64,000 bases of DNA, from the NCBI GenBank assembly GCA_963823555.1, contig CAWGMA010000001.1, forward strand, positions 320,001 through 384,000, given 5' to 3'. The notes beneath the pieces are model-generated. The model had not been told where the DNA came from. It searched no databases and saw nothing but the letters and a program-made list of their open reading frames with translations. Made by a program: the position numbers and the translations under genes. Of the stretch, positions 1 through 64,000 are shown piece by piece (within the stretch, counting starts at the first letter, position 1; the number at the start of each line of letters is the position of its first letter). Source of the DNA: Candidatus Eiseniibacteriota bacterium. Lineage in GTDB: Bacteria > Eisenbacteria > RBG-16-71-46 > CAVPCR01.

Positions 1-1
1 C

Positions 2-154
2 TATACGACCGAGATCGTGGCGCAGAACATGCAAATGCTGGGTCGTCCGGGCGAACGGGCTCCGGTCCCGGCCGGCGGTGGACCGAGCTACGAGAGCGAG
101 GCCTATCCTGATCCCGGAGCAGGGACGGGCGGTGACGACGACGTTCCCTTCTAG
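2..154 (+). CDS. ssb: Single-stranded DNA-binding protein, 3' part (truncated by window start)
   Basis: Frame 2 reads YTTEIVAQNMQMLGR...GGDDDVPF*, the end of the OB fold plus the acidic DDDxPF tail of bacterial SSB. Confidence 0.92.
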   Translation, partial: YTTEIVAQNMQMLGRPGERAPVPAGGGPSYESEAYPDPGAGTGGDDDVPF

Positions 155-205
155 GGGGCAGCGCGTTTGCCAAGACGGTGCTGCCGGGCGCCAGGGGGCA
201 CCGTC

Positions 206-235
206 TTGACCCTGAACCCTCCACGGTGGTAGCGT
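206..235 (+). promoter_or_regulatory. Putative sigma70-type promoter of tRNA-Lys
   Basis: TTGACC-N18-TAGCGT with a TG extended -10, about 45 nt upstream of the tRNA. Confidence 0.5.
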
Positions 236-279
236 CTCGGCCCCTCTGTGGACTCTGGCCGTTTCGACGGAGAGAACGT

Positions 280-355
280 GCGCCGCTAGCTCAATTGGCA
301 GAGCAAGTGACTCTTAATCACTGGGTTCGGGGTTCGATTCCCTGGCGGCGCACCA
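280..355 (+). tRNA. tRNA-Lys(CTT)
   Basis: GCGCCGC/GCGGCGC acceptor stem, TAGCTCAATTGGCAGAGC D-arm, anticodon loop CT-CTT-AA, GGTTCGATTCC T-arm, encoded CCA; 76 nt. Confidence 0.97.
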
Positions 356-553
356 TCCTCCTCCACTTTGCCTCCCATTCGCCCGTCTCCTCGGCCGCGC
401 GGAGGAGCGGTGCTTTCTCCTGCTGACGCAGGATGTTACGGCGCCCGGCGCGGGCCCTGGTTGCCGGGATGCCGCCACGGGGCGGCCAGCCCCATTTTCC
501 TTGCAGCATCCGCCACCCGGGCCGAGTAGTCTTATCATTAGCCATGGTCGTCT

Positions 554-912
554 GGGGGCGACTGGCTTCGACGGGGATGGTCGAAGCGAGGATGGCGTGC
601 CGAGGACCCCGTGATCCTCGTAAATCCCGCGGGAAAAAACCAAACGCCAATACTGAATTGGCTCTGGCTGCCTAACTAAGGCAACCCGTTCGTCGCTCCG
701 CCGTCCGTCGCGGGGATGATGAACGACTGATTAGGCGGACTGGCCTTGAGTCCTGTCCGGGGGCTCCGGGCGAGATGATACCCGGGCTGGCTGAGCACGG
801 ATCCCGCCGATCGGAGCCGTGGGAGGCGAGACAAAAAAAGGTCTGGCTACGCACGTAGAGGTCTTCGTCGAGGCATCTTCGGACGCGGGTTCGATTCCCG
901 CCGCCTCCACCA
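554..912 (+). ncRNA. ssrA: tmRNA; tag peptide (A)ANTELALAA encoded at 646-675
   Basis: 5' GGGGGCG...TTCGAC; 3' GACGCGGGTTCGATTCCCGCCGCCTCCACCA with G3:U acceptor pair; internal short ORF ends LALAA-TAA. Confidence 0.97.
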
Positions 913-918
913 ATACTC

Positions 919-978
919 GAGCCGGCATTCGCCTTCCATCCAAGCTCTGGATCAGGGAGATTGCCGGCTTTCGTTTCT
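919..978 (+). terminator. Probable terminator hairpin after tmRNA
   Basis: AGCCGGCA...TGCCGGCT arms followed by TTTCGTTTCTCT; the loop is large. Confidence 0.45.
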
Positions 979-1069
979 CTCCTCGGATCCTCGTTTCCGC
1001 GCTCATCGGCTGATCCCGTGCCCATGCTGGCCTTGGTCACGCGATTCGAGTAGCGTTCCGCGCGCAGGG

Positions 1070-1837
1070 TTGCGGTTGGAGATCTATCTGTTGGAGCCGG
1101 ATCTCGAGAATCTCGTCGCGCAGGTGCGCGCCCGACATGCTTCCGTCATGGAGACGATTGCTGCTTCGGCGCTCCGGGCCGGCCGTGATCCGGGCCAGGT
1201 CTCGGTGGTCGCGGTGACGAAGGGCTTCGGACCGGAGGCGTGTCTTGCGGCGGCGGCGGCCGGCATCGAGGCCATCGGCGAGAACCGCGTCCAGGAGGCC
1301 CGCGACAAGAAGCCCCTCGTGCTTGCGCAGCTGGCTCGCGAGCCGGCGCATGCGGCGCCGATCTGGCGGCTCATCGGGCATCTGCAGGGCAACAAGGTCC
1401 GGGCGGCACTTGCGATCTTCGACTGGTTCGATGCGGTCGATTCGCTGGCCCTGGCCATGGATCTGTCGCGGCGCGCCGCCGCCGAGGGGCGGCGGGTGCC
1501 GGTGCTGGTGGAAGTGAAGGTCGCTCCCGAGGCCTCGAAGCACGGCATCGCCCCGGCGGACGCCCATGAGCTCGTACCCAGAATCGCCGCGCTCCCCGGC
1601 CTCGATATCCAGGGGCTGATGACCGTGGCTCCGCTTCATGCTCCAGCGCGTCCCGCCTTCAGGACCCTGGCTGCGCTGCGCGATCGGCTCGTCAGCGAGG
1701 GCGGCGTCGCCCTCCCGCACCTCTCGATGGGGATGAGCAGCGATTTCGCCGAAGCCGTCGAGGAGGGTGCTACTCTGATCCGCCTGGGCACGGCGCTCTT
1801 TGGCCCCCGGCCGGCCACCGGCAGGGGGGCCGCGTGA
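1070..1837 (+). CDS. yggS: PLP homeostasis protein YggS/ProsC (start uncertain)
   Basis: VAVTK, GENRVQE, IGHLQGNK, GLMT, LSMGMSSDF, GATLIRLGTALFG motifs. Confidence 0.95.
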   Translation: MRLEIYLLEPDLENLVAQVRARHASVMETIAASALRAGRDPGQVSVVAVTKGFGPEACLAAAAAGIEAIGENRVQEARDKKPLVLAQLAREPAHAAPIWRLIGHLQGNKVRAALAIFDWFDAVDSLALAMDLSRRAAAEGRRVPVLVEVKVAPEASKHGIAPADAHELVPRIAALPGLDIQGLMTVAPLHAPARPAFRTLAALRDRLVSEGGVALPHLSMGMSSDFAEAVEEGATLIRLGTALFGPRPATGRGAA

Positions 1838-1948
1838 GGGTCCAGGAAGCCTTGGACTTGACGCGGTGGGGCAGGCAGAGTATTCGGGCGCAAGGGCTAC
1901 AGGTGGCACCGCCGTCGGAGGCGGATGCCGGCTCAACCAGGAGAAGCG

Positions 1949-2524
1949 ATGAGTCTCACCCCTCTCGATGTGCGAAAGCAGCAGTTCAAGAAGGCGCTGA
2001 GCGGTTTCGATCCCGACGAGGTCAAGGCCTTCCTGGGGCTGGTCGCCGGCGAGATGGAGCGGCTCCTCAAGGAGCATTCGGAACTGACCGAGCAGGTCAC
2101 CGCCCAGCGCAGCCGCATCGAGGAGTACCAGACGCTCGAGCGCAGTCTGCGCGACGCCGTGGTCGCCGCCCAGGGGATGCGGGACGAGTCGCGCCGGCAG
2201 GCGGAGCGTGAGGCCGAACTCATCCTGGCCAAGGCCGAGCTCGAAGCCGAAGGCCGCCTGCGGCAGAGCGAGATGCGGCTCGCCGACCTGCGCCGGGAAC
2301 TGACCGAGCTCAAGAGCGAACGGCAGAACTACCTCATTCGCTTGCGTGCCTTGATCGACACCCACATGCGCATGGTGGAGGCCAGCGAGGCGCGCTACGA
2401 GGCCATGGAGCGGTCGCCTGCTCCCGGGTCGGGGGCGGCGGCGGGATCGGAGGCGGAGCGTTCCCACACGCCGGGAGCGGGCGGGGCCTTCCGCCCGGTC
2501 GAAGCTCCCGGACCACGGCTATAG
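1949..2524 (+). CDS. divIVA: DivIVA-domain coiled-coil protein
   Basis: MSLTPLDVRKQQFKKALSGFDPDEVKAFL N-terminus, long coiled coil, AGGAG RBS. Confidence 0.92.
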   Translation: MSLTPLDVRKQQFKKALSGFDPDEVKAFLGLVAGEMERLLKEHSELTEQVTAQRSRIEEYQTLERSLRDAVVAAQGMRDESRRQAEREAELILAKAELEAEGRLRQSEMRLADLRRELTELKSERQNYLIRLRALIDTHMRMVEASEARYEAMERSPAPGSGAAAGSEAERSHTPGAGGAFRPVEAPGPRL

Positions 2525-2537
2525 GTGCCCATCTGCC

Positions 2538-2843
2538 GTGCCCCCCGGAGTCACGCTGACCTTCGCCGTGCGCGTCCGCCCGCGGGCCGGTCGCTCGGTC
2601 ATCCTCGGCCGGCGCGCCGATGGCAGCCTCGAGGTGGCGTTGCGCGCCGCCCCGGAAGGCGGCAAGGCCAACGCGGAGCTCATCCGGCTCCTGGCCAAGG
2701 CCCTGGCGGTTCCGGCCAGCGACGTGGCCATCGTGCGCGGCGCCGCCGCGCGCGCCAAGATCGTTCGAGTCATCGGCGCCGATCCGGGACGCGCCGCCGC
2801 CTTCGGACCGGCGGCAGCGATTTCGCCTGCGCCCGAGCAATAG
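2538..2843 (+). CDS. DUF167/YggU family protein
   Basis: VRVRPRA, AAPEGGKANAELIRLLAKAL, IVRG...K motifs; yggS-divIVA context. Confidence 0.88.
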   Translation: MPPGVTLTFAVRVRPRAGRSVILGRRADGSLEVALRAAPEGGKANAELIRLLAKALAVPASDVAIVRGAAARAKIVRVIGADPGRAAAFGPAAAISPAPEQ

Positions 2844-2873
2844 AAAACAGAGCGCATCACTCAAGAGGAGATC

Positions 2874-3731
2874 ATGAGCCCTACCCCGACTTCGACTACC
2901 CGCGGGACGACGTCCCGGCTCAGCGCGGAGATCGAGGCGGCGGTGTCGAGCCTGCGCGCACGTACCGCCCTGGTTCCCGACGTCGCGATCATCATCGGTA
3001 CCGGGCTCGGCGCGCTGGCCCGCTCGATCACCGTCGAGGCCAGCGTGCCCTATCGGGAGATCCCCTACTTCCCGGAGTCGACCGTCGAGAGCCACGCCGG
3101 AGAGCTCATGTTCGGCCATCTCTCGGGGAAGTCCATCGTGGCCATGCGCGGGAGAGTGCACTTCTACGAGGGCTACACCATGCAGCAGGTGGGCTTCCCG
3201 GTGCGGGTCATGCGCGCCCTGGGGGCGCGCACGTTGATTGTGTCGAACGCCGTCGGCGGCATGAATCCGCTGCTCGACCTCGGTGTCATCTTCCTCACGG
3301 TCGATCACATCAACCTGATGGGGGCCAATCCCCTCATCGGTCCCAACGATGACACCCTCGGTCCGCGGTTTCCCGACATGTCGCAACCGTACGATACCAA
3401 GCTGATCGAGCTCACCGAGCGCGTGGCGCGCGATGAGCGGATTCCGCTCGCCAAGGGTGTCTTCGTCGCCGTGGCCGGGCCCAACCTCGAGACGCGCGCC
3501 GAGTACCGCTTCTTGCGCGCGATCGGCGCCGATGTGGTGGGCATGTCGTTGATCCCGGAGAACCTGGTGGCGGTGCATGCCGGCATGCGCTGTCTCGCCT
3601 TGTCGGTGGTGACCGACATCTGCCTTCCGGACGCCTTGCGTCCGGCCAACCTCGAGGAGATCCTGGCGGCGGCCGCGCGCACGGAGCCGCATCTCACCCG
3701 CCTCATCGAGCGGGTGGTGGCAGCGATGTAG
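2874..3731 (+). CDS. punA: Purine-nucleoside phosphorylase (trimeric family)
   Basis: [55 protein letters not shown]. Confidence 0.93.
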
Positions 3732-3800
3732 AAGGGAGCCCGGAGCCGCTCGCGCGTGGACGCGGGTGATCCCTGAGGCACAACCGCGATCGAGAACCCC

Positions 3801-6800
3801 ATGTCGATGACCGATGCCAACCGCGGCGTCTTCGCCGCCGTCGAATCCGAGGTGGACTTCCCGGCCATGGAGGCCGAGATCCTCGCCTTCTGGGACGACC
3901 ACGACACCTTCAAGAAGAGCCTCGAGCTGCGCCGCGAGGGGCCGCCTTTCGTTTTCTACGACGGGCCGCCGTTCGCCACGGGGTTGCCGCACTACGGGCA
4001 TCTGCTGGCCGGCACCATCAAGGACATCGTCCCCCGCTACTGGACGATGCGCGGACACTACGTCGAGCGCCGCTTCGGCTGGGACTGCCATGGGCTCCCG
4101 GTCGAGGTCGAGATGGAACGCCAGCTCGGCATCTCCGGGAAGCGTCAGATCGAGGAATACGGCGTATCTCGCTTCAACGAGTCCTGCCGCTCGATCGTGC
4201 TGCGCTACGTCGAGGAGTGGCGAGAAGACGGTTCGCCGCATGGGTCGCTGGGTCGACTTCGACAACGACTACAAGACCATGGAGCCTGACTACATGGAGT
4301 CGATCTGGTGGGTCTTCAAGCAACTCTGGGACAAGGACCTGATCTACGCGGCTACACGGTGCAGCCCTACTGCCCACGTTGCTCGACACCGCTCTCCAAT
4401 TTCGAGGTCAACCAGGGGTACCGTGACGTCCAGGATCCATCGATGACCGTGCGCCTGCGCGCAGCCGGGGAAGGCGATGCGCGCACCTATTTCCTGGTGT
4501 GGACGACGACCCCGTGGACGCTGCCCGCCAACCTCGGGCTCGCCGTCGGTCCCGACATCGACTACGTCCTGGTCCAGGATGGGCAGGATCGCTACTGGCT
4601 GGCCAAGGACCGGGTGGCCGCCGTGTTCCGGGAGGAGGAGCCCGAGGTGCTCGCCACCCAGAAGGGGGCGAGCCTGGTCGGCCGGCGCTACGAGCCGCCA
4701 TTCGACTACTATCTTCACTACGCCGATCGCGCCTTCCGGGTCGTGCCGGCCGATTTCGTCTCGACCGAGGAGGGGACCGGGATCGTGCACATGGCGCCCG
4801 GCTTCGGCGAGGACGACTTCACGATCGGGAGTCGCGAGGGTTGGCCGGTGGCCATGCCGCTGGACGCCGAGGCTCGCTTCACCGAGGAGGTTCCCGACTA
4901 CCAGGGCTGTTCGTCAAGGATGCCGATCCGCTCATCATCAGACGTCTCCGCGAGGAAGGGAAGCTCGTCCACCAGACGACGCTGCAGCACGCCTACCCCT
5001 TCTGCTACCGCTGCGACTCACCGCTCATCTACCGGGCCATCGATACGTGGTTCGTGAACATCGAACCCGTGAAGCCGGCGATGCTCAGGGCCAATCAGCT
5101 CATCAACTGGGTGCCGGACCATCTGCGGGACGGCCGCTTCGGCAACTGGCTCGAGGGTGCGCGCGCCTGGAACCTGGGCCGCAACCGTTACTGGGGTACA
5201 CCGATTCCGGTTTGGGTGTCCGAGGACGGCGAGGAGCTCGTGTGCGTCGGCAGCCGGGAGGAGCTGGCGCGCCTCTCCGGAGTCGCATCCCGCCGACCTT
5301 CACCGCCACTTCGTCGATGAGATCACCATCCCCTCGGCTCAGGGCCGAGGGGCCCTGCGGCGCGTGCCGCAGGTGCTCGACTGCTGGTTCGAGTCGGGCT
5401 CCATGCCCTATGCCCAGAACCACTACCCATTCGCGAACAAGGAGGCATTCGAGTCCAGTTTCCCGGCCGACTTCATCGCCGAGGGACTCGATCAGACCCG
5501 CGGCTGGTTCTACACGCTGATCGTCCTCTCGGCTGCGCTCTTCGATCAGCCCGCTTTCAAGAACGTCGTCGTCAACGGCCTCGTCCTCGCCGAGGACGGC
5601 AAGAAGATGTCCAAGCGGCTCAAGAACTACCCCGAGCCGGAGGAGATCCTCAACCGCTACGGCGCCGATGCGCTGCGGGCCTATCTCATCGATTCTCCGG
5701 TGGTGCGCGCCGAGGATCTGCGCTTCTCCGAAGCCGGCGTCCGCGAGGTCATGCGTCAGGTCATCCTGCCCCTGTGGAACGCCTACTCCTTCTTCGTCAC
5801 CTACGCCAACATCGACGGTTGGACTCCGGATCGGCCGCCGCTCGAGCCCTCGGGTCGGCTCGACCGCTGGATTCTCTCGGTGCTCCATGCCCTCATCGAA
5901 GAGGTCAACACGCAGATGGATCGCTACAACCTGTACCGGGTGATTCCGGCGCTCGAGCGATTCATCGATGACCTCACCAGGTGGTACATCCGGCTGTCCC
6001 GACCGCGCTTCTGGAAGGAGGGCGAGGATGCCGACAAGGAGGCGGCCTACCAGACCCTGTACACGGTGCTCACCACGTTCTCGCGGATGCTGGCTCCCTT
6101 CCTGCCCTTCGTCTGCGAGGCGATGTATCGAAACCTCGTGGTCCGCGCCGGAGCGCCAGGTCCCGAGTCGGTGCATCTGACGGACTACCCGCAGTCCGAT
6201 CCCGATCGCCGCGATCTAGTGCTCGAGCGGGAGATGGCCCTGGCGCGCACCATCGTCGGTCTCGGGCGCGCGCTTCGCGAGCGTCACAAGGTGAAGACCC
6301 GACAGCCGCTTCGCGAGGTCGCTGTGGTGGCGCGCACCGCCGAGGAGCAGGCGCTCATCCGCGACCTCGAGGACATTGTCCTCGAGGAGCTCAACGTGAA
6401 GGAGCTGCGCTTCACCGAGCGCGAGGAAGACCTGGTCACCGTCAGCGCCAAGGCCAACTTCCGCGTCTGCGGGCCACGCTTCGGTCGCGAGATGCGGCGT
6501 GCCTCCGAGGTCATCCAGGGCTTCGATCTCCTCACCATCCGCCGCCTCGAGGCGGGAGGTGAGATCGAGGTCTGCGGCCAGCCGATCACCATCGCCGACA
6601 TCCTGATCGAGCGGCGGGAGCGCGAGGGTCACGCCACCGAGACCGAGGCCGGCGTGACGGTGAGCCTGGACATCGCGGTCACGCCCGAGCTCCGGGCGGA
6701 AGGCAATGCGCGCGAGGTGAAGAACCGCATCCAGGCCATGCGCAAGGAGGCCGGGTTTGCGGTCGACGACCGGATTCGAGTGATGATCGACGCGCCCGCC

Positions 6801-6968
6801 GACTTTGCCGCTGCGCTCGATACGCACCGGGACTACCTCAAGGCGGAGACGCTCGCCGTGGGGCTCGATCTGGTGGGAACTCCGGATTTCACCGCCGAGA
6901 TCGAGCGCTCCTGGGAAATCGACGGGCAGCGGGTGGCGATCGGGATCCGCCGCGCGGAGCGCCCGTAG
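3801..6968 (+). CDS. ileS: Isoleucine--tRNA ligase (IleRS2 type), split by four apparent single-base frameshifts (~4221, ~4347, ~4905, ~5285)
   Basis: [66 protein letters not shown] and KMSKR occur in order across successive frames. Confidence 0.93.
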
Positions 6969-7187
6969 CGAGAGGCAAGTTCCGAGGGGGCGGCCGTCCC
7001 TTCCTCGCGGTCAAACGCCGCCAGATCCCGGTCACCACTCGCCGTGGAGTGGGGACTTGTCAGCGGCCGGTCCGGATCGTCTTGTGGCCGCCCCGGAGGC
7101 TGGCTATACTCGACGGCCACGCGCGGAGGGCTCATGCCTCTCCGCGCGTCGCCCACGGGTTCGTGGGGGAAACGAGGAGGGACGGCC

Positions 7188-7565
7188 ATGAACTCCCAGC
7201 AGCTCGAAACGTTGCGCGCCAGGCTGGTGACGGAGAGGGACCGCATCATGAAGGAGCTTGGCTACATGGAGACCCGGTTCCTCCGTTCGACGCCCCGCGA
7301 TTCCTCGGGAGACCTCTCGGGGTACGTCTTTCACCTTGCCGATGTCGGCACCGATGCCGACGAACGCGAGAAGGCCGTGCAGCTAACGTCCGCCGAGGGC
7401 CGGCTGCTGACGGCCGTGAATGCCGCTCTCGACCGTATCGAGGGCGGTAGCTACGGCACTTGTCTGAGTTGTGGTGGCGAGATCTCGATCAAGCGCCTCG
7501 AAGCCGTGCCCTCGGCCACGCTCTGCATCGAGTGCCAGGAAAAGGAGGAGCGGAACTCCCGGTGA
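7188..7565 (+). CDS. TraR/DksA family C4 zinc-finger protein (YlyA-like)
   Basis: Coiled coil, HLADVGTD, ALDRIEGGSYGTCLSCG...RLEAVPSATLCIEC; GAGGAGG RBS. Confidence 0.9.
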   Translation: MNSQQLETLRARLVTERDRIMKELGYMETRFLRSTPRDSSGDLSGYVFHLADVGTDADEREKAVQLTSAEGRLLTAVNAALDRIEGGSYGTCLSCGGEISIKRLEAVPSATLCIECQEKEERNSR

Positions 7566-7597
7566 GCCGGTGAGTTCCGCCCAGCGGCCAGCACCCC

Positions 7598-8047
7598 TTG
7601 CCCACCCTGATCGTTACCGCAGTCCTCGTCGTCGCCTGCGACCTGGCGACCAAAGCCCTGGCTTCACGCTTGCTCCTGCCCGGACGTCCCATTCCCGTCA
7701 TCGGTGATTTCGTGCGTCTGACCCTCGTTCACAACTCGGGGGCGGCATTCGGTCTGTTCCCCGGGAGTCGTGTTGCCTTCATCATCTTCTCGCTCCTGGC
7801 GATCGGCGTCATCTTCACGCTCTTCATCCGTCTGCCCGGGCGCGGGCGGGCCGAACTCGTGGCGCTCGGAGCTCTCCTCGGGGGCGCTCTCGGCAATCTC
7901 CACGATCGAGTGAGAGCAGGATTCGTCGTTGATTTCATCGAGGTCGGCATTGGTCGCTTCCGCTGGCCGGTGTTCAACGTCGCCGACATCGCGGTGACCG
8001 GTGGCGTGATCCTCCTGCTCTTCGCCCTGGCGCGCCGGAAGTCGTGA
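7598..8047 (+). CDS. lspA: Lipoprotein signal peptidase II (start uncertain)
   Basis: DLATK, NSGAAFG, GALGNLHDR, VVDFI, WPVFNVAD. Confidence 0.95.
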   Translation: MPTLIVTAVLVVACDLATKALASRLLLPGRPIPVIGDFVRLTLVHNSGAAFGLFPGSRVAFIIFSLLAIGVIFTLFIRLPGRGRAELVALGALLGGALGNLHDRVRAGFVVDFIEVGIGRFRWPVFNVADIAVTGGVILLLFALARRKS

Positions 8048-9041
8048 GCGGATCGCGCCAGGATCCATCCCCCTCGCCGGCGCGTATCGTCATGGTTCCA
8101 CCGGAGCTCGCCGGTGAACGGATCGATCGCGTACTGGCCCGTCTCGTCCCGGAATGGTCTCGAGCTCAGGTCCAGCGCTTGATCGAGCGTGGGCTGGTCA
8201 GGGTGGGAGGGGCGGACATCACACGATCGTCGCACCGGACGGAAGCCGGCGCGGCCATCTCGGTCATGGTCTTGCCCGAGCCGCCGGGGCCGCTTCTGGC
8301 CGAGCCCATCCCGCTCGACGTCCGTTACGAGGACGACCATCTCGCCGTGCTCGTGAAACCGGCTGGGCTCGTGATGCATCCAGGTGCCGGGGCGCGGCGC
8401 GGCACGCTCGTCGCGGGGTTGCTCGCCCGCTATGGCAAGCTCCCCGGAGATCCGGTACGGCCTGGCCTGGTTCATCGCCTGGACCGCGACACGACCGGCC
8501 TCGTCCTGATCGCCAGGGACGCGCTCGCGCTCCGGCGCCTGGCGGCGGCCGTCGCGGCGCGCGAGGTGGAGCGTAGCTACGAGGCTCTGGTCTGGGGTCT
8601 GTTGCGGGAACCCTCGGGGTTGATCACGGTTCCCATCGCCCGCAGCCGGCGCGATCGCACGCGCATGGCGCCCGCGCGGCGGGGGGGAGGAGCGCCGAAA
8701 CCGGCTATCGAGTCGTGGAGTCTCTGGGTATAGCAAGCCGACTCGAGATCAGCCTGCGCACGGGGCGCACGCACCAGATCCGGGTCCACCTCCAGCACAT
8801 CGGACATCCGGTGGTCGGTGATCCCACCTATGGGGGCCGCCCGCGGAGCTTGATTGCGGTGCCGGCATCCGAGCGGGGACGTGCGAAGCAGATGCTCGCG
8901 GTCATGCGCCGCCAGGCCCTCCACGCTTTCCGGCTCTCCTTTGTGCATCCGGTGAGCGGGGAACGGCTCACCTTCGAGGCCGCGCTGCCGGCGGACATGA
9001 CCGCTTGCCTCGAGATCCTGCGGCAGGGAGCAGGTCGATGA
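8044..9041 (+). CDS. rluD: RluA/RluD-family 23S rRNA pseudouridine synthase, frameshifted at the G7 run 8681-8687
   Basis: S4 domain, KPAGLVMHP and GLVHRLDRDTTG in the first frame; TGRTHQIRVH, HPVVGDPTYG and RQALHA in the second frame. Confidence 0.9.
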
Positions 9042-9577
9042 GCGGGAGGCGATTGCTCGGTATCGACTATGGGGAGCGCCGGGTCGGAGTCGCCTTGAGC
9101 GATCCCACCGGGACCTTGGCCTCGCCCCTGACCGTGATCGCCCACGAAGGAGGGCCGGAACTCGTGGACCGCCTGGTCGAGCTGGTTCAGAATGAGGGTG
9201 CGGTGGGCATCGTGATCGGTGATCCGCGACGGGCGAGCGGCGAGCGGAGCCCAGGCTCGGAGCGCGCCGAGACCCTGGCCCACGCCCTTGCCGGGCGTCT
9301 CCAGCTTCCGATCTGGCTATGGAATGAATGGGGATCTACGGTGCTCGCCGCCGAGAGGCTCTCGGCGGTCCGTCCTGCCCGTAGGGGCCGGGGCGCCGAC
9401 GCGGCAGCCAGACGCCATCGCGATGCGCGGCGGATGCGCCAGCAGAGGCTCGATCGAGCCGCCGCCGCCATCATCCTGCAGGACTTTCTCGATGCTCACC
9501 ATGATCGCGAGCTCCCGGCTCCGCTAGCGATTCAGGGGATGGATGCGAAGCCGGAGGGTCCTCTCGACACCGAGTGA
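9038..9577 (+). CDS. yqgF: YqgF/RuvX family pre-16S rRNA nuclease
   Basis: LLGIDYGERRVGVALSDP, LDRAAAAIILQDFLD; precedes mltG as is typical. Confidence 0.9.
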   Translation: MSGRRLLGIDYGERRVGVALSDPTGTLASPLTVIAHEGGPELVDRLVELVQNEGAVGIVIGDPRRASGERSPGSERAETLAHALAGRLQLPIWLWNEWGSTVLAAERLSAVRPARRGRGADAAARRHRDARRMRQQRLDRAAAAIILQDFLDAHHDRELPAPLAIQGMDAKPEGPLDTE

Positions 9578-9611
9578 CCTGCCCGCTGGAGATCGGAGGA
9601 GGAACGACTGC

Positions 9612-10751
9612 ATGCACCTGCCTGCCCGGCTCCGGACCGTGGTCCGCTTCCTGGTGACGGGTGCCGTCTTGATTGCGCTGGCCGGGCTCCTGGTGTGGAC
9701 CCTTGGGCCAGGGCCACCCCGGGCCGTGAAGCTCCGCGTTCCGGAGGGGGCAACCCTGCGCCAGATCGGGAGCATGCTGGCCGACTCGGGTGCTGTGCGC
9801 TCGCGTGTTGCCTTCGAGCTGGTCGGCCGCACGATGGGCGCACAACACAGACTGCGTGCGGGGCCTTTCACCGTGCCGCCGAGTTCGACGCCGTTCGATG
9901 TGATCAGACTCCTGGTCTCGGGTCCCATGGACCAGAATCTTGTCACCATCCCCGAGGGGCTCACACTGTGGGAGACGGCGAGCATCCTCATGCGTGATGC
10001 GGAGATCGACTCCACCGGGTTCGTCAAGGCGGCGACTGACAGCGTACAGGTCCAGGCCTTCGGCATCTCGCGGCCCACGCTCGAAGGCTACCTCTTCCCC
10101 GATACCTATGACATCCGCCCCGAGGAGTCGCCATCGGTCGTGCTCTCCACCCTGGTTGCCCGTGCTCGATCTGTGCTCGCCGAGGTCACGGCGGGACAGC
10201 CGCCGCCGCCCCCCCTCGGTACGGATGGGGAAGAGATGGTCATCCTGGCTTCGATCGTCGAGGCCGAGGCGCGGTTACCTGGCGAGCGTCCGCGAATTGC
10301 TGCGGTATATCTCAATCGGTTGCGGTACGGGATGCGTCTCGAGGCCGATCCGACCGTGGCCTACGCTCTGCGCGCCCGGCGCAGGCTCTACTACAAGGAT
10401 CTGGAGATCGACTCGCCATGGAACACCTATCGGGTGCCAGGCCTGCCCCCGACGGCGATCTGCAGTCCCGGGCGCGGGGCCCTCGAGGCGGTGATGGCCG
10501 CTTCGGGCATGGCGGAGGTCCGGGATCTCTACTTCGTCGCCCGCGGTGACGGCAGCCACATCTTCTCGCGCACGCTGGAGGAGCATGCTCGAGCCGTGAA
10601 CCGGGTCCGCTCACGCCGTTCCGCGGCCGGCCGGAATGGAGGCGACGAGGGTGGCCAGGGGGCGAGTCAAGGGACCGGGCAGGGGAGTCGCTTCCCCGGC
10701 GGCGGGGACGGCGCGGCCGGATCCCAGACCGTGGGGCCCTCCGGGCGCTAG
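9612..10751 (+). CDS. mltG: Endolytic transglycosylase MltG
   Basis: N-terminal TM, VTIPEG, LEGYLFPDTY, LASIVEAEA, LEADPT, SPWNTY, GLPPTAI, LYFVARGDGSHIFS. Confidence 0.94.
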   Translation: MHLPARLRTVVRFLVTGAVLIALAGLLVWTLGPGPPRAVKLRVPEGATLRQIGSMLADSGAVRSRVAFELVGRTMGAQHRLRAGPFTVPPSSTPFDVIRLLVSGPMDQNLVTIPEGLTLWETASILMRDAEIDSTGFVKAATDSVQVQAFGISRPTLEGYLFPDTYDIRPEESPSVVLSTLVARARSVLAEVTAGQPPPPPLGTDGEEMVILASIVEAEARLPGERPRIAAVYLNRLRYGMRLEADPTVAYALRARRRLYYKDLEIDSPWNTYRVPGLPPTAICSPGRGALEAVMAASGMAEVRDLYFVARGDGSHIFSRTLEEHARAVNRVRSRRSAAGRNGGDEGGQGASQGTGQGSRFPGGGDGAAGSQTVGPSGR

Positions 10752-10856
10752 GCGCTTAGGGAGGCTCCTGCCCGTGTCGGATATTGCCGGATGGCGCAGT
10801 CATCGTGCCAACCGGTCGCCAGAGCTGTGGCGCTCTGCTAGTCTCGCGATCACCCC

Positions 10857-11783
10857 ATGGAACCAACCCGTGACATCATGTTGAGTCCTGACTCCAGCTC
10901 GCCCGCGGCGGGCCGCTCTCCCGGCGGCGGTCCGGAAGAAGCCGTCGCGGCGGATCTGGCCCGGCTCGAGGCGGTCCTTGCCTCGCTCGGGCGAGTGATC
11001 GTGGCCTTTTCCGGCGGGGTCGATTCCACGCTCGTTCTTGCGGTGGCTCATCGCGTGCTCGGCGAGCAAGCACTTGCCGTGACCGGCGTTTCGCCGAGTC
11101 TCGCCGCCAGCGAACGGGCCGAAGCCCGATCCCTCGCTCTCCGGATCGGAGCGCGCCACCGCGAGATCGAGACCTACGAACACCTGGATCCTCGCTACAT
11201 GGCCAACGCGGGCGACCGCTGTTATTACTGCAAGTCAGACCTGTTCGACCGCCTCCGCGCGATTCAGCAGGCAGAAGGCTACGAGGCCATCGTCGATGGC
11301 ACCAATGCCGACGACCTGGGGGATACTCGACCGGGGCTCCGGGCTGCGGCCGAGCGCCAGGTCCGGCACCCACTGGTAGAGGCCCAGCTCGACAAGGACC
11401 GTGTCCGCCAGCTGTCCCGCCACCTCGGGCTGCCTTCCTGGGACAAGCCGGAGATGGCCTGCCTGGCGTCGCGCCTGCCCATGGGAACGCCGGTGAGCAC
11501 GGAACGGCTCAGACGGGCGGAGCGGGCCGAGGCCGCGGTGAGGGCTCTCGGCTTCCGGCAAGTCCGGGTGCGAGACCATGGGGATCTCGGTCGGGTGGAG
11601 ATCGCGCCGGAGGAGATGAACAGGATCCGCGGCGGGGATCTCGAGGTCAGGATCCGAGCCGCAGTGGTTGCCTCCGGATTCGCGCGGGCGATGGTTGATC
11701 CAGACGGCTACCGCCGGGGGGGCGCAGTCCGCTCGGCCGGCGGGTCGGAGCGGGAATCGAAGCAGGCAGAGGGGGGAATCTAG
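10857..11783 (+). CDS. larE: LarE-family ATP-dependent sacrificial sulfur transferase
   Basis: PP-loop AFSGGVDS, RCYYCK, DGTNADD..DTRPG, KPEMACLASR, VRVRDHG. Confidence 0.88.
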   Translation: MEPTRDIMLSPDSSSPAAGRSPGGGPEEAVAADLARLEAVLASLGRVIVAFSGGVDSTLVLAVAHRVLGEQALAVTGVSPSLAASERAEARSLALRIGARHREIETYEHLDPRYMANAGDRCYYCKSDLFDRLRAIQQAEGYEAIVDGTNADDLGDTRPGLRAAAERQVRHPLVEAQLDKDRVRQLSRHLGLPSWDKPEMACLASRLPMGTPVSTERLRRAERAEAAVRALGFRQVRVRDHGDLGRVEIAPEEMNRIRGGDLEVRIRAAVVASGFARAMVDPDGYRRGGAVRSAGGSERESKQAEGGI

Positions 11784-11785
11784 CC

Positions 11786-12130
11786 ATGGCCGATGCCGAT
11801 CGCAGTCGGAAGCGAGGTCGTGACCGGACCGAGACGCGCGCCGATAGGCGGCGTGTTGCCGCGGACGGCCGCAAGAAGCGCGGGAAGGTCGATCAGGATC
11901 ATCTCCCTCTCGAGCGCGCCAACCTCATGCTCTTTGCCCTTGCGCTCGCCGTGATCGTAATCGGCTATTTGACCCTGGCCGCGGGGTCGATCACTTTGGC
12001 CCCTATTCTGCTTGTGCTCGGCTACTGCGTCCTGATCCCGGTGGCCATCGTCTTCCGACCGCGGACCCGGCGGATGGCGGATACCGGGGCCGGGCCCCTG
12101 GAAGCACGACCTGGTTCGGGGGGCGAATAG
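11786..12130 (+). CDS. Small two-TM membrane protein (DUF3098-like); stop codon lies inside tRNA-Val
   Basis: Basic N-terminus, then NLMLFALALAVIVIGY...SITLAPILLVLGYCVLIPVAI. Confidence 0.7.
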   Translation: MADADRSRKRGRDRTETRADRRRVAADGRKKRGKVDQDHLPLERANLMLFALALAVIVIGYLTLAAGSITLAPILLVLGYCVLIPVAIVFRPRTRRMADTGAGPLEARPGSGGE

Positions 12131-12197
12131 CTCAGCTGGTCAGAGCGCTTGCCTTACAAGCAAGAGGTCACAGGTTCGATCCCTGTTTCGCCCACCA
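12121..12197 (+). tRNA. tRNA-Val(TAC)
   Basis: GGGCGAA/TTCGCCC acceptor stem, CTTGC-CTTACAA-GCAAG anticodon arm, GGTTCGATCCC T-arm, CCA end. Confidence 0.97.
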
Positions 12198-12335
12198 GCC
12201 TTGACTCCTCCCCATCCCGGACGGCCTTGCCCCCCCCGGGGGGGGCCGGAGCTCACCGGGCCCCCGCGGAGATGGCCCCGAGGGGGCAGCAAGCCCCTCC
12301 AGCCGCCCCGGGCCTTCCAGCCGCCCGAGGTGGCG

Positions 12336-12364
12336 TTGACAGGAGGAATGGATGTTGCTAAGCT
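12336..12364 (+). promoter_or_regulatory. Putative sigma70 promoter P1 of the secreted-protein cluster
   Basis: TTGACA-N17-TAAGCT with a TG extended -10. Confidence 0.55.
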
Positions 12365-12520
12365 ATAGTCAGTGGAGAGCTTCCGTGAATTTCCATGCTC
12401 TTCTGCTCGGGGTCCCCGGATCCACGGAACGGACAGCCGGTGTGGGCCGTTTGAACCAGGAGCACCATCACCCGATTCCCGCTACCGTGCGCTGCCCCAG
12501 ATATTTGCGGAATTTGCGCA

Positions 12521-12550
12521 TTGACATATCGGGCCCGTCGGTGATAACCT
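12521..12550 (+). promoter_or_regulatory. Putative sigma70 promoter P2
   Basis: TTGACA-N18-TAACCT with a TG extended -10, preceded by tandem ATTTGCG repeats. Confidence 0.55.
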
Positions 12551-12681
12551 TTTGACTGGCGTCAGAGATTCCGCCGTGTCCGAAAGGGGGTGCTCGACGG
12601 CGCACGGTATGCCCGATTCGGGCCAAGCTCCTGAAAGCTTTTCGCTCTAGGCAACTCAGGATTCTCCTTAGGAGGTGTGTA

Positions 12682-13305
12682 ATGTCGCGTTTCCTCGTCA
12701 GTGCCCTCGGAGCGGCGATTCTCCTGGGCGCCCTCTCGACGCTGGTTCTTGCCGGGCAGCCAGACCCCAATCAGAGCACGTGGGGCAACCTGGTCGGATG
12801 CAGCCCGAAGAACACCACGGCGCCCGTGAATTCCCGATACAGCTTCGTGGGCACCATTCGTGACGGCGCCGGGGCGCCGATCGCGAATTTCCCGGCGAGC
12901 CAACTCGAGCTCGATTTCGGCGATTGCAACGAACCGAGCACGCGGCCGTCGGATCAGATCCCGGCCGACGGTGACAGCAACATCAATGGCCAGGTCACCT
13001 GGAACGTGAACCTCAATTTCGGCGGCAAGGATCCGTGCGCGGTCCGCGTCCTCGTGCAGAACGTGGTCTTCAAGACCCTGGCTGATCATCAGGGATTGCC
13101 GAATGCCCAGATCGACGGTGGCGTGCGCTCAACCGATGAGACGGGCGACGGCCTGGTCGCTCTTGCGGACCTCGGCCAGTTCCAGCAGGAGTTCGTGAAC
13201 ACCGGCACGCGTCGCGACTATGTCGGCGACCTGGGCCCGAACTTCGATGGTCTCACGGCTCTTGCCGACCTCGGTACGTTCCAGCAGCACTTCACCGCTC
13301 CGTAA
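12682..13305 (+). CDS. Secreted protein: Ig-like domain plus C-terminal dockerin-like duplicated Ca-binding repeat
   Basis: Signal peptide MSRFLVSALGAAILLGALSTLVLA; repeats DETGDGLVALADLGQFQQEF and DLGPNFDGLTALADLGTFQQHF; strong AGGAGGT RBS. Confidence 0.8.
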   Translation: MSRFLVSALGAAILLGALSTLVLAGQPDPNQSTWGNLVGCSPKNTTAPVNSRYSFVGTIRDGAGAPIANFPASQLELDFGDCNEPSTRPSDQIPADGDSNINGQVTWNVNLNFGGKDPCAVRVLVQNVVFKTLADHQGLPNAQIDGGVRSTDETGDGLVALADLGQFQQEFVNTGTRRDYVGDLGPNFDGLTALADLGTFQQHFTAP

Positions 13306-13608
13306 GCGGTGGGGGCCAGTCCCGGGGTCTTGATACCCCCGGCTGGCAGGTAAATTGCAACGGTGTTTGACGGTGTAGGTACTGGGGATCCGTCCCCTGG
13401 CGGGTCCCCAGTACCGAAAAGAGGGTGAGGGGTGGCGGAAAGGCTCTCTCTCACCTGAGAATGTCCGAATCGGCCGCGGACGGGAGGGCGAGCGGGGCCA
13501 AAGCGAACGTCAGCAACTGACGGGGGAAATCCTCCAATCAGCTTTGCTTCGGAACCCGACATCTCGACCAGCCAGGAACCTGCAGCTCTTGATCAGGAGG
13601 TAAACAGA

Positions 13609-14232
13609 ATGCGTTACGCGCCCGTAGCGATGGCCTTGTTGGCGCTCTGTCTCACGACGACCGCCTTTGCCGGCCAGAACCCGAACGTGACCCTGCCGAT
13701 GCACGGCAAGACCTCGACCTTCGAGGCTTGCGACGGCTATCTGCCGGTCGATTGCCTCAGCAATCGCCCGACGGTGAATCTTCCCGCTGGTCCCATCACG
13801 GTTTTCCTCTTCGTGATGAACTACGACTGCGTGGCTGGTGTGCAGACCGCATTCCAGCCGGCTGCTACGTGGACCTTCGGGTTCGGCCTCTGGGATTGCC
13901 AGCCGGGCCAGCTGAGCGCCGTGACCCCGGCCGCGCCCTTCGGGCCGACCAGCGGTACGATCACGACGGCCTTCAACTTCCTCAACGGTCCGGCTCTCGG
14001 AGTCGTCGGCCGCATGGTTTTCGTGAACACGGTTAGCGGCTGCGTCGAGCAGGTCCAGTCCAGCTATCCGTTCGAGAACCACGTTCTCGACTGCCAGCAG
14101 GGCATCGACCAGGTGGTCGAGGGTGCTCGCATGGGCAAGATCTGCGTCACCGAGGGTGGCGTGGATGCCTGTGAGCCGCTCGTGGCGGTGGAGCCGGCGA
14201 CCTGGGGCGGCATCAAGGCGCAGTACAACTAG
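13609..14232 (+). CDS. Secreted Cys-rich beta-sandwich (cohesin-like) protein with C-terminal TWGxIK motif
   Basis: Signal peptide ending AFA; AGGAGGT RBS; close paralog of 24375..25010; ends AVEPATWGGIKAQYN. Confidence 0.82.
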   Translation: MRYAPVAMALLALCLTTTAFAGQNPNVTLPMHGKTSTFEACDGYLPVDCLSNRPTVNLPAGPITVFLFVMNYDCVAGVQTAFQPAATWTFGFGLWDCQPGQLSAVTPAAPFGPTSGTITTAFNFLNGPALGVVGRMVFVNTVSGCVEQVQSSYPFENHVLDCQQGIDQVVEGARMGKICVTEGGVDACEPLVAVEPATWGGIKAQYN

Positions 14233-14277
14233 CTCTCCGAGAGCCGCGGGTAGCCTTCCCGGCTCGGCCGGATGATC

Positions 14278-14324
14278 AACGATCGAGGGCGGCTTCTTTC
14301 GGGAAGCCGCCCTCGTCGTTCTTT
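14278..14324 (+). terminator. Intrinsic terminator
   Basis: CGAGGGCGGCTTC / GAAGCCGCCCTCG 13-bp stem followed by TCGTTCTTT. Confidence 0.8.
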
Positions 14325-14425
14325 GCCTTGGAGATGGGACACCCGGCGTGGGGTAGTACGCCTTGCCCTCTCGGAGCCCGAGCGCTAGAATCCCCCGTCA
14401 TTCTCCCTCGCCGGCTGCATGGCTC

Positions 14426-15315
14426 ATGGTGATCAATCAACGGACTTCCATTCTCCTCCTGGGTCTGTGACCCTTTCGCTGGTGCTTTGCGCCCCGACCG
14501 CGGCTCCGGGCGGCGGTTCCGAATCGCCCCTGACGTCGGCTACGGCCGCGGGCGACTCGGCTCGTGCCGGCATCGCTCCCGGCGGCACCCGCATCGGGAC
14601 GCATGAGCTCCCGCCGGAGGCGCCCGATCCGCGTGCCTACCGGGACACGACGCTCACCTACGAAGAGCAATCGAAGCTCGATGAGAGACTCCGGCACGAG
14701 CGCAAGCTGGCAGCGATCGATTCGCTGGATCTCAACCACCATGTCACGCTGGCGCTGCATGCCGCTCCGGCGAGCGAGCGCCGCACCCCATCCGAGATTG
14801 CAGCGCTTGCCCGCGACTGTGAGCATCTCGTCACCGCCGTTGCACCCGGGGACTGGGACATCTTCCTGATCGCGAGGGGGTTCGATCTCCTGAACGGGGT
14901 TTCGTTCACTCTGGCCTGGCCCGAGGACTGGATCGTCCGCGGCTTCAGCCTCAACCCCGAACTGAAGGTGCCCTTCGCCATGGGCGATGTCGGCGCCGGA
15001 TCGGCGCGTCCCTACATGGTCGTCTTCAATTGTGTCGCCCACCCGGAGCGGGAGCCGATGGTGCCGAAGGGTGTCCTGTACACGACCGGCGACCGGGTCG
15101 TCATCGGTCATCTCGAGGTCACGGCAATGAGTCCGGGGTCGCTCACGATCGAGGACAGCGCGAATCCGGACTACGGTCCGCCTGAAGTGTCGAACTGCTG
15201 GAACACGACTCAGGACATACCCGTCACCGCCCGCGGCCGCATCGATGTCGGCTCGGGCCCGGGACTACGGCCCTGCGACGCCGTCCGCCCGCCGGCCGCC
15301 GAAGGGAAACCCTAG
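14426..15315 (+). CDS. Secreted protein, divergent paralog of the Cys-rich family without the TWG tail; probable -1 frameshift near 14467 in the signal peptide
   Basis: C-terminal half (VTLALHA, DIFLIARGFDLLNGVSF..WP, VFNC, GRIDVG..PCD) aligns by eye with the 13609 and 24375 proteins. ATG 14426 gives MVINQRTSILLLGL, which joins VTLSLVLCAPTAA into a signal peptide if one G is restored. Confidence 0.65.
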
Positions 15316-15341
15316 TCGAGGCTCTGCCGCCGGAAGTGCCC

Positions 15342-17108
15342 ATGAAGTCAAGAATGTCCTTTCCAGTCATGGCTGCGTGCCTGTTCGCTCTGTGTCTCGG
15401 GGCCGCCACGATCGAGGCGTGGGGATCCGGGCCGGCTTCGGGAGCCGCTCCGAGCGGGGCGCCGACCGATGTCGTCGCCCGCATCGGTGACGTCGCCATC
15501 GATCGAGCGACCTTCGAGGCCGAGTTCGCCCGCAGCCAGCGCGACACGACCAAGCCCAGGAGCGATCTCGAGGCCCGACAGGAGTTCATGGAGTCGCTCG
15601 TGAACCGCTACCTCCTGGTCGCGGCGGCGCGCGAGGCCGGCTACTTCGAGCCGGATTCGACCCGCGACTACATGATCAAGGGCTTCGAGGATTCGCAGCT
15701 CATCACCATGGTCCGCGACCGGGAGGTGCGCTCGAAGATCGAGGTCACCCCCGAGGAGGTCGAGGCCTACCACGCCAAGTCGGCCGAGCTCTTCGACATG
15801 AGCCAGATCATCGTCGCCACTCGCGAGGAAGCGGAGGCGGTGATGAAGCGGTTCGATGCCGGAGAGGACTTCGCAACCGTCGCTCGCGAGGTGTCGCTCG
15901 ACATCAAATCGTCAGACAAGGGGGGGCAGGTCCCGCCATTCGCCTGGGGCATGACGAGCCTGTCTTTCCTCGCTGCACTCGACGAGATGAAGCCCGGTGA
16001 GATCCGCGGCCCGATCGAGAGCGAGGCTGGTTACCACATCATCCAGCTCCACGGAATGCAACGCAATCCGAACTACGAGCCGCTCAACGATGGACAGCGG
16101 CCCTATGTCGAGTATCGTTGCCGCCTGTTCAAGGAGATGGAGCTCACCAACGAGTTCTACGCTCAGCTCAAGGAGCGTTATCATTTCTCGCCCAACTGGC
16201 CTGCTGTCAATGCGCTGGCCCGGATCTTCCGCGATGCTGTGGCCGCCGCGGTGGAGAACAATCCGCACGCGAGCCGGGAGGATCAGGAGGAAATCGCCAA
16301 GCGCAGTGTCGTCCTCGAGGATTCCCTGCTGCGGCAGCCGATCGCAACCTGGGATTCCGGCTACTTCCTTGTCTTCGAGGACTGGCAGTTCGTGAGCCAG
16401 CTCCCCGGCCTGGCCATCGTCGACCGGCGCAACCCGCACTTCATCGTCGGTGATGCAGCCGCCGACTTCTATCGCGCGGCTCAGGCCATGGAGGCCCGGG
16501 CCAAGGGCTACGACAAGGAGCCGGAACTTCGGCGGGGGGTCGAGCGGAAGCGGGAGGAGATCGCAGTCTCCCAGTTCTACACAACCGAGATACTGGGGAA
16601 GCCGCAGTTCACTGCTGCCGAAGAGCGGGAGTACTACGAGCAGCATCCCGATCAGTTCATCATCGAATCGCAGGTCAAGCTGGCCTGCCTGCAGTACCAG
16701 GCCGATCCGGCGGCGGCAGCGGCCATGGAGGACGCTTTACGGGGGTCGGCGAGCCCAGATTCCCTGCTGAAGGAGCACATGGCACGGGGACTCATCCGGA
16801 CGCAGACCCCGGAAGGCAAGTGGTTCAACGACCAGCAGCACCCCATCATCTTCGGCAAGGCCTGGCCGATGAAGACCGGTGAGATCGGTCGCGTGATCGA
16901 TGAAGAGGGATACTGGACTGTGTTCGTCGTGCTCGACCACCAGGAAGGCCGAATGGCTGCCTTCGATGAGGTCAAGAAGACGGTGCAGACATCGCTCCGC
17001 AACATCAAGGCCGATGAGATTCTCAAGAACATGCTCGCAGATCTGCGTGTCAAGTACCCGGTGTGGGTCGATCCGGCATATGTCCGGAACACGGGAGGGT
17101 CGGAATAG
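15342..17108 (+). CDS. SurA/PrsA-like peptidyl-prolyl isomerase (parvulin) foldase, secreted
   Basis: Signal peptide; VVARIGD; GEDFATVAREVSLD..S.DKGG; GPIESEAGYHIIQL; second degenerate rotamase domain. Confidence 0.85.
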   Translation: MKSRMSFPVMAACLFALCLGAATIEAWGSGPASGAAPSGAPTDVVARIGDVAIDRATFEAEFARSQRDTTKPRSDLEARQEFMESLVNRYLLVAAAREAGYFEPDSTRDYMIKGFEDSQLITMVRDREVRSKIEVTPEEVEAYHAKSAELFDMSQIIVATREEAEAVMKRFDAGEDFATVAREVSLDIKSSDKGGQVPPFAWGMTSLSFLAALDEMKPGEIRGPIESEAGYHIIQLHGMQRNPNYEPLNDGQRPYVEYRCRLFKEMELTNEFYAQLKERYHFSPNWPAVNALARIFRDAVAAAVENNPHASREDQEEIAKRSVVLEDSLLRQPIATWDSGYFLVFEDWQFVSQLPGLAIVDRRNPHFIVGDAAADFYRAAQAMEARAKGYDKEPELRRGVERKREEIAVSQFYTTEILGKPQFTAAEEREYYEQHPDQFIIESQVKLACLQYQADPAAAAAMEDALRGSASPDSLLKEHMARGLIRTQTPEGKWFNDQQHPIIFGKAWPMKTGEIGRVIDEEGYWTVFVVLDHQEGRMAAFDEVKKTVQTSLRNIKADEILKNMLADLRVKYPVWVDPAYVRNTGGSE

Positions 17109-17110
17109 AC

Positions 17111-18880
17111 ATGGCATCCGCTACCAAGGCTCATCGCTCGAACAAGCTGATCCGATTCGTCGCCATCGCTGCCGCCCTGGCCACTGTCGCCTCGTGCAAC
17201 AGTCAGCGCAACATCGTGGCCAAGATTGGTGATCGCACGATCACCCGCACCGAATTCGAGGAGCAGTGGGCCAAGACCACGGTCATGCCCGGGACCAACG
17301 CTGATTCCCTCCGTGATGCTCTCTACGAGTCGCTCATCCACAAGGAGCTGCTCGTGCTCGCGGCCGATAAGCACGGGTACTTCGATGCGCGTGTCGACAG
17401 CATCGCGACCCGCTTTGGAGAGGACCTCCTCCGCAGCAAGGTCCGGCTCGACGAGTCGCACATCGACTCGACCGTTACCGAAGAACAGATCGCAGAGGCG
17501 TTTGCCCGGTCGCACAACGAGATGCGCATGCGTCACATCATCCACTGGGCCGAATCGTCGCTCGACTCCGCGCGTCAGCGCATCGATGGCGGAGAACCGT
17601 TCGCCCAGGTGGCGGCGGATGTCAGTCTCGATCAGCGTAGTGCCGCGGACGGCGGGCTCCTGCCCTGGCTCACCGATCGCCAGCTCATTCGCCAGTTCCG
17701 GGAGACTCTGGACCCGGTGACGATCGGGAAGGTGGTGGGACCTTTCGAAAGTCCGTACGGCTGGCACCTGGCCGTCGTGGACTCGATTCGCGAGCGGGAG
17801 GGTGCCGATCTCGATGCCGAGCGTGAAGGGATCCAGGCCGACATCCTTGCCGAGCGGCAGCTCGAACGGCGTACTGCGGCGCAGCAGGAGTATCGTCGCA
17901 AGTACGATTACAAGATCGACACCGACGCTGCCATGGCCACCCTGGCCGAGGCCGGAGCAGCATTCGAGAAATCGGAAGCCGACTCGGTGCTGCGGAACGC
18001 CCCACTCCACGAGCGTTGGATCCCGTCCGCTCCGGATCGCGAGCTCGCCGGATACAAGGGCGGCAAGATCACCGTAGCCGACTACGAGGACGCTCTCGAG
18101 GCCGGCGGCATTCAGTTTCTCGCTCGCCGGCTTTCACCCCAGGGAATCCTCAACGATCTGAACGAGATCTTCTACCAGGAAGCCCGACTGCGCGAAGCGC
18201 GGGCGCGTGGATACGACAAGGACCCCGAATGGAAGGAGCGCGGTGCGCTCAAGCGCGAGGAGCTGGCCGTCGACCGTCTCTACTCCGAGGATGTCATGAA
18301 GGGAGTCGCGTTCAGCGAAGCGGACTTGAAGGCCTACTACGACGAACATCCCGACCAGTTCCAGCAGCCGGAGGTGTTCCGCTACTCCTTCATCCAGGTC
18401 GATGACGCTTCGGTTGCCCAGTGGCTCGTCGGAGAGATGAAGCCGATCTCGAGGCTGGCTTTCAACCAGGAGGTCACGATCGATGAACGAAGGGAGGCGT
18501 CGGCGCTCTTCGACAGCCTCGAGGTCGAGGTCGGAAACACCGGTCATCTGCTGCGAGCGGTGCGGGATTCAGGGCGGCGCGAGGCCTCGACAGCCGGCGC
18601 CGTGGCCGAAGCCGCCCGCACGATGAAGCCTGGTGATATCGGGCATGTCGTCGAGGCCTACGGCGCACACACCGTCTTCATTCTCATCAGCCACGAGCCC
18701 AAGGGCACGCTTCCCTACGAGAAGGCCCGGGAGCGCGTGGAACGGACGATGATCAACGCCGAGTCCGAGTCCAGGCTGAAGACCCTGCTTGAGGACCTCG
18801 AGGCCGAGTTCGGGGTCGAGCGGTACCCGGAGCGGCTCGGGCCGTCCGCGGGTGCGGGAGAGGCCCCGAGCGGCGAGTAG
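17111..18880 (+). CDS. SurA/PrsA-like peptidyl-prolyl isomerase, probable lipoprotein
   Basis: Lipobox-like VASC; IVAKIGD; GEPFAQVAADVSLDQRSAADGGLL; GPFESPYGWHL; paralog of the upstream gene. Confidence 0.85.
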   Translation: MASATKAHRSNKLIRFVAIAAALATVASCNSQRNIVAKIGDRTITRTEFEEQWAKTTVMPGTNADSLRDALYESLIHKELLVLAADKHGYFDARVDSIATRFGEDLLRSKVRLDESHIDSTVTEEQIAEAFARSHNEMRMRHIIHWAESSLDSARQRIDGGEPFAQVAADVSLDQRSAADGGLLPWLTDRQLIRQFRETLDPVTIGKVVGPFESPYGWHLAVVDSIREREGADLDAEREGIQADILAERQLERRTAAQQEYRRKYDYKIDTDAAMATLAEAGAAFEKSEADSVLRNAPLHERWIPSAPDRELAGYKGGKITVADYEDALEAGGIQFLARRLSPQGILNDLNEIFYQEARLREARARGYDKDPEWKERGALKREELAVDRLYSEDVMKGVAFSEADLKAYYDEHPDQFQQPEVFRYSFIQVDDASVAQWLVGEMKPISRLAFNQEVTIDERREASALFDSLEVEVGNTGHLLRAVRDSGRREASTAGAVAEAARTMKPGDIGHVVEAYGAHTVFILISHEPKGTLPYEKARERVERTMINAESESRLKTLLEDLEAEFGVERYPERLGPSAGAGEAPSGE

Positions 18881-18975
18881 GGCTGCCAGGTGTGCCGGGA
18901 TGGGACAGGAAGTCCGGATCGAGACGGTCGCTGGCTCGGGAGCCGCGGATCCCCGCGGCTCCCACATCTCTTGAC

Positions 18976-19004
18976 TTGACTTAACCGGGTCGCTTCACTA
19001 TAGT
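18976..19004 (+). promoter_or_regulatory. Near-consensus sigma70 promoter
   Basis: TTGACT-N17-TATAGT. Confidence 0.7.
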
Positions 19005-19299
19005 TACAGCGTTAAGGACAGCTTAACCGCCTGCCCTGAGCCGCGCTGCGCACAACCCCCAAGCGGTCGGACCTCCTCCGACCCAGGAAAACACCGCATC
19101 GAACCTGGCTAACGATCTCGAGCACAACAGGGATTCCGCCATCTTGAGGCGGCAACCCAGGTTCCTTTTCCTCGAGCGGTCCGGAAACTGACTTTGATGT
19201 CCTGCTACCCAGTCCGCCCTGGGTGCTGAACACCTATCGAGTGGAGGCTCGTCTCCGAGTCTCCCGCATCGGACCCGAGGCGGGTCCGGAGGAATGAGC

Positions 19300-22200
19300 A
19301 TGCGGTTCCACACCTCGTGCCTCCCAGCGCTTGCCGCAGCCCTCATCCTGGCGGGGATGTCGCCCCCCGGAGCGGTGGCTTCTTCCTGGTCCCCTCGAGT
19401 GAGCGGAGATCCCGCGTTCGCCCGGATCACCGTGGAGTTCGAACCCGGCGACGTTGGTTTCAGCGCTCAGAGCGAAGGCCTGGAGATCGCCGAGGTCCTG
19501 ACCGCCAACGACCGCTGGCACTTCCCGGGGGCTCCGGACCTGCCCATCCTGAGGCTTGTCGTCCAGGTCGATGACGATTTCCGCGTCGAGGACGTGTTGA
19601 TCAGGAGCGAGGACGAGGTCTCGATGGGCAGGCATCCTCTGGCGCCCGCCGCGGCGGACGGGGGCGGAGAGCGTGTGGCCGATCCTGCGTTCTACGGGAG
19701 CAATGACTTCATTCCCCCGCGCGCGGCCGAGGTCGCCGGAGAGGCCTGGTCGAGAGGACGCCGCCTGGCCTACGTCACGATCTATCCCCTGCGCACGAAC
19801 CCGGTGAGCGGCGAGGTCATGCTATCGACCCGGCTCACCATCGAGCTCACCGGTCGCAGAGACGCCGCCGTTCACGGCCGGCGCCCGCGCCCGGTGCCAT
19901 GGGAAGCCAAGGTCGATGAAGCCCTCGGGCGGATCGCCGTCGACCTCCGCAGCTCCCCGGGCGCGAAGTCGGCGGCGCCGATGACAGGCGAAGTGGAAGG
20001 TTTCTGGAGCCCGACCTACCGGCCCACTCTCGATGGCAGCCCCGTCGAGTACGTGATCATCACCTCGGCCGCTCTCGAGCCGGAGTTCCAGGTGCTCGCC
20101 GACTGGAAGACCAAGAAGGGCGTGCAGGCCGTCGTGCGTACCCTCGAGTGGATCACGACGTCGTACCCGGGCGTCGACCGCGCGGAAAAGCTCAGGAACT
20201 TCGTCACCGATGCCTACGAGAACTGGGGCACGCTGTGGGTGCTTCTCGGTGGAGACTCCGATCAGGTGCCCTTGCGGTATGCGAGTCATGCCCTGAACAC
20301 ACCGCCCGAACCGATTCCCACGGATCTCTACTTCTCCTGTCTCGACGGCAACTGGAACGCCGATGGTGATGCCGTCTTCGGCGAAGGCATTCCCCCGGGC
20401 TATCCCGCCGGCGGGGATTCGGTCGACCTCGCGCCCGAGGTCTTCGTCGGTCGCGCCCCGGTCTCGACTCCCGCCCAGGTCGGGGTATTCGTCAGCAAGG
20501 TCATCGACTACGAGCAGGCCATCTTCGCTTCCAATCGCTATCCCAGCTCCGCGCTGCTCCTGGGTGAGCGGCTGTCCCCGTCATCGGACGGCGGGGCCTA
20601 CTGCGAGGATGTTCGCCAGCGCCTTCCCGCCGGCATGCGCGTCGTGCGGATGTACGAGGAGTATCCAAGCTATCCCGGCGCCTTGCCCGAGCTGCGCGTC
20701 ACCGTGATCGACTCGCTGAATGCCGGGTTCGGCCTGGTGCATCACGTCGGTCACGGCTACCGAAACACCATGTCGGTCGGCGACGGCACCCTCTCCAACG
20801 CCGATATCGACAACCTGACCAATGGCGGCCGGCAATCCGTGGTGTATGCCATCAATTGCTCGTCGGCCGCTTTCGACTACGCGGCCATCGGGGAGCGGTT
20901 CCTCAGGAATCTGAACGGCGGCGGCGTGGCCTACATCGGCAGCTCACGCATCGCCTCCTCGGGAGACTCTCGACCGTTCCAGAATGAATTCTACGAGGTC
21001 GTGTTCCAGGACAGCGTCACCTCGGTAGGGAAGGCGGTGGGATACTCCAAGCTGCCGTTCATTCCCGGCTCGCAGTCAGAGACATCCTACCGCTGGGTTC
21101 AGTTCTCCCTCACCTTGCTCGGCGATCCCGAGATGCCGATCTGGAGACGGGGGCCGACTCCGATCACCGTGACGAGCTCGCTCACGCATCCCCTCGGTAC
21201 GGCGAATTACACGGTCACGGCCACGGCCGGCGGCTCACCGCTCCCCGGAGCCCGTGCCACCTTGTGGAAGCAGGGAGACGCGTTTGCCACGGGGTTGACG
21301 CAGGGCAACGGTGTCGCCACCTTGCCGTTTCTCCCATCGTCCACCGGGAGCTTCCATGTGACCGTGGCGCGGCCGGACTATGCTCCGTCCCAGAAGGACG
21401 CGAACGCGGTCGGCGCCAGCAGCGCTTTCCTCTACATCACACAGGTCACGATCAACGACGACGCCATCCCGCCGAGCTCCGGCAACGGCAATGGACAGCC
21501 CGATGCCGGGGAGCGGGTGGAGGTCACGGTGCGTCTCCGCAACGACGGCAGCACGACGGCGACCAACGTGAACGGCATCCTGTCCGTTCTATCGGGAGGC
21601 GCTCACGCTACCATCTTCCAGGCCAACGCGAGCTACGGGACCGTGGCCGTGGGTGGGCAGGCGGTGGGGACCTACGTCATCGACCTCGACCGCGCGGCTC
21701 CCGACGCCTTCCAGCCGACTTTCCAGCTGGCGATCACCACCGGCCAAGGGGCCTTCAGCGACAGATTCGTACTCCCCGTGCGCGGCCATGACATCGAACA
21801 CTACGCCCATGTGCTCTCGGACCCGGCGCCCGGGGGCAACGGCAACGGAGTGCCCGAGCCCGGCGAGGCGCTCAGCTACCGGGTGACGGCGCGCAACAAC
21901 GGGACCGGGCGTGCCGACCAGGTTTCGTTCACCCTACGGGTCCTGAACCGCTTGACGTTGCTTCCCGATCCACAGGTCACGATCACGGACGCCAATTCGA
22001 GCTTCGGCAATCTCCTGTCCGGTGCCACCTTCCAGGGCGATGCTGTCGCCTTCACGCTCGCCGGTGGTGCCGTGGTCAACGATCTCCTGCTCGAGATCTC
22101 CTGGCGCGACGCGCGCGGCGCGCTGCATCTGGATCTCTGCGATCTGGTGCCCCCGGATCCGGTCGAGGAGATCCGGGCGGAGGGCCGAGTCTCGAGCATC

Positions 22201-24090
22201 ACGCTCGAGTGGACGGCGCCCGATTCGAGCGATGTCGCCGGCTATGATATCTACCGATCAACGAATGCCCAGGGCGGCTTCTCACGCATCAATGCTTTCA
22301 CCGCTCTCGGATCCGCCGTGTACGAGGACTCGAATCTGCCCTCCCTGACGCGATACTACTACTACGTGGTGGCGCGGGATCGCTCCTTCAACGAGAGCAT
22401 CGCTTCGCCGATCCTCTCGGCGACGACCACGCCGCCGATCGCCAGCGGCTGGCCGATCGAGATGGGACAGCAGACAGCAGCAGGTGTGGTCATCGATGAT
22501 CTCGATGGAGATGGTGACCTCGAGGTCGTGACCGGGGCCGATGCGATCTATGCCTGGCACAATGACGGCACCGAGGTGCGCGACGGCGACTCGAACCCGC
22601 TCACTTCCGGCGTCTTCGCCACCGACGGCCAGAACGGAGCCTTCGGATTCCATGCCACCCCGGCCATCGGGGACCTCACCGGCGACGGCGACATGGAGAT
22701 CGTGGGCCTGGCCTGGCGCGAGGCCCGGGTCTATGTGTGGAACATCGACGGCTCGCTCGAGCCCGGCTGGCCGCAGACGATAGGCGGCGACTTCAACTGG
22801 GCATCGCCCGTCATCGAGGATCTCGACCTCGACGGCGACATGGAGATCGTCGCCCCATCGGGCATGACCGGCCGCATCTTCGCCTGGCACCATGATGGTA
22901 CCGAGGTGGCCGACGGCGATTCCAATCCCGCGACACAGGGCATTCTCTTCGTGACCGGCAGTTCCTTCCTCTACTCTTCGCCGGCGGTGGGCAACATCGA
23001 CGCAGACGCCTATCCGGAGATCGTGTTCGGCACGCAGAGTTCAGGAGGATTCGTCTATGCGATTTCGGGCATCACGGGCGCCGTCAAGCCCGGCTGGCCC
23101 CGTGAGACGCACAGCCAGGTGACCGCATCGCCCGCGCTTGCCGACTTCGACAATAACGGGTCCCTTGAGGTCGTGATCTGCTCCGAGTCCGACTCGGTCT
23201 ACGTGCTCCGGGGCAACGGGACCGACTATCCGGGCTGGCCCCGCCCCGCCGTCGTCAACTCCGACTTCGGACACACGAGCTCGCCGGTGGTCGCTGACAT
23301 CGACGCGGACGGGTTCCTCGATGTCGTCTTCGCCGCGAACGATGGCCACATGCATGTGTGGAAGCGCGATGGCTTGGTGGTGTCCGGATGGGCCAATGTT
23401 CTCTTCGCCCAGGACGCCCTCAATGCCGATGTGACGCAGTCGACGCCGACCGTGGCCGATCTGGATTCGGACGGTCGGCTCGAGATCGTGGTCGGCGCCG
23501 AGAACGGGCTGATCTACGGCTGGAACCACGACGGGACCTCGTTGGCCGGGTTCCCCATCAGCATCGGCGGCGAGCAGCGAAGCGCGGTCACCCTATGGGA
23601 TGTCGACCAGGACAACTTCGTCGAACTTCTGGCCACCTCCAACGACCGCAATTTCTATGTCTGGGATCTCGCCGGCGAGTTGCGCGCCGATAGGATCCCG
23701 TGGCCGTTCTTCCGTCATGACTCGCGGAACACCGGCCGCTTCGATGCGAAGTTCACGTCGATCGGCATCGCCGACGCCGAGCCGGTCCCGGCGGTGCTCC
23801 AGACCCCGGTCCTCCTCCCGGCCTTCCCGAACCCGTTCAATCCGGCCACCACCATCCGTTTCGTCGTACCGGGAGAGCGGGCCGGTTCGCGGCGGGTCGA
23901 GCTCCGGATCTACGACGTCGAGGGACGGCTGGTCCGGAACCTGGCCAGTGGCCCCTTCGAGACCGGGGAGCATGCGGTCGTCTGGGATGGGCGGACGGGA
24001 GCCGGAGGCCGGGCTGCCAGCGGGGCCTATTTCATGAAGCTGGAAGTGGATGGGGAGGTTCGCACCGGGAAGCTCACCCTTCTCCAGTAG
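19300..24090 (+). CDS. Gingipain-type C25 cysteine peptidase: propeptide, C25, Ig/CARDB-like domains, FN3, FG-GAP-like propeller, T9SS/FlgD-type C-terminal domain (alternative start 19294)
   Basis: YVIIT, LADWKTKKG, VLLGGD, TDLYFS.LDGNW, VFVGR, HVGHG (His), INCSS (Cys), LLGDP; DxDGDGxxEIV repeats; C-terminal FPNPFNP..IRF..IYDVEGRLVRNL..WDG..SGAYF. Confidence 0.88.
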   Translation: MRFHTSCLPALAAALILAGMSPPGAVASSWSPRVSGDPAFARITVEFEPGDVGFSAQSEGLEIAEVLTANDRWHFPGAPDLPILRLVVQVDDDFRVEDVLIRSEDEVSMGRHPLAPAAADGGGERVADPAFYGSNDFIPPRAAEVAGEAWSRGRRLAYVTIYPLRTNPVSGEVMLSTRLTIELTGRRDAAVHGRRPRPVPWEAKVDEALGRIAVDLRSSPGAKSAAPMTGEVEGFWSPTYRPTLDGSPVEYVIITSAALEPEFQVLADWKTKKGVQAVVRTLEWITTSYPGVDRAEKLRNFVTDAYENWGTLWVLLGGDSDQVPLRYASHALNTPPEPIPTDLYFSCLDGNWNADGDAVFGEGIPPGYPAGGDSVDLAPEVFVGRAPVSTPAQVGVFVSKVIDYEQAIFASNRYPSSALLLGERLSPSSDGGAYCEDVRQRLPAGMRVVRMYEEYPSYPGALPELRVTVIDSLNAGFGLVHHVGHGYRNTMSVGDGTLSNADIDNLTNGGRQSVVYAINCSSAAFDYAAIGERFLRNLNGGGVAYIGSSRIASSGDSRPFQNEFYEVVFQDSVTSVGKAVGYSKLPFIPGSQSETSYRWVQFSLTLLGDPEMPIWRRGPTPITVTSSLTHPLGTANYTVTATAGGSPLPGARATLWKQGDAFATGLTQGNGVATLPFLPSSTGSFHVTVARPDYAPSQKDANAVGASSAFLYITQVTINDDAIPPSSGNGNGQPDAGERVEVTVRLRNDGSTTATNVNGILSVLSGGAHATIFQANASYGTVAVGGQAVGTYVIDLDRAAPDAFQPTFQLAITTGQGAFSDRFVLPVRGHDIEHYAHVLSDPAPGGNGNGVPEPGEALSYRVTARNNGTGRADQVSFTLRVLNRLTLLPDPQVTITDANSSFGNLLSGATFQGDAVAFTLAGGAVVNDLLLEISWRDARGALHLDLCDLVPPDPVEEIRAEGRVSSITLEWTAPDSSDVAGYDIYRSTNAQGGFSRINAFTALGSAVYEDSNLPSLTRYYYYVVARDRSFNESIASPILSATTTPPIASGWPIEMGQQTAAGVVIDDLDGDGDLEVVTGADAIYAWHNDGTEVRDGDSNPLTSGVFATDGQNGAFGFHATPAIGDLTGDGDMEIVGLAWREARVYVWNIDGSLEPGWPQTIGGDFNWASPVIEDLDLDGDMEIVAPSGMTGRIFAWHHDGTEVADGDSNPATQGILFVTGSSFLYSSPAVGNIDADAYPEIVFGTQSSGGFVYAISGITGAVKPGWPRETHSQVTASPALADFDNNGSLEVVICSESDSVYVLRGNGTDYPGWPRPAVVNSDFGHTSSPVVADIDADGFLDVVFAANDGHMHVWKRDGLVVSGWANVLFAQDALNADVTQSTPTVADLDSDGRLEIVVGAENGLIYGWNHDGTSLAGFPISIGGEQRSAVTLWDVDQDNFVELLATSNDRNFYVWDLAGELRADRIPWPFFRHDSRNTGRFDAKFTSIGIADAEPVPAVLQTPVLLPAFPNPFNPATTIRFVVPGERAGSRRVELRIYDVEGRLVRNLASGPFETGEHAVVWDGRTGAGGRAASGAYFMKLEVDGEVRTGKLTLLQ

Positions 24091-24235
24091 GTCCGGACGA
24101 GCTTGCCCCCCGGGGGCCTTCCCAGCCCCCCAGGAGGCGGGCCTCCCTCCGGTCCTGGGCGGGGGTCCCAGACTCCGGGGGAATGGGGCAAGTGCAATCC
24201 CTGAAGCTCCTTACGCGGTTCCGGGCAAATGTCCC

Positions 24236-24265
24236 TTGACCCCCCGTCCGTGGCCCGTGTAGCCT
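24236..24265 (+). promoter_or_regulatory. Putative sigma70 promoter
   Basis: TTGACC-N18-TAGCCT, about 110 nt before the CDS. Confidence 0.45.
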
Positions 24266-24374
24266 CCGCCGCGACCATCCCAGAGGGGGGTGTCGCACCA
24301 GGGGACGTGAAGGACTCTGTAACTTGGCGCGGGGTCCAGTTTCAGTTTGTCTCCAGAGCCATGGAGGGTAAGGC

Positions 24375-25010
24375 GTGATGCGCTTCGCTTTTGCAGCGGT
24401 GGTCCTGGGTGTCCTGCTCGGTATGAGCGGGATGGCCCTTGCTGAGAACAATGACTGCGTGACGGTTGTGCTCCATGCCGCTTCCGGCATCGACACCGAC
24501 TGCCAGACCGATGTCGATTGCACCGCAGTGCAGCCGACGACTCGGATCGACGGCCCGGTCGGTCTCTACACCGTCGTCATGTACCTCCGGAACTACGACG
24601 AAGTCAACGGCGTGCAGGTCGCATTCGATTGGCCAGGGACCTGGTCCTTCGGCTTCGGCCTCTGGAACTGCCAGACGGGCCAGCTCTCCGCTGTCACCCC
24701 GACCGCACCCGGCCCGCTGTCGGGCAGCATCACCACCGCGTTCAACTTCATCACCGGTGGTGCGCTGGCTCCGGTCGGCGTCATGGTCTTCAACTCGCTC
24801 GGCGTGGACGGCTGCCTGTCCATCATCGAGTCGGAGTATCCGTTCGGGAATCACGTGATCAACGGCAACGTGACTCCGCCGGAGACCGCGATTCGCGACG
24901 AGAACGAGGGCAAGATCTGCGTTGCCGCTGATGGTTTGAACGCTTGCGAGTGCGTACCTGAGGCTGTTGAGCCGGCCACCTGGGGGCAGATCAAGGCCAC
25001 GTACCGCTAG
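24375..25010 (+). CDS. Secreted Cys-rich beta-sandwich (cohesin-like) protein with C-terminal TWGxIK motif
   Basis: Signal peptide ending ALA; WSFGFGLWNCQTGQLSAVTP and ITTAFNF shared with the 13609 protein; ends AVEPATWGQIKATYR. Confidence 0.82.
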   Translation: MMRFAFAAVVLGVLLGMSGMALAENNDCVTVVLHAASGIDTDCQTDVDCTAVQPTTRIDGPVGLYTVVMYLRNYDEVNGVQVAFDWPGTWSFGFGLWNCQTGQLSAVTPTAPGPLSGSITTAFNFITGGALAPVGVMVFNSLGVDGCLSIIESEYPFGNHVINGNVTPPETAIRDENEGKICVAADGLNACECVPEAVEPATWGQIKATYR

Positions 25011-25249
25011 AAGAAAGACCTCGCCCGGCTCTAGACAAGTCTGGCGGGGCATTCCGGCGGACGGTGTGACTGGGTAGCTCCCTGCTGCCGGCATGTCCCC
25101 ACGGCGGAGGGAGACGTCGATTCCGTTCATCGGGAGCCTTGAGCCTCGATGGGTACCTGCGTGCCATCCACGTGCTACGCGCGGCCTGAACGACCGTGGC
25201 GGGTGCGGGGTGCGGAGGCGGGACCCCCCTCACGAATCAGAGGGACTTG

Positions 25250-25290
25250 AGAAGGCCGAGAGCCTCGAGGCTCTCGGCCTTCTTGCTGTT
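25250..25290 (+). terminator. Perfect 34-bp palindrome / terminator hairpin
   Basis: AGAAGGCCGAGAGCC-TCGA-GGCTCTCGGCCTTCT followed by a weak U tract. Confidence 0.7.
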
Positions 25291-25387
25291 CTCCTGGCGC
25301 TCGCAATCCGCCTGGAGAAACCCCCGAAGACAACTCTGAGATTGCTCCGCTGGTCCCCCGGCCAGCAGGAGGGAGGGATCAGTACCC

Positions 25388-28015
<2,628 letters not shown>

Positions 28016-28024
28016 GGCCCGCTC

Positions 28025-29365
28025 CTAGGCCGGGGCGACGCGCATGTCGCGGCGTTCGTGCGGCCGGAAATGAACCCGGTTCTTGCCGTGGGACTTGGCG
28101 ATGAGAAGGGCCTCGTTCGCCCGCCGCCAGAGCTCGTCGGCGGCGCCGCCGTCGTCGGGAAAGATGGCGCCACCCACCGAGATCGTGACGCTCGTGCGGT
28201 GCTCCTTACCGTCGAGCCCGGGGATGAGGAAGGTCGTCTGCTGCACGGCCCGCCGCAAGCGGTCGAAGATGGTGCGCGCATCCTCCGGCTCGACCGGCGG
28301 GGCCAGGACGACCGTGAACTCCTCGCCGCCCCAGCGGGCCACGCAGTCGAAGGGACGAACGAGCCCCTTGAGAGTCTGGGCCACGCGCAAGAGCACCTGA
28401 TCGCCTCCGACGTATCCGTAGCGCGAGTTGAAATTCCTGAAGTCGTCGACGTCGATGATGGCGAGGGCCAGGTGCCGGCCTTCACGCCGGGCGCGGGCGA
28501 GGAGATTCTGGAACTGGATCTCGAAGAAGGCCTTGTTGAAGATCTGGGTACGCGAATCGATGAAGACGAGCTCCTGCAGGCGCGCCACGTTGAGGAGCAG
28601 CTCGCGTCCGGTGTCGGCGATGAGCTCGAGAAGAGCCAGTCGTTCCCGCGTGAAATGACCGGGACGAGCTGAATAGACCTCGATCATCCCGCGCACCCGG
28701 TCACCAGCGCGCCCCAGCCCGATGGCCGCTCCCGTGCGCATGCTGTCCCCGACCCCCGCTTCTTGCCGCGCGTCGGCGGTGAGCTCGCGGAGGAGATAGA
28801 CATAGCTGCGCGCTGGTTCCCAGTCGCCGGCCACCACCGAGGCGAAGGGCGAGCCCGAGCCGGCGAATGGGGTGAAGCCGTCGTGCTCGTCGCGCTCGAT
28901 GGCCAAGTAGCGGACCTCGTCGCAAGCCAGCACCTGGCGGGTGAAGGAGAGGAGAAGAGCGATGAGAGGCTCGGTCTCCGCCACCTGCGTGCCATCCTCG
29001 GTCAGGATGCGGCTGGCAAGGACCAGGAGCTCCCGGGTGGTCTCGATGCTTGCCGGGCTGCCGCCGGGCAGCACGGGCAGCGGAATCGAGACGATGGCAT
29101 CGATCGGGTCGGCCGGGAGGTGAACCGTGATCGTGGCGCCCGTCGCCAGATTCCGGTAGCGACGGCGGCGCTCGCCAGCCTCCTCGGAGCGCACGAGACC
29201 GCGGACCTCGAGCTCGCGGAGCACATCGGCGGCGACCAGCTCGGCCTGCTCGAGGTCTCCCGCCGCCAGCGCCTCACGCACGCGCTCGCGAAGCTCAGGG
29301 GAGAGCTCCTGGGTCGGCAGCACGCGCTGCAGTAGTTCGAAGAAGTTGATCTCTTGCGTGCGCAT
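28025..29365 (-). CDS. GAF-sensor diguanylate cyclase (GGEEF)
   Basis: DSRTQIFN, IDVDDFRNFNSRYGYVGGD, I-site RPFD five residues before GGEEF, VTISVG, AKSHGKNRV. Confidence 0.9.
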   Translation of the reverse strand: MRTQEINFFELLQRVLPTQELSPELRERVREALAAGDLEQAELVAADVLRELEVRGLVRSEEAGERRRRYRNLATGATITVHLPADPIDAIVSIPLPVLPGGSPASIETTRELLVLASRILTEDGTQVAETEPLIALLLSFTRQVLACDEVRYLAIERDEHDGFTPFAGSGSPFASVVAGDWEPARSYVYLLRELTADARQEAGVGDSMRTGAAIGLGRAGDRVRGMIEVYSARPGHFTRERLALLELIADTGRELLLNVARLQELVFIDSRTQIFNKAFFEIQFQNLLARARREGRHLALAIIDVDDFRNFNSRYGYVGGDQVLLRVAQTLKGLVRPFDCVARWGGEEFTVVLAPPVEPEDARTIFDRLRRAVQQTTFLIPGLDGKEHRTSVTISVGGAIFPDDGGAADELWRRANEALLIAKSHGKNRVHFRPHERRDMRVAPA

Positions 29366-29494
29366 TCGACAGCTGTGGTGGGCGGTGGATTGCCGGCGCT
29401 CGTCGTCCCTCCTCGACTTCCTGGGGCACTTCGCGGCGCCGCGGACTTGGGCCACGAGGATTATACCACCGCCGAGAGAGGGTGCCCACCCTGT

Positions 29495-32400
29495 CTAGTC
29501 GCGCGAGCGCACCAGCCGGCCGGTGAATTCAGCCTCATCGAGCGGCCACTTGGCCGTGAGCCGGTAGACATAGGTGCCGTTGGCCACCTGGTCGTGGTCG
29601 GCATCGAGTCCATCCCACACGATCTGCGAGTAGCCCACGTTGCGCGGTGCCGTCAGCTCCTGGATCTGGCGGCCGGTCACGGTGTAGATGCGGACCACGA
29701 CCTCATCCGCCGGACTCGTGAGCTGATAGGTGATGGCCGTGAACTGGTCGAAAGGATTGGGATAGGCCGCCACCTGCTCGAGGCTGAATCCACCCACCTG
29801 TACACTGACGCCGCTCGTGAGCGCGAGGATCCCGTTGTGCCTGATCTCGAGGCTCAGGTCGTGGGCCCCCGTGCCGAGGATGACGGGCGCTCTGAGCTGC
29901 CAGTCCTTGCCCAGCGGATCCCTGCTTTGCCCGCTGAGCCCGGCCACCGGGGAGCCATCGAGGAGCAGGCGGAAATCGCCCTCCGTCACGCTCACCGGCG
30001 CATGCACGTTGATCTCGATGGTGGTGCTCGAGGCCACGAAGTCGCCGCTGCCGAGCGCCACGCCATTGGCGCGCCAGCTGACATCCGTGCGCACGGCGAG
30101 CGGGAACTCGATCGTGCGGTTGTTGGCGTCGTTGGCGACGACGACGATCTCGTAGTTGTCGGGACGCAGCGGTGCGCGGTAGGTGAGCCGCCGTTGCCGT
30201 TCCTCGGTGCCCGTGACCTGCCACAGCGCCGGATCCACCGGGATCGGCCCGGCATCGCTGCGCTCGATCACCTCTGTATCCGCGATGCGCACCTCGTCGC
30301 GGATGTCGGCTACCACCAGTACCGTATCAGAGCCCGCGGCGAAGCTCTCGATGCGCGCGCCGGGAGCCCGAGTGGTGTCCGCCGCGGTGACCGCGAAGAG
30401 CGGCGGGATCGCATCCATGCGGAGACCGGGATCCCCGAGCGTGCAGTAGGTGAAGATCGGCCCCTTGAACGCGTCCTGCTGGTTGTAGAGCTCCTTGGCG
30501 AGATTCGTCACCTCGCCCAGGATCCAGCGCGCTCCCACCGGCTCGCCGCGCGGATTCTCGGTGGGCGGGGTCAGGAAGAAGGCGTCCCACTGCGGCGTGT
30601 TGAGGTCGTACTGGTAGGGCGGTCCCTGGCTGCTTCCCGCCGGCAGCCATTCGAAGCCCGTCGAGCCGATCGCGGCCACCAGGCCCCGGTTCTCCAGCGA
30701 TACCAGGAGCTCGCCGAGCCCCCGCTCGCGCCCGCCGACGACGTTCCCGATGCGCTCGTTGAGCTCGTTCAGGTGGTTGGGATGGCAAGCGTAGATGAAC
30801 CAGATCCCGGGGCGCCCGAGGTTATTGAACGAGTTCTGATCACGATCGAACTCGGAGGAGAAGATGCGTTCGTGCGCCATCAGGTGCCGGTTGGCATGTC
30901 CCTGGTAGTTCATGATCAGGTTCCCCTCGGAGATGAGCTGGTAGAGGATCGGGGAACCGGTGGCGTCGAACGCCGCCTGCGCCTCGCCGGGCGTGTGGGT
31001 GCCGGGGTCATCGGGTGGGGGTGGTCCGGGAAGGGGATCGGTGTAGGTCGAGAGACGTATGGCGCGCGTATCGATGAGATCGCCGATTCCCGACCGCTCC
31101 TCGATCATGGCGTCGATCGAATCGCAGATCGCTCCGAAGATGACCTCGCTCGCTCGATACCGGTACTGGGCGCTGAAGCTGATGGTCGAGGACCAGGCAT
31201 CATCGGCGATGGTCAAGGTCTTGGCCCGCCAGCGGTCGCCGGGGTCGAACTGCTCGTAGCGGATCGTCTTGTCGACCATGAGCCCGAACTCGGCCGCCGA
31301 CTGCGCCGGCAGCCGGCCGACGGCCATGTCGAGGTGCACGTCGAACTGTTCTTCCTCCGGGGCGAGGCCGGAGACGTACCAGGTGTCGCAGGACACGAGC
31401 TCCAGATCCACATCGCCGAACACCGGACCGAAGATGGTCTGGCTCGGGATCACATCGAGCCCGGTCGGCACCTTGTCCCGGTAGTCGTCCGAGGCGTCGC
31501 CCGCCAGGAGGAGGTACATGGGCGGTTGAGTCCAGTGGGCAAAGGCATAGCGCAGGTAGTTGCGAATGGCGTCGGGGCCATGGAGGCCGCCCGCGAACTC
31601 ATCCTCGATGTCGGAGAGGAGGGCGATCGCCGCCTGGTGGCCATGCAGCTCACGATGCTCCTTGAGCCGCGTGGCCACGGCGGGGAAGTCGTCCAGCGCC
31701 CCGTCCCCGTCGATGTCTGCGATGTCCGGCACGACGATGATGTAATCGGGCTCGATGGCCGGGCTGGCCAGCGACGAGGGACGATCGAGGGCGATCGCGG
31801 CATCGGTCAGCGTCAGCTCGCCCAAGCCCCGCGCGAGGGCGATGTAGGAGCGGAGGCCGGTCACCTCGTCGCGGAAGCGCACCTCGTAGGGCCCGCTACC
31901 GGTGACCTGAACGCCCGTCAGCACGGTCGGCGCGAAGTAGTTGGTGACATCCAGGACCACGATGTCCGCCGCGCTGAAGCCGCCGATCGCGAACTCGGTG
32001 GGACCGCTGGCCGCGCCGGAGTTCATGATCAGGCGGTCGTTACGCGCCTGGTAGAGGTGGTGGTAGGCGAACTCGAACCAGTCGAAGTTGGCTCCGGCAT
32101 AGGTGACGACCTGCGTCGTGTCCTGGACCGGCATGCGCTCCCCGATGAACTTGAAGCTCGAACCGGGCCGGGTGAAGGTCGAGGCCGGGAAGGGCGCGCT
32201 CTCCCAGTCACCGATGGCCAGATGTCCCGTGAACCCCCACCGCGTGGCCAGCGTGTCCTCACCCTGCGAACTCGTGATCAGGAAGGTCCCGAGATGCCGG
32301 AAGCCGTCGATTCCGGACACCATGCGGGTCCGGGCGCGGATCGGTTGCGAGGGATCGACATCGGCCCCGGTCAGGTCGTAGGGGAATACGAAGCTCACGC

Positions 32401-33712
32401 ACTGGGCGTCGCCGCAGTAGGCATCGCCGAGATCGGGTCGCGGGAAGTTGCGGGTCAGATACCAGGGGAGGACGAGCTCACGGGCGGCGTAGGAGGGCGA
32501 GGTCGCTGCACGCGGCGCATAGTTGAAATAGACGAGGTCCTCCTCGAAACGGAATGTGTCGGGGAAGGAAGCGGCCGCAGTCGGGGGCGCCGGTTCGAAC
32601 CAGCCGCTGCGAGTGGCCATGCGCGCTCCGCCCGTGATGTCCCAGCTCAGCCAGACCACGTTCTTCTCGGTGAAGCGGTGCCAGTAGGGTACGGGGCCCA
32701 CACGATCGCGGTAACCCCTGGCCACGAAGGTGATCCAGTCACCCGCATCGAAGACACCATTCTGGTTCCGATCCTCGACGACGATGGGGAGCGGATCGCG
32801 CACGAAGTTCTCCGCTGGTGGCGGTACATCCGCGAAGCGCCGTTCCCACAGGGCTAGCTGGTCGACTGGAAGTCCCGGCGGCAGGCCGAGCGACTCGAGC
32901 TGGGCGAACGGGATCCGCACCGGGCCGCCCTCCCTGATGGTGATCTTCATCTCGTCCTGCTGGCCGAAGGGCGCCCCCAGGACTCCCTTCATGCGCGCCT
33001 CCATGCTCGGGCCGGCGCGGAAGCTGCGCGCGCTCTCGTAGTTGATGATCGTGTTCCGGTACACGGACTCGAAGCCGCGCTCGAAGCTGGGAGCCGGCAG
33101 ACGTTCCGGGGCCCGGGCTCGCGCCGAGCGGGGGCGGAAATCGACGCGGACCTCGACCCGGCGAGCGACCTCGACCCGGCGCGTGCGGGGGTCAAAGCGC
33201 ACCGGATACAGCGTGAGGTCGAAGACCTGCTGCTGCCGGAGCCAGGAAAGCTCGCTCGCCTCATAGGGGAGCGCGGGATAGATCTCCCCGCCCGCATAGA
33301 AGGCTCGGTCGAGTGCATCGATGAGACCGGGAACAGGGAGTCCCTCCTCTCCCCCGGTCTCCATCACCGGCTCCATGGCGGGGGCCGGGATCACGTCGAG
33401 CACTTCGGATTCCAGCACGCTCACCTGGGGGACCGGCTCATGGTCCGGAGGCACCGCGATCGTGTAGGTGCGAAAGGGAAGAGCCGGCAGACCGGGAGCG
33501 GAGGTCGAGCCGAAGCCACGGGCGCCGATGGCCACGAACGATTCCCCGGCCATGGTGACCGGCGTCTCCTTGAGCGGCGGGAGCTCGACGATGAAGGTGA
33601 CGCCGTCCATGCCGCGCTCGTCGAGAGACGTGACGGCGCCAGGGAGGGCGCCGGCAGCGGTAGGAAGGAGGGTGGCAAGGAGGGCGAGGCGAAAGAGTGA
33701 CATCGGCTTCAT
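29495..33712 (-). CDS. PorU-like C25 family peptidase (candidate T9SS-type sortase) with C-terminal T9SS/FlgD-type domain
   Basis: Signal peptide, propeptide, KITIREGG.VRI domain, DYIIV, IEDEFAGG, IRNYLRY, YLLLAGDAS.DY, VGRLP, NYQGH (His), YACH (Cys), LGDP; C-terminal YPNPF..IYTVTGR..WDG.D..ANGTYVYRL. Confidence 0.8.
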   Translation of the reverse strand: MKPMSLFRLALLATLLPTAAGALPGAVTSLDERGMDGVTFIVELPPLKETPVTMAGESFVAIGARGFGSTSAPGLPALPFRTYTIAVPPDHEPVPQVSVLESEVLDVIPAPAMEPVMETGGEEGLPVPGLIDALDRAFYAGGEIYPALPYEASELSWLRQQQVFDLTLYPVRFDPRTRRVEVARRVEVRVDFRPRSARARAPERLPAPSFERGFESVYRNTIINYESARSFRAGPSMEARMKGVLGAPFGQQDEMKITIREGGPVRIPFAQLESLGLPPGLPVDQLALWERRFADVPPPAENFVRDPLPIVVEDRNQNGVFDAGDWITFVARGYRDRVGPVPYWHRFTEKNVVWLSWDITGGARMATRSGWFEPAPPTAAASFPDTFRFEEDLVYFNYAPRAATSPSYAARELVLPWYLTRNFPRPDLGDAYCGDAQCVSFVFPYDLTGADVDPSQPIRARTRMVSGIDGFRHLGTFLITSSQGEDTLATRWGFTGHLAIGDWESAPFPASTFTRPGSSFKFIGERMPVQDTTQVVTYAGANFDWFEFAYHHLYQARNDRLIMNSGAASGPTEFAIGGFSAADIVVLDVTNYFAPTVLTGVQVTGSGPYEVRFRDEVTGLRSYIALARGLGELTLTDAAIALDRPSSLASPAIEPDYIIVVPDIADIDGDGALDDFPAVATRLKEHRELHGHQAAIALLSDIEDEFAGGLHGPDAIRNYLRYAFAHWTQPPMYLLLAGDASDDYRDKVPTGLDVIPSQTIFGPVFGDVDLELVSCDTWYVSGLAPEEEQFDVHLDMAVGRLPAQSAAEFGLMVDKTIRYEQFDPGDRWRAKTLTIADDAWSSTISFSAQYRYRASEVIFGAICDSIDAMIEERSGIGDLIDTRAIRLSTYTDPLPGPPPPDDPGTHTPGEAQAAFDATGSPILYQLISEGNLIMNYQGHANRHLMAHERIFSSEFDRDQNSFNNLGRPGIWFIYACHPNHLNELNERIGNVVGGRERGLGELLVSLENRGLVAAIGSTGFEWLPAGSSQGPPYQYDLNTPQWDAFFLTPPTENPRGEPVGARWILGEVTNLAKELYNQQDAFKGPIFTYCTLGDPGLRMDAIPPLFAVTAADTTRAPGARIESFAAGSDTVLVVADIRDEVRIADTEVIERSDAGPIPVDPALWQVTGTEERQRRLTYRAPLRPDNYEIVVVANDANNRTIEFPLAVRTDVSWRANGVALGSGDFVASSTTIEINVHAPVSVTEGDFRLLLDGSPVAGLSGQSRDPLGKDWQLRAPVILGTGAHDLSLEIRHNGILALTSGVSVQVGGFSLEQVAAYPNPFDQFTAITYQLTSPADEVVVRIYTVTGRQIQELTAPRNVGYSQIVWDGLDADHDQVANGTYVYRLTAKWPLDEAEFTGRLVRSRD

Positions 33713-33881
33713 GACAGACCCTGTCGTCAGGGGAATGGCCGAGCGAACGGGCCTTTCCGGCACACATTTCGCATCGTGATCAGATGAACCCATCCCATGC
33801 TGTCCGTAGAGGTTTGGGATCGGCCGAGGATAGCACGGTGGAGACCTCCGCAATGGCGCCAGGGCCTGGCTGGGAGCCGCC

Positions 33882-33911
33882 TTGACACTCCCGCATGGTG
33901 CTTCCTAGCCT
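33882..33911 (+). promoter_or_regulatory. Putative promoter of the GWxTD gene (a divergent extended -10 TGCTATCCT lies on the minus strand near 33827-33836)
   Basis: TTGACA-N18-TAGCCT. Confidence 0.45.
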
Positions 33912-34013
33912 GGTAGCGGATGAAACGGTCCCGGCGCCTTCCCGTCGCGGAGGACTCGGCTCGGGAGGGCCGGGTGCCGGGCCGGGGCGCACCCTGATAG
34001 AGGAAGTTGACCC

Positions 34014-36116
34014 ATGGTACCCGGAAGCTCGATGAGGGTTCCTGATCGCGCTCGGCCCTGGTCCGATGTGCGGTCGAATGGGCCCCTGGCCGCTCGCGTC
34101 CGGCGGCGGAAGCCGCTCTCCGGGCCATGGGCTGTCCTCGTCCCCGCGCTCATCCTCCTCGGCGGCTGCTCCTGGTTCCGGGTCGATGATCGCGAGCTCG
34201 CCGACAAGCTCGCCACGGCGACCACGACCATGGAGGAGGGCGATCCGGCGGCGGTCATCCACGATCTGGACATGCTCGCCTGGCATCGCCGCGATTCGAT
34301 CGCGGCCCGTCGGTTGCTCGTTGAAGCCTGCCGTCGCGCCAACACGATCGAGAGCCGGCGCATCGCCGAACGCACGTTACGGGAGTTGGTCGCTCTCGAT
34401 CCCGAGAACCCCGACTACCGCTTCGATCTGTCGGAGATTCTCCTCGATCGCGGATTCGACCGTGATGCCCGCCACGAGCTCGACGTGCTTCTCGACCGCA
34501 ACCCGGAGCATCCTGGCGCGCATCTCGCCCTGGCCCGCTACCATCTGGCGCTCTATCGTCGCTTCGGTCTTCCCGGAGACTACGAGGAGATGCTCGGCCA
34601 CTGTGCACGGGCCGCCAATCTCGCTCCGGAGGACTACACCGCCCAACGGGGCCTCGCTGAAGCCTATCTCCTCGGTGGCCAGGACGATAGCGCCCGCGGA
34701 TTGCTGGAACGCCTGCTCGAGCAATGGCCAGATGATGGCTGGCTGCACGCGCTCGACGGGGCCGCGCTCGCGCGCCCCGGCAGCTATGCCGAGGCAGCCG
34801 CGGCGTTCCAACGGGCTTTCGACCGCCTGACCGAGAGCGAGAGGAGCCCCTTCGAAGACCTGCACCTGATCGCAGATCCCTACGAGCTGCGCCATTTCGA
34901 GGAAATGGTCCCGGATGAGCGAGAGGATTTCCTGCGGGTTTTCTGGCGGTCGAAGGATCCCCAGCCGGTGACTCCCGTCAATGAGCGCGAAATCGAGCAC
35001 TGGCGCCGGGTCGTGATGGCCGATCTCCTGTACGCGTTGCCGCGCTACGAGCAGCACGGCTGGGAGACAGCCCGGGGCGAGCTCCTGATCCGCTATGGCG
35101 AACCTCTGTACACCGAGTACATGCAGGGTGGGCGGGCTCTCTTCTTCTCCATCCCCGGTTGGTACCACATCTACGCTGCGGGCGGCGGTGAGCTCGAGGT
35201 GACCTTCTATGACATGGCGCTGAACGGGATGTTCTATCTACCGTTCACCGGTTTGCCGACGCCGAACGATCTTGCCTCGTACGAGATGCCGCAGGGCTAC
35301 ATTCACGATTACGGTGGGCGCTGGGTCACGCCCGTGATGGCCGTAGGCGAATTCAGGGGGCTGCGAGCCCGGACCCGGGCCGAGATCTACCTGGCGATGG
35401 CGGCCGATTCGCTGGCCAGCTATCAGGGTACGACGGTCGGGGTCGGCACCGTGGTCTTCGATCCATCCTGGAAAGAGGTGGTTCGCTCGGAGGAGATCCT
35501 GGAACTGGACGGGGCCACGATCGCCGGGGAGGCAGACCGCGCTGTCGTCCATCAGATCAATCTGGATCTCAAGCCGGGGTCCTATATCGTGGCCAGCGAG
35601 ATCCGGGGGGACGCCGGAGCGGTGGTGGGCACCACCACGCAAGAAATCGCCGTTCATCGTTTCCCGGCCGACTCGCTCGCGCTGTCAGCGCCGGAAATCG
35701 CGTTTGCCGTCGATTCGGCCGGTCCCGAGCGGTTCAAGAAAGGCGCCGTTCATGTCGTGCCGAATGCGACCGGGGAGGTCCGCGGAAGCGAGGCCCTCGT
35801 CGTCTACTTCGAGGTCTATCATCTGGCGCCCCGCCCCGCGGACGGCCTCGCCGAGTACGTGGTGCACTACCGGATCACTCCGGCCGACCGCGAGGGCAAC
35901 TCGATCTGGACGCGCATCACCAATGCGATGCGCTCGAAGACATTCATCGAATCGAGTTTCGTCGAGCAGGCTCAGGGCGAGGTCGTCCGCCGTAACCTGA
36001 CGATCGATGTTTCCACGCTGGCTCCAGATCGCTACCGTCTGGATCTCGAAGTCACCGATCTCACGACCGGATCGACGGCGAGTCGGGCAACGGTCTTCCG
36101 CCGATCGAGCCTTTGA
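34014..36116 (+). CDS. TPR plus GWxTD-domain probable lipoprotein (start uncertain)
   Basis: Lipobox LLGGC; TPR-like helices; FW..KDP.P.TPVNE..IEH.RRV..AD; GWETARG..IRYGEP; C-terminal beta domains. Confidence 0.85.
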   Translation: MVPGSSMRVPDRARPWSDVRSNGPLAARVRRRKPLSGPWAVLVPALILLGGCSWFRVDDRELADKLATATTTMEEGDPAAVIHDLDMLAWHRRDSIAARRLLVEACRRANTIESRRIAERTLRELVALDPENPDYRFDLSEILLDRGFDRDARHELDVLLDRNPEHPGAHLALARYHLALYRRFGLPGDYEEMLGHCARAANLAPEDYTAQRGLAEAYLLGGQDDSARGLLERLLEQWPDDGWLHALDGAALARPGSYAEAAAAFQRAFDRLTESERSPFEDLHLIADPYELRHFEEMVPDEREDFLRVFWRSKDPQPVTPVNEREIEHWRRVVMADLLYALPRYEQHGWETARGELLIRYGEPLYTEYMQGGRALFFSIPGWYHIYAAGGGELEVTFYDMALNGMFYLPFTGLPTPNDLASYEMPQGYIHDYGGRWVTPVMAVGEFRGLRARTRAEIYLAMAADSLASYQGTTVGVGTVVFDPSWKEVVRSEEILELDGATIAGEADRAVVHQINLDLKPGSYIVASEIRGDAGAVVGTTTQEIAVHRFPADSLALSAPEIAFAVDSAGPERFKKGAVHVVPNATGEVRGSEALVVYFEVYHLAPRPADGLAEYVVHYRITPADREGNSIWTRITNAMRSKTFIESSFVEQAQGEVVRRNLTIDVSTLAPDRYRLDLEVTDLTTGSTASRATVFRRSSL

Positions 36117-36149
36117 TGCGGTCGAGTCGCACGGAAGAAGGGGTGGAAC

Positions 36150-36893
36150 ATGGACGCGCTGCGGACCGACAACTTGAGCGCGCCGCTGGCGCCCTTTCTC
36201 CTGGCCTCGGTTCTCGTTCATCTCTTGCTTGCGGTGCTCCTTCCCATCGTGGCGATCGATGTCCCTCCCCCCGTCCTGACCGCGACGGAGCCGGCGGTGG
36301 CTGTGGTTGACCTCGAACGCGAAGGCTTCACCATGCCTCTGGGCAGCCTGCGCATGCAGGTCCTGGAACTCGCCTTCCCCCCGGCGGTGGACGGTGCGCA
36401 GGAGGCGCCTGCGGTGCCGGCCGCGCCACGGGCCGAGGATCTTCCATCCCCTGAGATCGAGGTGGTATCGGAGGAGCCCGAGCCGGTGGCCATCCCCGTC
36501 CTCGAGCCGAGCCCGACCATGTCGCCGGCCGGATCTGGCGGGAGCCCGGGGATGGAGTCCGGGGAACCGGGCGGGGCCGCGGGTGGGGAGGCGAGTGATG
36601 GTGGGGCCGTGGGCGGGGAGGCGGTCGTGACGCCGCCCATGATCATCTCCATGGCCTGGCCGGAGTTCCCGCCTGAGGCGCGCAAGCAGATCAAGGTCCC
36701 CATCGTCCTCGCCGTCCATGTGAGCGAGGAGGGGAAGGTGACCGAGGTGCGGGTCGAGACCTCGAGTGGCTGCCCCTCCTGCGAGGAAGCCGCCATCGCC
36801 AGCGCCTGGAAGCTCCGTTTTTCCCCTGCCAGGCGTGGGGACGAGCCGATCGCCATGTGGACCCGGTTTCCAGTCACCTTCGGCCGGCGCTAG
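36150..36893 (+). CDS. TonB-family energy transducer
   Basis: TM with S..VH motif (ASVLVHLLL), Pro/Glu-rich linker, PEFPPEAR, V.EEGKV, FSPA..G.P, PVTF. Confidence 0.85.
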   Translation: MDALRTDNLSAPLAPFLLASVLVHLLLAVLLPIVAIDVPPPVLTATEPAVAVVDLEREGFTMPLGSLRMQVLELAFPPAVDGAQEAPAVPAAPRAEDLPSPEIEVVSEEPEPVAIPVLEPSPTMSPAGSGGSPGMESGEPGGAAGGEASDGGAVGGEAVVTPPMIISMAWPEFPPEARKQIKVPIVLAVHVSEEGKVTEVRVETSSGCPSCEEAAIASAWKLRFSPARRGDEPIAMWTRFPVTFGRR

Positions 36894-36989
36894 GCTGGGG
36901 GGCTGGTTTCGCCTCACTCATGGAGGTCGAGGGGGCGGGTGGTCATCCGGCGGCCCGGGGGAGGATCCTCCGCCAAGGGCCCGGTCGCC

Positions 36990-37019
36990 TTGACACGCCC
37001 GGGTCCGGGCGCTTATCTT
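36990..37019 (+). promoter_or_regulatory. Putative promoter with palindromic spacer
   Basis: TTGACA-N18-TATCTT; the spacer contains CGCCCGG-GT-CCGGGCG. Confidence 0.45.
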
Positions 37020-37137
37020 TCCATGGTTTACAGAGCCGAGTGATGCGGTCGAGCCTGGTCTCGGTCCCGGGGCCCGTGGTGTCCCGGCTTTTTTGTCTGT
37101 CCTTTCGCTCTCGGGGCGTTCGATGCCATCCGCCGTC

Positions 37138-37602
37138 ATGAACCTTCTGGACCTCCTCTCCGAGGAGAACATCGCACTCGATCTACCCGCCACCGACAAG
37201 AACGGGGTGATCGAGGCCCTGGTGGCCCTTCTTGGGCGCTCCGGACAGGTGAGCGATACCAAGACGGTCGTGTCCGACATCCTCGAGCGGGAGCGCCTGA
37301 TGTCCACCGGCGTGGGGTCGGGGGTAGCCATTCCCCACGCGCAGTCCAAGGGAGCCCTCAAGCTCGCCATGGCCTTCGGGCGCACGAGCGGGGACATCGA
37401 CTTCAAGAGCCTCGACGGCAAGCCGGTGGGTCTGTTCTTTCTCATCGTGGCTCCCGACGGCCCCGGCGGGTTCGTGCGCATCCTGGCCCGGATCTCCCGC
37501 CTCCTCTACTCCGGGGAGCTGCAGAACAGCCTGCGCCGAGCTCGGACCCCGGCCGAGGTCATGGGCATTATCGCGGCCGAAGAAGCGAAGCTGCGCCAGT
37601 AG
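37138..37602 (+). CDS. PTS EIIA component (PtsN/fructose-type)
   Basis: RERLMSTGVGSGVAIPHA, IDFKSLDGKPV, LARISRLL. Confidence 0.9.
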   Translation: MNLLDLLSEENIALDLPATDKNGVIEALVALLGRSGQVSDTKTVVSDILERERLMSTGVGSGVAIPHAQSKGALKLAMAFGRTSGDIDFKSLDGKPVGLFFLIVAPDGPGGFVRILARISRLLYSGELQNSLRRARTPAEVMGIIAAEEAKLRQ

Positions 37603-37660
37603 CTGCCCAGGGAGGCCTCCCGCCCAGAGCCGCGGCCCGCGGGCAGGATCAGATCTCAAG

Positions 37661-38005
37661 ATGCGCATCCTGGCGGTCGTTGCCTACGTCGCGATGATGT
37701 TCTCCCTGTCGAGCTGGCAGAACCCGCCAGGCGGCCCGTCGGTGCCTCACCTCGATAAGGTCGTGCACGCCGTCGAGTACGCGGTGCTCGCCATCCTCCT
37801 CTCCTGGGCGATGCCTCCCCGGATGCGGGGGACGTGGAAGCTCGCGGTCGTGATGGTGCTTGGTCTCCTCATCGGGGCGGCCGACGAGCTCTATCAGCGG
37901 CGTGTTCCGGGGCGGGAGTCGAGCGTTTACGATCTGGTGGCTGATATGGCCGGCTTGAGCCTTGGTGCAAGTGCCGTGCGACGATACGAGGAAAGCCATG
38001 AATGA
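37661..38005 (+). CDS. VanZ family membrane protein
   Basis: DKVVHAVEY, DELYQ..VPGR, DLVADMAG. Confidence 0.88.
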   Translation: MRILAVVAYVAMMFSLSSWQNPPGGPSVPHLDKVVHAVEYAVLAILLSWAMPPRMRGTWKLAVVMVLGLLIGAADELYQRRVPGRESSVYDLVADMAGLSLGASAVRRYEESHE

Positions 38006-39371
38006 ACCAGCGCGGATCGAGCCGCGCACTCTCAAGGGGTTCCGCGACTTCACGCCGGAGCTGATGATCGCCAAGGAGGCGATGATCGAGATCATCCGGG
38101 GTGTGTTTCGCTCGTTCGGGTTCGTGCCCATCGATACCCCGGCGCTCGAGTACACGGAGATCCTCCTCGGCAAGGGTGGTGGGGAGACCGACAAGCAGCT
38201 CTATCGATTCACGGACCAGGGCGGGCGCGATGTCGCATTGCGCTTCGATCTGACGGTTCCCTTTGCCCGTTTTGCGGCTCAGCATGGGCGAACTCTCGGG
38301 ACGCCCTTCAAGCGCTACCACCTGGGTCCGGTCTGGCGCGGGGAGAACACGGCCCGGGGCCGCTTTCGCGAGTTCTGGCAGTGCGATTTCGACACCATCG
38401 GCACGCGCTCGCCGCTGGCCGATCTGGAGACCGCGCTCGTCATCGACCGCCTCCTCGTGGCGCTCGGCGTCACGCGCTTCGAGCAACGGCTGTCCGATCG
38501 CGGCGTTCTGGCCGGGTTGCTCGATGAGCTGGGTCTCGCCGGTGAAGCCGCGCCGGTGCTGCGTGCGCTCGACAAGCTGGACAAGCTGGGGCGCGATCAA
38601 GTGGCGCGGGAACTGGCCCGGGAGGCCAAGGCGGCCCCGGCCACCATCGATGCCATCTTCGCCTTTGCGGGGGAGAAGGGAGAGGCCGCGGATCTCCTGG
38701 CGCGTCTCGGCAAGCGGTTCCGAGACCATCCTGTCGCCCAGACCGGGATCTCGCGCCTGGGCGTGATCACGAGCGGGCTCGAAGCGGCCGGTGTCCCACC
38801 GGACCGCTATCGCATCGACCTCGGGCTGGCTCGCGGCCTCGACTATTACACGGGGACCATCTACGAGACCGTGCTCCGGGACGAGCCGGGGCTGGGCAGC
38901 GTGTGCTCGGGGGGGCGCTACGACAACCTGGCCTCGCTCTACACTCGCGACGTGCTACCGGGGGTTGGAGCCTCGCTCGGCCTCGACCGCTTGCTGGATG
39001 CTCTCGACCGGCTCGGGCTCTCGGCGCAGGGGCAAGCAACGGCCAAGGTGCTGGTCGCGATCCTCGACCCGACGCGCTGGATCGACTATGTCCGTATGGC
39101 GGAAGAGCTCCGCGCGGAGGGCGTGCCGACGGAGCTCTATCCCGACGAACACCGGCTCGACCGGCAGCTGCGCTATGCGGATCGCAAGGGCATTCCGCTG
39201 GTCGTGATCGCCGGTGAGGATGAGCTCGACCGTGGCACGGTCGCGGTGAAGGACCTGAGGACCGGTGCGCAGCGCAGCGATCTCGCCCGCGCCGGATTTG
39301 CGGCGACGGTGGCGGCCATGCTGGCCACGACCGGTCCGGGCCCAGGAGCGACGGAGGCGCCCAGAGCATGA
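37998..39371 (+). CDS. hisS: Histidine--tRNA ligase
   Basis: KGFRDF, LRFDLTVP, RGRFREFWQCDFD, RGLDYYTG, GGRYDNL, anticodon-binding domain. Confidence 0.97.
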   Translation: MNEPARIEPRTLKGFRDFTPELMIAKEAMIEIIRGVFRSFGFVPIDTPALEYTEILLGKGGGETDKQLYRFTDQGGRDVALRFDLTVPFARFAAQHGRTLGTPFKRYHLGPVWRGENTARGRFREFWQCDFDTIGTRSPLADLETALVIDRLLVALGVTRFEQRLSDRGVLAGLLDELGLAGEAAPVLRALDKLDKLGRDQVARELAREAKAAPATIDAIFAFAGEKGEAADLLARLGKRFRDHPVAQTGISRLGVITSGLEAAGVPPDRYRIDLGLARGLDYYTGTIYETVLRDEPGLGSVCSGGRYDNLASLYTRDVLPGVGASLGLDRLLDALDRLGLSAQGQATAKVLVAILDPTRWIDYVRMAEELRAEGVPTELYPDEHRLDRQLRYADRKGIPLVVIAGEDELDRGTVAVKDLRTGAQRSDLARAGFAATVAAMLATTGPGPGATEAPRA

Positions 39372-41227
39372 CAGGCCACAAGAAGACCGAGGAGCAGGCG
39401 GCGGCCGGCGCAGAACTCGAGGTCCACGAGCTCGATGGGCTGGGTGACTGGCGGCGCACTCATCACTGCGGCGAGCTGAGAACCGAACAGATCGGGAAGG
39501 AAGTCACGCTCCTGGGCTGGGTCAACCGCATCCGCAACCTGGGGGGGGTCCAGTTCATCGATCTCCGAGATCGTTTCGGGCGGACGCAGGTGGTCGTGCG
39601 TCCCGAGGCGGTTCGCCCCGACGTGCTGGGCCGCGCTCACCTCCTGCGCCAGGAGTTCGTGCTGGGCGTCCAGGGCCGGGTCCAGCCGCGCCCGGAAGGC
39701 ATGGTGAACCCCGACATGCCGACCGGGGCCATCGAGGTCGAAGCGGTGGACCTCAAGGTCTTGAACCGCTCGCTACCCCTGCCGTTCCCGGTCGCCGAGG
39801 ACGATCCCGCGGTCGGTGAAGACTTGCGGTTGCGCTATCGCTATCTCGAGCTCCGGAGCGAACGCCTGCAGTCGATCCTCGCCCTTCGCCATCGGGCGAT
39901 CGCCGCCGTACGCGCGTCACTCGATGCGATGGGCTTTCTGGAGATCGAGACTCCGCTCCTGGTCCGGCCCACGCCCGAAGGGGCGCGGGACTACGTGGTG
40001 CCGTCACGACTGCACCCCGGGAAGTTCTTTGCCTTGCCGCAGTCGCCTCAGCTCTACAAGCAGATTCTCATGGTCGCGGGCTGCGATCGCTACTATCAGA
40101 TTGCCCGCTGTCTCCGCGACGAGGATCCCCGAGCCGATCGGCAGCCCGAGTTCAGCCAGATCGACCTCGAGATGAGCTTCGTGGGCGAGGAGGAAGTGTT
40201 CGCGGTGGTCGAGGCCTTCATGGCGACGGCGATCCAGGCCGCGGTCGGCGTCGAGATCGAGCGTCCGTTCCCTCGCCTCACCTATGACGAGGCGATGAGC
40301 CGGTACGGCTCGGACAAACCCGATCTCCGTCTCGATCTGCCCATGACCGACGTGACGCCCATCGCATCCACCCTCGAGTTCCGCCCGTTCCGGGCCGCCG
40401 CGGAAATGCCCGATGGCATGGTGACCTGCCTGCGCGTGCCAGCACCCGAGTGGGCATCGCGACGCGTGATCGAGGAAGAGCTCACCGCAGCGGCTCTCCG
40501 CGCCGGGGCCCAGGGTCTGGCCTGGGCTCGCCTCGATGGGGGAGGGGTGACCGGGGGCATTGGCAAGTTCCTGGCGCCTGCACTGCCGGCGCTCGTCGGT
40601 GCCACCCAGGCCCGAGATGGGGATCTCCTCTTCTTCGTGGCTGATCGCCGCCCCGTTGCCCAGGTGGCGCTCGGCCAGGTTCGCCTCGAGGTGGTGCGCC
40701 GGCTCACAGCGACGGCGTCGCCAGGCTATCGCTTGCACTGGATCCACCGCTTTCCACTCTTCGAATCGGATGCCGAGGCCGGAGGTTGGAAGCCAGCCCA
40801 TCACATGTTCACGATGCCGCTCGCCGCGGATCTCGATCGCCTCGAGACCGACCCGGGAGCGGTTCGCGCCCAGCTCTATGATCTTGTGATGAACGGGTAC
40901 GAGCTTGGCTCCGGTTCGATTCGTGTGCACCGCCGTGATATCCAGGAGAGGATCATGGCGGTGGTCGGGATGAGCCCGGCGGAGGCCCAGGAGCGCTTCG
41001 GCTTTCTCCTCGACGCCTTCGACCACGGGGCTCCGCCCCACGGCGGCATTGCCTTGGGGGTGGATCGCCTGGTCATGATTCTCGCTGGCAGGAACTCCAT
41101 CCGGGAGACGATCGCCTTCCCCAAGACCCAGAAGGCAAGCTCCCTCATGGATGGGGCTCCCTCACAGGTGTCCCCTTCGGACCTCCGTGAACTTCATATC
41201 AAATTGTCAAATATAGACTTAAGCTGA
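39368..41227 (+). CDS. aspS: Aspartate--tRNA ligase
   Basis: RTHHCGEL, FIDLRD, TPEGARDY, ALPQSPQLYKQ, RADRQPEF, PPHGGIALG.DR, FPKT. Confidence 0.97.
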   Translation: MTGHKKTEEQAAAGAELEVHELDGLGDWRRTHHCGELRTEQIGKEVTLLGWVNRIRNLGGVQFIDLRDRFGRTQVVVRPEAVRPDVLGRAHLLRQEFVLGVQGRVQPRPEGMVNPDMPTGAIEVEAVDLKVLNRSLPLPFPVAEDDPAVGEDLRLRYRYLELRSERLQSILALRHRAIAAVRASLDAMGFLEIETPLLVRPTPEGARDYVVPSRLHPGKFFALPQSPQLYKQILMVAGCDRYYQIARCLRDEDPRADRQPEFSQIDLEMSFVGEEEVFAVVEAFMATAIQAAVGVEIERPFPRLTYDEAMSRYGSDKPDLRLDLPMTDVTPIASTLEFRPFRAAAEMPDGMVTCLRVPAPEWASRRVIEEELTAAALRAGAQGLAWARLDGGGVTGGIGKFLAPALPALVGATQARDGDLLFFVADRRPVAQVALGQVRLEVVRRLTATASPGYRLHWIHRFPLFESDAEAGGWKPAHHMFTMPLAADLDRLETDPGAVRAQLYDLVMNGYELGSGSIRVHRRDIQERIMAVVGMSPAEAQERFGFLLDAFDHGAPPHGGIALGVDRLVMILAGRNSIRETIAFPKTQKASSLMDGAPSQVSPSDLRELHIKLSNIDLS

Positions 41228-41259
41228 ACACACAGCTCCCCGGCGGCCATCTGCGCTAC

Positions 41260-41288
41260 TTGACACCCCAGTAGGGCCGCTGTAGCGT
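41260..41288 (+). promoter_or_regulatory. Putative sigma70 promoter of the phoH operon
   Basis: TTGACA-N17-TAGCGT. Confidence 0.55.
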
Positions 41289-41475
41289 CGATACGTAGCC
41301 TTAGGGAAAGGACTCGTGTGGAACCGGGTCGAGAAGGTCCAGGCCCGACCGGACCGGCATGGGCCGGGCCGCAGACGGCCGGGTCAGGGGCAGGCCCAGA
41401 GCGGCTTCCCGGGGGCCTTGCGGACCTCGAGGGCGAACCCCGGGCCCCGAGCGTGGGTGCATTTCTCGCTGGGCC

Positions 41476-41524
41476 AGGAAAACCTGGGGCGGCGCATTCA
41501 GGACGCGGCCGGGGTTTTCCTTTT
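41476..41524 (+). terminator. Terminator-like hairpin in the phoH leader
   Basis: AGGAAAACC...GGTTTTCCT followed by TTT, about 60 nt before the phoH start. Confidence 0.45.
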
Positions 41525-41582
41525 GCTATGTGCCGGGCCTCCCAGCGCCCCGGCTCCCCTCCTACCCGGAACACGGACTAGC

Positions 41583-42566
41583 ATGTCGGCTGAATCAGAC
41601 GTCGAGGGCAAACTCGAGCTGGGAGAAGTCGATCCCCTTCTCGTCTTCGGGAGCGGGGATGCTAACCTGCGGCTATTGCAGCAGTTCTTTCCGGTACGGG
41701 TCGTCCTGCGCAACGGCGCGATCACGGTCAAGGGCAAGGCCGGGGAAGTGGCCCACGCGACTCGCCTCATCGAGCGGATGCTGGCCAAGGCCCGTCGCGG
41801 GCAGGTGGTCGAGGAGGCGGATCTCCTCCTCTGGAAGGCGGGTGGTCAGGGGCCGGCTCCACGGGTGATCGCCCTCGACGCGACCACCGTGCGCGTTCGC
41901 ACCCCCGGTCAGGTGGCGTACATCGAGGCCATCAAGAACTATGACATCGTGTTCGCCATCGGTCCGGCGGGCACGGGCAAGACCTTCCTGGCAGTGGCCA
42001 TGGCCGTGCTGGCGCTGCGCGATCGCGAGGTCGAGCGCATCCTCCTCGTGCGGCCGGCGGTCGAAGCGGGGGAGAGCCTTGGGTTCCTGCCCGGTGACTA
42101 CCGGGAGAAGGTCGATCCGTACCTGCGCCCGCTCTACGATGCTCTTGGTGAGCTGATGCCACTCGAGCGCATGCGCAAGCTGATGGAACTCGGTGTGATC
42201 GAGATCGCCCCCCTGGCCTACATGCGTGGTCGGACGCTCAATCGGGCGTTCGTCATCCTGGACGAGGGGCAGAACACCACGGTCGGACAGATGAAGATGT
42301 TCCTGACCCGGCTCGGTCCCGGATCCAGGGCGGTGATCACCGGCGACATCACTCAGGTGGACCTGTCCAACCCGGAGGAGTCGGGACTCAAGCGCATCCA
42401 GCCCATTCTCGGACCGGTCGATGACGTTCAGTTCGTGTACTTCACCGAAGAGGATGTGGTCCGTCACCGTCTGGTGCGCGACATCATTCGCGCTTTTGAG
42501 CAGCATGCCGAGGCCAAGCGCGAGGAAACCATGCGGGGCACCGCCAAGGCGAGCCCCGAGGAGTAA
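41583..42566 (+). CDS. phoH: PhoH family ATPase
   Basis: GPAGTGKT, RPAVEAGE.LGFLPG, APLAYMRGRT, LDEGQN, GDITQ.DL, DVVRH. Confidence 0.95.
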   Translation: MSAESDVEGKLELGEVDPLLVFGSGDANLRLLQQFFPVRVVLRNGAITVKGKAGEVAHATRLIERMLAKARRGQVVEEADLLLWKAGGQGPAPRVIALDATTVRVRTPGQVAYIEAIKNYDIVFAIGPAGTGKTFLAVAMAVLALRDREVERILLVRPAVEAGESLGFLPGDYREKVDPYLRPLYDALGELMPLERMRKLMELGVIEIAPLAYMRGRTLNRAFVILDEGQNTTVGQMKMFLTRLGPGSRAVITGDITQVDLSNPEESGLKRIQPILGPVDDVQFVYFTEEDVVRHRLVRDIIRAFEQHAEAKREETMRGTAKASPEE

Positions 42567-42572
42567 CGAACG

Positions 42573-45059
42573 ATGCCATTGACCTGGCTGTTCAACCGCG
42601 GTGACCTGGCGCGCAAGGACAGACCGCTTCGGCGTCGGATCGTCGAAGAGCGGGAGACTCCTCGTGCGCTCGTGATCGCGGTGCGGATTGCACTATTGCT
42701 GGCCGTGCCCATCGTCGTGCATGTGCTGTTCCCGCTGGAACGGGATCAGGCGGAAGTCCAGGTCCGCCTCGGAGAAATCTCCCAGGCAGAGGTGATCGCC
42801 CCCTTCTCGTTCCCCATCCGCCGCGATCCGATTGATCTTGAGCGGGCACGCACCGAGGCCGGGCGCGCCGTGCCCCCGGTGCTCGACCTGAACACGACGC
42901 TGGCCACCGAGTCCACGCAGCGGCTCCGGCGGCTCGGACGCGAGCTCATGCGGCCGCCCTCCGAGAACCTCCCGCCCGAGGAGTTGCGCGCGGCGCTCGA
43001 ACGCGCTCTGGGGGTCGGTCTGAGCCGAAAGTCGGTCGAGTTCCTGCGCACGCCGGAGGGCCAGCAACTGATCGACCAGGCTTCGAGCTATCTCGAGCAG
43101 GCGCTCTCGATGCCGATCGTCGAGGCCGGGACCGAGGTGTTGATTGCCGGCCACGATGTCGTCAACGCGCGCCGCGGGACGACCGATTTCTATCGGCCCG
43201 CCGCTGAAGTGATGACGCTGGCGTCGGCCCGGGCCACCGCCGAGGAGGCGGCGACCGAGGTGAATCCGCCGACCGAGCTGGCGCGCGAGGCATTTCGTGA
43301 GCTCGTCGTCCCGTTCGTTGCGATCAATGCCGTTCTCAATCAGGAGGAGACAGCAAAGCGAGCCCAGGAGGCCCGTGATGATGTCCCTGAGATCGTCGGG
43401 ATGGTGCACAAGGGTGAGCGCATCATCGACTCGCACGAGCGAATCACGGCGGAGCAGGTGCTCAAGATTCAGTCCTTGGAGGCACACCGGCGCGAGCTGG
43501 CTCTCGGTGGCGGCCTCGGTGGCGGGCTGCTGGCCGGGTTGGGGCGCTTCGGGCTGATCATGCTCCTCACCGCCACCATGTTGATCTACCTGGGCTTCCA
43601 GCACCCGCGGATCAACGCGAGCCCGCGTTCGCTCGCGCTCCTGGCCACCCTGGTGTCGCTTCAGCTCTTCGCGGCCTGGCTCCTGGTCGACCACTTCGGT
43701 CAATCGGAACTCCTGGTGCCGGTCGCCATGTTGCCGTTGCTCGCCGCGGTGCTCCTCAACCGCGGGGTCGCGCTGCTGCTCGCTTTCCTCGGGCCGATCC
43801 TCCTCGTCGGACTCAAGAACTTCTCGCCGGAGTTCCTCATTGCCGGATGTGTCGCGGGGGTGGCGGTGGCGCTTGCCGCTCAGAACGTGAAGCGCCGGCA
43901 CGAGCTGTTCCAGCCCGTGCTCCTGGTGGCGCTCGCCAACCTCATCACCGTGACGTCCCTTGGGCTCGCTGCTCGCGAGCCGTTCTCCGCGGTCGCCGCC
44001 AAGATGGCCGCGGGCGTCCTGAACGCGGGGCTCACCGGAATCGTGGCCATCGTGCTCTTGCCGCTCCTGGAGAAGGTCTTCCGGATCACGACCAACTTCA
44101 CGCTGATCGAGTTGCTGGATCGCAATCACCCGCTGCTCAAGCGCATGGCGATGGAAGCGCCGGGGACCTTCCATCACTCCATGCTCGTCGCCGAGCTGGC
44201 GCGCGAGGCAGCCGAGGTCGTAGGGGGCAATCCGCTGCTCGCCCAGGTCGGTGCCTACTATCACGACATTGGCAAGATGCAGATGCCGGAGTACTTCATC
44301 GAGAATCAAACGGGAAAGAACCGGCACGACAACCTGACTCCCAACATGAGTTGTCTCATCCTCGGAGCCCATGTCCGCGACGGCATCCAGATGGCGCGAG
44401 AAGCAGGATTGCCCCATGACATCATCGATTTCATCCCCGAGCACCACGGCACGAATCTGATGTCCTTCTTCTACCACAAGGCTCAGGACCGCGATCCGCA
44501 TGTCGAATCCTCGGACTTTCGCTACCCGGGTCCGCGACCGCATCGCAAGGAGACAGCGATCCTCATGCTCGCCGATTCGGTGGAGGCGACTGCCCGATCA
44601 CTCGAGGATCCCACTCCGGGGCGCATCCGGACGGTGGTGAAGCAGATCATCGACAAGCGCGTCGAGGACGGGCAGCTCGACGGATCGAGTCTCACGCTGT
44701 CGGATCTGGCGCGCGTGCGCGACAGCTTCATCACGGTGCTGGACCGCTTCTTCCATGGCCGTATCCAGTACCCGGAGGCGGCCCTCCGGACCCGGCGCAT
44801 GGAGAGCGAGGGTGCTGTTGGCGGGCCGCAGGGTGAAATGGCGCCATGGACGAAGGAACGGCGCGGAGATGGAGGCCGCGATCTCAAGCGCGGTGGCAAG
44901 CGTGGTGTCGTCCTGCCCGATGGCGATGAGTCGGTCGCAATTCGCGAGCGAGATGAGGAGGGCGAGAATGCGAGTGCGGGTGATCAATCGTCAGCGGCGG
45001 CTCCTCATCTCGATGAGCACGCTCCGACGGATCGTCCGGCTCGTGCTGGAGGTCTCTGA
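42573..45059 (+). CDS. 7TM-HD (HDIG) membrane phosphohydrolase, PgpH-like c-di-AMP phosphodiesterase
   Basis: Extracytoplasmic domain, multiple TMs, APGTFHHS, YYHDIGK, EHHGT, FRYPGP.P, MLADSVEA; phoH-ybeY context. Confidence 0.9.
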   Translation: MPLTWLFNRGDLARKDRPLRRRIVEERETPRALVIAVRIALLLAVPIVVHVLFPLERDQAEVQVRLGEISQAEVIAPFSFPIRRDPIDLERARTEAGRAVPPVLDLNTTLATESTQRLRRLGRELMRPPSENLPPEELRAALERALGVGLSRKSVEFLRTPEGQQLIDQASSYLEQALSMPIVEAGTEVLIAGHDVVNARRGTTDFYRPAAEVMTLASARATAEEAATEVNPPTELAREAFRELVVPFVAINAVLNQEETAKRAQEARDDVPEIVGMVHKGERIIDSHERITAEQVLKIQSLEAHRRELALGGGLGGGLLAGLGRFGLIMLLTATMLIYLGFQHPRINASPRSLALLATLVSLQLFAAWLLVDHFGQSELLVPVAMLPLLAAVLLNRGVALLLAFLGPILLVGLKNFSPEFLIAGCVAGVAVALAAQNVKRRHELFQPVLLVALANLITVTSLGLAAREPFSAVAAKMAAGVLNAGLTGIVAIVLLPLLEKVFRITTNFTLIELLDRNHPLLKRMAMEAPGTFHHSMLVAELAREAAEVVGGNPLLAQVGAYYHDIGKMQMPEYFIENQTGKNRHDNLTPNMSCLILGAHVRDGIQMAREAGLPHDIIDFIPEHHGTNLMSFFYHKAQDRDPHVESSDFRYPGPRPHRKETAILMLADSVEATARSLEDPTPGRIRTVVKQIIDKRVEDGQLDGSSLTLSDLARVRDSFITVLDRFFHGRIQYPEAALRTRRMESEGAVGGPQGEMAPWTKERRGDGGRDLKRGGKRGVVLPDGDESVAIRERDEEGENASAGDQSSAAAPHLDEHAPTDRPARAGGL

Positions 45060-45516
45060 GCCCGGGCGTCGCCCGGAAACCGAGGACCGCAGCCAGCGGC
45101 CGGCCCGCGGTGCCGGCTCCGCAGCCGATCGCAGCCTGGAACCCTACGAGGAGATCGATCTCATCCTGCTCGACGATGGAGCGATGCGCGAGCTGAACCG
45201 GGCTTTCCGCGGCCTGGATCGCACGACCGATGTGCTCTCCTTCGACCTCCGTCCAGCGAGCCTTCCCGGTGAGCCCCTGACCGGCGAAGTGGCCGTGTCC
45301 ACCGATCGCGTCATGGTCCAGGCTCGTCGCTATCGCACGAGCCCCGGCCGCGAGCTCGCGCGCCTGACGGTGCACGGGCTCCTTCATCTCCAAGGCCACG
45401 ATCACCGCTATGCATCCGAGCGCCGCCGCATGCGATCGATGGAGCGCTTGATGATGGCGCGAATCGCGGCCGAGCCCGACCATCTGGTGAGCGCCGGGGC
45501 GAGCAAGTCGCGATGA
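44968..45516 (+). CDS. ybeY: rRNA maturation endoribonuclease YbeY
   Basis: LN..FRG.DRTTDVLSF, GEV, HGLLHLQGHDH; GAGGAGG RBS. Confidence 0.92.
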   Translation: MRVRVINRQRRLLISMSTLRRIVRLVLEVSEPGRRPETEDRSQRPARGAGSAADRSLEPYEEIDLILLDDGAMRELNRAFRGLDRTTDVLSFDLRPASLPGEPLTGEVAVSTDRVMVQARRYRTSPGRELARLTVHGLLHLQGHDHRYASERRRMRSMERLMMARIAAEPDHLVSAGASKSR

Positions 45517-46520
45517 GCTCGCCCGCTGGTATGGCCACGCTCTGGGTCGAGGGGGTCTTCGCGGTCGTCCTGATCCTGGTTGCGGGTCGGGCGCGGGCAT
45601 TCGCGGCGCGCGACGAGGCGCGCCGGATGCCGGGAGGGACCGCCGGGAGTGCACCCCCCTCCTCCAGGGCCCATGTGATCGCCGCCGATCTCATCTGGTT
45701 TGGACTCCTCGCGCCGGCCTTGCTCCTGATCACCCACCTCGGGCGGGAGTGGCTCCCGGTCCTGGGTAGCGTTGCGGGACTCGTGGCGGCGGTCGCTGCC
45801 GGCCTCGTGGTGGCCACGGCCCTGCCTTTCCGGATCGGCACCGATCTGACCGGCCCCCCGGCCTCGGGGCCGGGGCCCTGGCTTGCGCGCCTGGCCTATC
45901 CCTTGCGCCCGATCGTCGCCCATCTCGTCCGCCGCCGGGCGGAGCTACCCGAGGCCGAACCGGCGCGCGACGAGGAGAAGCTCTTCGGGCGGCTCCTGGA
46001 TGCGACGGCCGAACCGGGAGCGGCTGACGGGGCCGAGGCGATGCTCGAGGCCGCGCTCGTCAGGCGGTTCCTCGGTCGCGTGCTCCACCTGCGCGAGACA
46101 CCGGTGGCCCGCATCATGCGACCACGAGAGGCCATTGTCTGGATCGGACAGCGCGAGGAAGCTCGCGTTGCCGCTGAACTCATGTCCGGTTCGGGACACA
46201 GTCGGATTCCGGTCTGCGGTCGGGATCTCGACGATGTCGTCGGCATCCTTCATCTCAAGGATGTCTTTCTCGCCCTGGTCGGTGCCCCGGCCCAAGTGAC
46301 CACGGGTAGCATCGCGCGCCAGCCCTCGCTCATCACGGCGGACATGCCGCTCGCGAGCGTGCTCGCCACATGGCGGCACGCCAGCGGCACCATGTCCCTG
46401 GTGCGCGACGAAGCGGGTCAGGTCATCGGACTCGCCACCCTGGCCGATGTGATCGACTGGATCCTGGCGGCGCCGCCATCCGCGGACGGCGAAGCGGTGG
46501 GCTCGAGGTTGCTGCCATGA
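45513..46520 (+). CDS. Membrane CBS-domain protein (hemolysin/CorC-like, degenerate)
   Basis: N-terminal TMs, IMRPRE.I, SGHSRIPV, DDVVGILHLKD. Confidence 0.8.
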   Translation: MSSPAGMATLWVEGVFAVVLILVAGRARAFAARDEARRMPGGTAGSAPPSSRAHVIAADLIWFGLLAPALLLITHLGREWLPVLGSVAGLVAAVAAGLVVATALPFRIGTDLTGPPASGPGPWLARLAYPLRPIVAHLVRRRAELPEAEPARDEEKLFGRLLDATAEPGAADGAEAMLEAALVRRFLGRVLHLRETPVARIMRPREAIVWIGQREEARVAAELMSGSGHSRIPVCGRDLDDVVGILHLKDVFLALVGAPAQVTTGSIARQPSLITADMPLASVLATWRHASGTMSLVRDEAGQVIGLATLADVIDWILAAPPSADGEAVGSRLLP

Positions 46521-47824
46521 TGAGCAACGGCTGGTCCCTTCCTCTTGCCCTCGGTCTGGCCGCCCTCCTGCTGGCGTTTCTCTTCCGCCTCCTGTCGACG
46601 GCGATCCGCGGTCTCGATCCCGAGAACTTCGCCTGGGTGCTCTCCGAAGAGGATACGGCGAGCCATGAAGCGGAGGATGTCGAGCGGGACGAGGCGCCCA
46701 TCGTCGAGGTGCTGGCCCGTTTCGTGCGGGCCGCTCGCGACCTCGACAACGGTGCGGTCCTTGCCCTCACCCTCGCTGCTCTCGCCGCCTCGCCGCTCGT
46801 GAGCTGGTCGGTGAGCGGTCTGATCACGCTCGTGGCCGCGGCGGGAGTGGCGGCCTTGCTTGGCGTCTTCCTGCCGGAGCAGCTCTCGGCTGGACGGGAG
46901 GCGGCGCTCCTGGGTCGCGCTGCGCCGGTCGTGCTGGCGCTCGCTTCCGCGCTCCATCCGCTGTCGCGCGCGGCGGATCTGGCCGCGCTGCCCCTGGCCG
47001 CCTTCATGGGTCGTCCGCCCCGGCCCGCCGCAGCCGAAGCCCCGTCTCCGGTACCACCGCCGTCAAGCCCGCCGGCCCCTCCCACGGAGGAGTCGCCGCA
47101 GGGGCCGCAAGCCAGCGGGCTACGTGAGGTGCTTGGCTTCATCGAGGACACCGTCGATGAAGTGATGACCCCTCGGGCCGAGGTCGTGGCGATCGAAAGC
47201 GGGTCCTCGGTTTCCGATCTGGCGCGTGTCGTTCGGACGACGCGACGGGGAACCTACCCGATCTACCGCAATTCGCTCGACGAGGTGGTGGGCACTGTGG
47301 CCCTCGCCGATCTGCTCGGCGCTACGCCCGAGGACAAGGTGGATGGGTTCGCGCGCGAGGCCAGGATCGTGCCTGAGTCGAAGCGGGTCGCGGAGCTGGT
47401 GGAGGAGATGCGCGAGGTGGGGACGGCACTCGTGCTCGTCGTCGATGAGTTCGGAGCGCTGTCGGGGCTGGCGAATCTTCACGATCTGATCGGCGTCCTC
47501 GTCGGCGAGGTGGTGGCGGACGAGGAACAGACCGGGTTCGAGAGTCGCCGCCTCGACGGGGACACCTGGGTCCTGAATCCGCTCCTGCGCATCGAGCGCG
47601 TGAGCGAGATCACCGGATTCATGCTACCTGAGGGCGAGTACCAGACTCTGGCCGGCTTCATCCTGTGGCAGCTCGGGCGCATTCCCCTGGCGGGCGAGCG
47701 GCTGCGCATCGAGGGTGGAGAGATCGAGATCCTCGCCGCCGATGAGCGCCGGATCCTCACCGTGCGCCTCAAGCGAACGCCGCCCGAGCGTCGGAGTCGG
47801 AGGCTCATGCTCCCACGGCGTTGA
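46517..47824 (+). CDS. CNNM/CBS/CorC-HlyC transporter-associated protein
   Basis: TMs, EVMTPR, VVDEFG, EYQTLAGF..LGRIP..GE C-terminal CorC domain. Confidence 0.85.
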   Translation: MMSNGWSLPLALGLAALLLAFLFRLLSTAIRGLDPENFAWVLSEEDTASHEAEDVERDEAPIVEVLARFVRAARDLDNGAVLALTLAALAASPLVSWSVSGLITLVAAAGVAALLGVFLPEQLSAGREAALLGRAAPVVLALASALHPLSRAADLAALPLAAFMGRPPRPAAAEAPSPVPPPSSPPAPPTEESPQGPQASGLREVLGFIEDTVDEVMTPRAEVVAIESGSSVSDLARVVRTTRRGTYPIYRNSLDEVVGTVALADLLGATPEDKVDGFAREARIVPESKRVAELVEEMREVGTALVLVVDEFGALSGLANLHDLIGVLVGEVVADEEQTGFESRRLDGDTWVLNPLLRIERVSEITGFMLPEGEYQTLAGFILWQLGRIPLAGERLRIEGGEIEILAADERRILTVRLKRTPPERRSRRLMLPRR

Positions 47825-47848
47825 CCCTGAGGCGGCGCCGCGCCTAGG

Positions 47849-48619
47849 ATGACCCCAATGGGCATCGAGAAGACCGCGGCTCTAGTCATGCGCTCCTATC
47901 CGCTGGGTGACACGAGTCGCATCGTCCACCTCCTGTCGCCGACGCGGGGACGGCTCTCGGTCGTGGCCAAGGGGGTGCGCGGTCCCAAGAGCCGGTTCGG
48001 TGCGGCACTCGAGCCCTTCACGGCGATCTCTGCGGTCATCTACTACCGTCCCGACCGCGACCTGCAGTTCTTGAGCCAGGCCGAGATCCTCGGCCGGCGC
48101 GCCGTGCTGGCCAGCTCGATCCTGCGTTTCGCCTACGCCAGTGCGGTGATCGAGCTGCTCGATCAAGCGCTCGTGGGCGAGGAACCGGCGGAGGCCCTCT
48201 ATCTCCTCATCGCATCGACTCTGGACGAGCTCGAGCAGGCGCCGGAGGAGGCTCTGCGCGGTGCGTTCATGGGGTACATCGCACGCCTGGTGGGTGTGCT
48301 GGGCTACAGCCCGGAGCTCGGGCGGTGCGTCCGTTGCGCCGGATCGGTGGGTGATGGAGCAGGGTGGCACGCCGAGCGCGGCGGCTTGATTTGCCGGCGA
48401 TGCGCCGAGCACGATGCGGCCGCAACCCCGTTCTCCCGGGAGGCGCTGGCAGTGCTGGTGTCGCTGGTCGCCGGGGCCGGGGCGCCGGTGCTTCCGCGTC
48501 CGCTGGGTGACGAGCTGGCCCGTGCCCTCGATGCTTTCCTGCGTGCCCACTTGCCGCGCTACCGCGGCTTGCGCTCGCTCAAGGTGGTCCGTGAGGTGAG
48601 CGAGGCGGGAAGCGAGTAG
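47849..48619 (+). CDS. recO: DNA repair protein RecO
   Basis: AKGVRGPKSRFGAALEPF, LGYSPEL..CVRC...GGLICRRC. Confidence 0.93.
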   Translation: MTPMGIEKTAALVMRSYPLGDTSRIVHLLSPTRGRLSVVAKGVRGPKSRFGAALEPFTAISAVIYYRPDRDLQFLSQAEILGRRAVLASSILRFAYASAVIELLDQALVGEEPAEALYLLIASTLDELEQAPEEALRGAFMGYIARLVGVLGYSPELGRCVRCAGSVGDGAGWHAERGGLICRRCAEHDAAATPFSREALAVLVSLVAGAGAPVLPRPLGDELARALDAFLRAHLPRYRGLRSLKVVREVSEAGSE

Positions 48620-48722
48620 CCCGAGCCGCCGCCGGATTCGGCATGCCGGTCCGCTCCCCCATGGTCCGGAGGGAAGAGCCGAGCGCGGCGCATGAAGCGC
48701 GGAGATGGTAGAGTCTCCCGCC

Positions 48723-49663
<941 letters not shown>

Positions 49664-49667
<4 letters not shown>

Positions 49668-51793
49668 GCCGCGACCTGCTCTACGAGATCGGCGTCGAGG
49701 AGATTCCCGCCTCCTACATCGAACCGGCGCTCGCCGCTCTTGCCGAGACCGTGGCCGCCAAGCTCACTGACGAGCGGCTCGAGTTCGCCGCCATCGAGCG
49801 CCACGCCACGCCGCGGCGCTTCGCCCTCATCGTGCGCGGGCTTGCCGAGCACCAGCCCGATCTCGAGCGGGTCGCTCTCGGCCCGGCCGTGAGCGTGGCC
49901 TTCGATCCCGCCGGCCAGCCGACCAACGCGGCGCGGGGCTTCGCCCGCGGCCAGGGGGTCGCCGTCGAAGCGCTCGAGAGGACCACGACCGACAAGGGTG
50001 AGTACGTTGCCGCCCGCGTCAAGCAGCCCGGACGGCCCGCCGGCGAGGTGGTGCCGCCCATTCTCGCCGCCGCCACGCGTGCCATGCCCTTCCCGCGCAC
50101 CATGCGCTGGACGTCGTCCGATCTCCGCTTCGCGCGTCCCATCCGCTGGCTGGTGGCTCTCTTCGGCGCCGATGTGCTCGTGATCGAGGTGGACGGAGTG
50201 CGCGCCGGGCGGGAGACGAGAGGGATCCGCTTTCACCGGAGCGGGCCCTTCGCGGTCGAGGGCGCCGACGATTATTTGCGTGTTCTCGCCGAGAATGGCG
50301 TTGTGCTCGAGGCCGCCGATAGAAGGCGGCAGATCGAGTCAGCGCTGGCGTCCGCGGCCAGCGAAGCCGGCGGTCGCCTGGTTCCCGATCCCGATCTGCT
50401 CGTGGAGGTGGCCTATCTCGTCTCCTGGCCGTCGGTCATCACGGGAAGCTTCGACGCCAAGTTCCTCGCACTCCCCCGCGATGTCGTGACGACCGCGATG
50501 CGGGCTCATCAGCGCTACTTCGCCGTCGAGGCGGCGGGCGGCAAGGGGCTCCTGAACCACTTCCTGTGCGTGGCGAACGGCCCTCTCGGCGGTGATGACG
50601 GTCTCGATCTTGCTCGCGTGCGCGGTGGCCACGAGCGCGTGCTCAGAGCGCGGCTCGAGGACGCCCGTTTCTACTGGGAGCGGGACTCGGCGCGTGGCGT
50701 CGTGGATCGCGAGAAGGAGCTCGCCGGGGTCGTGTGGCAGGAAGGGCTCGGTACCCTCGCTGACAAGACCCGCCGTCTGGAGGCGCTGGCGAGCATGATC
50801 GCGCAGGCATGGGACCCGGCACTGGTCCCGGTGGTCGAACGGGCCGCGCTCCTCTCCAAGGTGGATCAGGTCTCCGAGATGGTACGCGACGGGAAGGAGT
50901 TCACGGGGCTCCAGGGCCGGATCGGCGCCGAGTACGCCCGTGTCGCCGGCGAGCCCGCGCCGGTGTGCGCTGCGATCGCCGAGCAGTACCTCCCGCGCGG
51001 TGCCGACGATCGCCTGCCCGAAACGCTCGCCGGCGCGATCCTTGCCATCGCCGACAAGCTCGACCACGTGGTCGGAGCCTTCGTCCTGGGGAAGATCCCG
51101 AGCGGGTCGGAGGATCCGTTTGCGGTCCGGCGCGCCGCCAACGGCATTCTCCGCAATCTCGTCGAGGCCGATCGCCACGTCAGTCTCGAAGCTCTCATGG
51201 ACCGCGCGCTCGTTCTCTTCGCGCCCTTTCTCGGCGAGCGCGACCCGGCACAGATCAAGGTCGATCTCGCCGACTTCTTCGCCCAGCGGCTCGATCAGTT
51301 TCTCGCCGATCGCGGCATCCGTTACGATCTCGCCGATGCCACGGTGGCGGGTTCCCTCGACGACCCGACCGATGTGCGTCATCGCGCCGAGGCGCTTGCT
51401 GCCTACTCAACGTCGCCTGATTTCGTGCCCCTCGTCGTCGGCTACAAGCGTGTGGCGAACATTCTTCGCGGCCCAGCCGGCAGTCCAGCGCCGGCGATCC
51501 CGCCGCTCGACCCCGCGACGCTGAGCGAGCCGGCCGAACGCGGGTTGCACGAGGCGGCCGCGCGCGCCGGCGATCGGATCACTGCCCATCGCGCGGCCCG
51601 GCGCTTCGAGGAAGCCCTTGCCGATCTCCTGGCATTGCGGGCGCCGATCGATCGCTTCTTCGACGAGGTGATGGTGATGGTCGATGACCCCGCGGTGCGC
51701 GGGCGGCGGCTGGCGCTCCTGGCCGAGGTCCGGGGGCTGTTCACCGGCACCTGGGATCTCTCGCGCGTCGTCGTCGAGGGGGAGAAGAAGTAG
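49664..51793 (+). CDS. glyS: Glycine--tRNA ligase beta subunit
   Basis: [55 protein letters not shown]. Confidence 0.97.
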
Positions 51794-51835
51794 CCTGCGT
51801 TGGCCCCGGGCTCGAGTCGACTCGACTGTTCGCGG

Positions 51836-54499
51836 TCAACGCCGGCGGCTGAGCTGGATGGCCGCTCCGATGGCGAGCGAGCCGAGAACGACCGCCAACG
51901 CCGGCAGGGCGATGGCCAGTCCGAGGGCAAAGCTCGCCGGCTCGTAGCGCCAGGCGATCGAGTGGAGCCCGGCCTCGACCGCGACCGCGCGAAAGACGCC
52001 GAAGGCCCGGGCCGCCTGCGCCGGGGCGCCGTCCACGGCCACCCTCCATCCCGGGTAGTCCTGATCGAGAAGCACGACCCAGCCCGACGTGGGGGCGGTG
52101 AGCGAGGCCGTGACCGCCAGCGGCGAGTGCACCAACCGCCCCGCCTCCGCGGCAGGGGCGGTGGGGATGGGGGCTTCGCGGGTCAGGGCGGCCGGAGGGG
52201 GCGCCGTGATCCGCGGGTAGAGAAGGTTCACGAAACGCCACAGCGCGGGCGCAGCGACCGCGCGATTGGTGGCTGCCGGCGTGAGGGCCACCATGGATGG
52301 CAGGGCGGGTCCCGCTGCCACGCCTGGAGCTCCGGTCGTCGCCGCCCGGGCCTCCGCTCGGGCCGCAGCCACGGCCACCGAGTCATCCGCAACTTCTTGC
52401 CCATTGGCACAGAAAAAGGCGCGGGGCCAGGCGCGCCCGTAGCGCGCGATGGTCAGCGGACCTCGCTCCAGGAGCTCGAGCCCCGGGAGGGCCTGGTTGC
52501 TCACGACCTCGTCGGGTTCGATGGCGAGGACATTGATGCCGCCGGCGGCAAGGAGATCCGGATCGTACGTCGCGAGCGGCCGGCGTAGGAAGGGGGCCGA
52601 CGACATCGCCGCTTCGAAGCGCGAATGAGCCCTGCTGCCGACCGCGTCGTGCAGGCGGAAGTCCTCGATCCCGTACCCGGTCAGCGTGTTGGGAGGGAGC
52701 GCGCGGCCGGTGGGGAGCACGCGGTTGATCCCGGGTAGCGCCGCGATCTCGGTCAGCGCCGCGTTGGCGGGGAACACCTCGGCGAGCGGAATGGCCGGGA
52801 CATAGCCGCGCCCGAAGTGGGCGAGATCGATCCCGAGGTGGAGCAGGAAGGCGACGGCGAGGAGCGTCCGCGCGCGGGCCAGCCGGGCCCCGGGGCCGAT
52901 GAGCAAGGCCAGCCCGAGCCCGAGGAGCCCGCTCCACAGGAGCGCCGAGCGGATCGCCGCGAACACGAGCGGCAGCCTCGCCACGTAATGACCGACGGGC
53001 TTCGCGTAGTCGCCGGCGGCGTGGCGAGCCTCCAGTTGCCGGGCTCCAGCGGCGAGCAGGGAGTCCCGGGCCAGCGGCAGGAAGAGCCAGGCGCCGAGCG
53101 CGATCAGGGCGCCCAGGGCCAGAAGCATGAAGACGATCCGGTGCTTCAGCGCCGGCTCGCTGTGGCCGCCCTTGATCGAGCCGGGATCCGGATCCCGCCT
53201 GAGCACCACCTCGAGGCCGATGGCGCCGAGGATGGCGAGCAGGAAGGTGATCGCGAGCGTGAGTCCGGTGACGTTCGCCGAGATGCGGAACAGAGGGAAA
53301 TGCTGGGCCAGCCGCCACACCGGTGTCGGGTAGACGAGCAGGAGGGCGAGGGCGAGGACGGATCCCATCGTGATGATGAGTCGCCGGCGGCCTTGCGACT
53401 GGAAACGCACCCCCGGCCTGAGCGCGCGAACGATGGCGATCAAGGCGAGGACGAAGGTCGCCATCCCCGCGTACTGAGTGGCCACTGCATGGTAGTTGCG
53501 TGGCCCGAAGTAGGTGTTGGGTCGCTCCGGGGTGCCGTAGATCTCCGGTACCAGCAGCCCGACCAGGCATGCCGGCGGATTCCAGAACCGAGTGTCCGCT
53601 CGGTTTGACATAACTGCGCCATCACGCAGATATTCAAGGAAGGGGAGGATGGCGGGCGCGGCGATGGCCGCACCCAGGAGGTGCGCGGCCAAGAAGAATG
53701 GAAGCGCCGCGCCGCGGCGCGACCGCCCACCCGCCGTCCGGCCGTGGTCGGTCTCCGCCCCGGCTCCGGCCGGGGAGAGGAACCCCGCGGCCCCGAGGGC
53801 GAAGAAGAAGATGGAGACCAGGCCGACGTAGAGCGCGGTCTCGGGATGACCGCCGAGGAGGGCGGCGCCCTGTGCGAGCGCGAGGAGCGCAGCTGCCAGC
53901 AGCGTTCCGGCACTTCCCCTTCCGAGGCGCCACGAGAGAAGGGCGATGAGCGGCAGCCACATGCTCACGTTTGCGTTGGGATGATAGAGGAGGATCGCGA
54001 TCGAGCCTGAGCCGAGGAACGCCATCGCCGCGAAGAGCGCGGCGGCCGTTCCGATCCCGAGCTCGGTGGCCAGGAGGAACATGCCGGCCCCGGCGACCGT
54101 GAGCCGGATCGCGGTCGCGACGGCGGGTGCGCGGGGCGGATCGAAGCCGCTGGCCGCCAGCTCGGCGGGGGCCAGGGTGGCCGACTGCTGGTTGGCGAGG
54201 AGGGGCGAGCCCGTGCCCGCGTAGGGATTCCACAGGGGAGGCAATCCAGCGGCTGCGAGCTGACGTGTGAGGAGCCGCCACGGGTAGAACTGCGCGGCCT
54301 GGTCGAAGAGGAGGTAGTTGGCTGCTTCCCAGTCCGGGCGGACCTCGGCCTGCCACGGCGGAAAGCGGTAGAGGAGATCGACGCCCAGGAGCGCTCGCCC
54401 CGGGGCCAGGGCCGGGGCCAGGAAGACGGCCATCCAGAACAGGATGCCACCAAGCCCCAGGAGCCGCTTGAAGGATGGGCGGCGGGTGGCGCTCGTCAC
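51836..54499 (-). CDS. YfhO-family multi-pass membrane protein (GT-C-type glycosyltransferase)
   Basis: PLWNPY..G.P..AN.Q, GGHPE, many TMs, C-terminal YPGWRVAVDG...FRAVAVEAG.H.I...YEP. Confidence 0.85.
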   Translation of the reverse strand: MTSATRRPSFKRLLGLGGILFWMAVFLAPALAPGRALLGVDLLYRFPPWQAEVRPDWEAANYLLFDQAAQFYPWRLLTRQLAAAGLPPLWNPYAGTGSPLLANQQSATLAPAELAASGFDPPRAPAVATAIRLTVAGAGMFLLATELGIGTAAALFAAMAFLGSGSIAILLYHPNANVSMWLPLIALLSWRLGRGSAGTLLAAALLALAQGAALLGGHPETALYVGLVSIFFFALGAAGFLSPAGAGAETDHGRTAGGRSRRGAALPFFLAAHLLGAAIAAPAILPFLEYLRDGAVMSNRADTRFWNPPACLVGLLVPEIYGTPERPNTYFGPRNYHAVATQYAGMATFVLALIAIVRALRPGVRFQSQGRRRLIITMGSVLALALLLVYPTPVWRLAQHFPLFRISANVTGLTLAITFLLAILGAIGLEVVLRRDPDPGSIKGGHSEPALKHRIVFMLLALGALIALGAWLFLPLARDSLLAAGARQLEARHAAGDYAKPVGHYVARLPLVFAAIRSALLWSGLLGLGLALLIGPGARLARARTLLAVAFLLHLGIDLAHFGRGYVPAIPLAEVFPANAALTEIAALPGINRVLPTGRALPPNTLTGYGIEDFRLHDAVGSRAHSRFEAAMSSAPFLRRPLATYDPDLLAAGGINVLAIEPDEVVSNQALPGLELLERGPLTIARYGRAWPRAFFCANGQEVADDSVAVAAARAEARAATTGAPGVAAGPALPSMVALTPAATNRAVAAPALWRFVNLLYPRITAPPPAALTREAPIPTAPAAEAGRLVHSPLAVTASLTAPTSGWVVLLDQDYPGWRVAVDGAPAQAARAFGVFRAVAVEAGLHSIAWRYEPASFALGLAIALPALAVVLGSLAIGAAIQLSRRR

Positions 54500-54692
54500 C
54501 GGGTCCTCACCGGCGAGAGAAGGGAGCTGGGGTGGTGTCCGCCGGATCTTCCATGGCGAAGGCGGACGCTAGCACACTCCGGCGCCACCCGGGGGCGGGT
54601 CCCCCGGGGGCGAACGTGCTACGATCCCCGGTCGCTCCGGTGCCGCCGGGTCGCAGGCGGGCGGAGCCATCACAAGGAGGGGCCGGAAGTCC

Positions 54693-55709
54693 ATGCTCGT
54701 CGTCATGCGCCCGGGGGCGACCCCCGCAGAGGTCACCGCGGTTGAAGAGCGCGTGCGCGCCCTGGGGTTCACGCCGCACGCGATTCCCGGCGTGCACACG
54801 ACAGCCATCGGCATCACCGGCAACCCGACCGCGATCGATCCCGGTCTCTTCGAGGAGATGGCCGGTGTCTTCGAGGCGATCCAGGTCACTCATCCCTGGA
54901 AGCTCGTCAGCCGCGAAATGCGCCGGCAGGACAGCCAGGTGCAGGTCGGTGGTGTGACGATCGGCGGTCCGGAGTTGGTGGTGATCGCTGGACCCTGCGC
55001 CATCGAGAGCCTCGAGCAGACGCTCGATGTGGCCCGCACGGTACGAGCGGCGGGGGCGCAGCTTCTCCGGGGTGGGGCCTTCAAACCCCGCACCTCGCCC
55101 TACAGCTTTCAAGGTCTGGGCGAAGAGGGGCTCAAGATCCTCGCCCGGGCTCGGCAGGAGACCGGGCTTCCCGTCGTCACCGAGGCCGTGGACGAGCGCT
55201 CCTGCGACCTGGTCGAGGCGTATGCCGACATGATCCAGATCGGAGCCCGCAACATGCAGAACTTCTCCCTCTTGAAGCGGGCGGGGCGGGCGCGGAAGCC
55301 GGTGCTCCTGAAGCGGGGCATGTCGGCGACGATCGAGGAACTCCTGATGTCGGCCGAGTACATCGCTGCCGAGGGCAACCGGAACATCGTTCTCTGCGAG
55401 CGCGGGGTGCGCACCTTCGCCAATCACACGCGCAACACCCTCGATCTCTCGATCATCCCGGCCGTCAAGCGCATGAGCCACCTACCGATCATCGTCGATC
55501 CGAGCCATGGCACCGGGCGCCGGCACAAGGTGCTCCCACTCGCTCGCGCCGGCATCGCCGTGGGCGCCGATGGGGTCATGATCGAGGTGCACAACGATCC
55601 TGACCGGGCTCTTTCCGACGGCCCGCAGGCGCTCTATCCCGAGCAGTTCCGCGAGCTGATGGCGGAACTCCGCAGATTGGCGCCCGTCGTATCGCGAGCC
55701 CTGAGCTGA
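54693..55709 (+). CDS. aroF: DAHP synthase type I-beta with N-terminal regulatory domain
   Basis: IAGPCAIES, RGGAFKPRTSPYSFQG, QIGARNMQNF, LCERG, DPSH, EVH, SDG.Q. Confidence 0.95.
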   Translation: MLVVMRPGATPAEVTAVEERVRALGFTPHAIPGVHTTAIGITGNPTAIDPGLFEEMAGVFEAIQVTHPWKLVSREMRRQDSQVQVGGVTIGGPELVVIAGPCAIESLEQTLDVARTVRAAGAQLLRGGAFKPRTSPYSFQGLGEEGLKILARARQETGLPVVTEAVDERSCDLVEAYADMIQIGARNMQNFSLLKRAGRARKPVLLKRGMSATIEELLMSAEYIAAEGNRNIVLCERGVRTFANHTRNTLDLSIIPAVKRMSHLPIIVDPSHGTGRRHKVLPLARAGIAVGADGVMIEVHNDPDRALSDGPQALYPEQFRELMAELRRLAPVVSRALS

Positions 55710-55834
55710 ATGGGGCACAGCCCATGACCGGAGCGGGGAATCCGCTCGACATCACGTCGGCTCCGGCCGATAACGCCCGGTAGCGGTCTCGTCCCCCCCC
55801 GAGCCACGATCTGGCGCCACCTCACAGGAACAAC

Positions 55835-56503
55835 ATGCCATCGCCCGTCGGACATAGCCTCGCCGGCCTCGTCGTCGGCCATCTGACTCAGCTGTGGCCG
55901 GGCCGCCGCGAGGCGGCCTCCGGTCCCGGCCGGCGCTCGAAGCTGGGCGGATTGCTCTTCCTCGTGATGCTCGTCTTTGCTGCCAACGCACCCGATCTGG
56001 ACTTCCTTCCAGGTCTCCTGATCGGTGATCCCGACCGCTTCCACCATGGTCCCGCCCACAGTCTCGGCGCCGCGATCCTGTTCGGTGTGGTCTCGGGGCT
56101 CGTGGCCCGGTTGTGTCGCGCCCGCCACCCGCTGCAGGTCGGAGTGGTCATGATGCTGGCTTTCAGCTCGCATCTCTTTCTCGACATGTTCTCGCTCGAC
56201 CGCCGGCCACCCAATGGCGTACCTCTGCTGTGGCCGCTCACCGGGCACTACTACGTCGTGGCCTATCCGCTGTTCCTCGATGTCCAGAGGAGCCCCGACC
56301 AACCCAGCTTCTTCTTGAGCCTCTTCGTCGTGCACAACCTCCGGGCCATGCTCTGGGAAATGGTCGTGATGGGACTGGCCCTGGCTTTGACCCGCCTCGT
56401 GGTCTACGGTGCGCATTTGCTGGGTTGGGGAAGGCCCATGCCGGCCCCGAGCGTGCCGCCCGCCGCCCGCGAGCTGAGTCGCGAAGAGGCTCTGCGGCCG
56501 TAG
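55835..56503 (+). CDS. Membrane metal-dependent hydrolase (YdjM-like)
   Basis: SPVGHSL, APDLD, FHHGPAHSL, SHLFLD, LLWP. Confidence 0.85.
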   Translation: MPSPVGHSLAGLVVGHLTQLWPGRREAASGPGRRSKLGGLLFLVMLVFAANAPDLDFLPGLLIGDPDRFHHGPAHSLGAAILFGVVSGLVARLCRARHPLQVGVVMMLAFSSHLFLDMFSLDRRPPNGVPLLWPLTGHYYVVAYPLFLDVQRSPDQPSFFLSLFVVHNLRAMLWEMVVMGLALALTRLVVYGAHLLGWGRPMPAPSVPPAARELSREEALRP

Positions 56504-56545
56504 CGAGGCGAACCGGAGACGGGGCGGAGATCCGGGAGAGAGATC

Positions 56546-57739
56546 GTGCCGACTCATCTCGCCATCATGGATGTGACCCCCGACAAACGGGGGTCGTTCG
56601 AGAACTACGCCGTTCGCTTGGCTGAGCGCCTCGAAGCCGCGGGATGGCGCTCGATCGCCGCGTTCTGGGGTCGCCCCCCGCGCTGGCTCGAGGCCGAGCT
56701 CCGGCGCGCCGGGTCGGAGCTGCTCGTGCTCTCCGAAGAACCCGAGCTCGGAGGCCGGGACGAGTGGCCGGCCGGGCCGGCTCGGGACCTGGCCATGGCC
56801 CGGCTCTTCCGCCGGCTCGCGCGCGTCATCTCCCCCGATGTGGTGCACCTCCACTTCTGCGTCGTGTTCTCGATCCTGCCGCTGGCGCTTCACCTGGGGG
56901 GCGCTCGGCACATCGTGGCCACCGAGCACATCTCGCTGCCCTTCGCCCGGCGGTCGTTGCTTCGCGACACCGTGGCGCGCGCGCGGAACGCGGTCTCCCT
57001 CCGTCACGTCGATCGCATCCTGGCCGTGTCGGGCTGGGTGCGCGAGCGGCTACTGGTCTCCGATCATGTTGCCCCGGACAAGGTCTCGGTCCTGTACAAC
57101 GGAGTCGATCTCTCCCGATTCCAGCCGCTCGACGAGCCGGTGGCGGCCGTGCGCGAGCGGTTGGATATCCCCGCCGGGAACCAGGTCGTGATCTGTGTCG
57201 GCCAGCTCATCGACTTCAAGGGCATGAACTACCTGATCGATGCCGCTCACCTGCTCCGCGACCGACCCCACCTCACCGTGCTCGTGGTCGGGGATGGCGA
57301 TCGCCGTGATGCGCTCGCCGCACAGGTGGAGCGCCTCGATCTTGCCGGTCGCGTGCGCCTGCTCGGGAAGCGCGATGACGTGCATGCCCTCCTCGCCGCC
57401 GCCGACCTCTTCGTCTGCCCATCGGTGTGGGACGAGGCTCTGGGTTACGTGATCCTCGAGGCCATGGCCGCTGGTCTGCCGACCGTGGCCAGTCGAGTCG
57501 GCGGCATCCCGGAAGTCGTTCGCGATGGCGAGACCGGTCGCCTCGTCCCGCCGCGAGATCCAGGTGCCCTGGCGCGGGCGATCGCGGATCTCCTCGACCA
57601 GCCGGATCTGCGCGCGGTCATGGCGCGGACGGGGCGTCGCGTCGTCGAGGAGCAGTTCACCATGGACAAGGCGATCGCGGACACCGCGACGCTCTATGCC
57701 GATCTCACCGCCGACTCTCGAGCCGCGCCCGCTGGATGA
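56546..57739 (+). CDS. Glycosyltransferase family 4
   Basis: YNGVD, VGQL..FKG, PS..DEALG..ILEAMAAGLP.VAS.VGGIPE. Confidence 0.92.
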   Translation: MPTHLAIMDVTPDKRGSFENYAVRLAERLEAAGWRSIAAFWGRPPRWLEAELRRAGSELLVLSEEPELGGRDEWPAGPARDLAMARLFRRLARVISPDVVHLHFCVVFSILPLALHLGGARHIVATEHISLPFARRSLLRDTVARARNAVSLRHVDRILAVSGWVRERLLVSDHVAPDKVSVLYNGVDLSRFQPLDEPVAAVRERLDIPAGNQVVICVGQLIDFKGMNYLIDAAHLLRDRPHLTVLVVGDGDRRDALAAQVERLDLAGRVRLLGKRDDVHALLAAADLFVCPSVWDEALGYVILEAMAAGLPTVASRVGGIPEVVRDGETGRLVPPRDPGALARAIADLLDQPDLRAVMARTGRRVVEEQFTMDKAIADTATLYADLTADSRAAPAG

Positions 57740-57797
57740 GCCACCCGAAGCTGGATCCCCTGGCCTGATCGAGGCCGGATCTGATAGAATCAAGCCG

Positions 57798-58346
57798 ATG
57801 TACCGCTCCACCCGCATTCGCCGCACGCTCCTGGTAGCCACTCTTCTCGCCATCGCCCTTGGTTCCCGGAGCGCGGCCGATCCACCGGCCATCCTCACGC
57901 TGCCCGCAGCGAGTGGCCAGGTAGGAGAGCGCATCCAGATCGCGCTCGATATCGCCGACGCCGACAGCATGCAGGCGGGACAGATCGACATCGCCTATGA
58001 TCCAGACCGCGCGCGTCCCCTTCCCGAAACACTGGAGCCTGGAGCATTCGGCAGCGTGCCGCCCGCGGCGTGGATCGCCTCGACGCCGGCCGATTCCATC
58101 TTTCGCATCGTGTTCTCGACCGCCGATACGACCGGATTCGTCGGCTCCGGCACGCTCGCCCTGTTCGATGTCGACTTGCTGGGTGAAGGGACGTCGCCCC
58201 TCTCGTTCCGGACGATCGTGCTCGAGCGGGTCCCGAATCTGATCCTCCCGGCGGAGGGCATCGACGGATCGATCACGGTCATCCCGGTCCCCGTCGAGGC
58301 CCTGACCTGGGGCCGGATCAAGCAGCGCTTCGCCGGCGCTCCGTAG
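57798..58346 (+). CDS. Secreted cohesin-domain protein with C-terminal TWGxIK motif
   Basis: Signal peptide; cohesin-like pattern G..GE.I.I.L.I...AGQIDIAYDP...GSGTLA.F...G.SPLSF...DGSITV; ends PVEALTWGRIKQRFAGAP. Confidence 0.8.
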   Translation: MYRSTRIRRTLLVATLLAIALGSRSAADPPAILTLPAASGQVGERIQIALDIADADSMQAGQIDIAYDPDRARPLPETLEPGAFGSVPPAAWIASTPADSIFRIVFSTADTTGFVGSGTLALFDVDLLGEGTSPLSFRTIVLERVPNLILPAEGIDGSITVIPVPVEALTWGRIKQRFAGAP

Positions 58347-58488
58347 CCCATCACCCGCTTTCCTCCCGGTCCGGCTTCCAGTCGCGGGCGGCACCTGCCC
58401 GGCCCAAGGATTCTGTTGCCCGACCGGCCTCCGGGTGCTAACGTCTCGTGCGGTCAATGGCCTCGAGCTCTTGACCAGCGATGAATCG

Positions 58489-60360
<1,872 letters not shown>

Positions 60361-60368
<8 letters not shown>

Positions 60369-61686
60369 GCGCAAGGCGAAGGACGAATCCCCGATCACGC
60401 TCCTCATTCGCGGCGGCCGCCTCGTGGATGCGAGCGGCACCGACCGCGTGGCGGATCTCGCCATCGCCGGGGAAACGATCGCCAGGATCGGTCCCGACCT
60501 GGCGGCCGGGTCCCAGGTCGACGTCATCGACGCCAGCGGGCTCCTCGTCTTGCCCGGGTTGTGCGACATGCACGTGCATTTGCGCGAGCCGGGAGAGGAG
60601 GACAAGGAGACGGTAGCGACCGGAGCCGCGGCGGCGGTGGCCGGTGGGTTCACTGATGTGGCGTGCATGCCGAACACGCAGCCTGCGATCGACGATCAGT
60701 CGGTGGTGCGGTTCGTGCGCGAGCGGGCCAAGGCGGCCGGATTGGCCCGCGTTCATGTGATCGGTGCGGTCACCATGGGACGTGAGGGTAGACAGCTCAC
60801 CGAGATGTCGGAGCTCTGCGAGGCGGGGGCGGTTGCCTTCTCGGATGACGGGTCGCCGGTCCGCAGCGCCGAGATCATGCGCCGCGCGCTGGAGTACGGT
60901 CGCATGGTCGAGGCGCCGATCATCGATCATTGCGAGGACAAGGATCTCGCATCGCGCGGGGTCATGAACGAGGGCCGCGTTTCCACCGAGCTCGGCCTTC
61001 CCGGCATCCCCGCTGCCGCCGAAGATGTGATGGTGGCGCGCGACGTGCTCCTGGCCGAGCTCACCGATTCCCATGTCCACATCGCTCACCTCTCCACCCG
61101 CGGAGGTGTCGAAATCGTGCGTCAGGCCAAGGCGCGCGGCGTCAAGGTGACGGCCGAGGTCACGCCGCACCACCTCACGCTCACCGATGAGGCGGTCCGC
61201 AGCTACGATCCGTCGACCAAGATGAACCCGCCACTCAGGCGGGCGGCCGACGTGCTCGCGCTCCGCCAAGGTCTCGCCGACGGAACGATCGATGTCATCG
61301 CTTCGGATCACGCGCCGCACACCGACAACGAGAAAGAGCTCGAGTTCGATTGCGCTCCCTTCGGCGTCGTCGGTCTGGAGACCGCCTTCTCGCTCATGCT
61401 GACCGAACTCGTCGACAAGGACGTGCTCGACCTGCCGGGGCTCGTACGTGTGATGAGCCTTGCGCCGCGTCGCATCCTGAGGCTCCCCGGCGGTGTGCTC
61501 GCCGAGCAGGCGCCGGCCGATATCGTGATCATCGATCCCGAGGCCCTCTGGCAGGTCGATCCCACTCGCTTCCGCTCGAAATCGCGCAACACCCCCTTCA
61601 CAGGCTTCCGCCTCCGGGGTGAGGTGGTGACGACCATCGTCGGCGGCCGGCAGGTCTATGCCCGGGCCGCGGCGGGGGCCGTGTGA
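60361..61686 (+). CDS. pyrC: Dihydroorotase
   Basis: [35 protein letters not shown]. Confidence 0.96.
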
Positions 61687-62897
61687 TGGGCGAGACGCTC
61701 CATCGCGGGCATGGCCTCGCGGCTCTCGGACCGGCGGCTCTGGCTCTCGAGGACGGGCGTGTCTTTCGCGGACGCGCCGCCGGAGGCCGCGGTCTCGCGG
61801 CCGGGGAGGCGGTCTTCTGCACCGCCATGACCGGTTACCAGGAGGTCCTGACCGATCCCTCCTATGCCGGCCAGATCATCGTCATGACCTTCCCGCTCAT
61901 CGGCAATACCGGAATCAATGGGGTCGACCACGAGTCCGAGGCACCGCGGGCCACCGGGCTCGCGGTACGCAGGATCTCGCGGTACACCACCAATCATCGT
62001 GCCGAGGAGAGCCTCGCTGGATTCCTCGACCGGCTCGAGCTCCCGGCGATCGAGGAGATCGATACCCGCGCCGTGACTCGTCATCTGCGCACGCGCGGCG
62101 CGATGCGAGCGGTGCTTGCGACCGACGAGCGAGCCGAGCTCTCCGACTCCGAGCTCGTCCGGCTCGCCGCCGCGGCGCCCGGGGTCGTTGGGATCGATCG
62201 AGCGACCGGGACGAGCCGCGGGCATCTCCTCAAGGCCCTGGCCGATGGGCGCCTGGTCCCGATTGCGGGCACGGACCCGTTCGCCGGCGGGGATGGTCCG
62301 CGTCTCGCCGTTGTCGACTTCGGCGCCAAGGCGGGCATTCCACGCGCCCTGGTCGAGCGCGGAGCGCGCGTCATCGTCGTGCCGGCGACGATATCGTCGA
62401 CCGACCTGCTCGGGTTCGCTCCCGACGCCGTGGTCCTCTCCAATGGACCGGGGGATCCGGCCCCGGTCGAGTGCGGCATCGAACTGGCCCGCGCTCTTCT
62501 CGGTCACCTGCCGATTCTCGGCATCTGTCTCGGCCACCAGCTCCTGGCGCTCGCGCTGGGACTCGGAATCGAGAAACTCCATTTTGGCCACCGCGGGGCC
62601 AACCATCCGGTCCTCGATGTCGCGACCGGGCGGGTCCTCGTGACGAGCCAGAACCACGGGTTTGCCGTGGTCGCGCCGGGTCAGGGGATGAACGGCGGGG
62701 GAGCGGCGGGCGAGATCGAGATCACGCACCTGAGCCTCTTCGATTCGACCATCGAGGGGTTCAGGCACCGGGCGCTCCGCCTCTCTGCCGTGCAGTTCCA
62801 TCCCGAGGCTTCACCCGGGCCTCATGACGCCAGCGCGATCTTCGACCAGTTCCTCGCCGACCTCTCTGGAGTGCCATGCCCCGCCGTCATGATCTGA
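61686..62897 (+). CDS. carA: Carbamoyl-phosphate synthase small subunit
   Basis: [43 protein letters not shown]. Confidence 0.97.
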
Positions 62898-64000
62898 ACC
62901 GCGTTCTCATCCTGGGATCAGGACCGATCGTCATCGGTCAGGCATGCGAGTTCGACTACTCGGGCACACAGGCTTGCCGTGCCCTCGGTGCGGCCGGGAT
63001 CGAGGTGATCCTCGTCAATTCGAACCCGGCGACGATCATGACCAACCCCGACATCGCCGCCCGCACCTATATCGAGCCGATCACCCCGGAGTTCGTCGAG
63101 AAGGTGATCGCCCGCGAGCGCCCGGATGCACTCCTGCCCACCCTCGGCGGACAGACCGCGCTCAACGTCGGCCTCGCGCTGGCCGAGAGCGGCGTTCTCG
63201 CCCGCTACGGCGTCGAGCTGATCGGTGCCCGCGCCGAGGTGATCGAGCGGGCCGAGGACCGGCTGGCGTTCAAGCGGGCGATGACGGAGGCCGGGCTCGA
63301 TCTGCCGCGGTCGGGCGAGGCGCGCTCGGTGGCGGAGGCCCGGGACCTGGCGGAGTCGATCGGCGGGCCGGTCATCGTGCGGCCGAGCTTCACCCTGGGC
63401 GGCGGCGGTGCCGGCATGGCCCGCGACCGGGCCGAGCTCGAGCAGGTCGTCGAGCGCGGTCTCAAGCAGAGCCCGGTGGGGCGCGTGCTCATCGAGGAGT
63501 CGGTCGCCGGCTGGAAGGAATTCGAGCTCGAGGTCATGCGTGATCACGCGGACAACGTCGTCATCGTGTGCTCGATCGAGAACATCGACCCGATGGGCGT
63601 CCATACCGGGGACTCGATCACCGTGGCCCCGGCGCTCACGCTGACCGACCGTTGCTACCAGGATCTGCGTGACAAGGCGATCCGCGTCATGCGCGCGATC
63701 GGCGTCGACACTGGAGGCGCCAACATCCAGTTCGCGGTCGACCCGGCCGACGGACGGGCAGTCGTGATCGAGATGAACCCGCGCGTGTCCCGGAGCTCCG
63801 CGCTGGCCTCGAAGGCGACCGGGTTCCCGATCGCCAAGCTCGCCGCGCTCCTGGCCGTGGGCTACACGCTCGACGAGATCAAGAACGACATCACGGGGAC
63901 CACGCCGGCGTCCTTCGAGCCGGCGCTCGACTACTGCGTGGTCAAGATCCCGCGCTTCGCCTTCGACAAGTTTCCGGCCGCCGAGCGCGTTCTCGGCCCG
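62876..64000 (+). CDS. carB: Carbamoyl-phosphate synthase large subunit (truncated by window end)
   Basis: [66 protein letters not shown]. Confidence 0.97.

Follow-up and report, generated by a model that had tools for sequence, protein, structure and literature searches.

The C-terminal tail

Three small exported proteins encoded in the window (the whole 64,000-nucleotide stretch of DNA analyzed here) end in a shared short peptide, and the question raised by this locus is what such a tail is for. Since it stands at the site where relatives of its bearers carry a type IX secretion system (T9SS) domain, it probably directs proteins to the cell surface, as an address label that has not been catalogued before. 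The tails are AVEPATWGGIKAQYN (14185..14232, T of TWG at 14200), AVEPATWGQIKATYR (24963..25010, T of TWG at 24978) and PVEALTWGRIKQRFAGAP (58290..58346, T of TWG at 58305), all on the + strand, in frame and each followed by a stop codon, at the coordinates that the first-pass annotation had reported; the spacing it gave for W, I and Y/F (i, i+3 and i+7) is also borne out. They terminate, respectively, a small protein with a predicted cohesin-like β-sandwich (13609..14232, +; AF2 mean pLDDT 91.8), its 46% identical paralogue directly downstream of a peptidase C25 gene (24378..25010, +), and a 182-amino-acid protein (57798..58346, +) that most likely starts at 57798 rather than 57525. BLAST finds no paralogue of the third in the genome, and it is indeed not a close relative of the first two, though it shows a weak cohesin resemblance. 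A fourth match to the pattern in the window (at 38584) does not end a gene, as it is read in another frame.

The consensus of the tail is [AP]-V-E-P-x-T-W-G-x-[IVL]-K-x-x-[YF]-R, about 16 residues. A scan of the whole genome finds it at the C-terminus of 92 of the 3531 called genes, where 0.28 are expected from the rate of internal matches (6 per 1.15 million positions), so the suspected C-terminal enrichment is real and a chance origin is excluded; 7 of the 123 genome loci that match the motif are out-of-frame chance matches. Between seven and nine residues follow the W in 73 of the 92 tails. W and K are present in all 92 (both are fixed by the search pattern) and G in 91, and this invariance suggests a fit to a specific pocket. 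In the AF2 model of the first protein the tail is a low-confidence short helix (pLDDT 68–70), separate from the folded body. Profile searches of Pfam and NCBIfam with 65 tails gave no family match; searches of PDB sequences and the ESM Atlas gave no relevant match, and literature searches found no description of a TWG motif.

The proteins that carry it

About 100 small proteins of the genome share the tail, and the 95 analyzed here fall into 56 sequence groups, 41 of them singletons; the two largest hold 14 and 9 proteins. By NCBIfam and Pfam their bodies include β-helix, CHRD, PKD, lamin-tail and laminin G domains, as well as DUF4397, DUF4350, DUF7450, cytochrome c and DVUA0089. The tail is thus attached to many unrelated bodies and not to one homologous family, and the earlier claim of a portable module holds genome-wide. 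The three window proteins from which it was drawn do not establish portability across folds, because the first has a cohesin-like fold and the third a weak cohesin match.

Signal peptides, as judged by a crude hydrophobic-stretch rule and not by a trained predictor, are enriched among the tailed proteins (85/95, compared with 188/239 proteins with a T9SS C-terminal domain, or CTD, and 1140/3197 others). Later transmembrane stretches are absent from all 95, which agrees with the earlier view of a tail without a membrane segment, and only two have a lipobox-like sequence; most thus show the signal peptide, and all the lack of a transmembrane anchor, expected of T9SS cargo. The largest tailed protein has 488 amino acids and 72 of the 95 have at most 300, whereas 140 of the 239 CTD bodies exceed 490. 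Median Lys+Arg content is 3.4% in tailed bodies (n = 90 scored), 5.3% in CTD cargo (n = 230) and 10.0% in other signal-bearing soluble proteins (n = 398), so tailed proteins and CTD cargo are both poor in basic residues, a composition that points to a common compartment. A CTD gene is the neighbour of 33 of the 95 tailed genes, 68 of the 239 CTD genes and 344 of the 3197 other genes.

Comparison with known sorting signals

The LPxTG, PEP-CTERM and GlyGly-CTERM sorting signals contain a transmembrane helix, and the tail differs from all three in having none. The PEP-CTERM/exosortase system is similar in that each genome has dozens of small exported proteins with a common tail, and the V-E-P-S-T of the TWG tail resembles the PEP-CTERM V-P-E-P-S-T. 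A search of this genome found no exosortase (the control was detected) and no PEP-CTERM-like tail, and we reject this assignment.

The type A T9SS CTD is recognised by PorV and cleaved by PorU. Like it (TIGR04183 and PF18962; the PF13860 FlgD_ig-like form here), the tail is C-terminal on proteins with signal peptides, and the two are alike in the small-residue-Val linker upstream, cargo families, composition and the genomes in which they occur. The tail differs in being only about 16 residues long, a predicted short helix instead of the 40–100-residue β-sandwich of the CTD, and confined to small proteins. No tail (0/95) matches the genome's own CTD profile, and the tail logo lacks motifs B and D; its conserved Lys near the basic C-terminus recalls motif E, a resemblance only. 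As the first-pass annotation held, the tail therefore lies outside both the PEP-CTERM and the T9SS CTD classes.

In the parts of PMC11969387 and PMC10202324 that describe them, known T9SS signals are folded β domains of at least 40 residues, and the tail's lack of such a domain counts against reading it as a T9SS signal. The shortest parallels are the type A CTDs of Prevotella intermedia, which, in the part of PMC11969387 devoted to them, have 40–55 residues with three predicted strands and motifs B, D and E kept; they are shrunken T9SS signals that retain cleavage at a PT|GI-type site, and as described there they lack the W-G-x-I-K of the tail. The type B (PF13585) and type C (ChiA) CTDs, as treated in the relevant part of PMC10202324, are a precedent for alternative signals that use one translocon, type B having its own PorP/SprF-like barrels; they are about 100 residues or more, unlike the tail, which matches no Pfam or NCBIfam model.

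Exchange of tail and CTD

The link to T9SS comes from the relation between tail and CTD within this genome. The two never occur on one protein (0/95, with the CTD on 239 others), yet 36 of the 95 tailed proteins have a CTD-bearing homologue, and 23 (in 8 groups) have a paralogue in which a CTD follows the shared junction, with identities in such pairs of up to 61, 68 and 76%. The suggestion that the xVE start of the tail resembles the linkers before CTDs agrees with these swaps: a similar linker precedes 162 of 193 CTDs, compared with 42% of control windows. The strict PorU site, given in section 16 of PMC10202324 as T/E/D/N | G/A/S upstream, is found before the Val in 21 of the 95 tails (a small residue is there in 44 and Pro in 38) and in 63 of the 193 CTD linkers, against 19% of control windows.

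In some metagenome contigs the motif is instead fused in front of a CTD and lacks the Tyr/Phe-Arg ending; in 70 of 87 in-frame matches W-G-x-x-K precedes the PNPF of the CTD by exactly 8 codons. AF2 predicts that this motif forms a loose helix of four residues, separate from the CTD fold (pLDDT about 61, compared with 83–95), and gives no support for its packing on the CTD. The presence of both elements on one protein argues that the tail has a role beyond that of the CTD.

Secretion machinery and candidate readers

The genome encodes SprA, PorU and six PorV-family proteins with matches over cut-off. The canonical PorU gene (C1:701103-705347) lies beside a PorV gene and scores 475 bits on NF033707 (cut-off 420). 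PorK matches fall below cut-off, and no PorM match was found in this genome (92.5% complete), with the PorM control silent everywhere. Among five genomes with 0 to 34 tails no PorV paralogue tracks tail number; the paralogues are shared alike by all five, and none can therefore be named as the reader. Three-chain co-folding of a tail, the PorU paralogue described below and PorV scored 0.00 in one job run without controls, which counts neither for nor against binding.

A PorU-like C25 enzyme in the window had been put forward as the processing enzyme, and there are two C25 genes to consider. The first (19294..24090, +) encodes a C25 peptidase with FG-GAP repeats and a type A CTD. It belongs to a set of nine similar paralogues, all with a CTD, and its product is probably T9SS cargo rather than a sortase. 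The second (29495..33712, −) is a PorU paralogue with a CTD and with His and Cys intact; it scores 166 bits on NF033707 (cut-off 420) and does not have the canonical gene's place beside PorV. It has a single match in 105 of the 121 genomes of the phylum and, with this query, is found in 2 of 9 genomes of the tail-rich family f15. The proposal holds for this second protein as a fair candidate, although the strict site is present in only 21 of 95 tails, with Pro at that place in 38. Tailed genes occur in 5 of 20 regions around the PorU paralogue in relatives, and the nine found there are about twice a hand estimate of 3–4 made from genome tail densities. A GWxTD-domain TPR protein (34014..36116, +) has a homologue near the paralogue in 6 of these 20 regions, and genes similar to two SurA-like peptidyl-prolyl isomerase genes of the window (15336..18880, +) are also found near it in relatives. 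Another conserved neighbour, considered as an outer-membrane assembly barrel, is a TPR sigma-54 activator.

Distribution

The tail is present in 120 of the 121 genomes of the phylum, with a median of 28 strict matches per genome (n = 121). In an Ignavibacteria-type class it is on one conserved single-copy protein in 97 of 101 genomes, and this protein, of 131 amino acids, consists of a domain that in two proteins of the present genome immediately precedes the CTD. A SprA match is found in 36 of 39 other tail-bearing genomes. In a second phylum (151 genomes) a PorU-type match is present in 48 of 48 tailed and 65 of 103 tail-less genomes, and none of the 38 genomes without such a match is tailed. 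Among the genomes sampled the tail is thus almost wholly confined to lineages with SprA/PorU-like genes, a profile that, like all those given here, is confounded by kinship. Genomes with more CTDs tend to have more tails (rho 0.74), but the correlation is weak once genome size is removed (0.21). T9SS works without the tail, as is seen in genome G092 (SprA and 65 CTD candidates, no strict tail), in family f7 (1–5 tails per genome) and in the 65 PorU-positive tail-less genomes. G092 is not a clean negative: although its loose-pattern matches are near chance (78, control 57), it has one possible variant tail. Genome G154 (2.0 Mb, of unstated completeness) contains 16 tails but gave no match to SprA. 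Records that bear the titles Legionella, Reyranella, Elusimicrobia and Zixiibacteriota have 1–3 matches on short contigs and were left out of this range, and the record titles "Fibrobacteraceae" and "Gemmatimonas", with 58–72% GC, are doubtful labels. No Por structural genes were found in Poribacteria single-cell genomes, according to the part of PMC3909097 that covers them.

What the tail may do

The reading that we favor, with slightly better than even confidence, is that the tail is a short linear stand-in for the type A CTD, a sorting signal for the SprA/PorV-family pathway followed by a PorU-type cut. What was observed in its favor is the motif at the C-terminus, its absence from the CTD-bearing proteins of this genome, the paralogue swaps, the cargo-like composition and the distribution. 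Against it count the lack of a β fold, the scarcity of the strict PorU site and the Pro at 38 junctions, the fused form with both elements, the genomes in which T9SS does without the tail, the tails of G154, the weak correlation after removal of genome size, the absence of a PorV paralogue that tracks tail number, the PorK and PorM results and the finding on Poribacteria. The signal peptide would direct export by Sec, the W-G-x-I-K helix would be recognised by a protein pocket, and the protein would pass through the SprA/PorV-family translocon to the cell surface; the predicted cut, by a PorU-type C25 enzyme, would fall at the small-residue-Val junction that precedes the tail, and attachment at the surface would follow. 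The first-pass proposal of a minimal sorting, cleavage or surface-attachment tag stands to the extent that the tail is a portable, non-transmembrane C-terminal module of exported proteins, tied to the T9SS junction by swaps and linker. More speculatively, the T9SS of FCB bacteria outside the Bacteroidia might accept signals of a fourth kind (a peptide of 16 residues, unfolded, on about 100 small surface proteins per genome) with a dedicated second PorU, and perhaps no PorK-N motor.

An improbable but serious alternative is an uncleaved anchor, in which the helix, basic and amphipathic, would attach to the outer membrane, LPS or a protein scaffold and keep small acidic proteins in the envelope; their export would take another route or stop in the periplasm. 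The median hydrophobic moment of the tail (0.54) and its net charge of +2 after the W, on very acidic bodies, fit such an anchor, as do the absence of a transmembrane stretch, the rarity of lipoboxes and the Pro at the would-be cut site of 38 tails; however, a near-invariant Gly and a fixed Lys exceed the needs of lipid binding, in the fused form the motif is downstream of the junction and would depart with the CTD, and an anchor would not account for the fact that tail and CTD never share a protein in this genome. Somewhat less probable again is that the motif places the junction on PorU or its paralogue and drives no translocation, tail-only proteins crossing with a carrier. In the fused form the spacing from junction to motif to CTD is fixed and the motif lies outside the CTD fold, which suits this docking, and so do the wide conservation of the PorU paralogue and the tailed genes around it. 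Against it, the motif is absent from the 239 CTD proteins of this genome, few genomes of the tail-rich family gave a match to the paralogue with this query, the twofold excess of tailed genes is small and no carrier was identified.

We think it very unlikely that the tail is a periplasmic handling tag, an aromatic C-terminal peptide that a SurA-like chaperone or C-terminal protease would read and that has no part in passage across the outer membrane. SurA binds aromatic peptides, and genes for SurA-like isomerases lie beside tailed genes both in this genome and in relatives, but ordinary signal-bearing soluble proteins are tail-less and sharply different in composition, and the swaps are specifically with the CTD. 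That the tail is a structural element of one family, or a functionless remnant of truncated CTDs, is hardly credible and largely refuted by the counts: the two largest groups and the fused form, where the motif can belong to the CTD N-terminus, are in its favor, but most groups are singletons, the tail is predicted to lie apart from the body, the stop position is tightly held, the Tyr/Phe-Arg end is missing from the fused form, and a single copy is conserved across another class.

If the sorting-signal reading is true, a short peptide that replaces a folded T9SS signal changes the view of how SprA/PorV cargo is selected and provides a minimal tag for surface display, and thousands of hypothetical proteins of uncultured sediment and soil lineages would be re-annotated as surface proteins. 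The single conserved copy in the Ignavibacteria-type class offers a route to test this in cultured relatives.

Cohesin- and dockerin-like proteins

The body of the first tailed protein is of interest in its own right. Its top Foldseek matches are all cohesins (E 8e-5, TM 0.45–0.66 by target length), so its predicted structure has the cohesin fold, although it has no Pfam match; the third tailed protein has a Pfam cohesin match at E 0.031, below cut-off. A contig of an RNA run covers 13609..14232 without mismatch (stretches left uncovered in this comparison are no evidence of silence). The adjacent gene (12682..13305, +) encodes an exported protein without the tail, whose C-terminal sequence has a duplicated dockerin-like loop motif; it has PDB dockerin matches at E 0.38–1.3 and no Pfam match. 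The arrangement recalls non-cellulosomal cohesin-dockerin pairs, and from its sequence this protein is a possible partner of the cohesin-like proteins. It is not a phylum-wide one: with this query the gene is found in 8 of 121 genomes, and there is no tailed gene at the orthologous locus in G083. The first tailed protein is one of nine tailed paralogues in the genome, so the cohesin-dockerin likeness covers 9 of the 95 tailed proteins and accounts for the body, not the tail.

Tail motif and the proteins that carry it

The TWG tail that the first-pass annotation described at the C-termini of three window proteins (genes at 13609-14232, 24378-25010 and 57798-58346, all on the forward strand) is present in all three when the sequence is checked. 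In the whole source genome (4.62 Mb in 4 contigs, 67% GC, 92.5% complete) an in-house codon-model script called 3531 genes, and 92 of them match [TS]-W-[GAS]-x-[IVLM]-K among their final 20 residues, where 0.28 would be expected from the 6 internal matches in 1.15 million internal positions. The logo of these 92 tails reads [PA]-V(78)-E(67)-P(48)-[SAT]-T(79)-W-G(91)-x-[IVL]-K-[AS]-x-[YF](75)-R, and the Trp is 7-9 residues from the end in 73 of them. Later counts use 95 proteins (one low-scoring match removed, four called genes found by profile added); 13 more open frames that the gene script did not call score high on the tail profile; at least one is spurious, which puts the real total near 105.

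At a median of 234 aa and a maximum of 488 aa, the tailed proteins are small. A crude rule, which 1140 of 3197 other genes also satisfy, finds an N-terminal hydrophobic stretch in 85 of the 95; two of the 95 are lipobox-like and none has a later transmembrane stretch. Without the tail, their bodies sort into 56 BLAST groups (largest 14 and 9, with 41 singletons). Of the 95, 75 were compared with NCBIfam and 65 with Pfam, in addition to the three window proteins; these scans found beta-helix, CHRD, PKD, lamin-tail, laminin G, DUF4397, DUF4350, DUF7450, cytochrome c and DVUA0089 domains, with no family assigned to the majority; no model in either collection covers the tail region of the scanned proteins. 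Searches with 65 isolated tails at E values up to 10 gave no family common to two members and no PDB match, and the literature consulted, in main texts and with few subscription journals (including PMC11969387, PMC11285876, PMC10202324 and PMC3909097), holds no description of the motif. The tail is a genuine C-terminal module, widespread and uncatalogued, and it lies outside every C-terminal domain (CTD) family known for type IX secretion systems (T9SS).

One probable lipoprotein (contig C1, 1651055-1652254, reverse strand) carries, in addition to its tail, an internal W-G-x-M-K-x-x-F repeat at residue 210. A tailed lamin-tail-domain protein (C1, 312559-313191; elsewhere L131-L133 and L135) is the sole copy kept in four of five tail-poor genomes examined.

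Tail in place of the type A CTD

The same genome encodes SprA and a canonical PorU adjoining PorV; six of its PorV-family genes pass the cut-off, 239 of its proteins carry a type A CTD, and none carries tail and CTD together. PorK was not over cut-off and PorM was not matched in this 92.5% complete assembly (a PorM control also gave no match); its T9SS possibly has a different or missing motor. A CTD-bearing homologue exists for 36 of the 95 tailed proteins, and in 23 of the 95 (8 groups) the alignment reaches the junction, beyond which one partner has the tail and its counterpart a CTD. A single beta-helix group accounts for 14 of these 23 swaps; in the others identities reach 61, 68 and 76%. 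A linker of a small residue, Val/Ile and E/D/G/A/S/P precedes 162 of 193 scorable CTDs, compared with 42% of control windows. Lys+Arg make up 3.4% of tailed bodies and 5.3% of CTD cargo, against 10.0% of other signal-bearing soluble proteins, and because both are so poor in these residues we infer a common destination outside the cell. The tail acts like a substitute for a type A CTD.

A fused form was not seen in this genome. Searching metagenomes for W-G-x-x-K with PNPFN after it gave at least 120 loci; among the matches listed, a few of them due to chance, 87 are in frame, 70 of these with exactly 8 codons from K to PNPF, and a V-x-P-x-G-K linker is typical upstream. In AF2 models of 66 fused sequences the CTD is folded (pLDDT 83-95) and the motif is a loose helix (about 61); whether fused or ending a protein, the motif is therefore a free linear element positioned C-terminal to the junction.

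Distribution

Strict matching of the tail at the DNA level succeeds in 120 of the phylum's 121 genomes (0-99 per genome, median 28; the reversed pattern gives 0-2). The source genome's Atlas neighbours belong mostly to Krumholzibacteriota. A one-genome-per-species scan found at least 123 loci, 116 of them in frame among the matches listed; record titles, available for 80 loci, include Eisenbacteria, Krumholzibacteriia, Latescibacterota, Fermentibacteria, Handelsmanbacteria and Melioribacteraceae. Within the class to which the Melioribacteraceae record belongs, 97 of 101 genomes have the tail, mostly in single copy, and 12 of 13 loci examined encode the same protein, about 131 residues long and made up of a signal peptide, one domain and the tail. 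Its homologues are listed as Ignavibacteria hypothetical proteins, and its domain sits directly before the CTD in two proteins of the source genome (30-33% identity). In an Ignavibacteria-type class the single-copy tailed protein (130-165 aa, with a near-invariant ending; L226-L237, L359-L367) usually lies upstream of a putative Maf-like gene, so labelled by its sequence. On viral contigs 6 of 15 matches are in-frame tails (L489, L491, L493, L495, L497, L502), five of them in one 241-aa signal-peptide protein family.

SprA is matched in 36 of the 39 tail-bearing genomes behind the matches listed in the one-genome-per-species scan (32 over cut-off); of the three without, two are stray-labelled and one, of 2.0 Mb, has 16 tails. 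In a wider sample, of a second phylum, 48 of 151 genomes have the tail, and PorU-type matches occur in all 48 but also in 65 of the 103 tail-less genomes. Since kin are not independent, such profiles are consistency checks only. Tail number correlates with the number of first-look CTD candidates (rho 0.74, down to just 0.21 with genome size removed).

Possible route and processing enzyme

The most likely reading, at slightly better than even odds, is that the tail is a T9SS signal: a small tailed protein would first be exported by Sec, a pocket on a T9SS component would bind its tail, the protein would pass through SprA, and a PorU-type enzyme would cut at the junction and attach or free it. 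What the data show is tail anatomy, tail/CTD swaps, composition and distribution. As background, LPxTG, GlyGly-CTERM and PEP-CTERM signals contain a transmembrane helix, and SurA binds aromatic peptides. Against a T9SS signal, the tail is not a folded signal, a strict PorU site is found in only 21 of 95 tails, with Pro in 38, some T9SS-positive genomes have few tails or none, and tail and CTD coexist in the fused form. Among the rivals, an uncleaved amphipathic anchor is unlikely, a sortase-docking element dependent on a carrier somewhat less likely still, a periplasmic chaperone or protease tag improbable, and a remnant without function scarcely credible.

The window C25 peptidase at 19294-24090 belongs to a set of nine similar C25 proteins with CTDs and has the look of T9SS cargo. 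A 29-kb stretch of C1 (490075-519129) holds six C25 paralogues with CTDs, each about 1580 aa long and all with catalytic His and Cys. The window's other C25 protein (29495-33712, reverse strand) retains both His and Cys; its score on the PorU model is 166, against a cut-off of 420. A single match to this PorU paralogue occurs in 105 of 121 phylum genomes, but in only 2 of 9 of a tail-rich family. Around its orthologues (20 regions of 19.5 kb) recur a GGDEF homologue (14), a TPR sigma-54 activator (12), GWxTD proteins (6) and, often, SurA-like isomerases; nine tailed genes lie in 5 of the 20, about twice chance by hand estimate. It is a candidate processing enzyme, no more. In the second phylum a further C25 family (about 1700-1900 aa; L466, L469, L477, L481 and others) is found mainly in genomes that have the tail, a pattern confounded by lineage.

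Cohesin-like and dockerin-like proteins of the window

The first window tailed protein is a predicted beta-sandwich whose best structural matches are cohesins, its tail forming a separate low-confidence helix. A 1093-aa CTD protein (C3, 613992-617273) begins with the cohesin-like domain of the window tailed proteins. Upstream of the first tailed gene, 12682-13305 (forward strand) encodes an exported dockerin-like protein, recognized from sequence, in which the dockerin-like loop is duplicated and a sorting tail is absent; it has a paralogue at C1, 1231119-1231673 (reverse strand), and a homologous module stands directly before the CTD of large proteins in several relatives. Contigs from four RNA runs cover both genes, the first tailed gene once without mismatch; these runs were found using this very stretch and are no proof of transcription. 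The window also holds a tRNA-Lys (280-355), a tmRNA with tag ANTELALAA (554-912) and, just upstream of the dockerin-like gene, a tRNA-Val (12121-12197).
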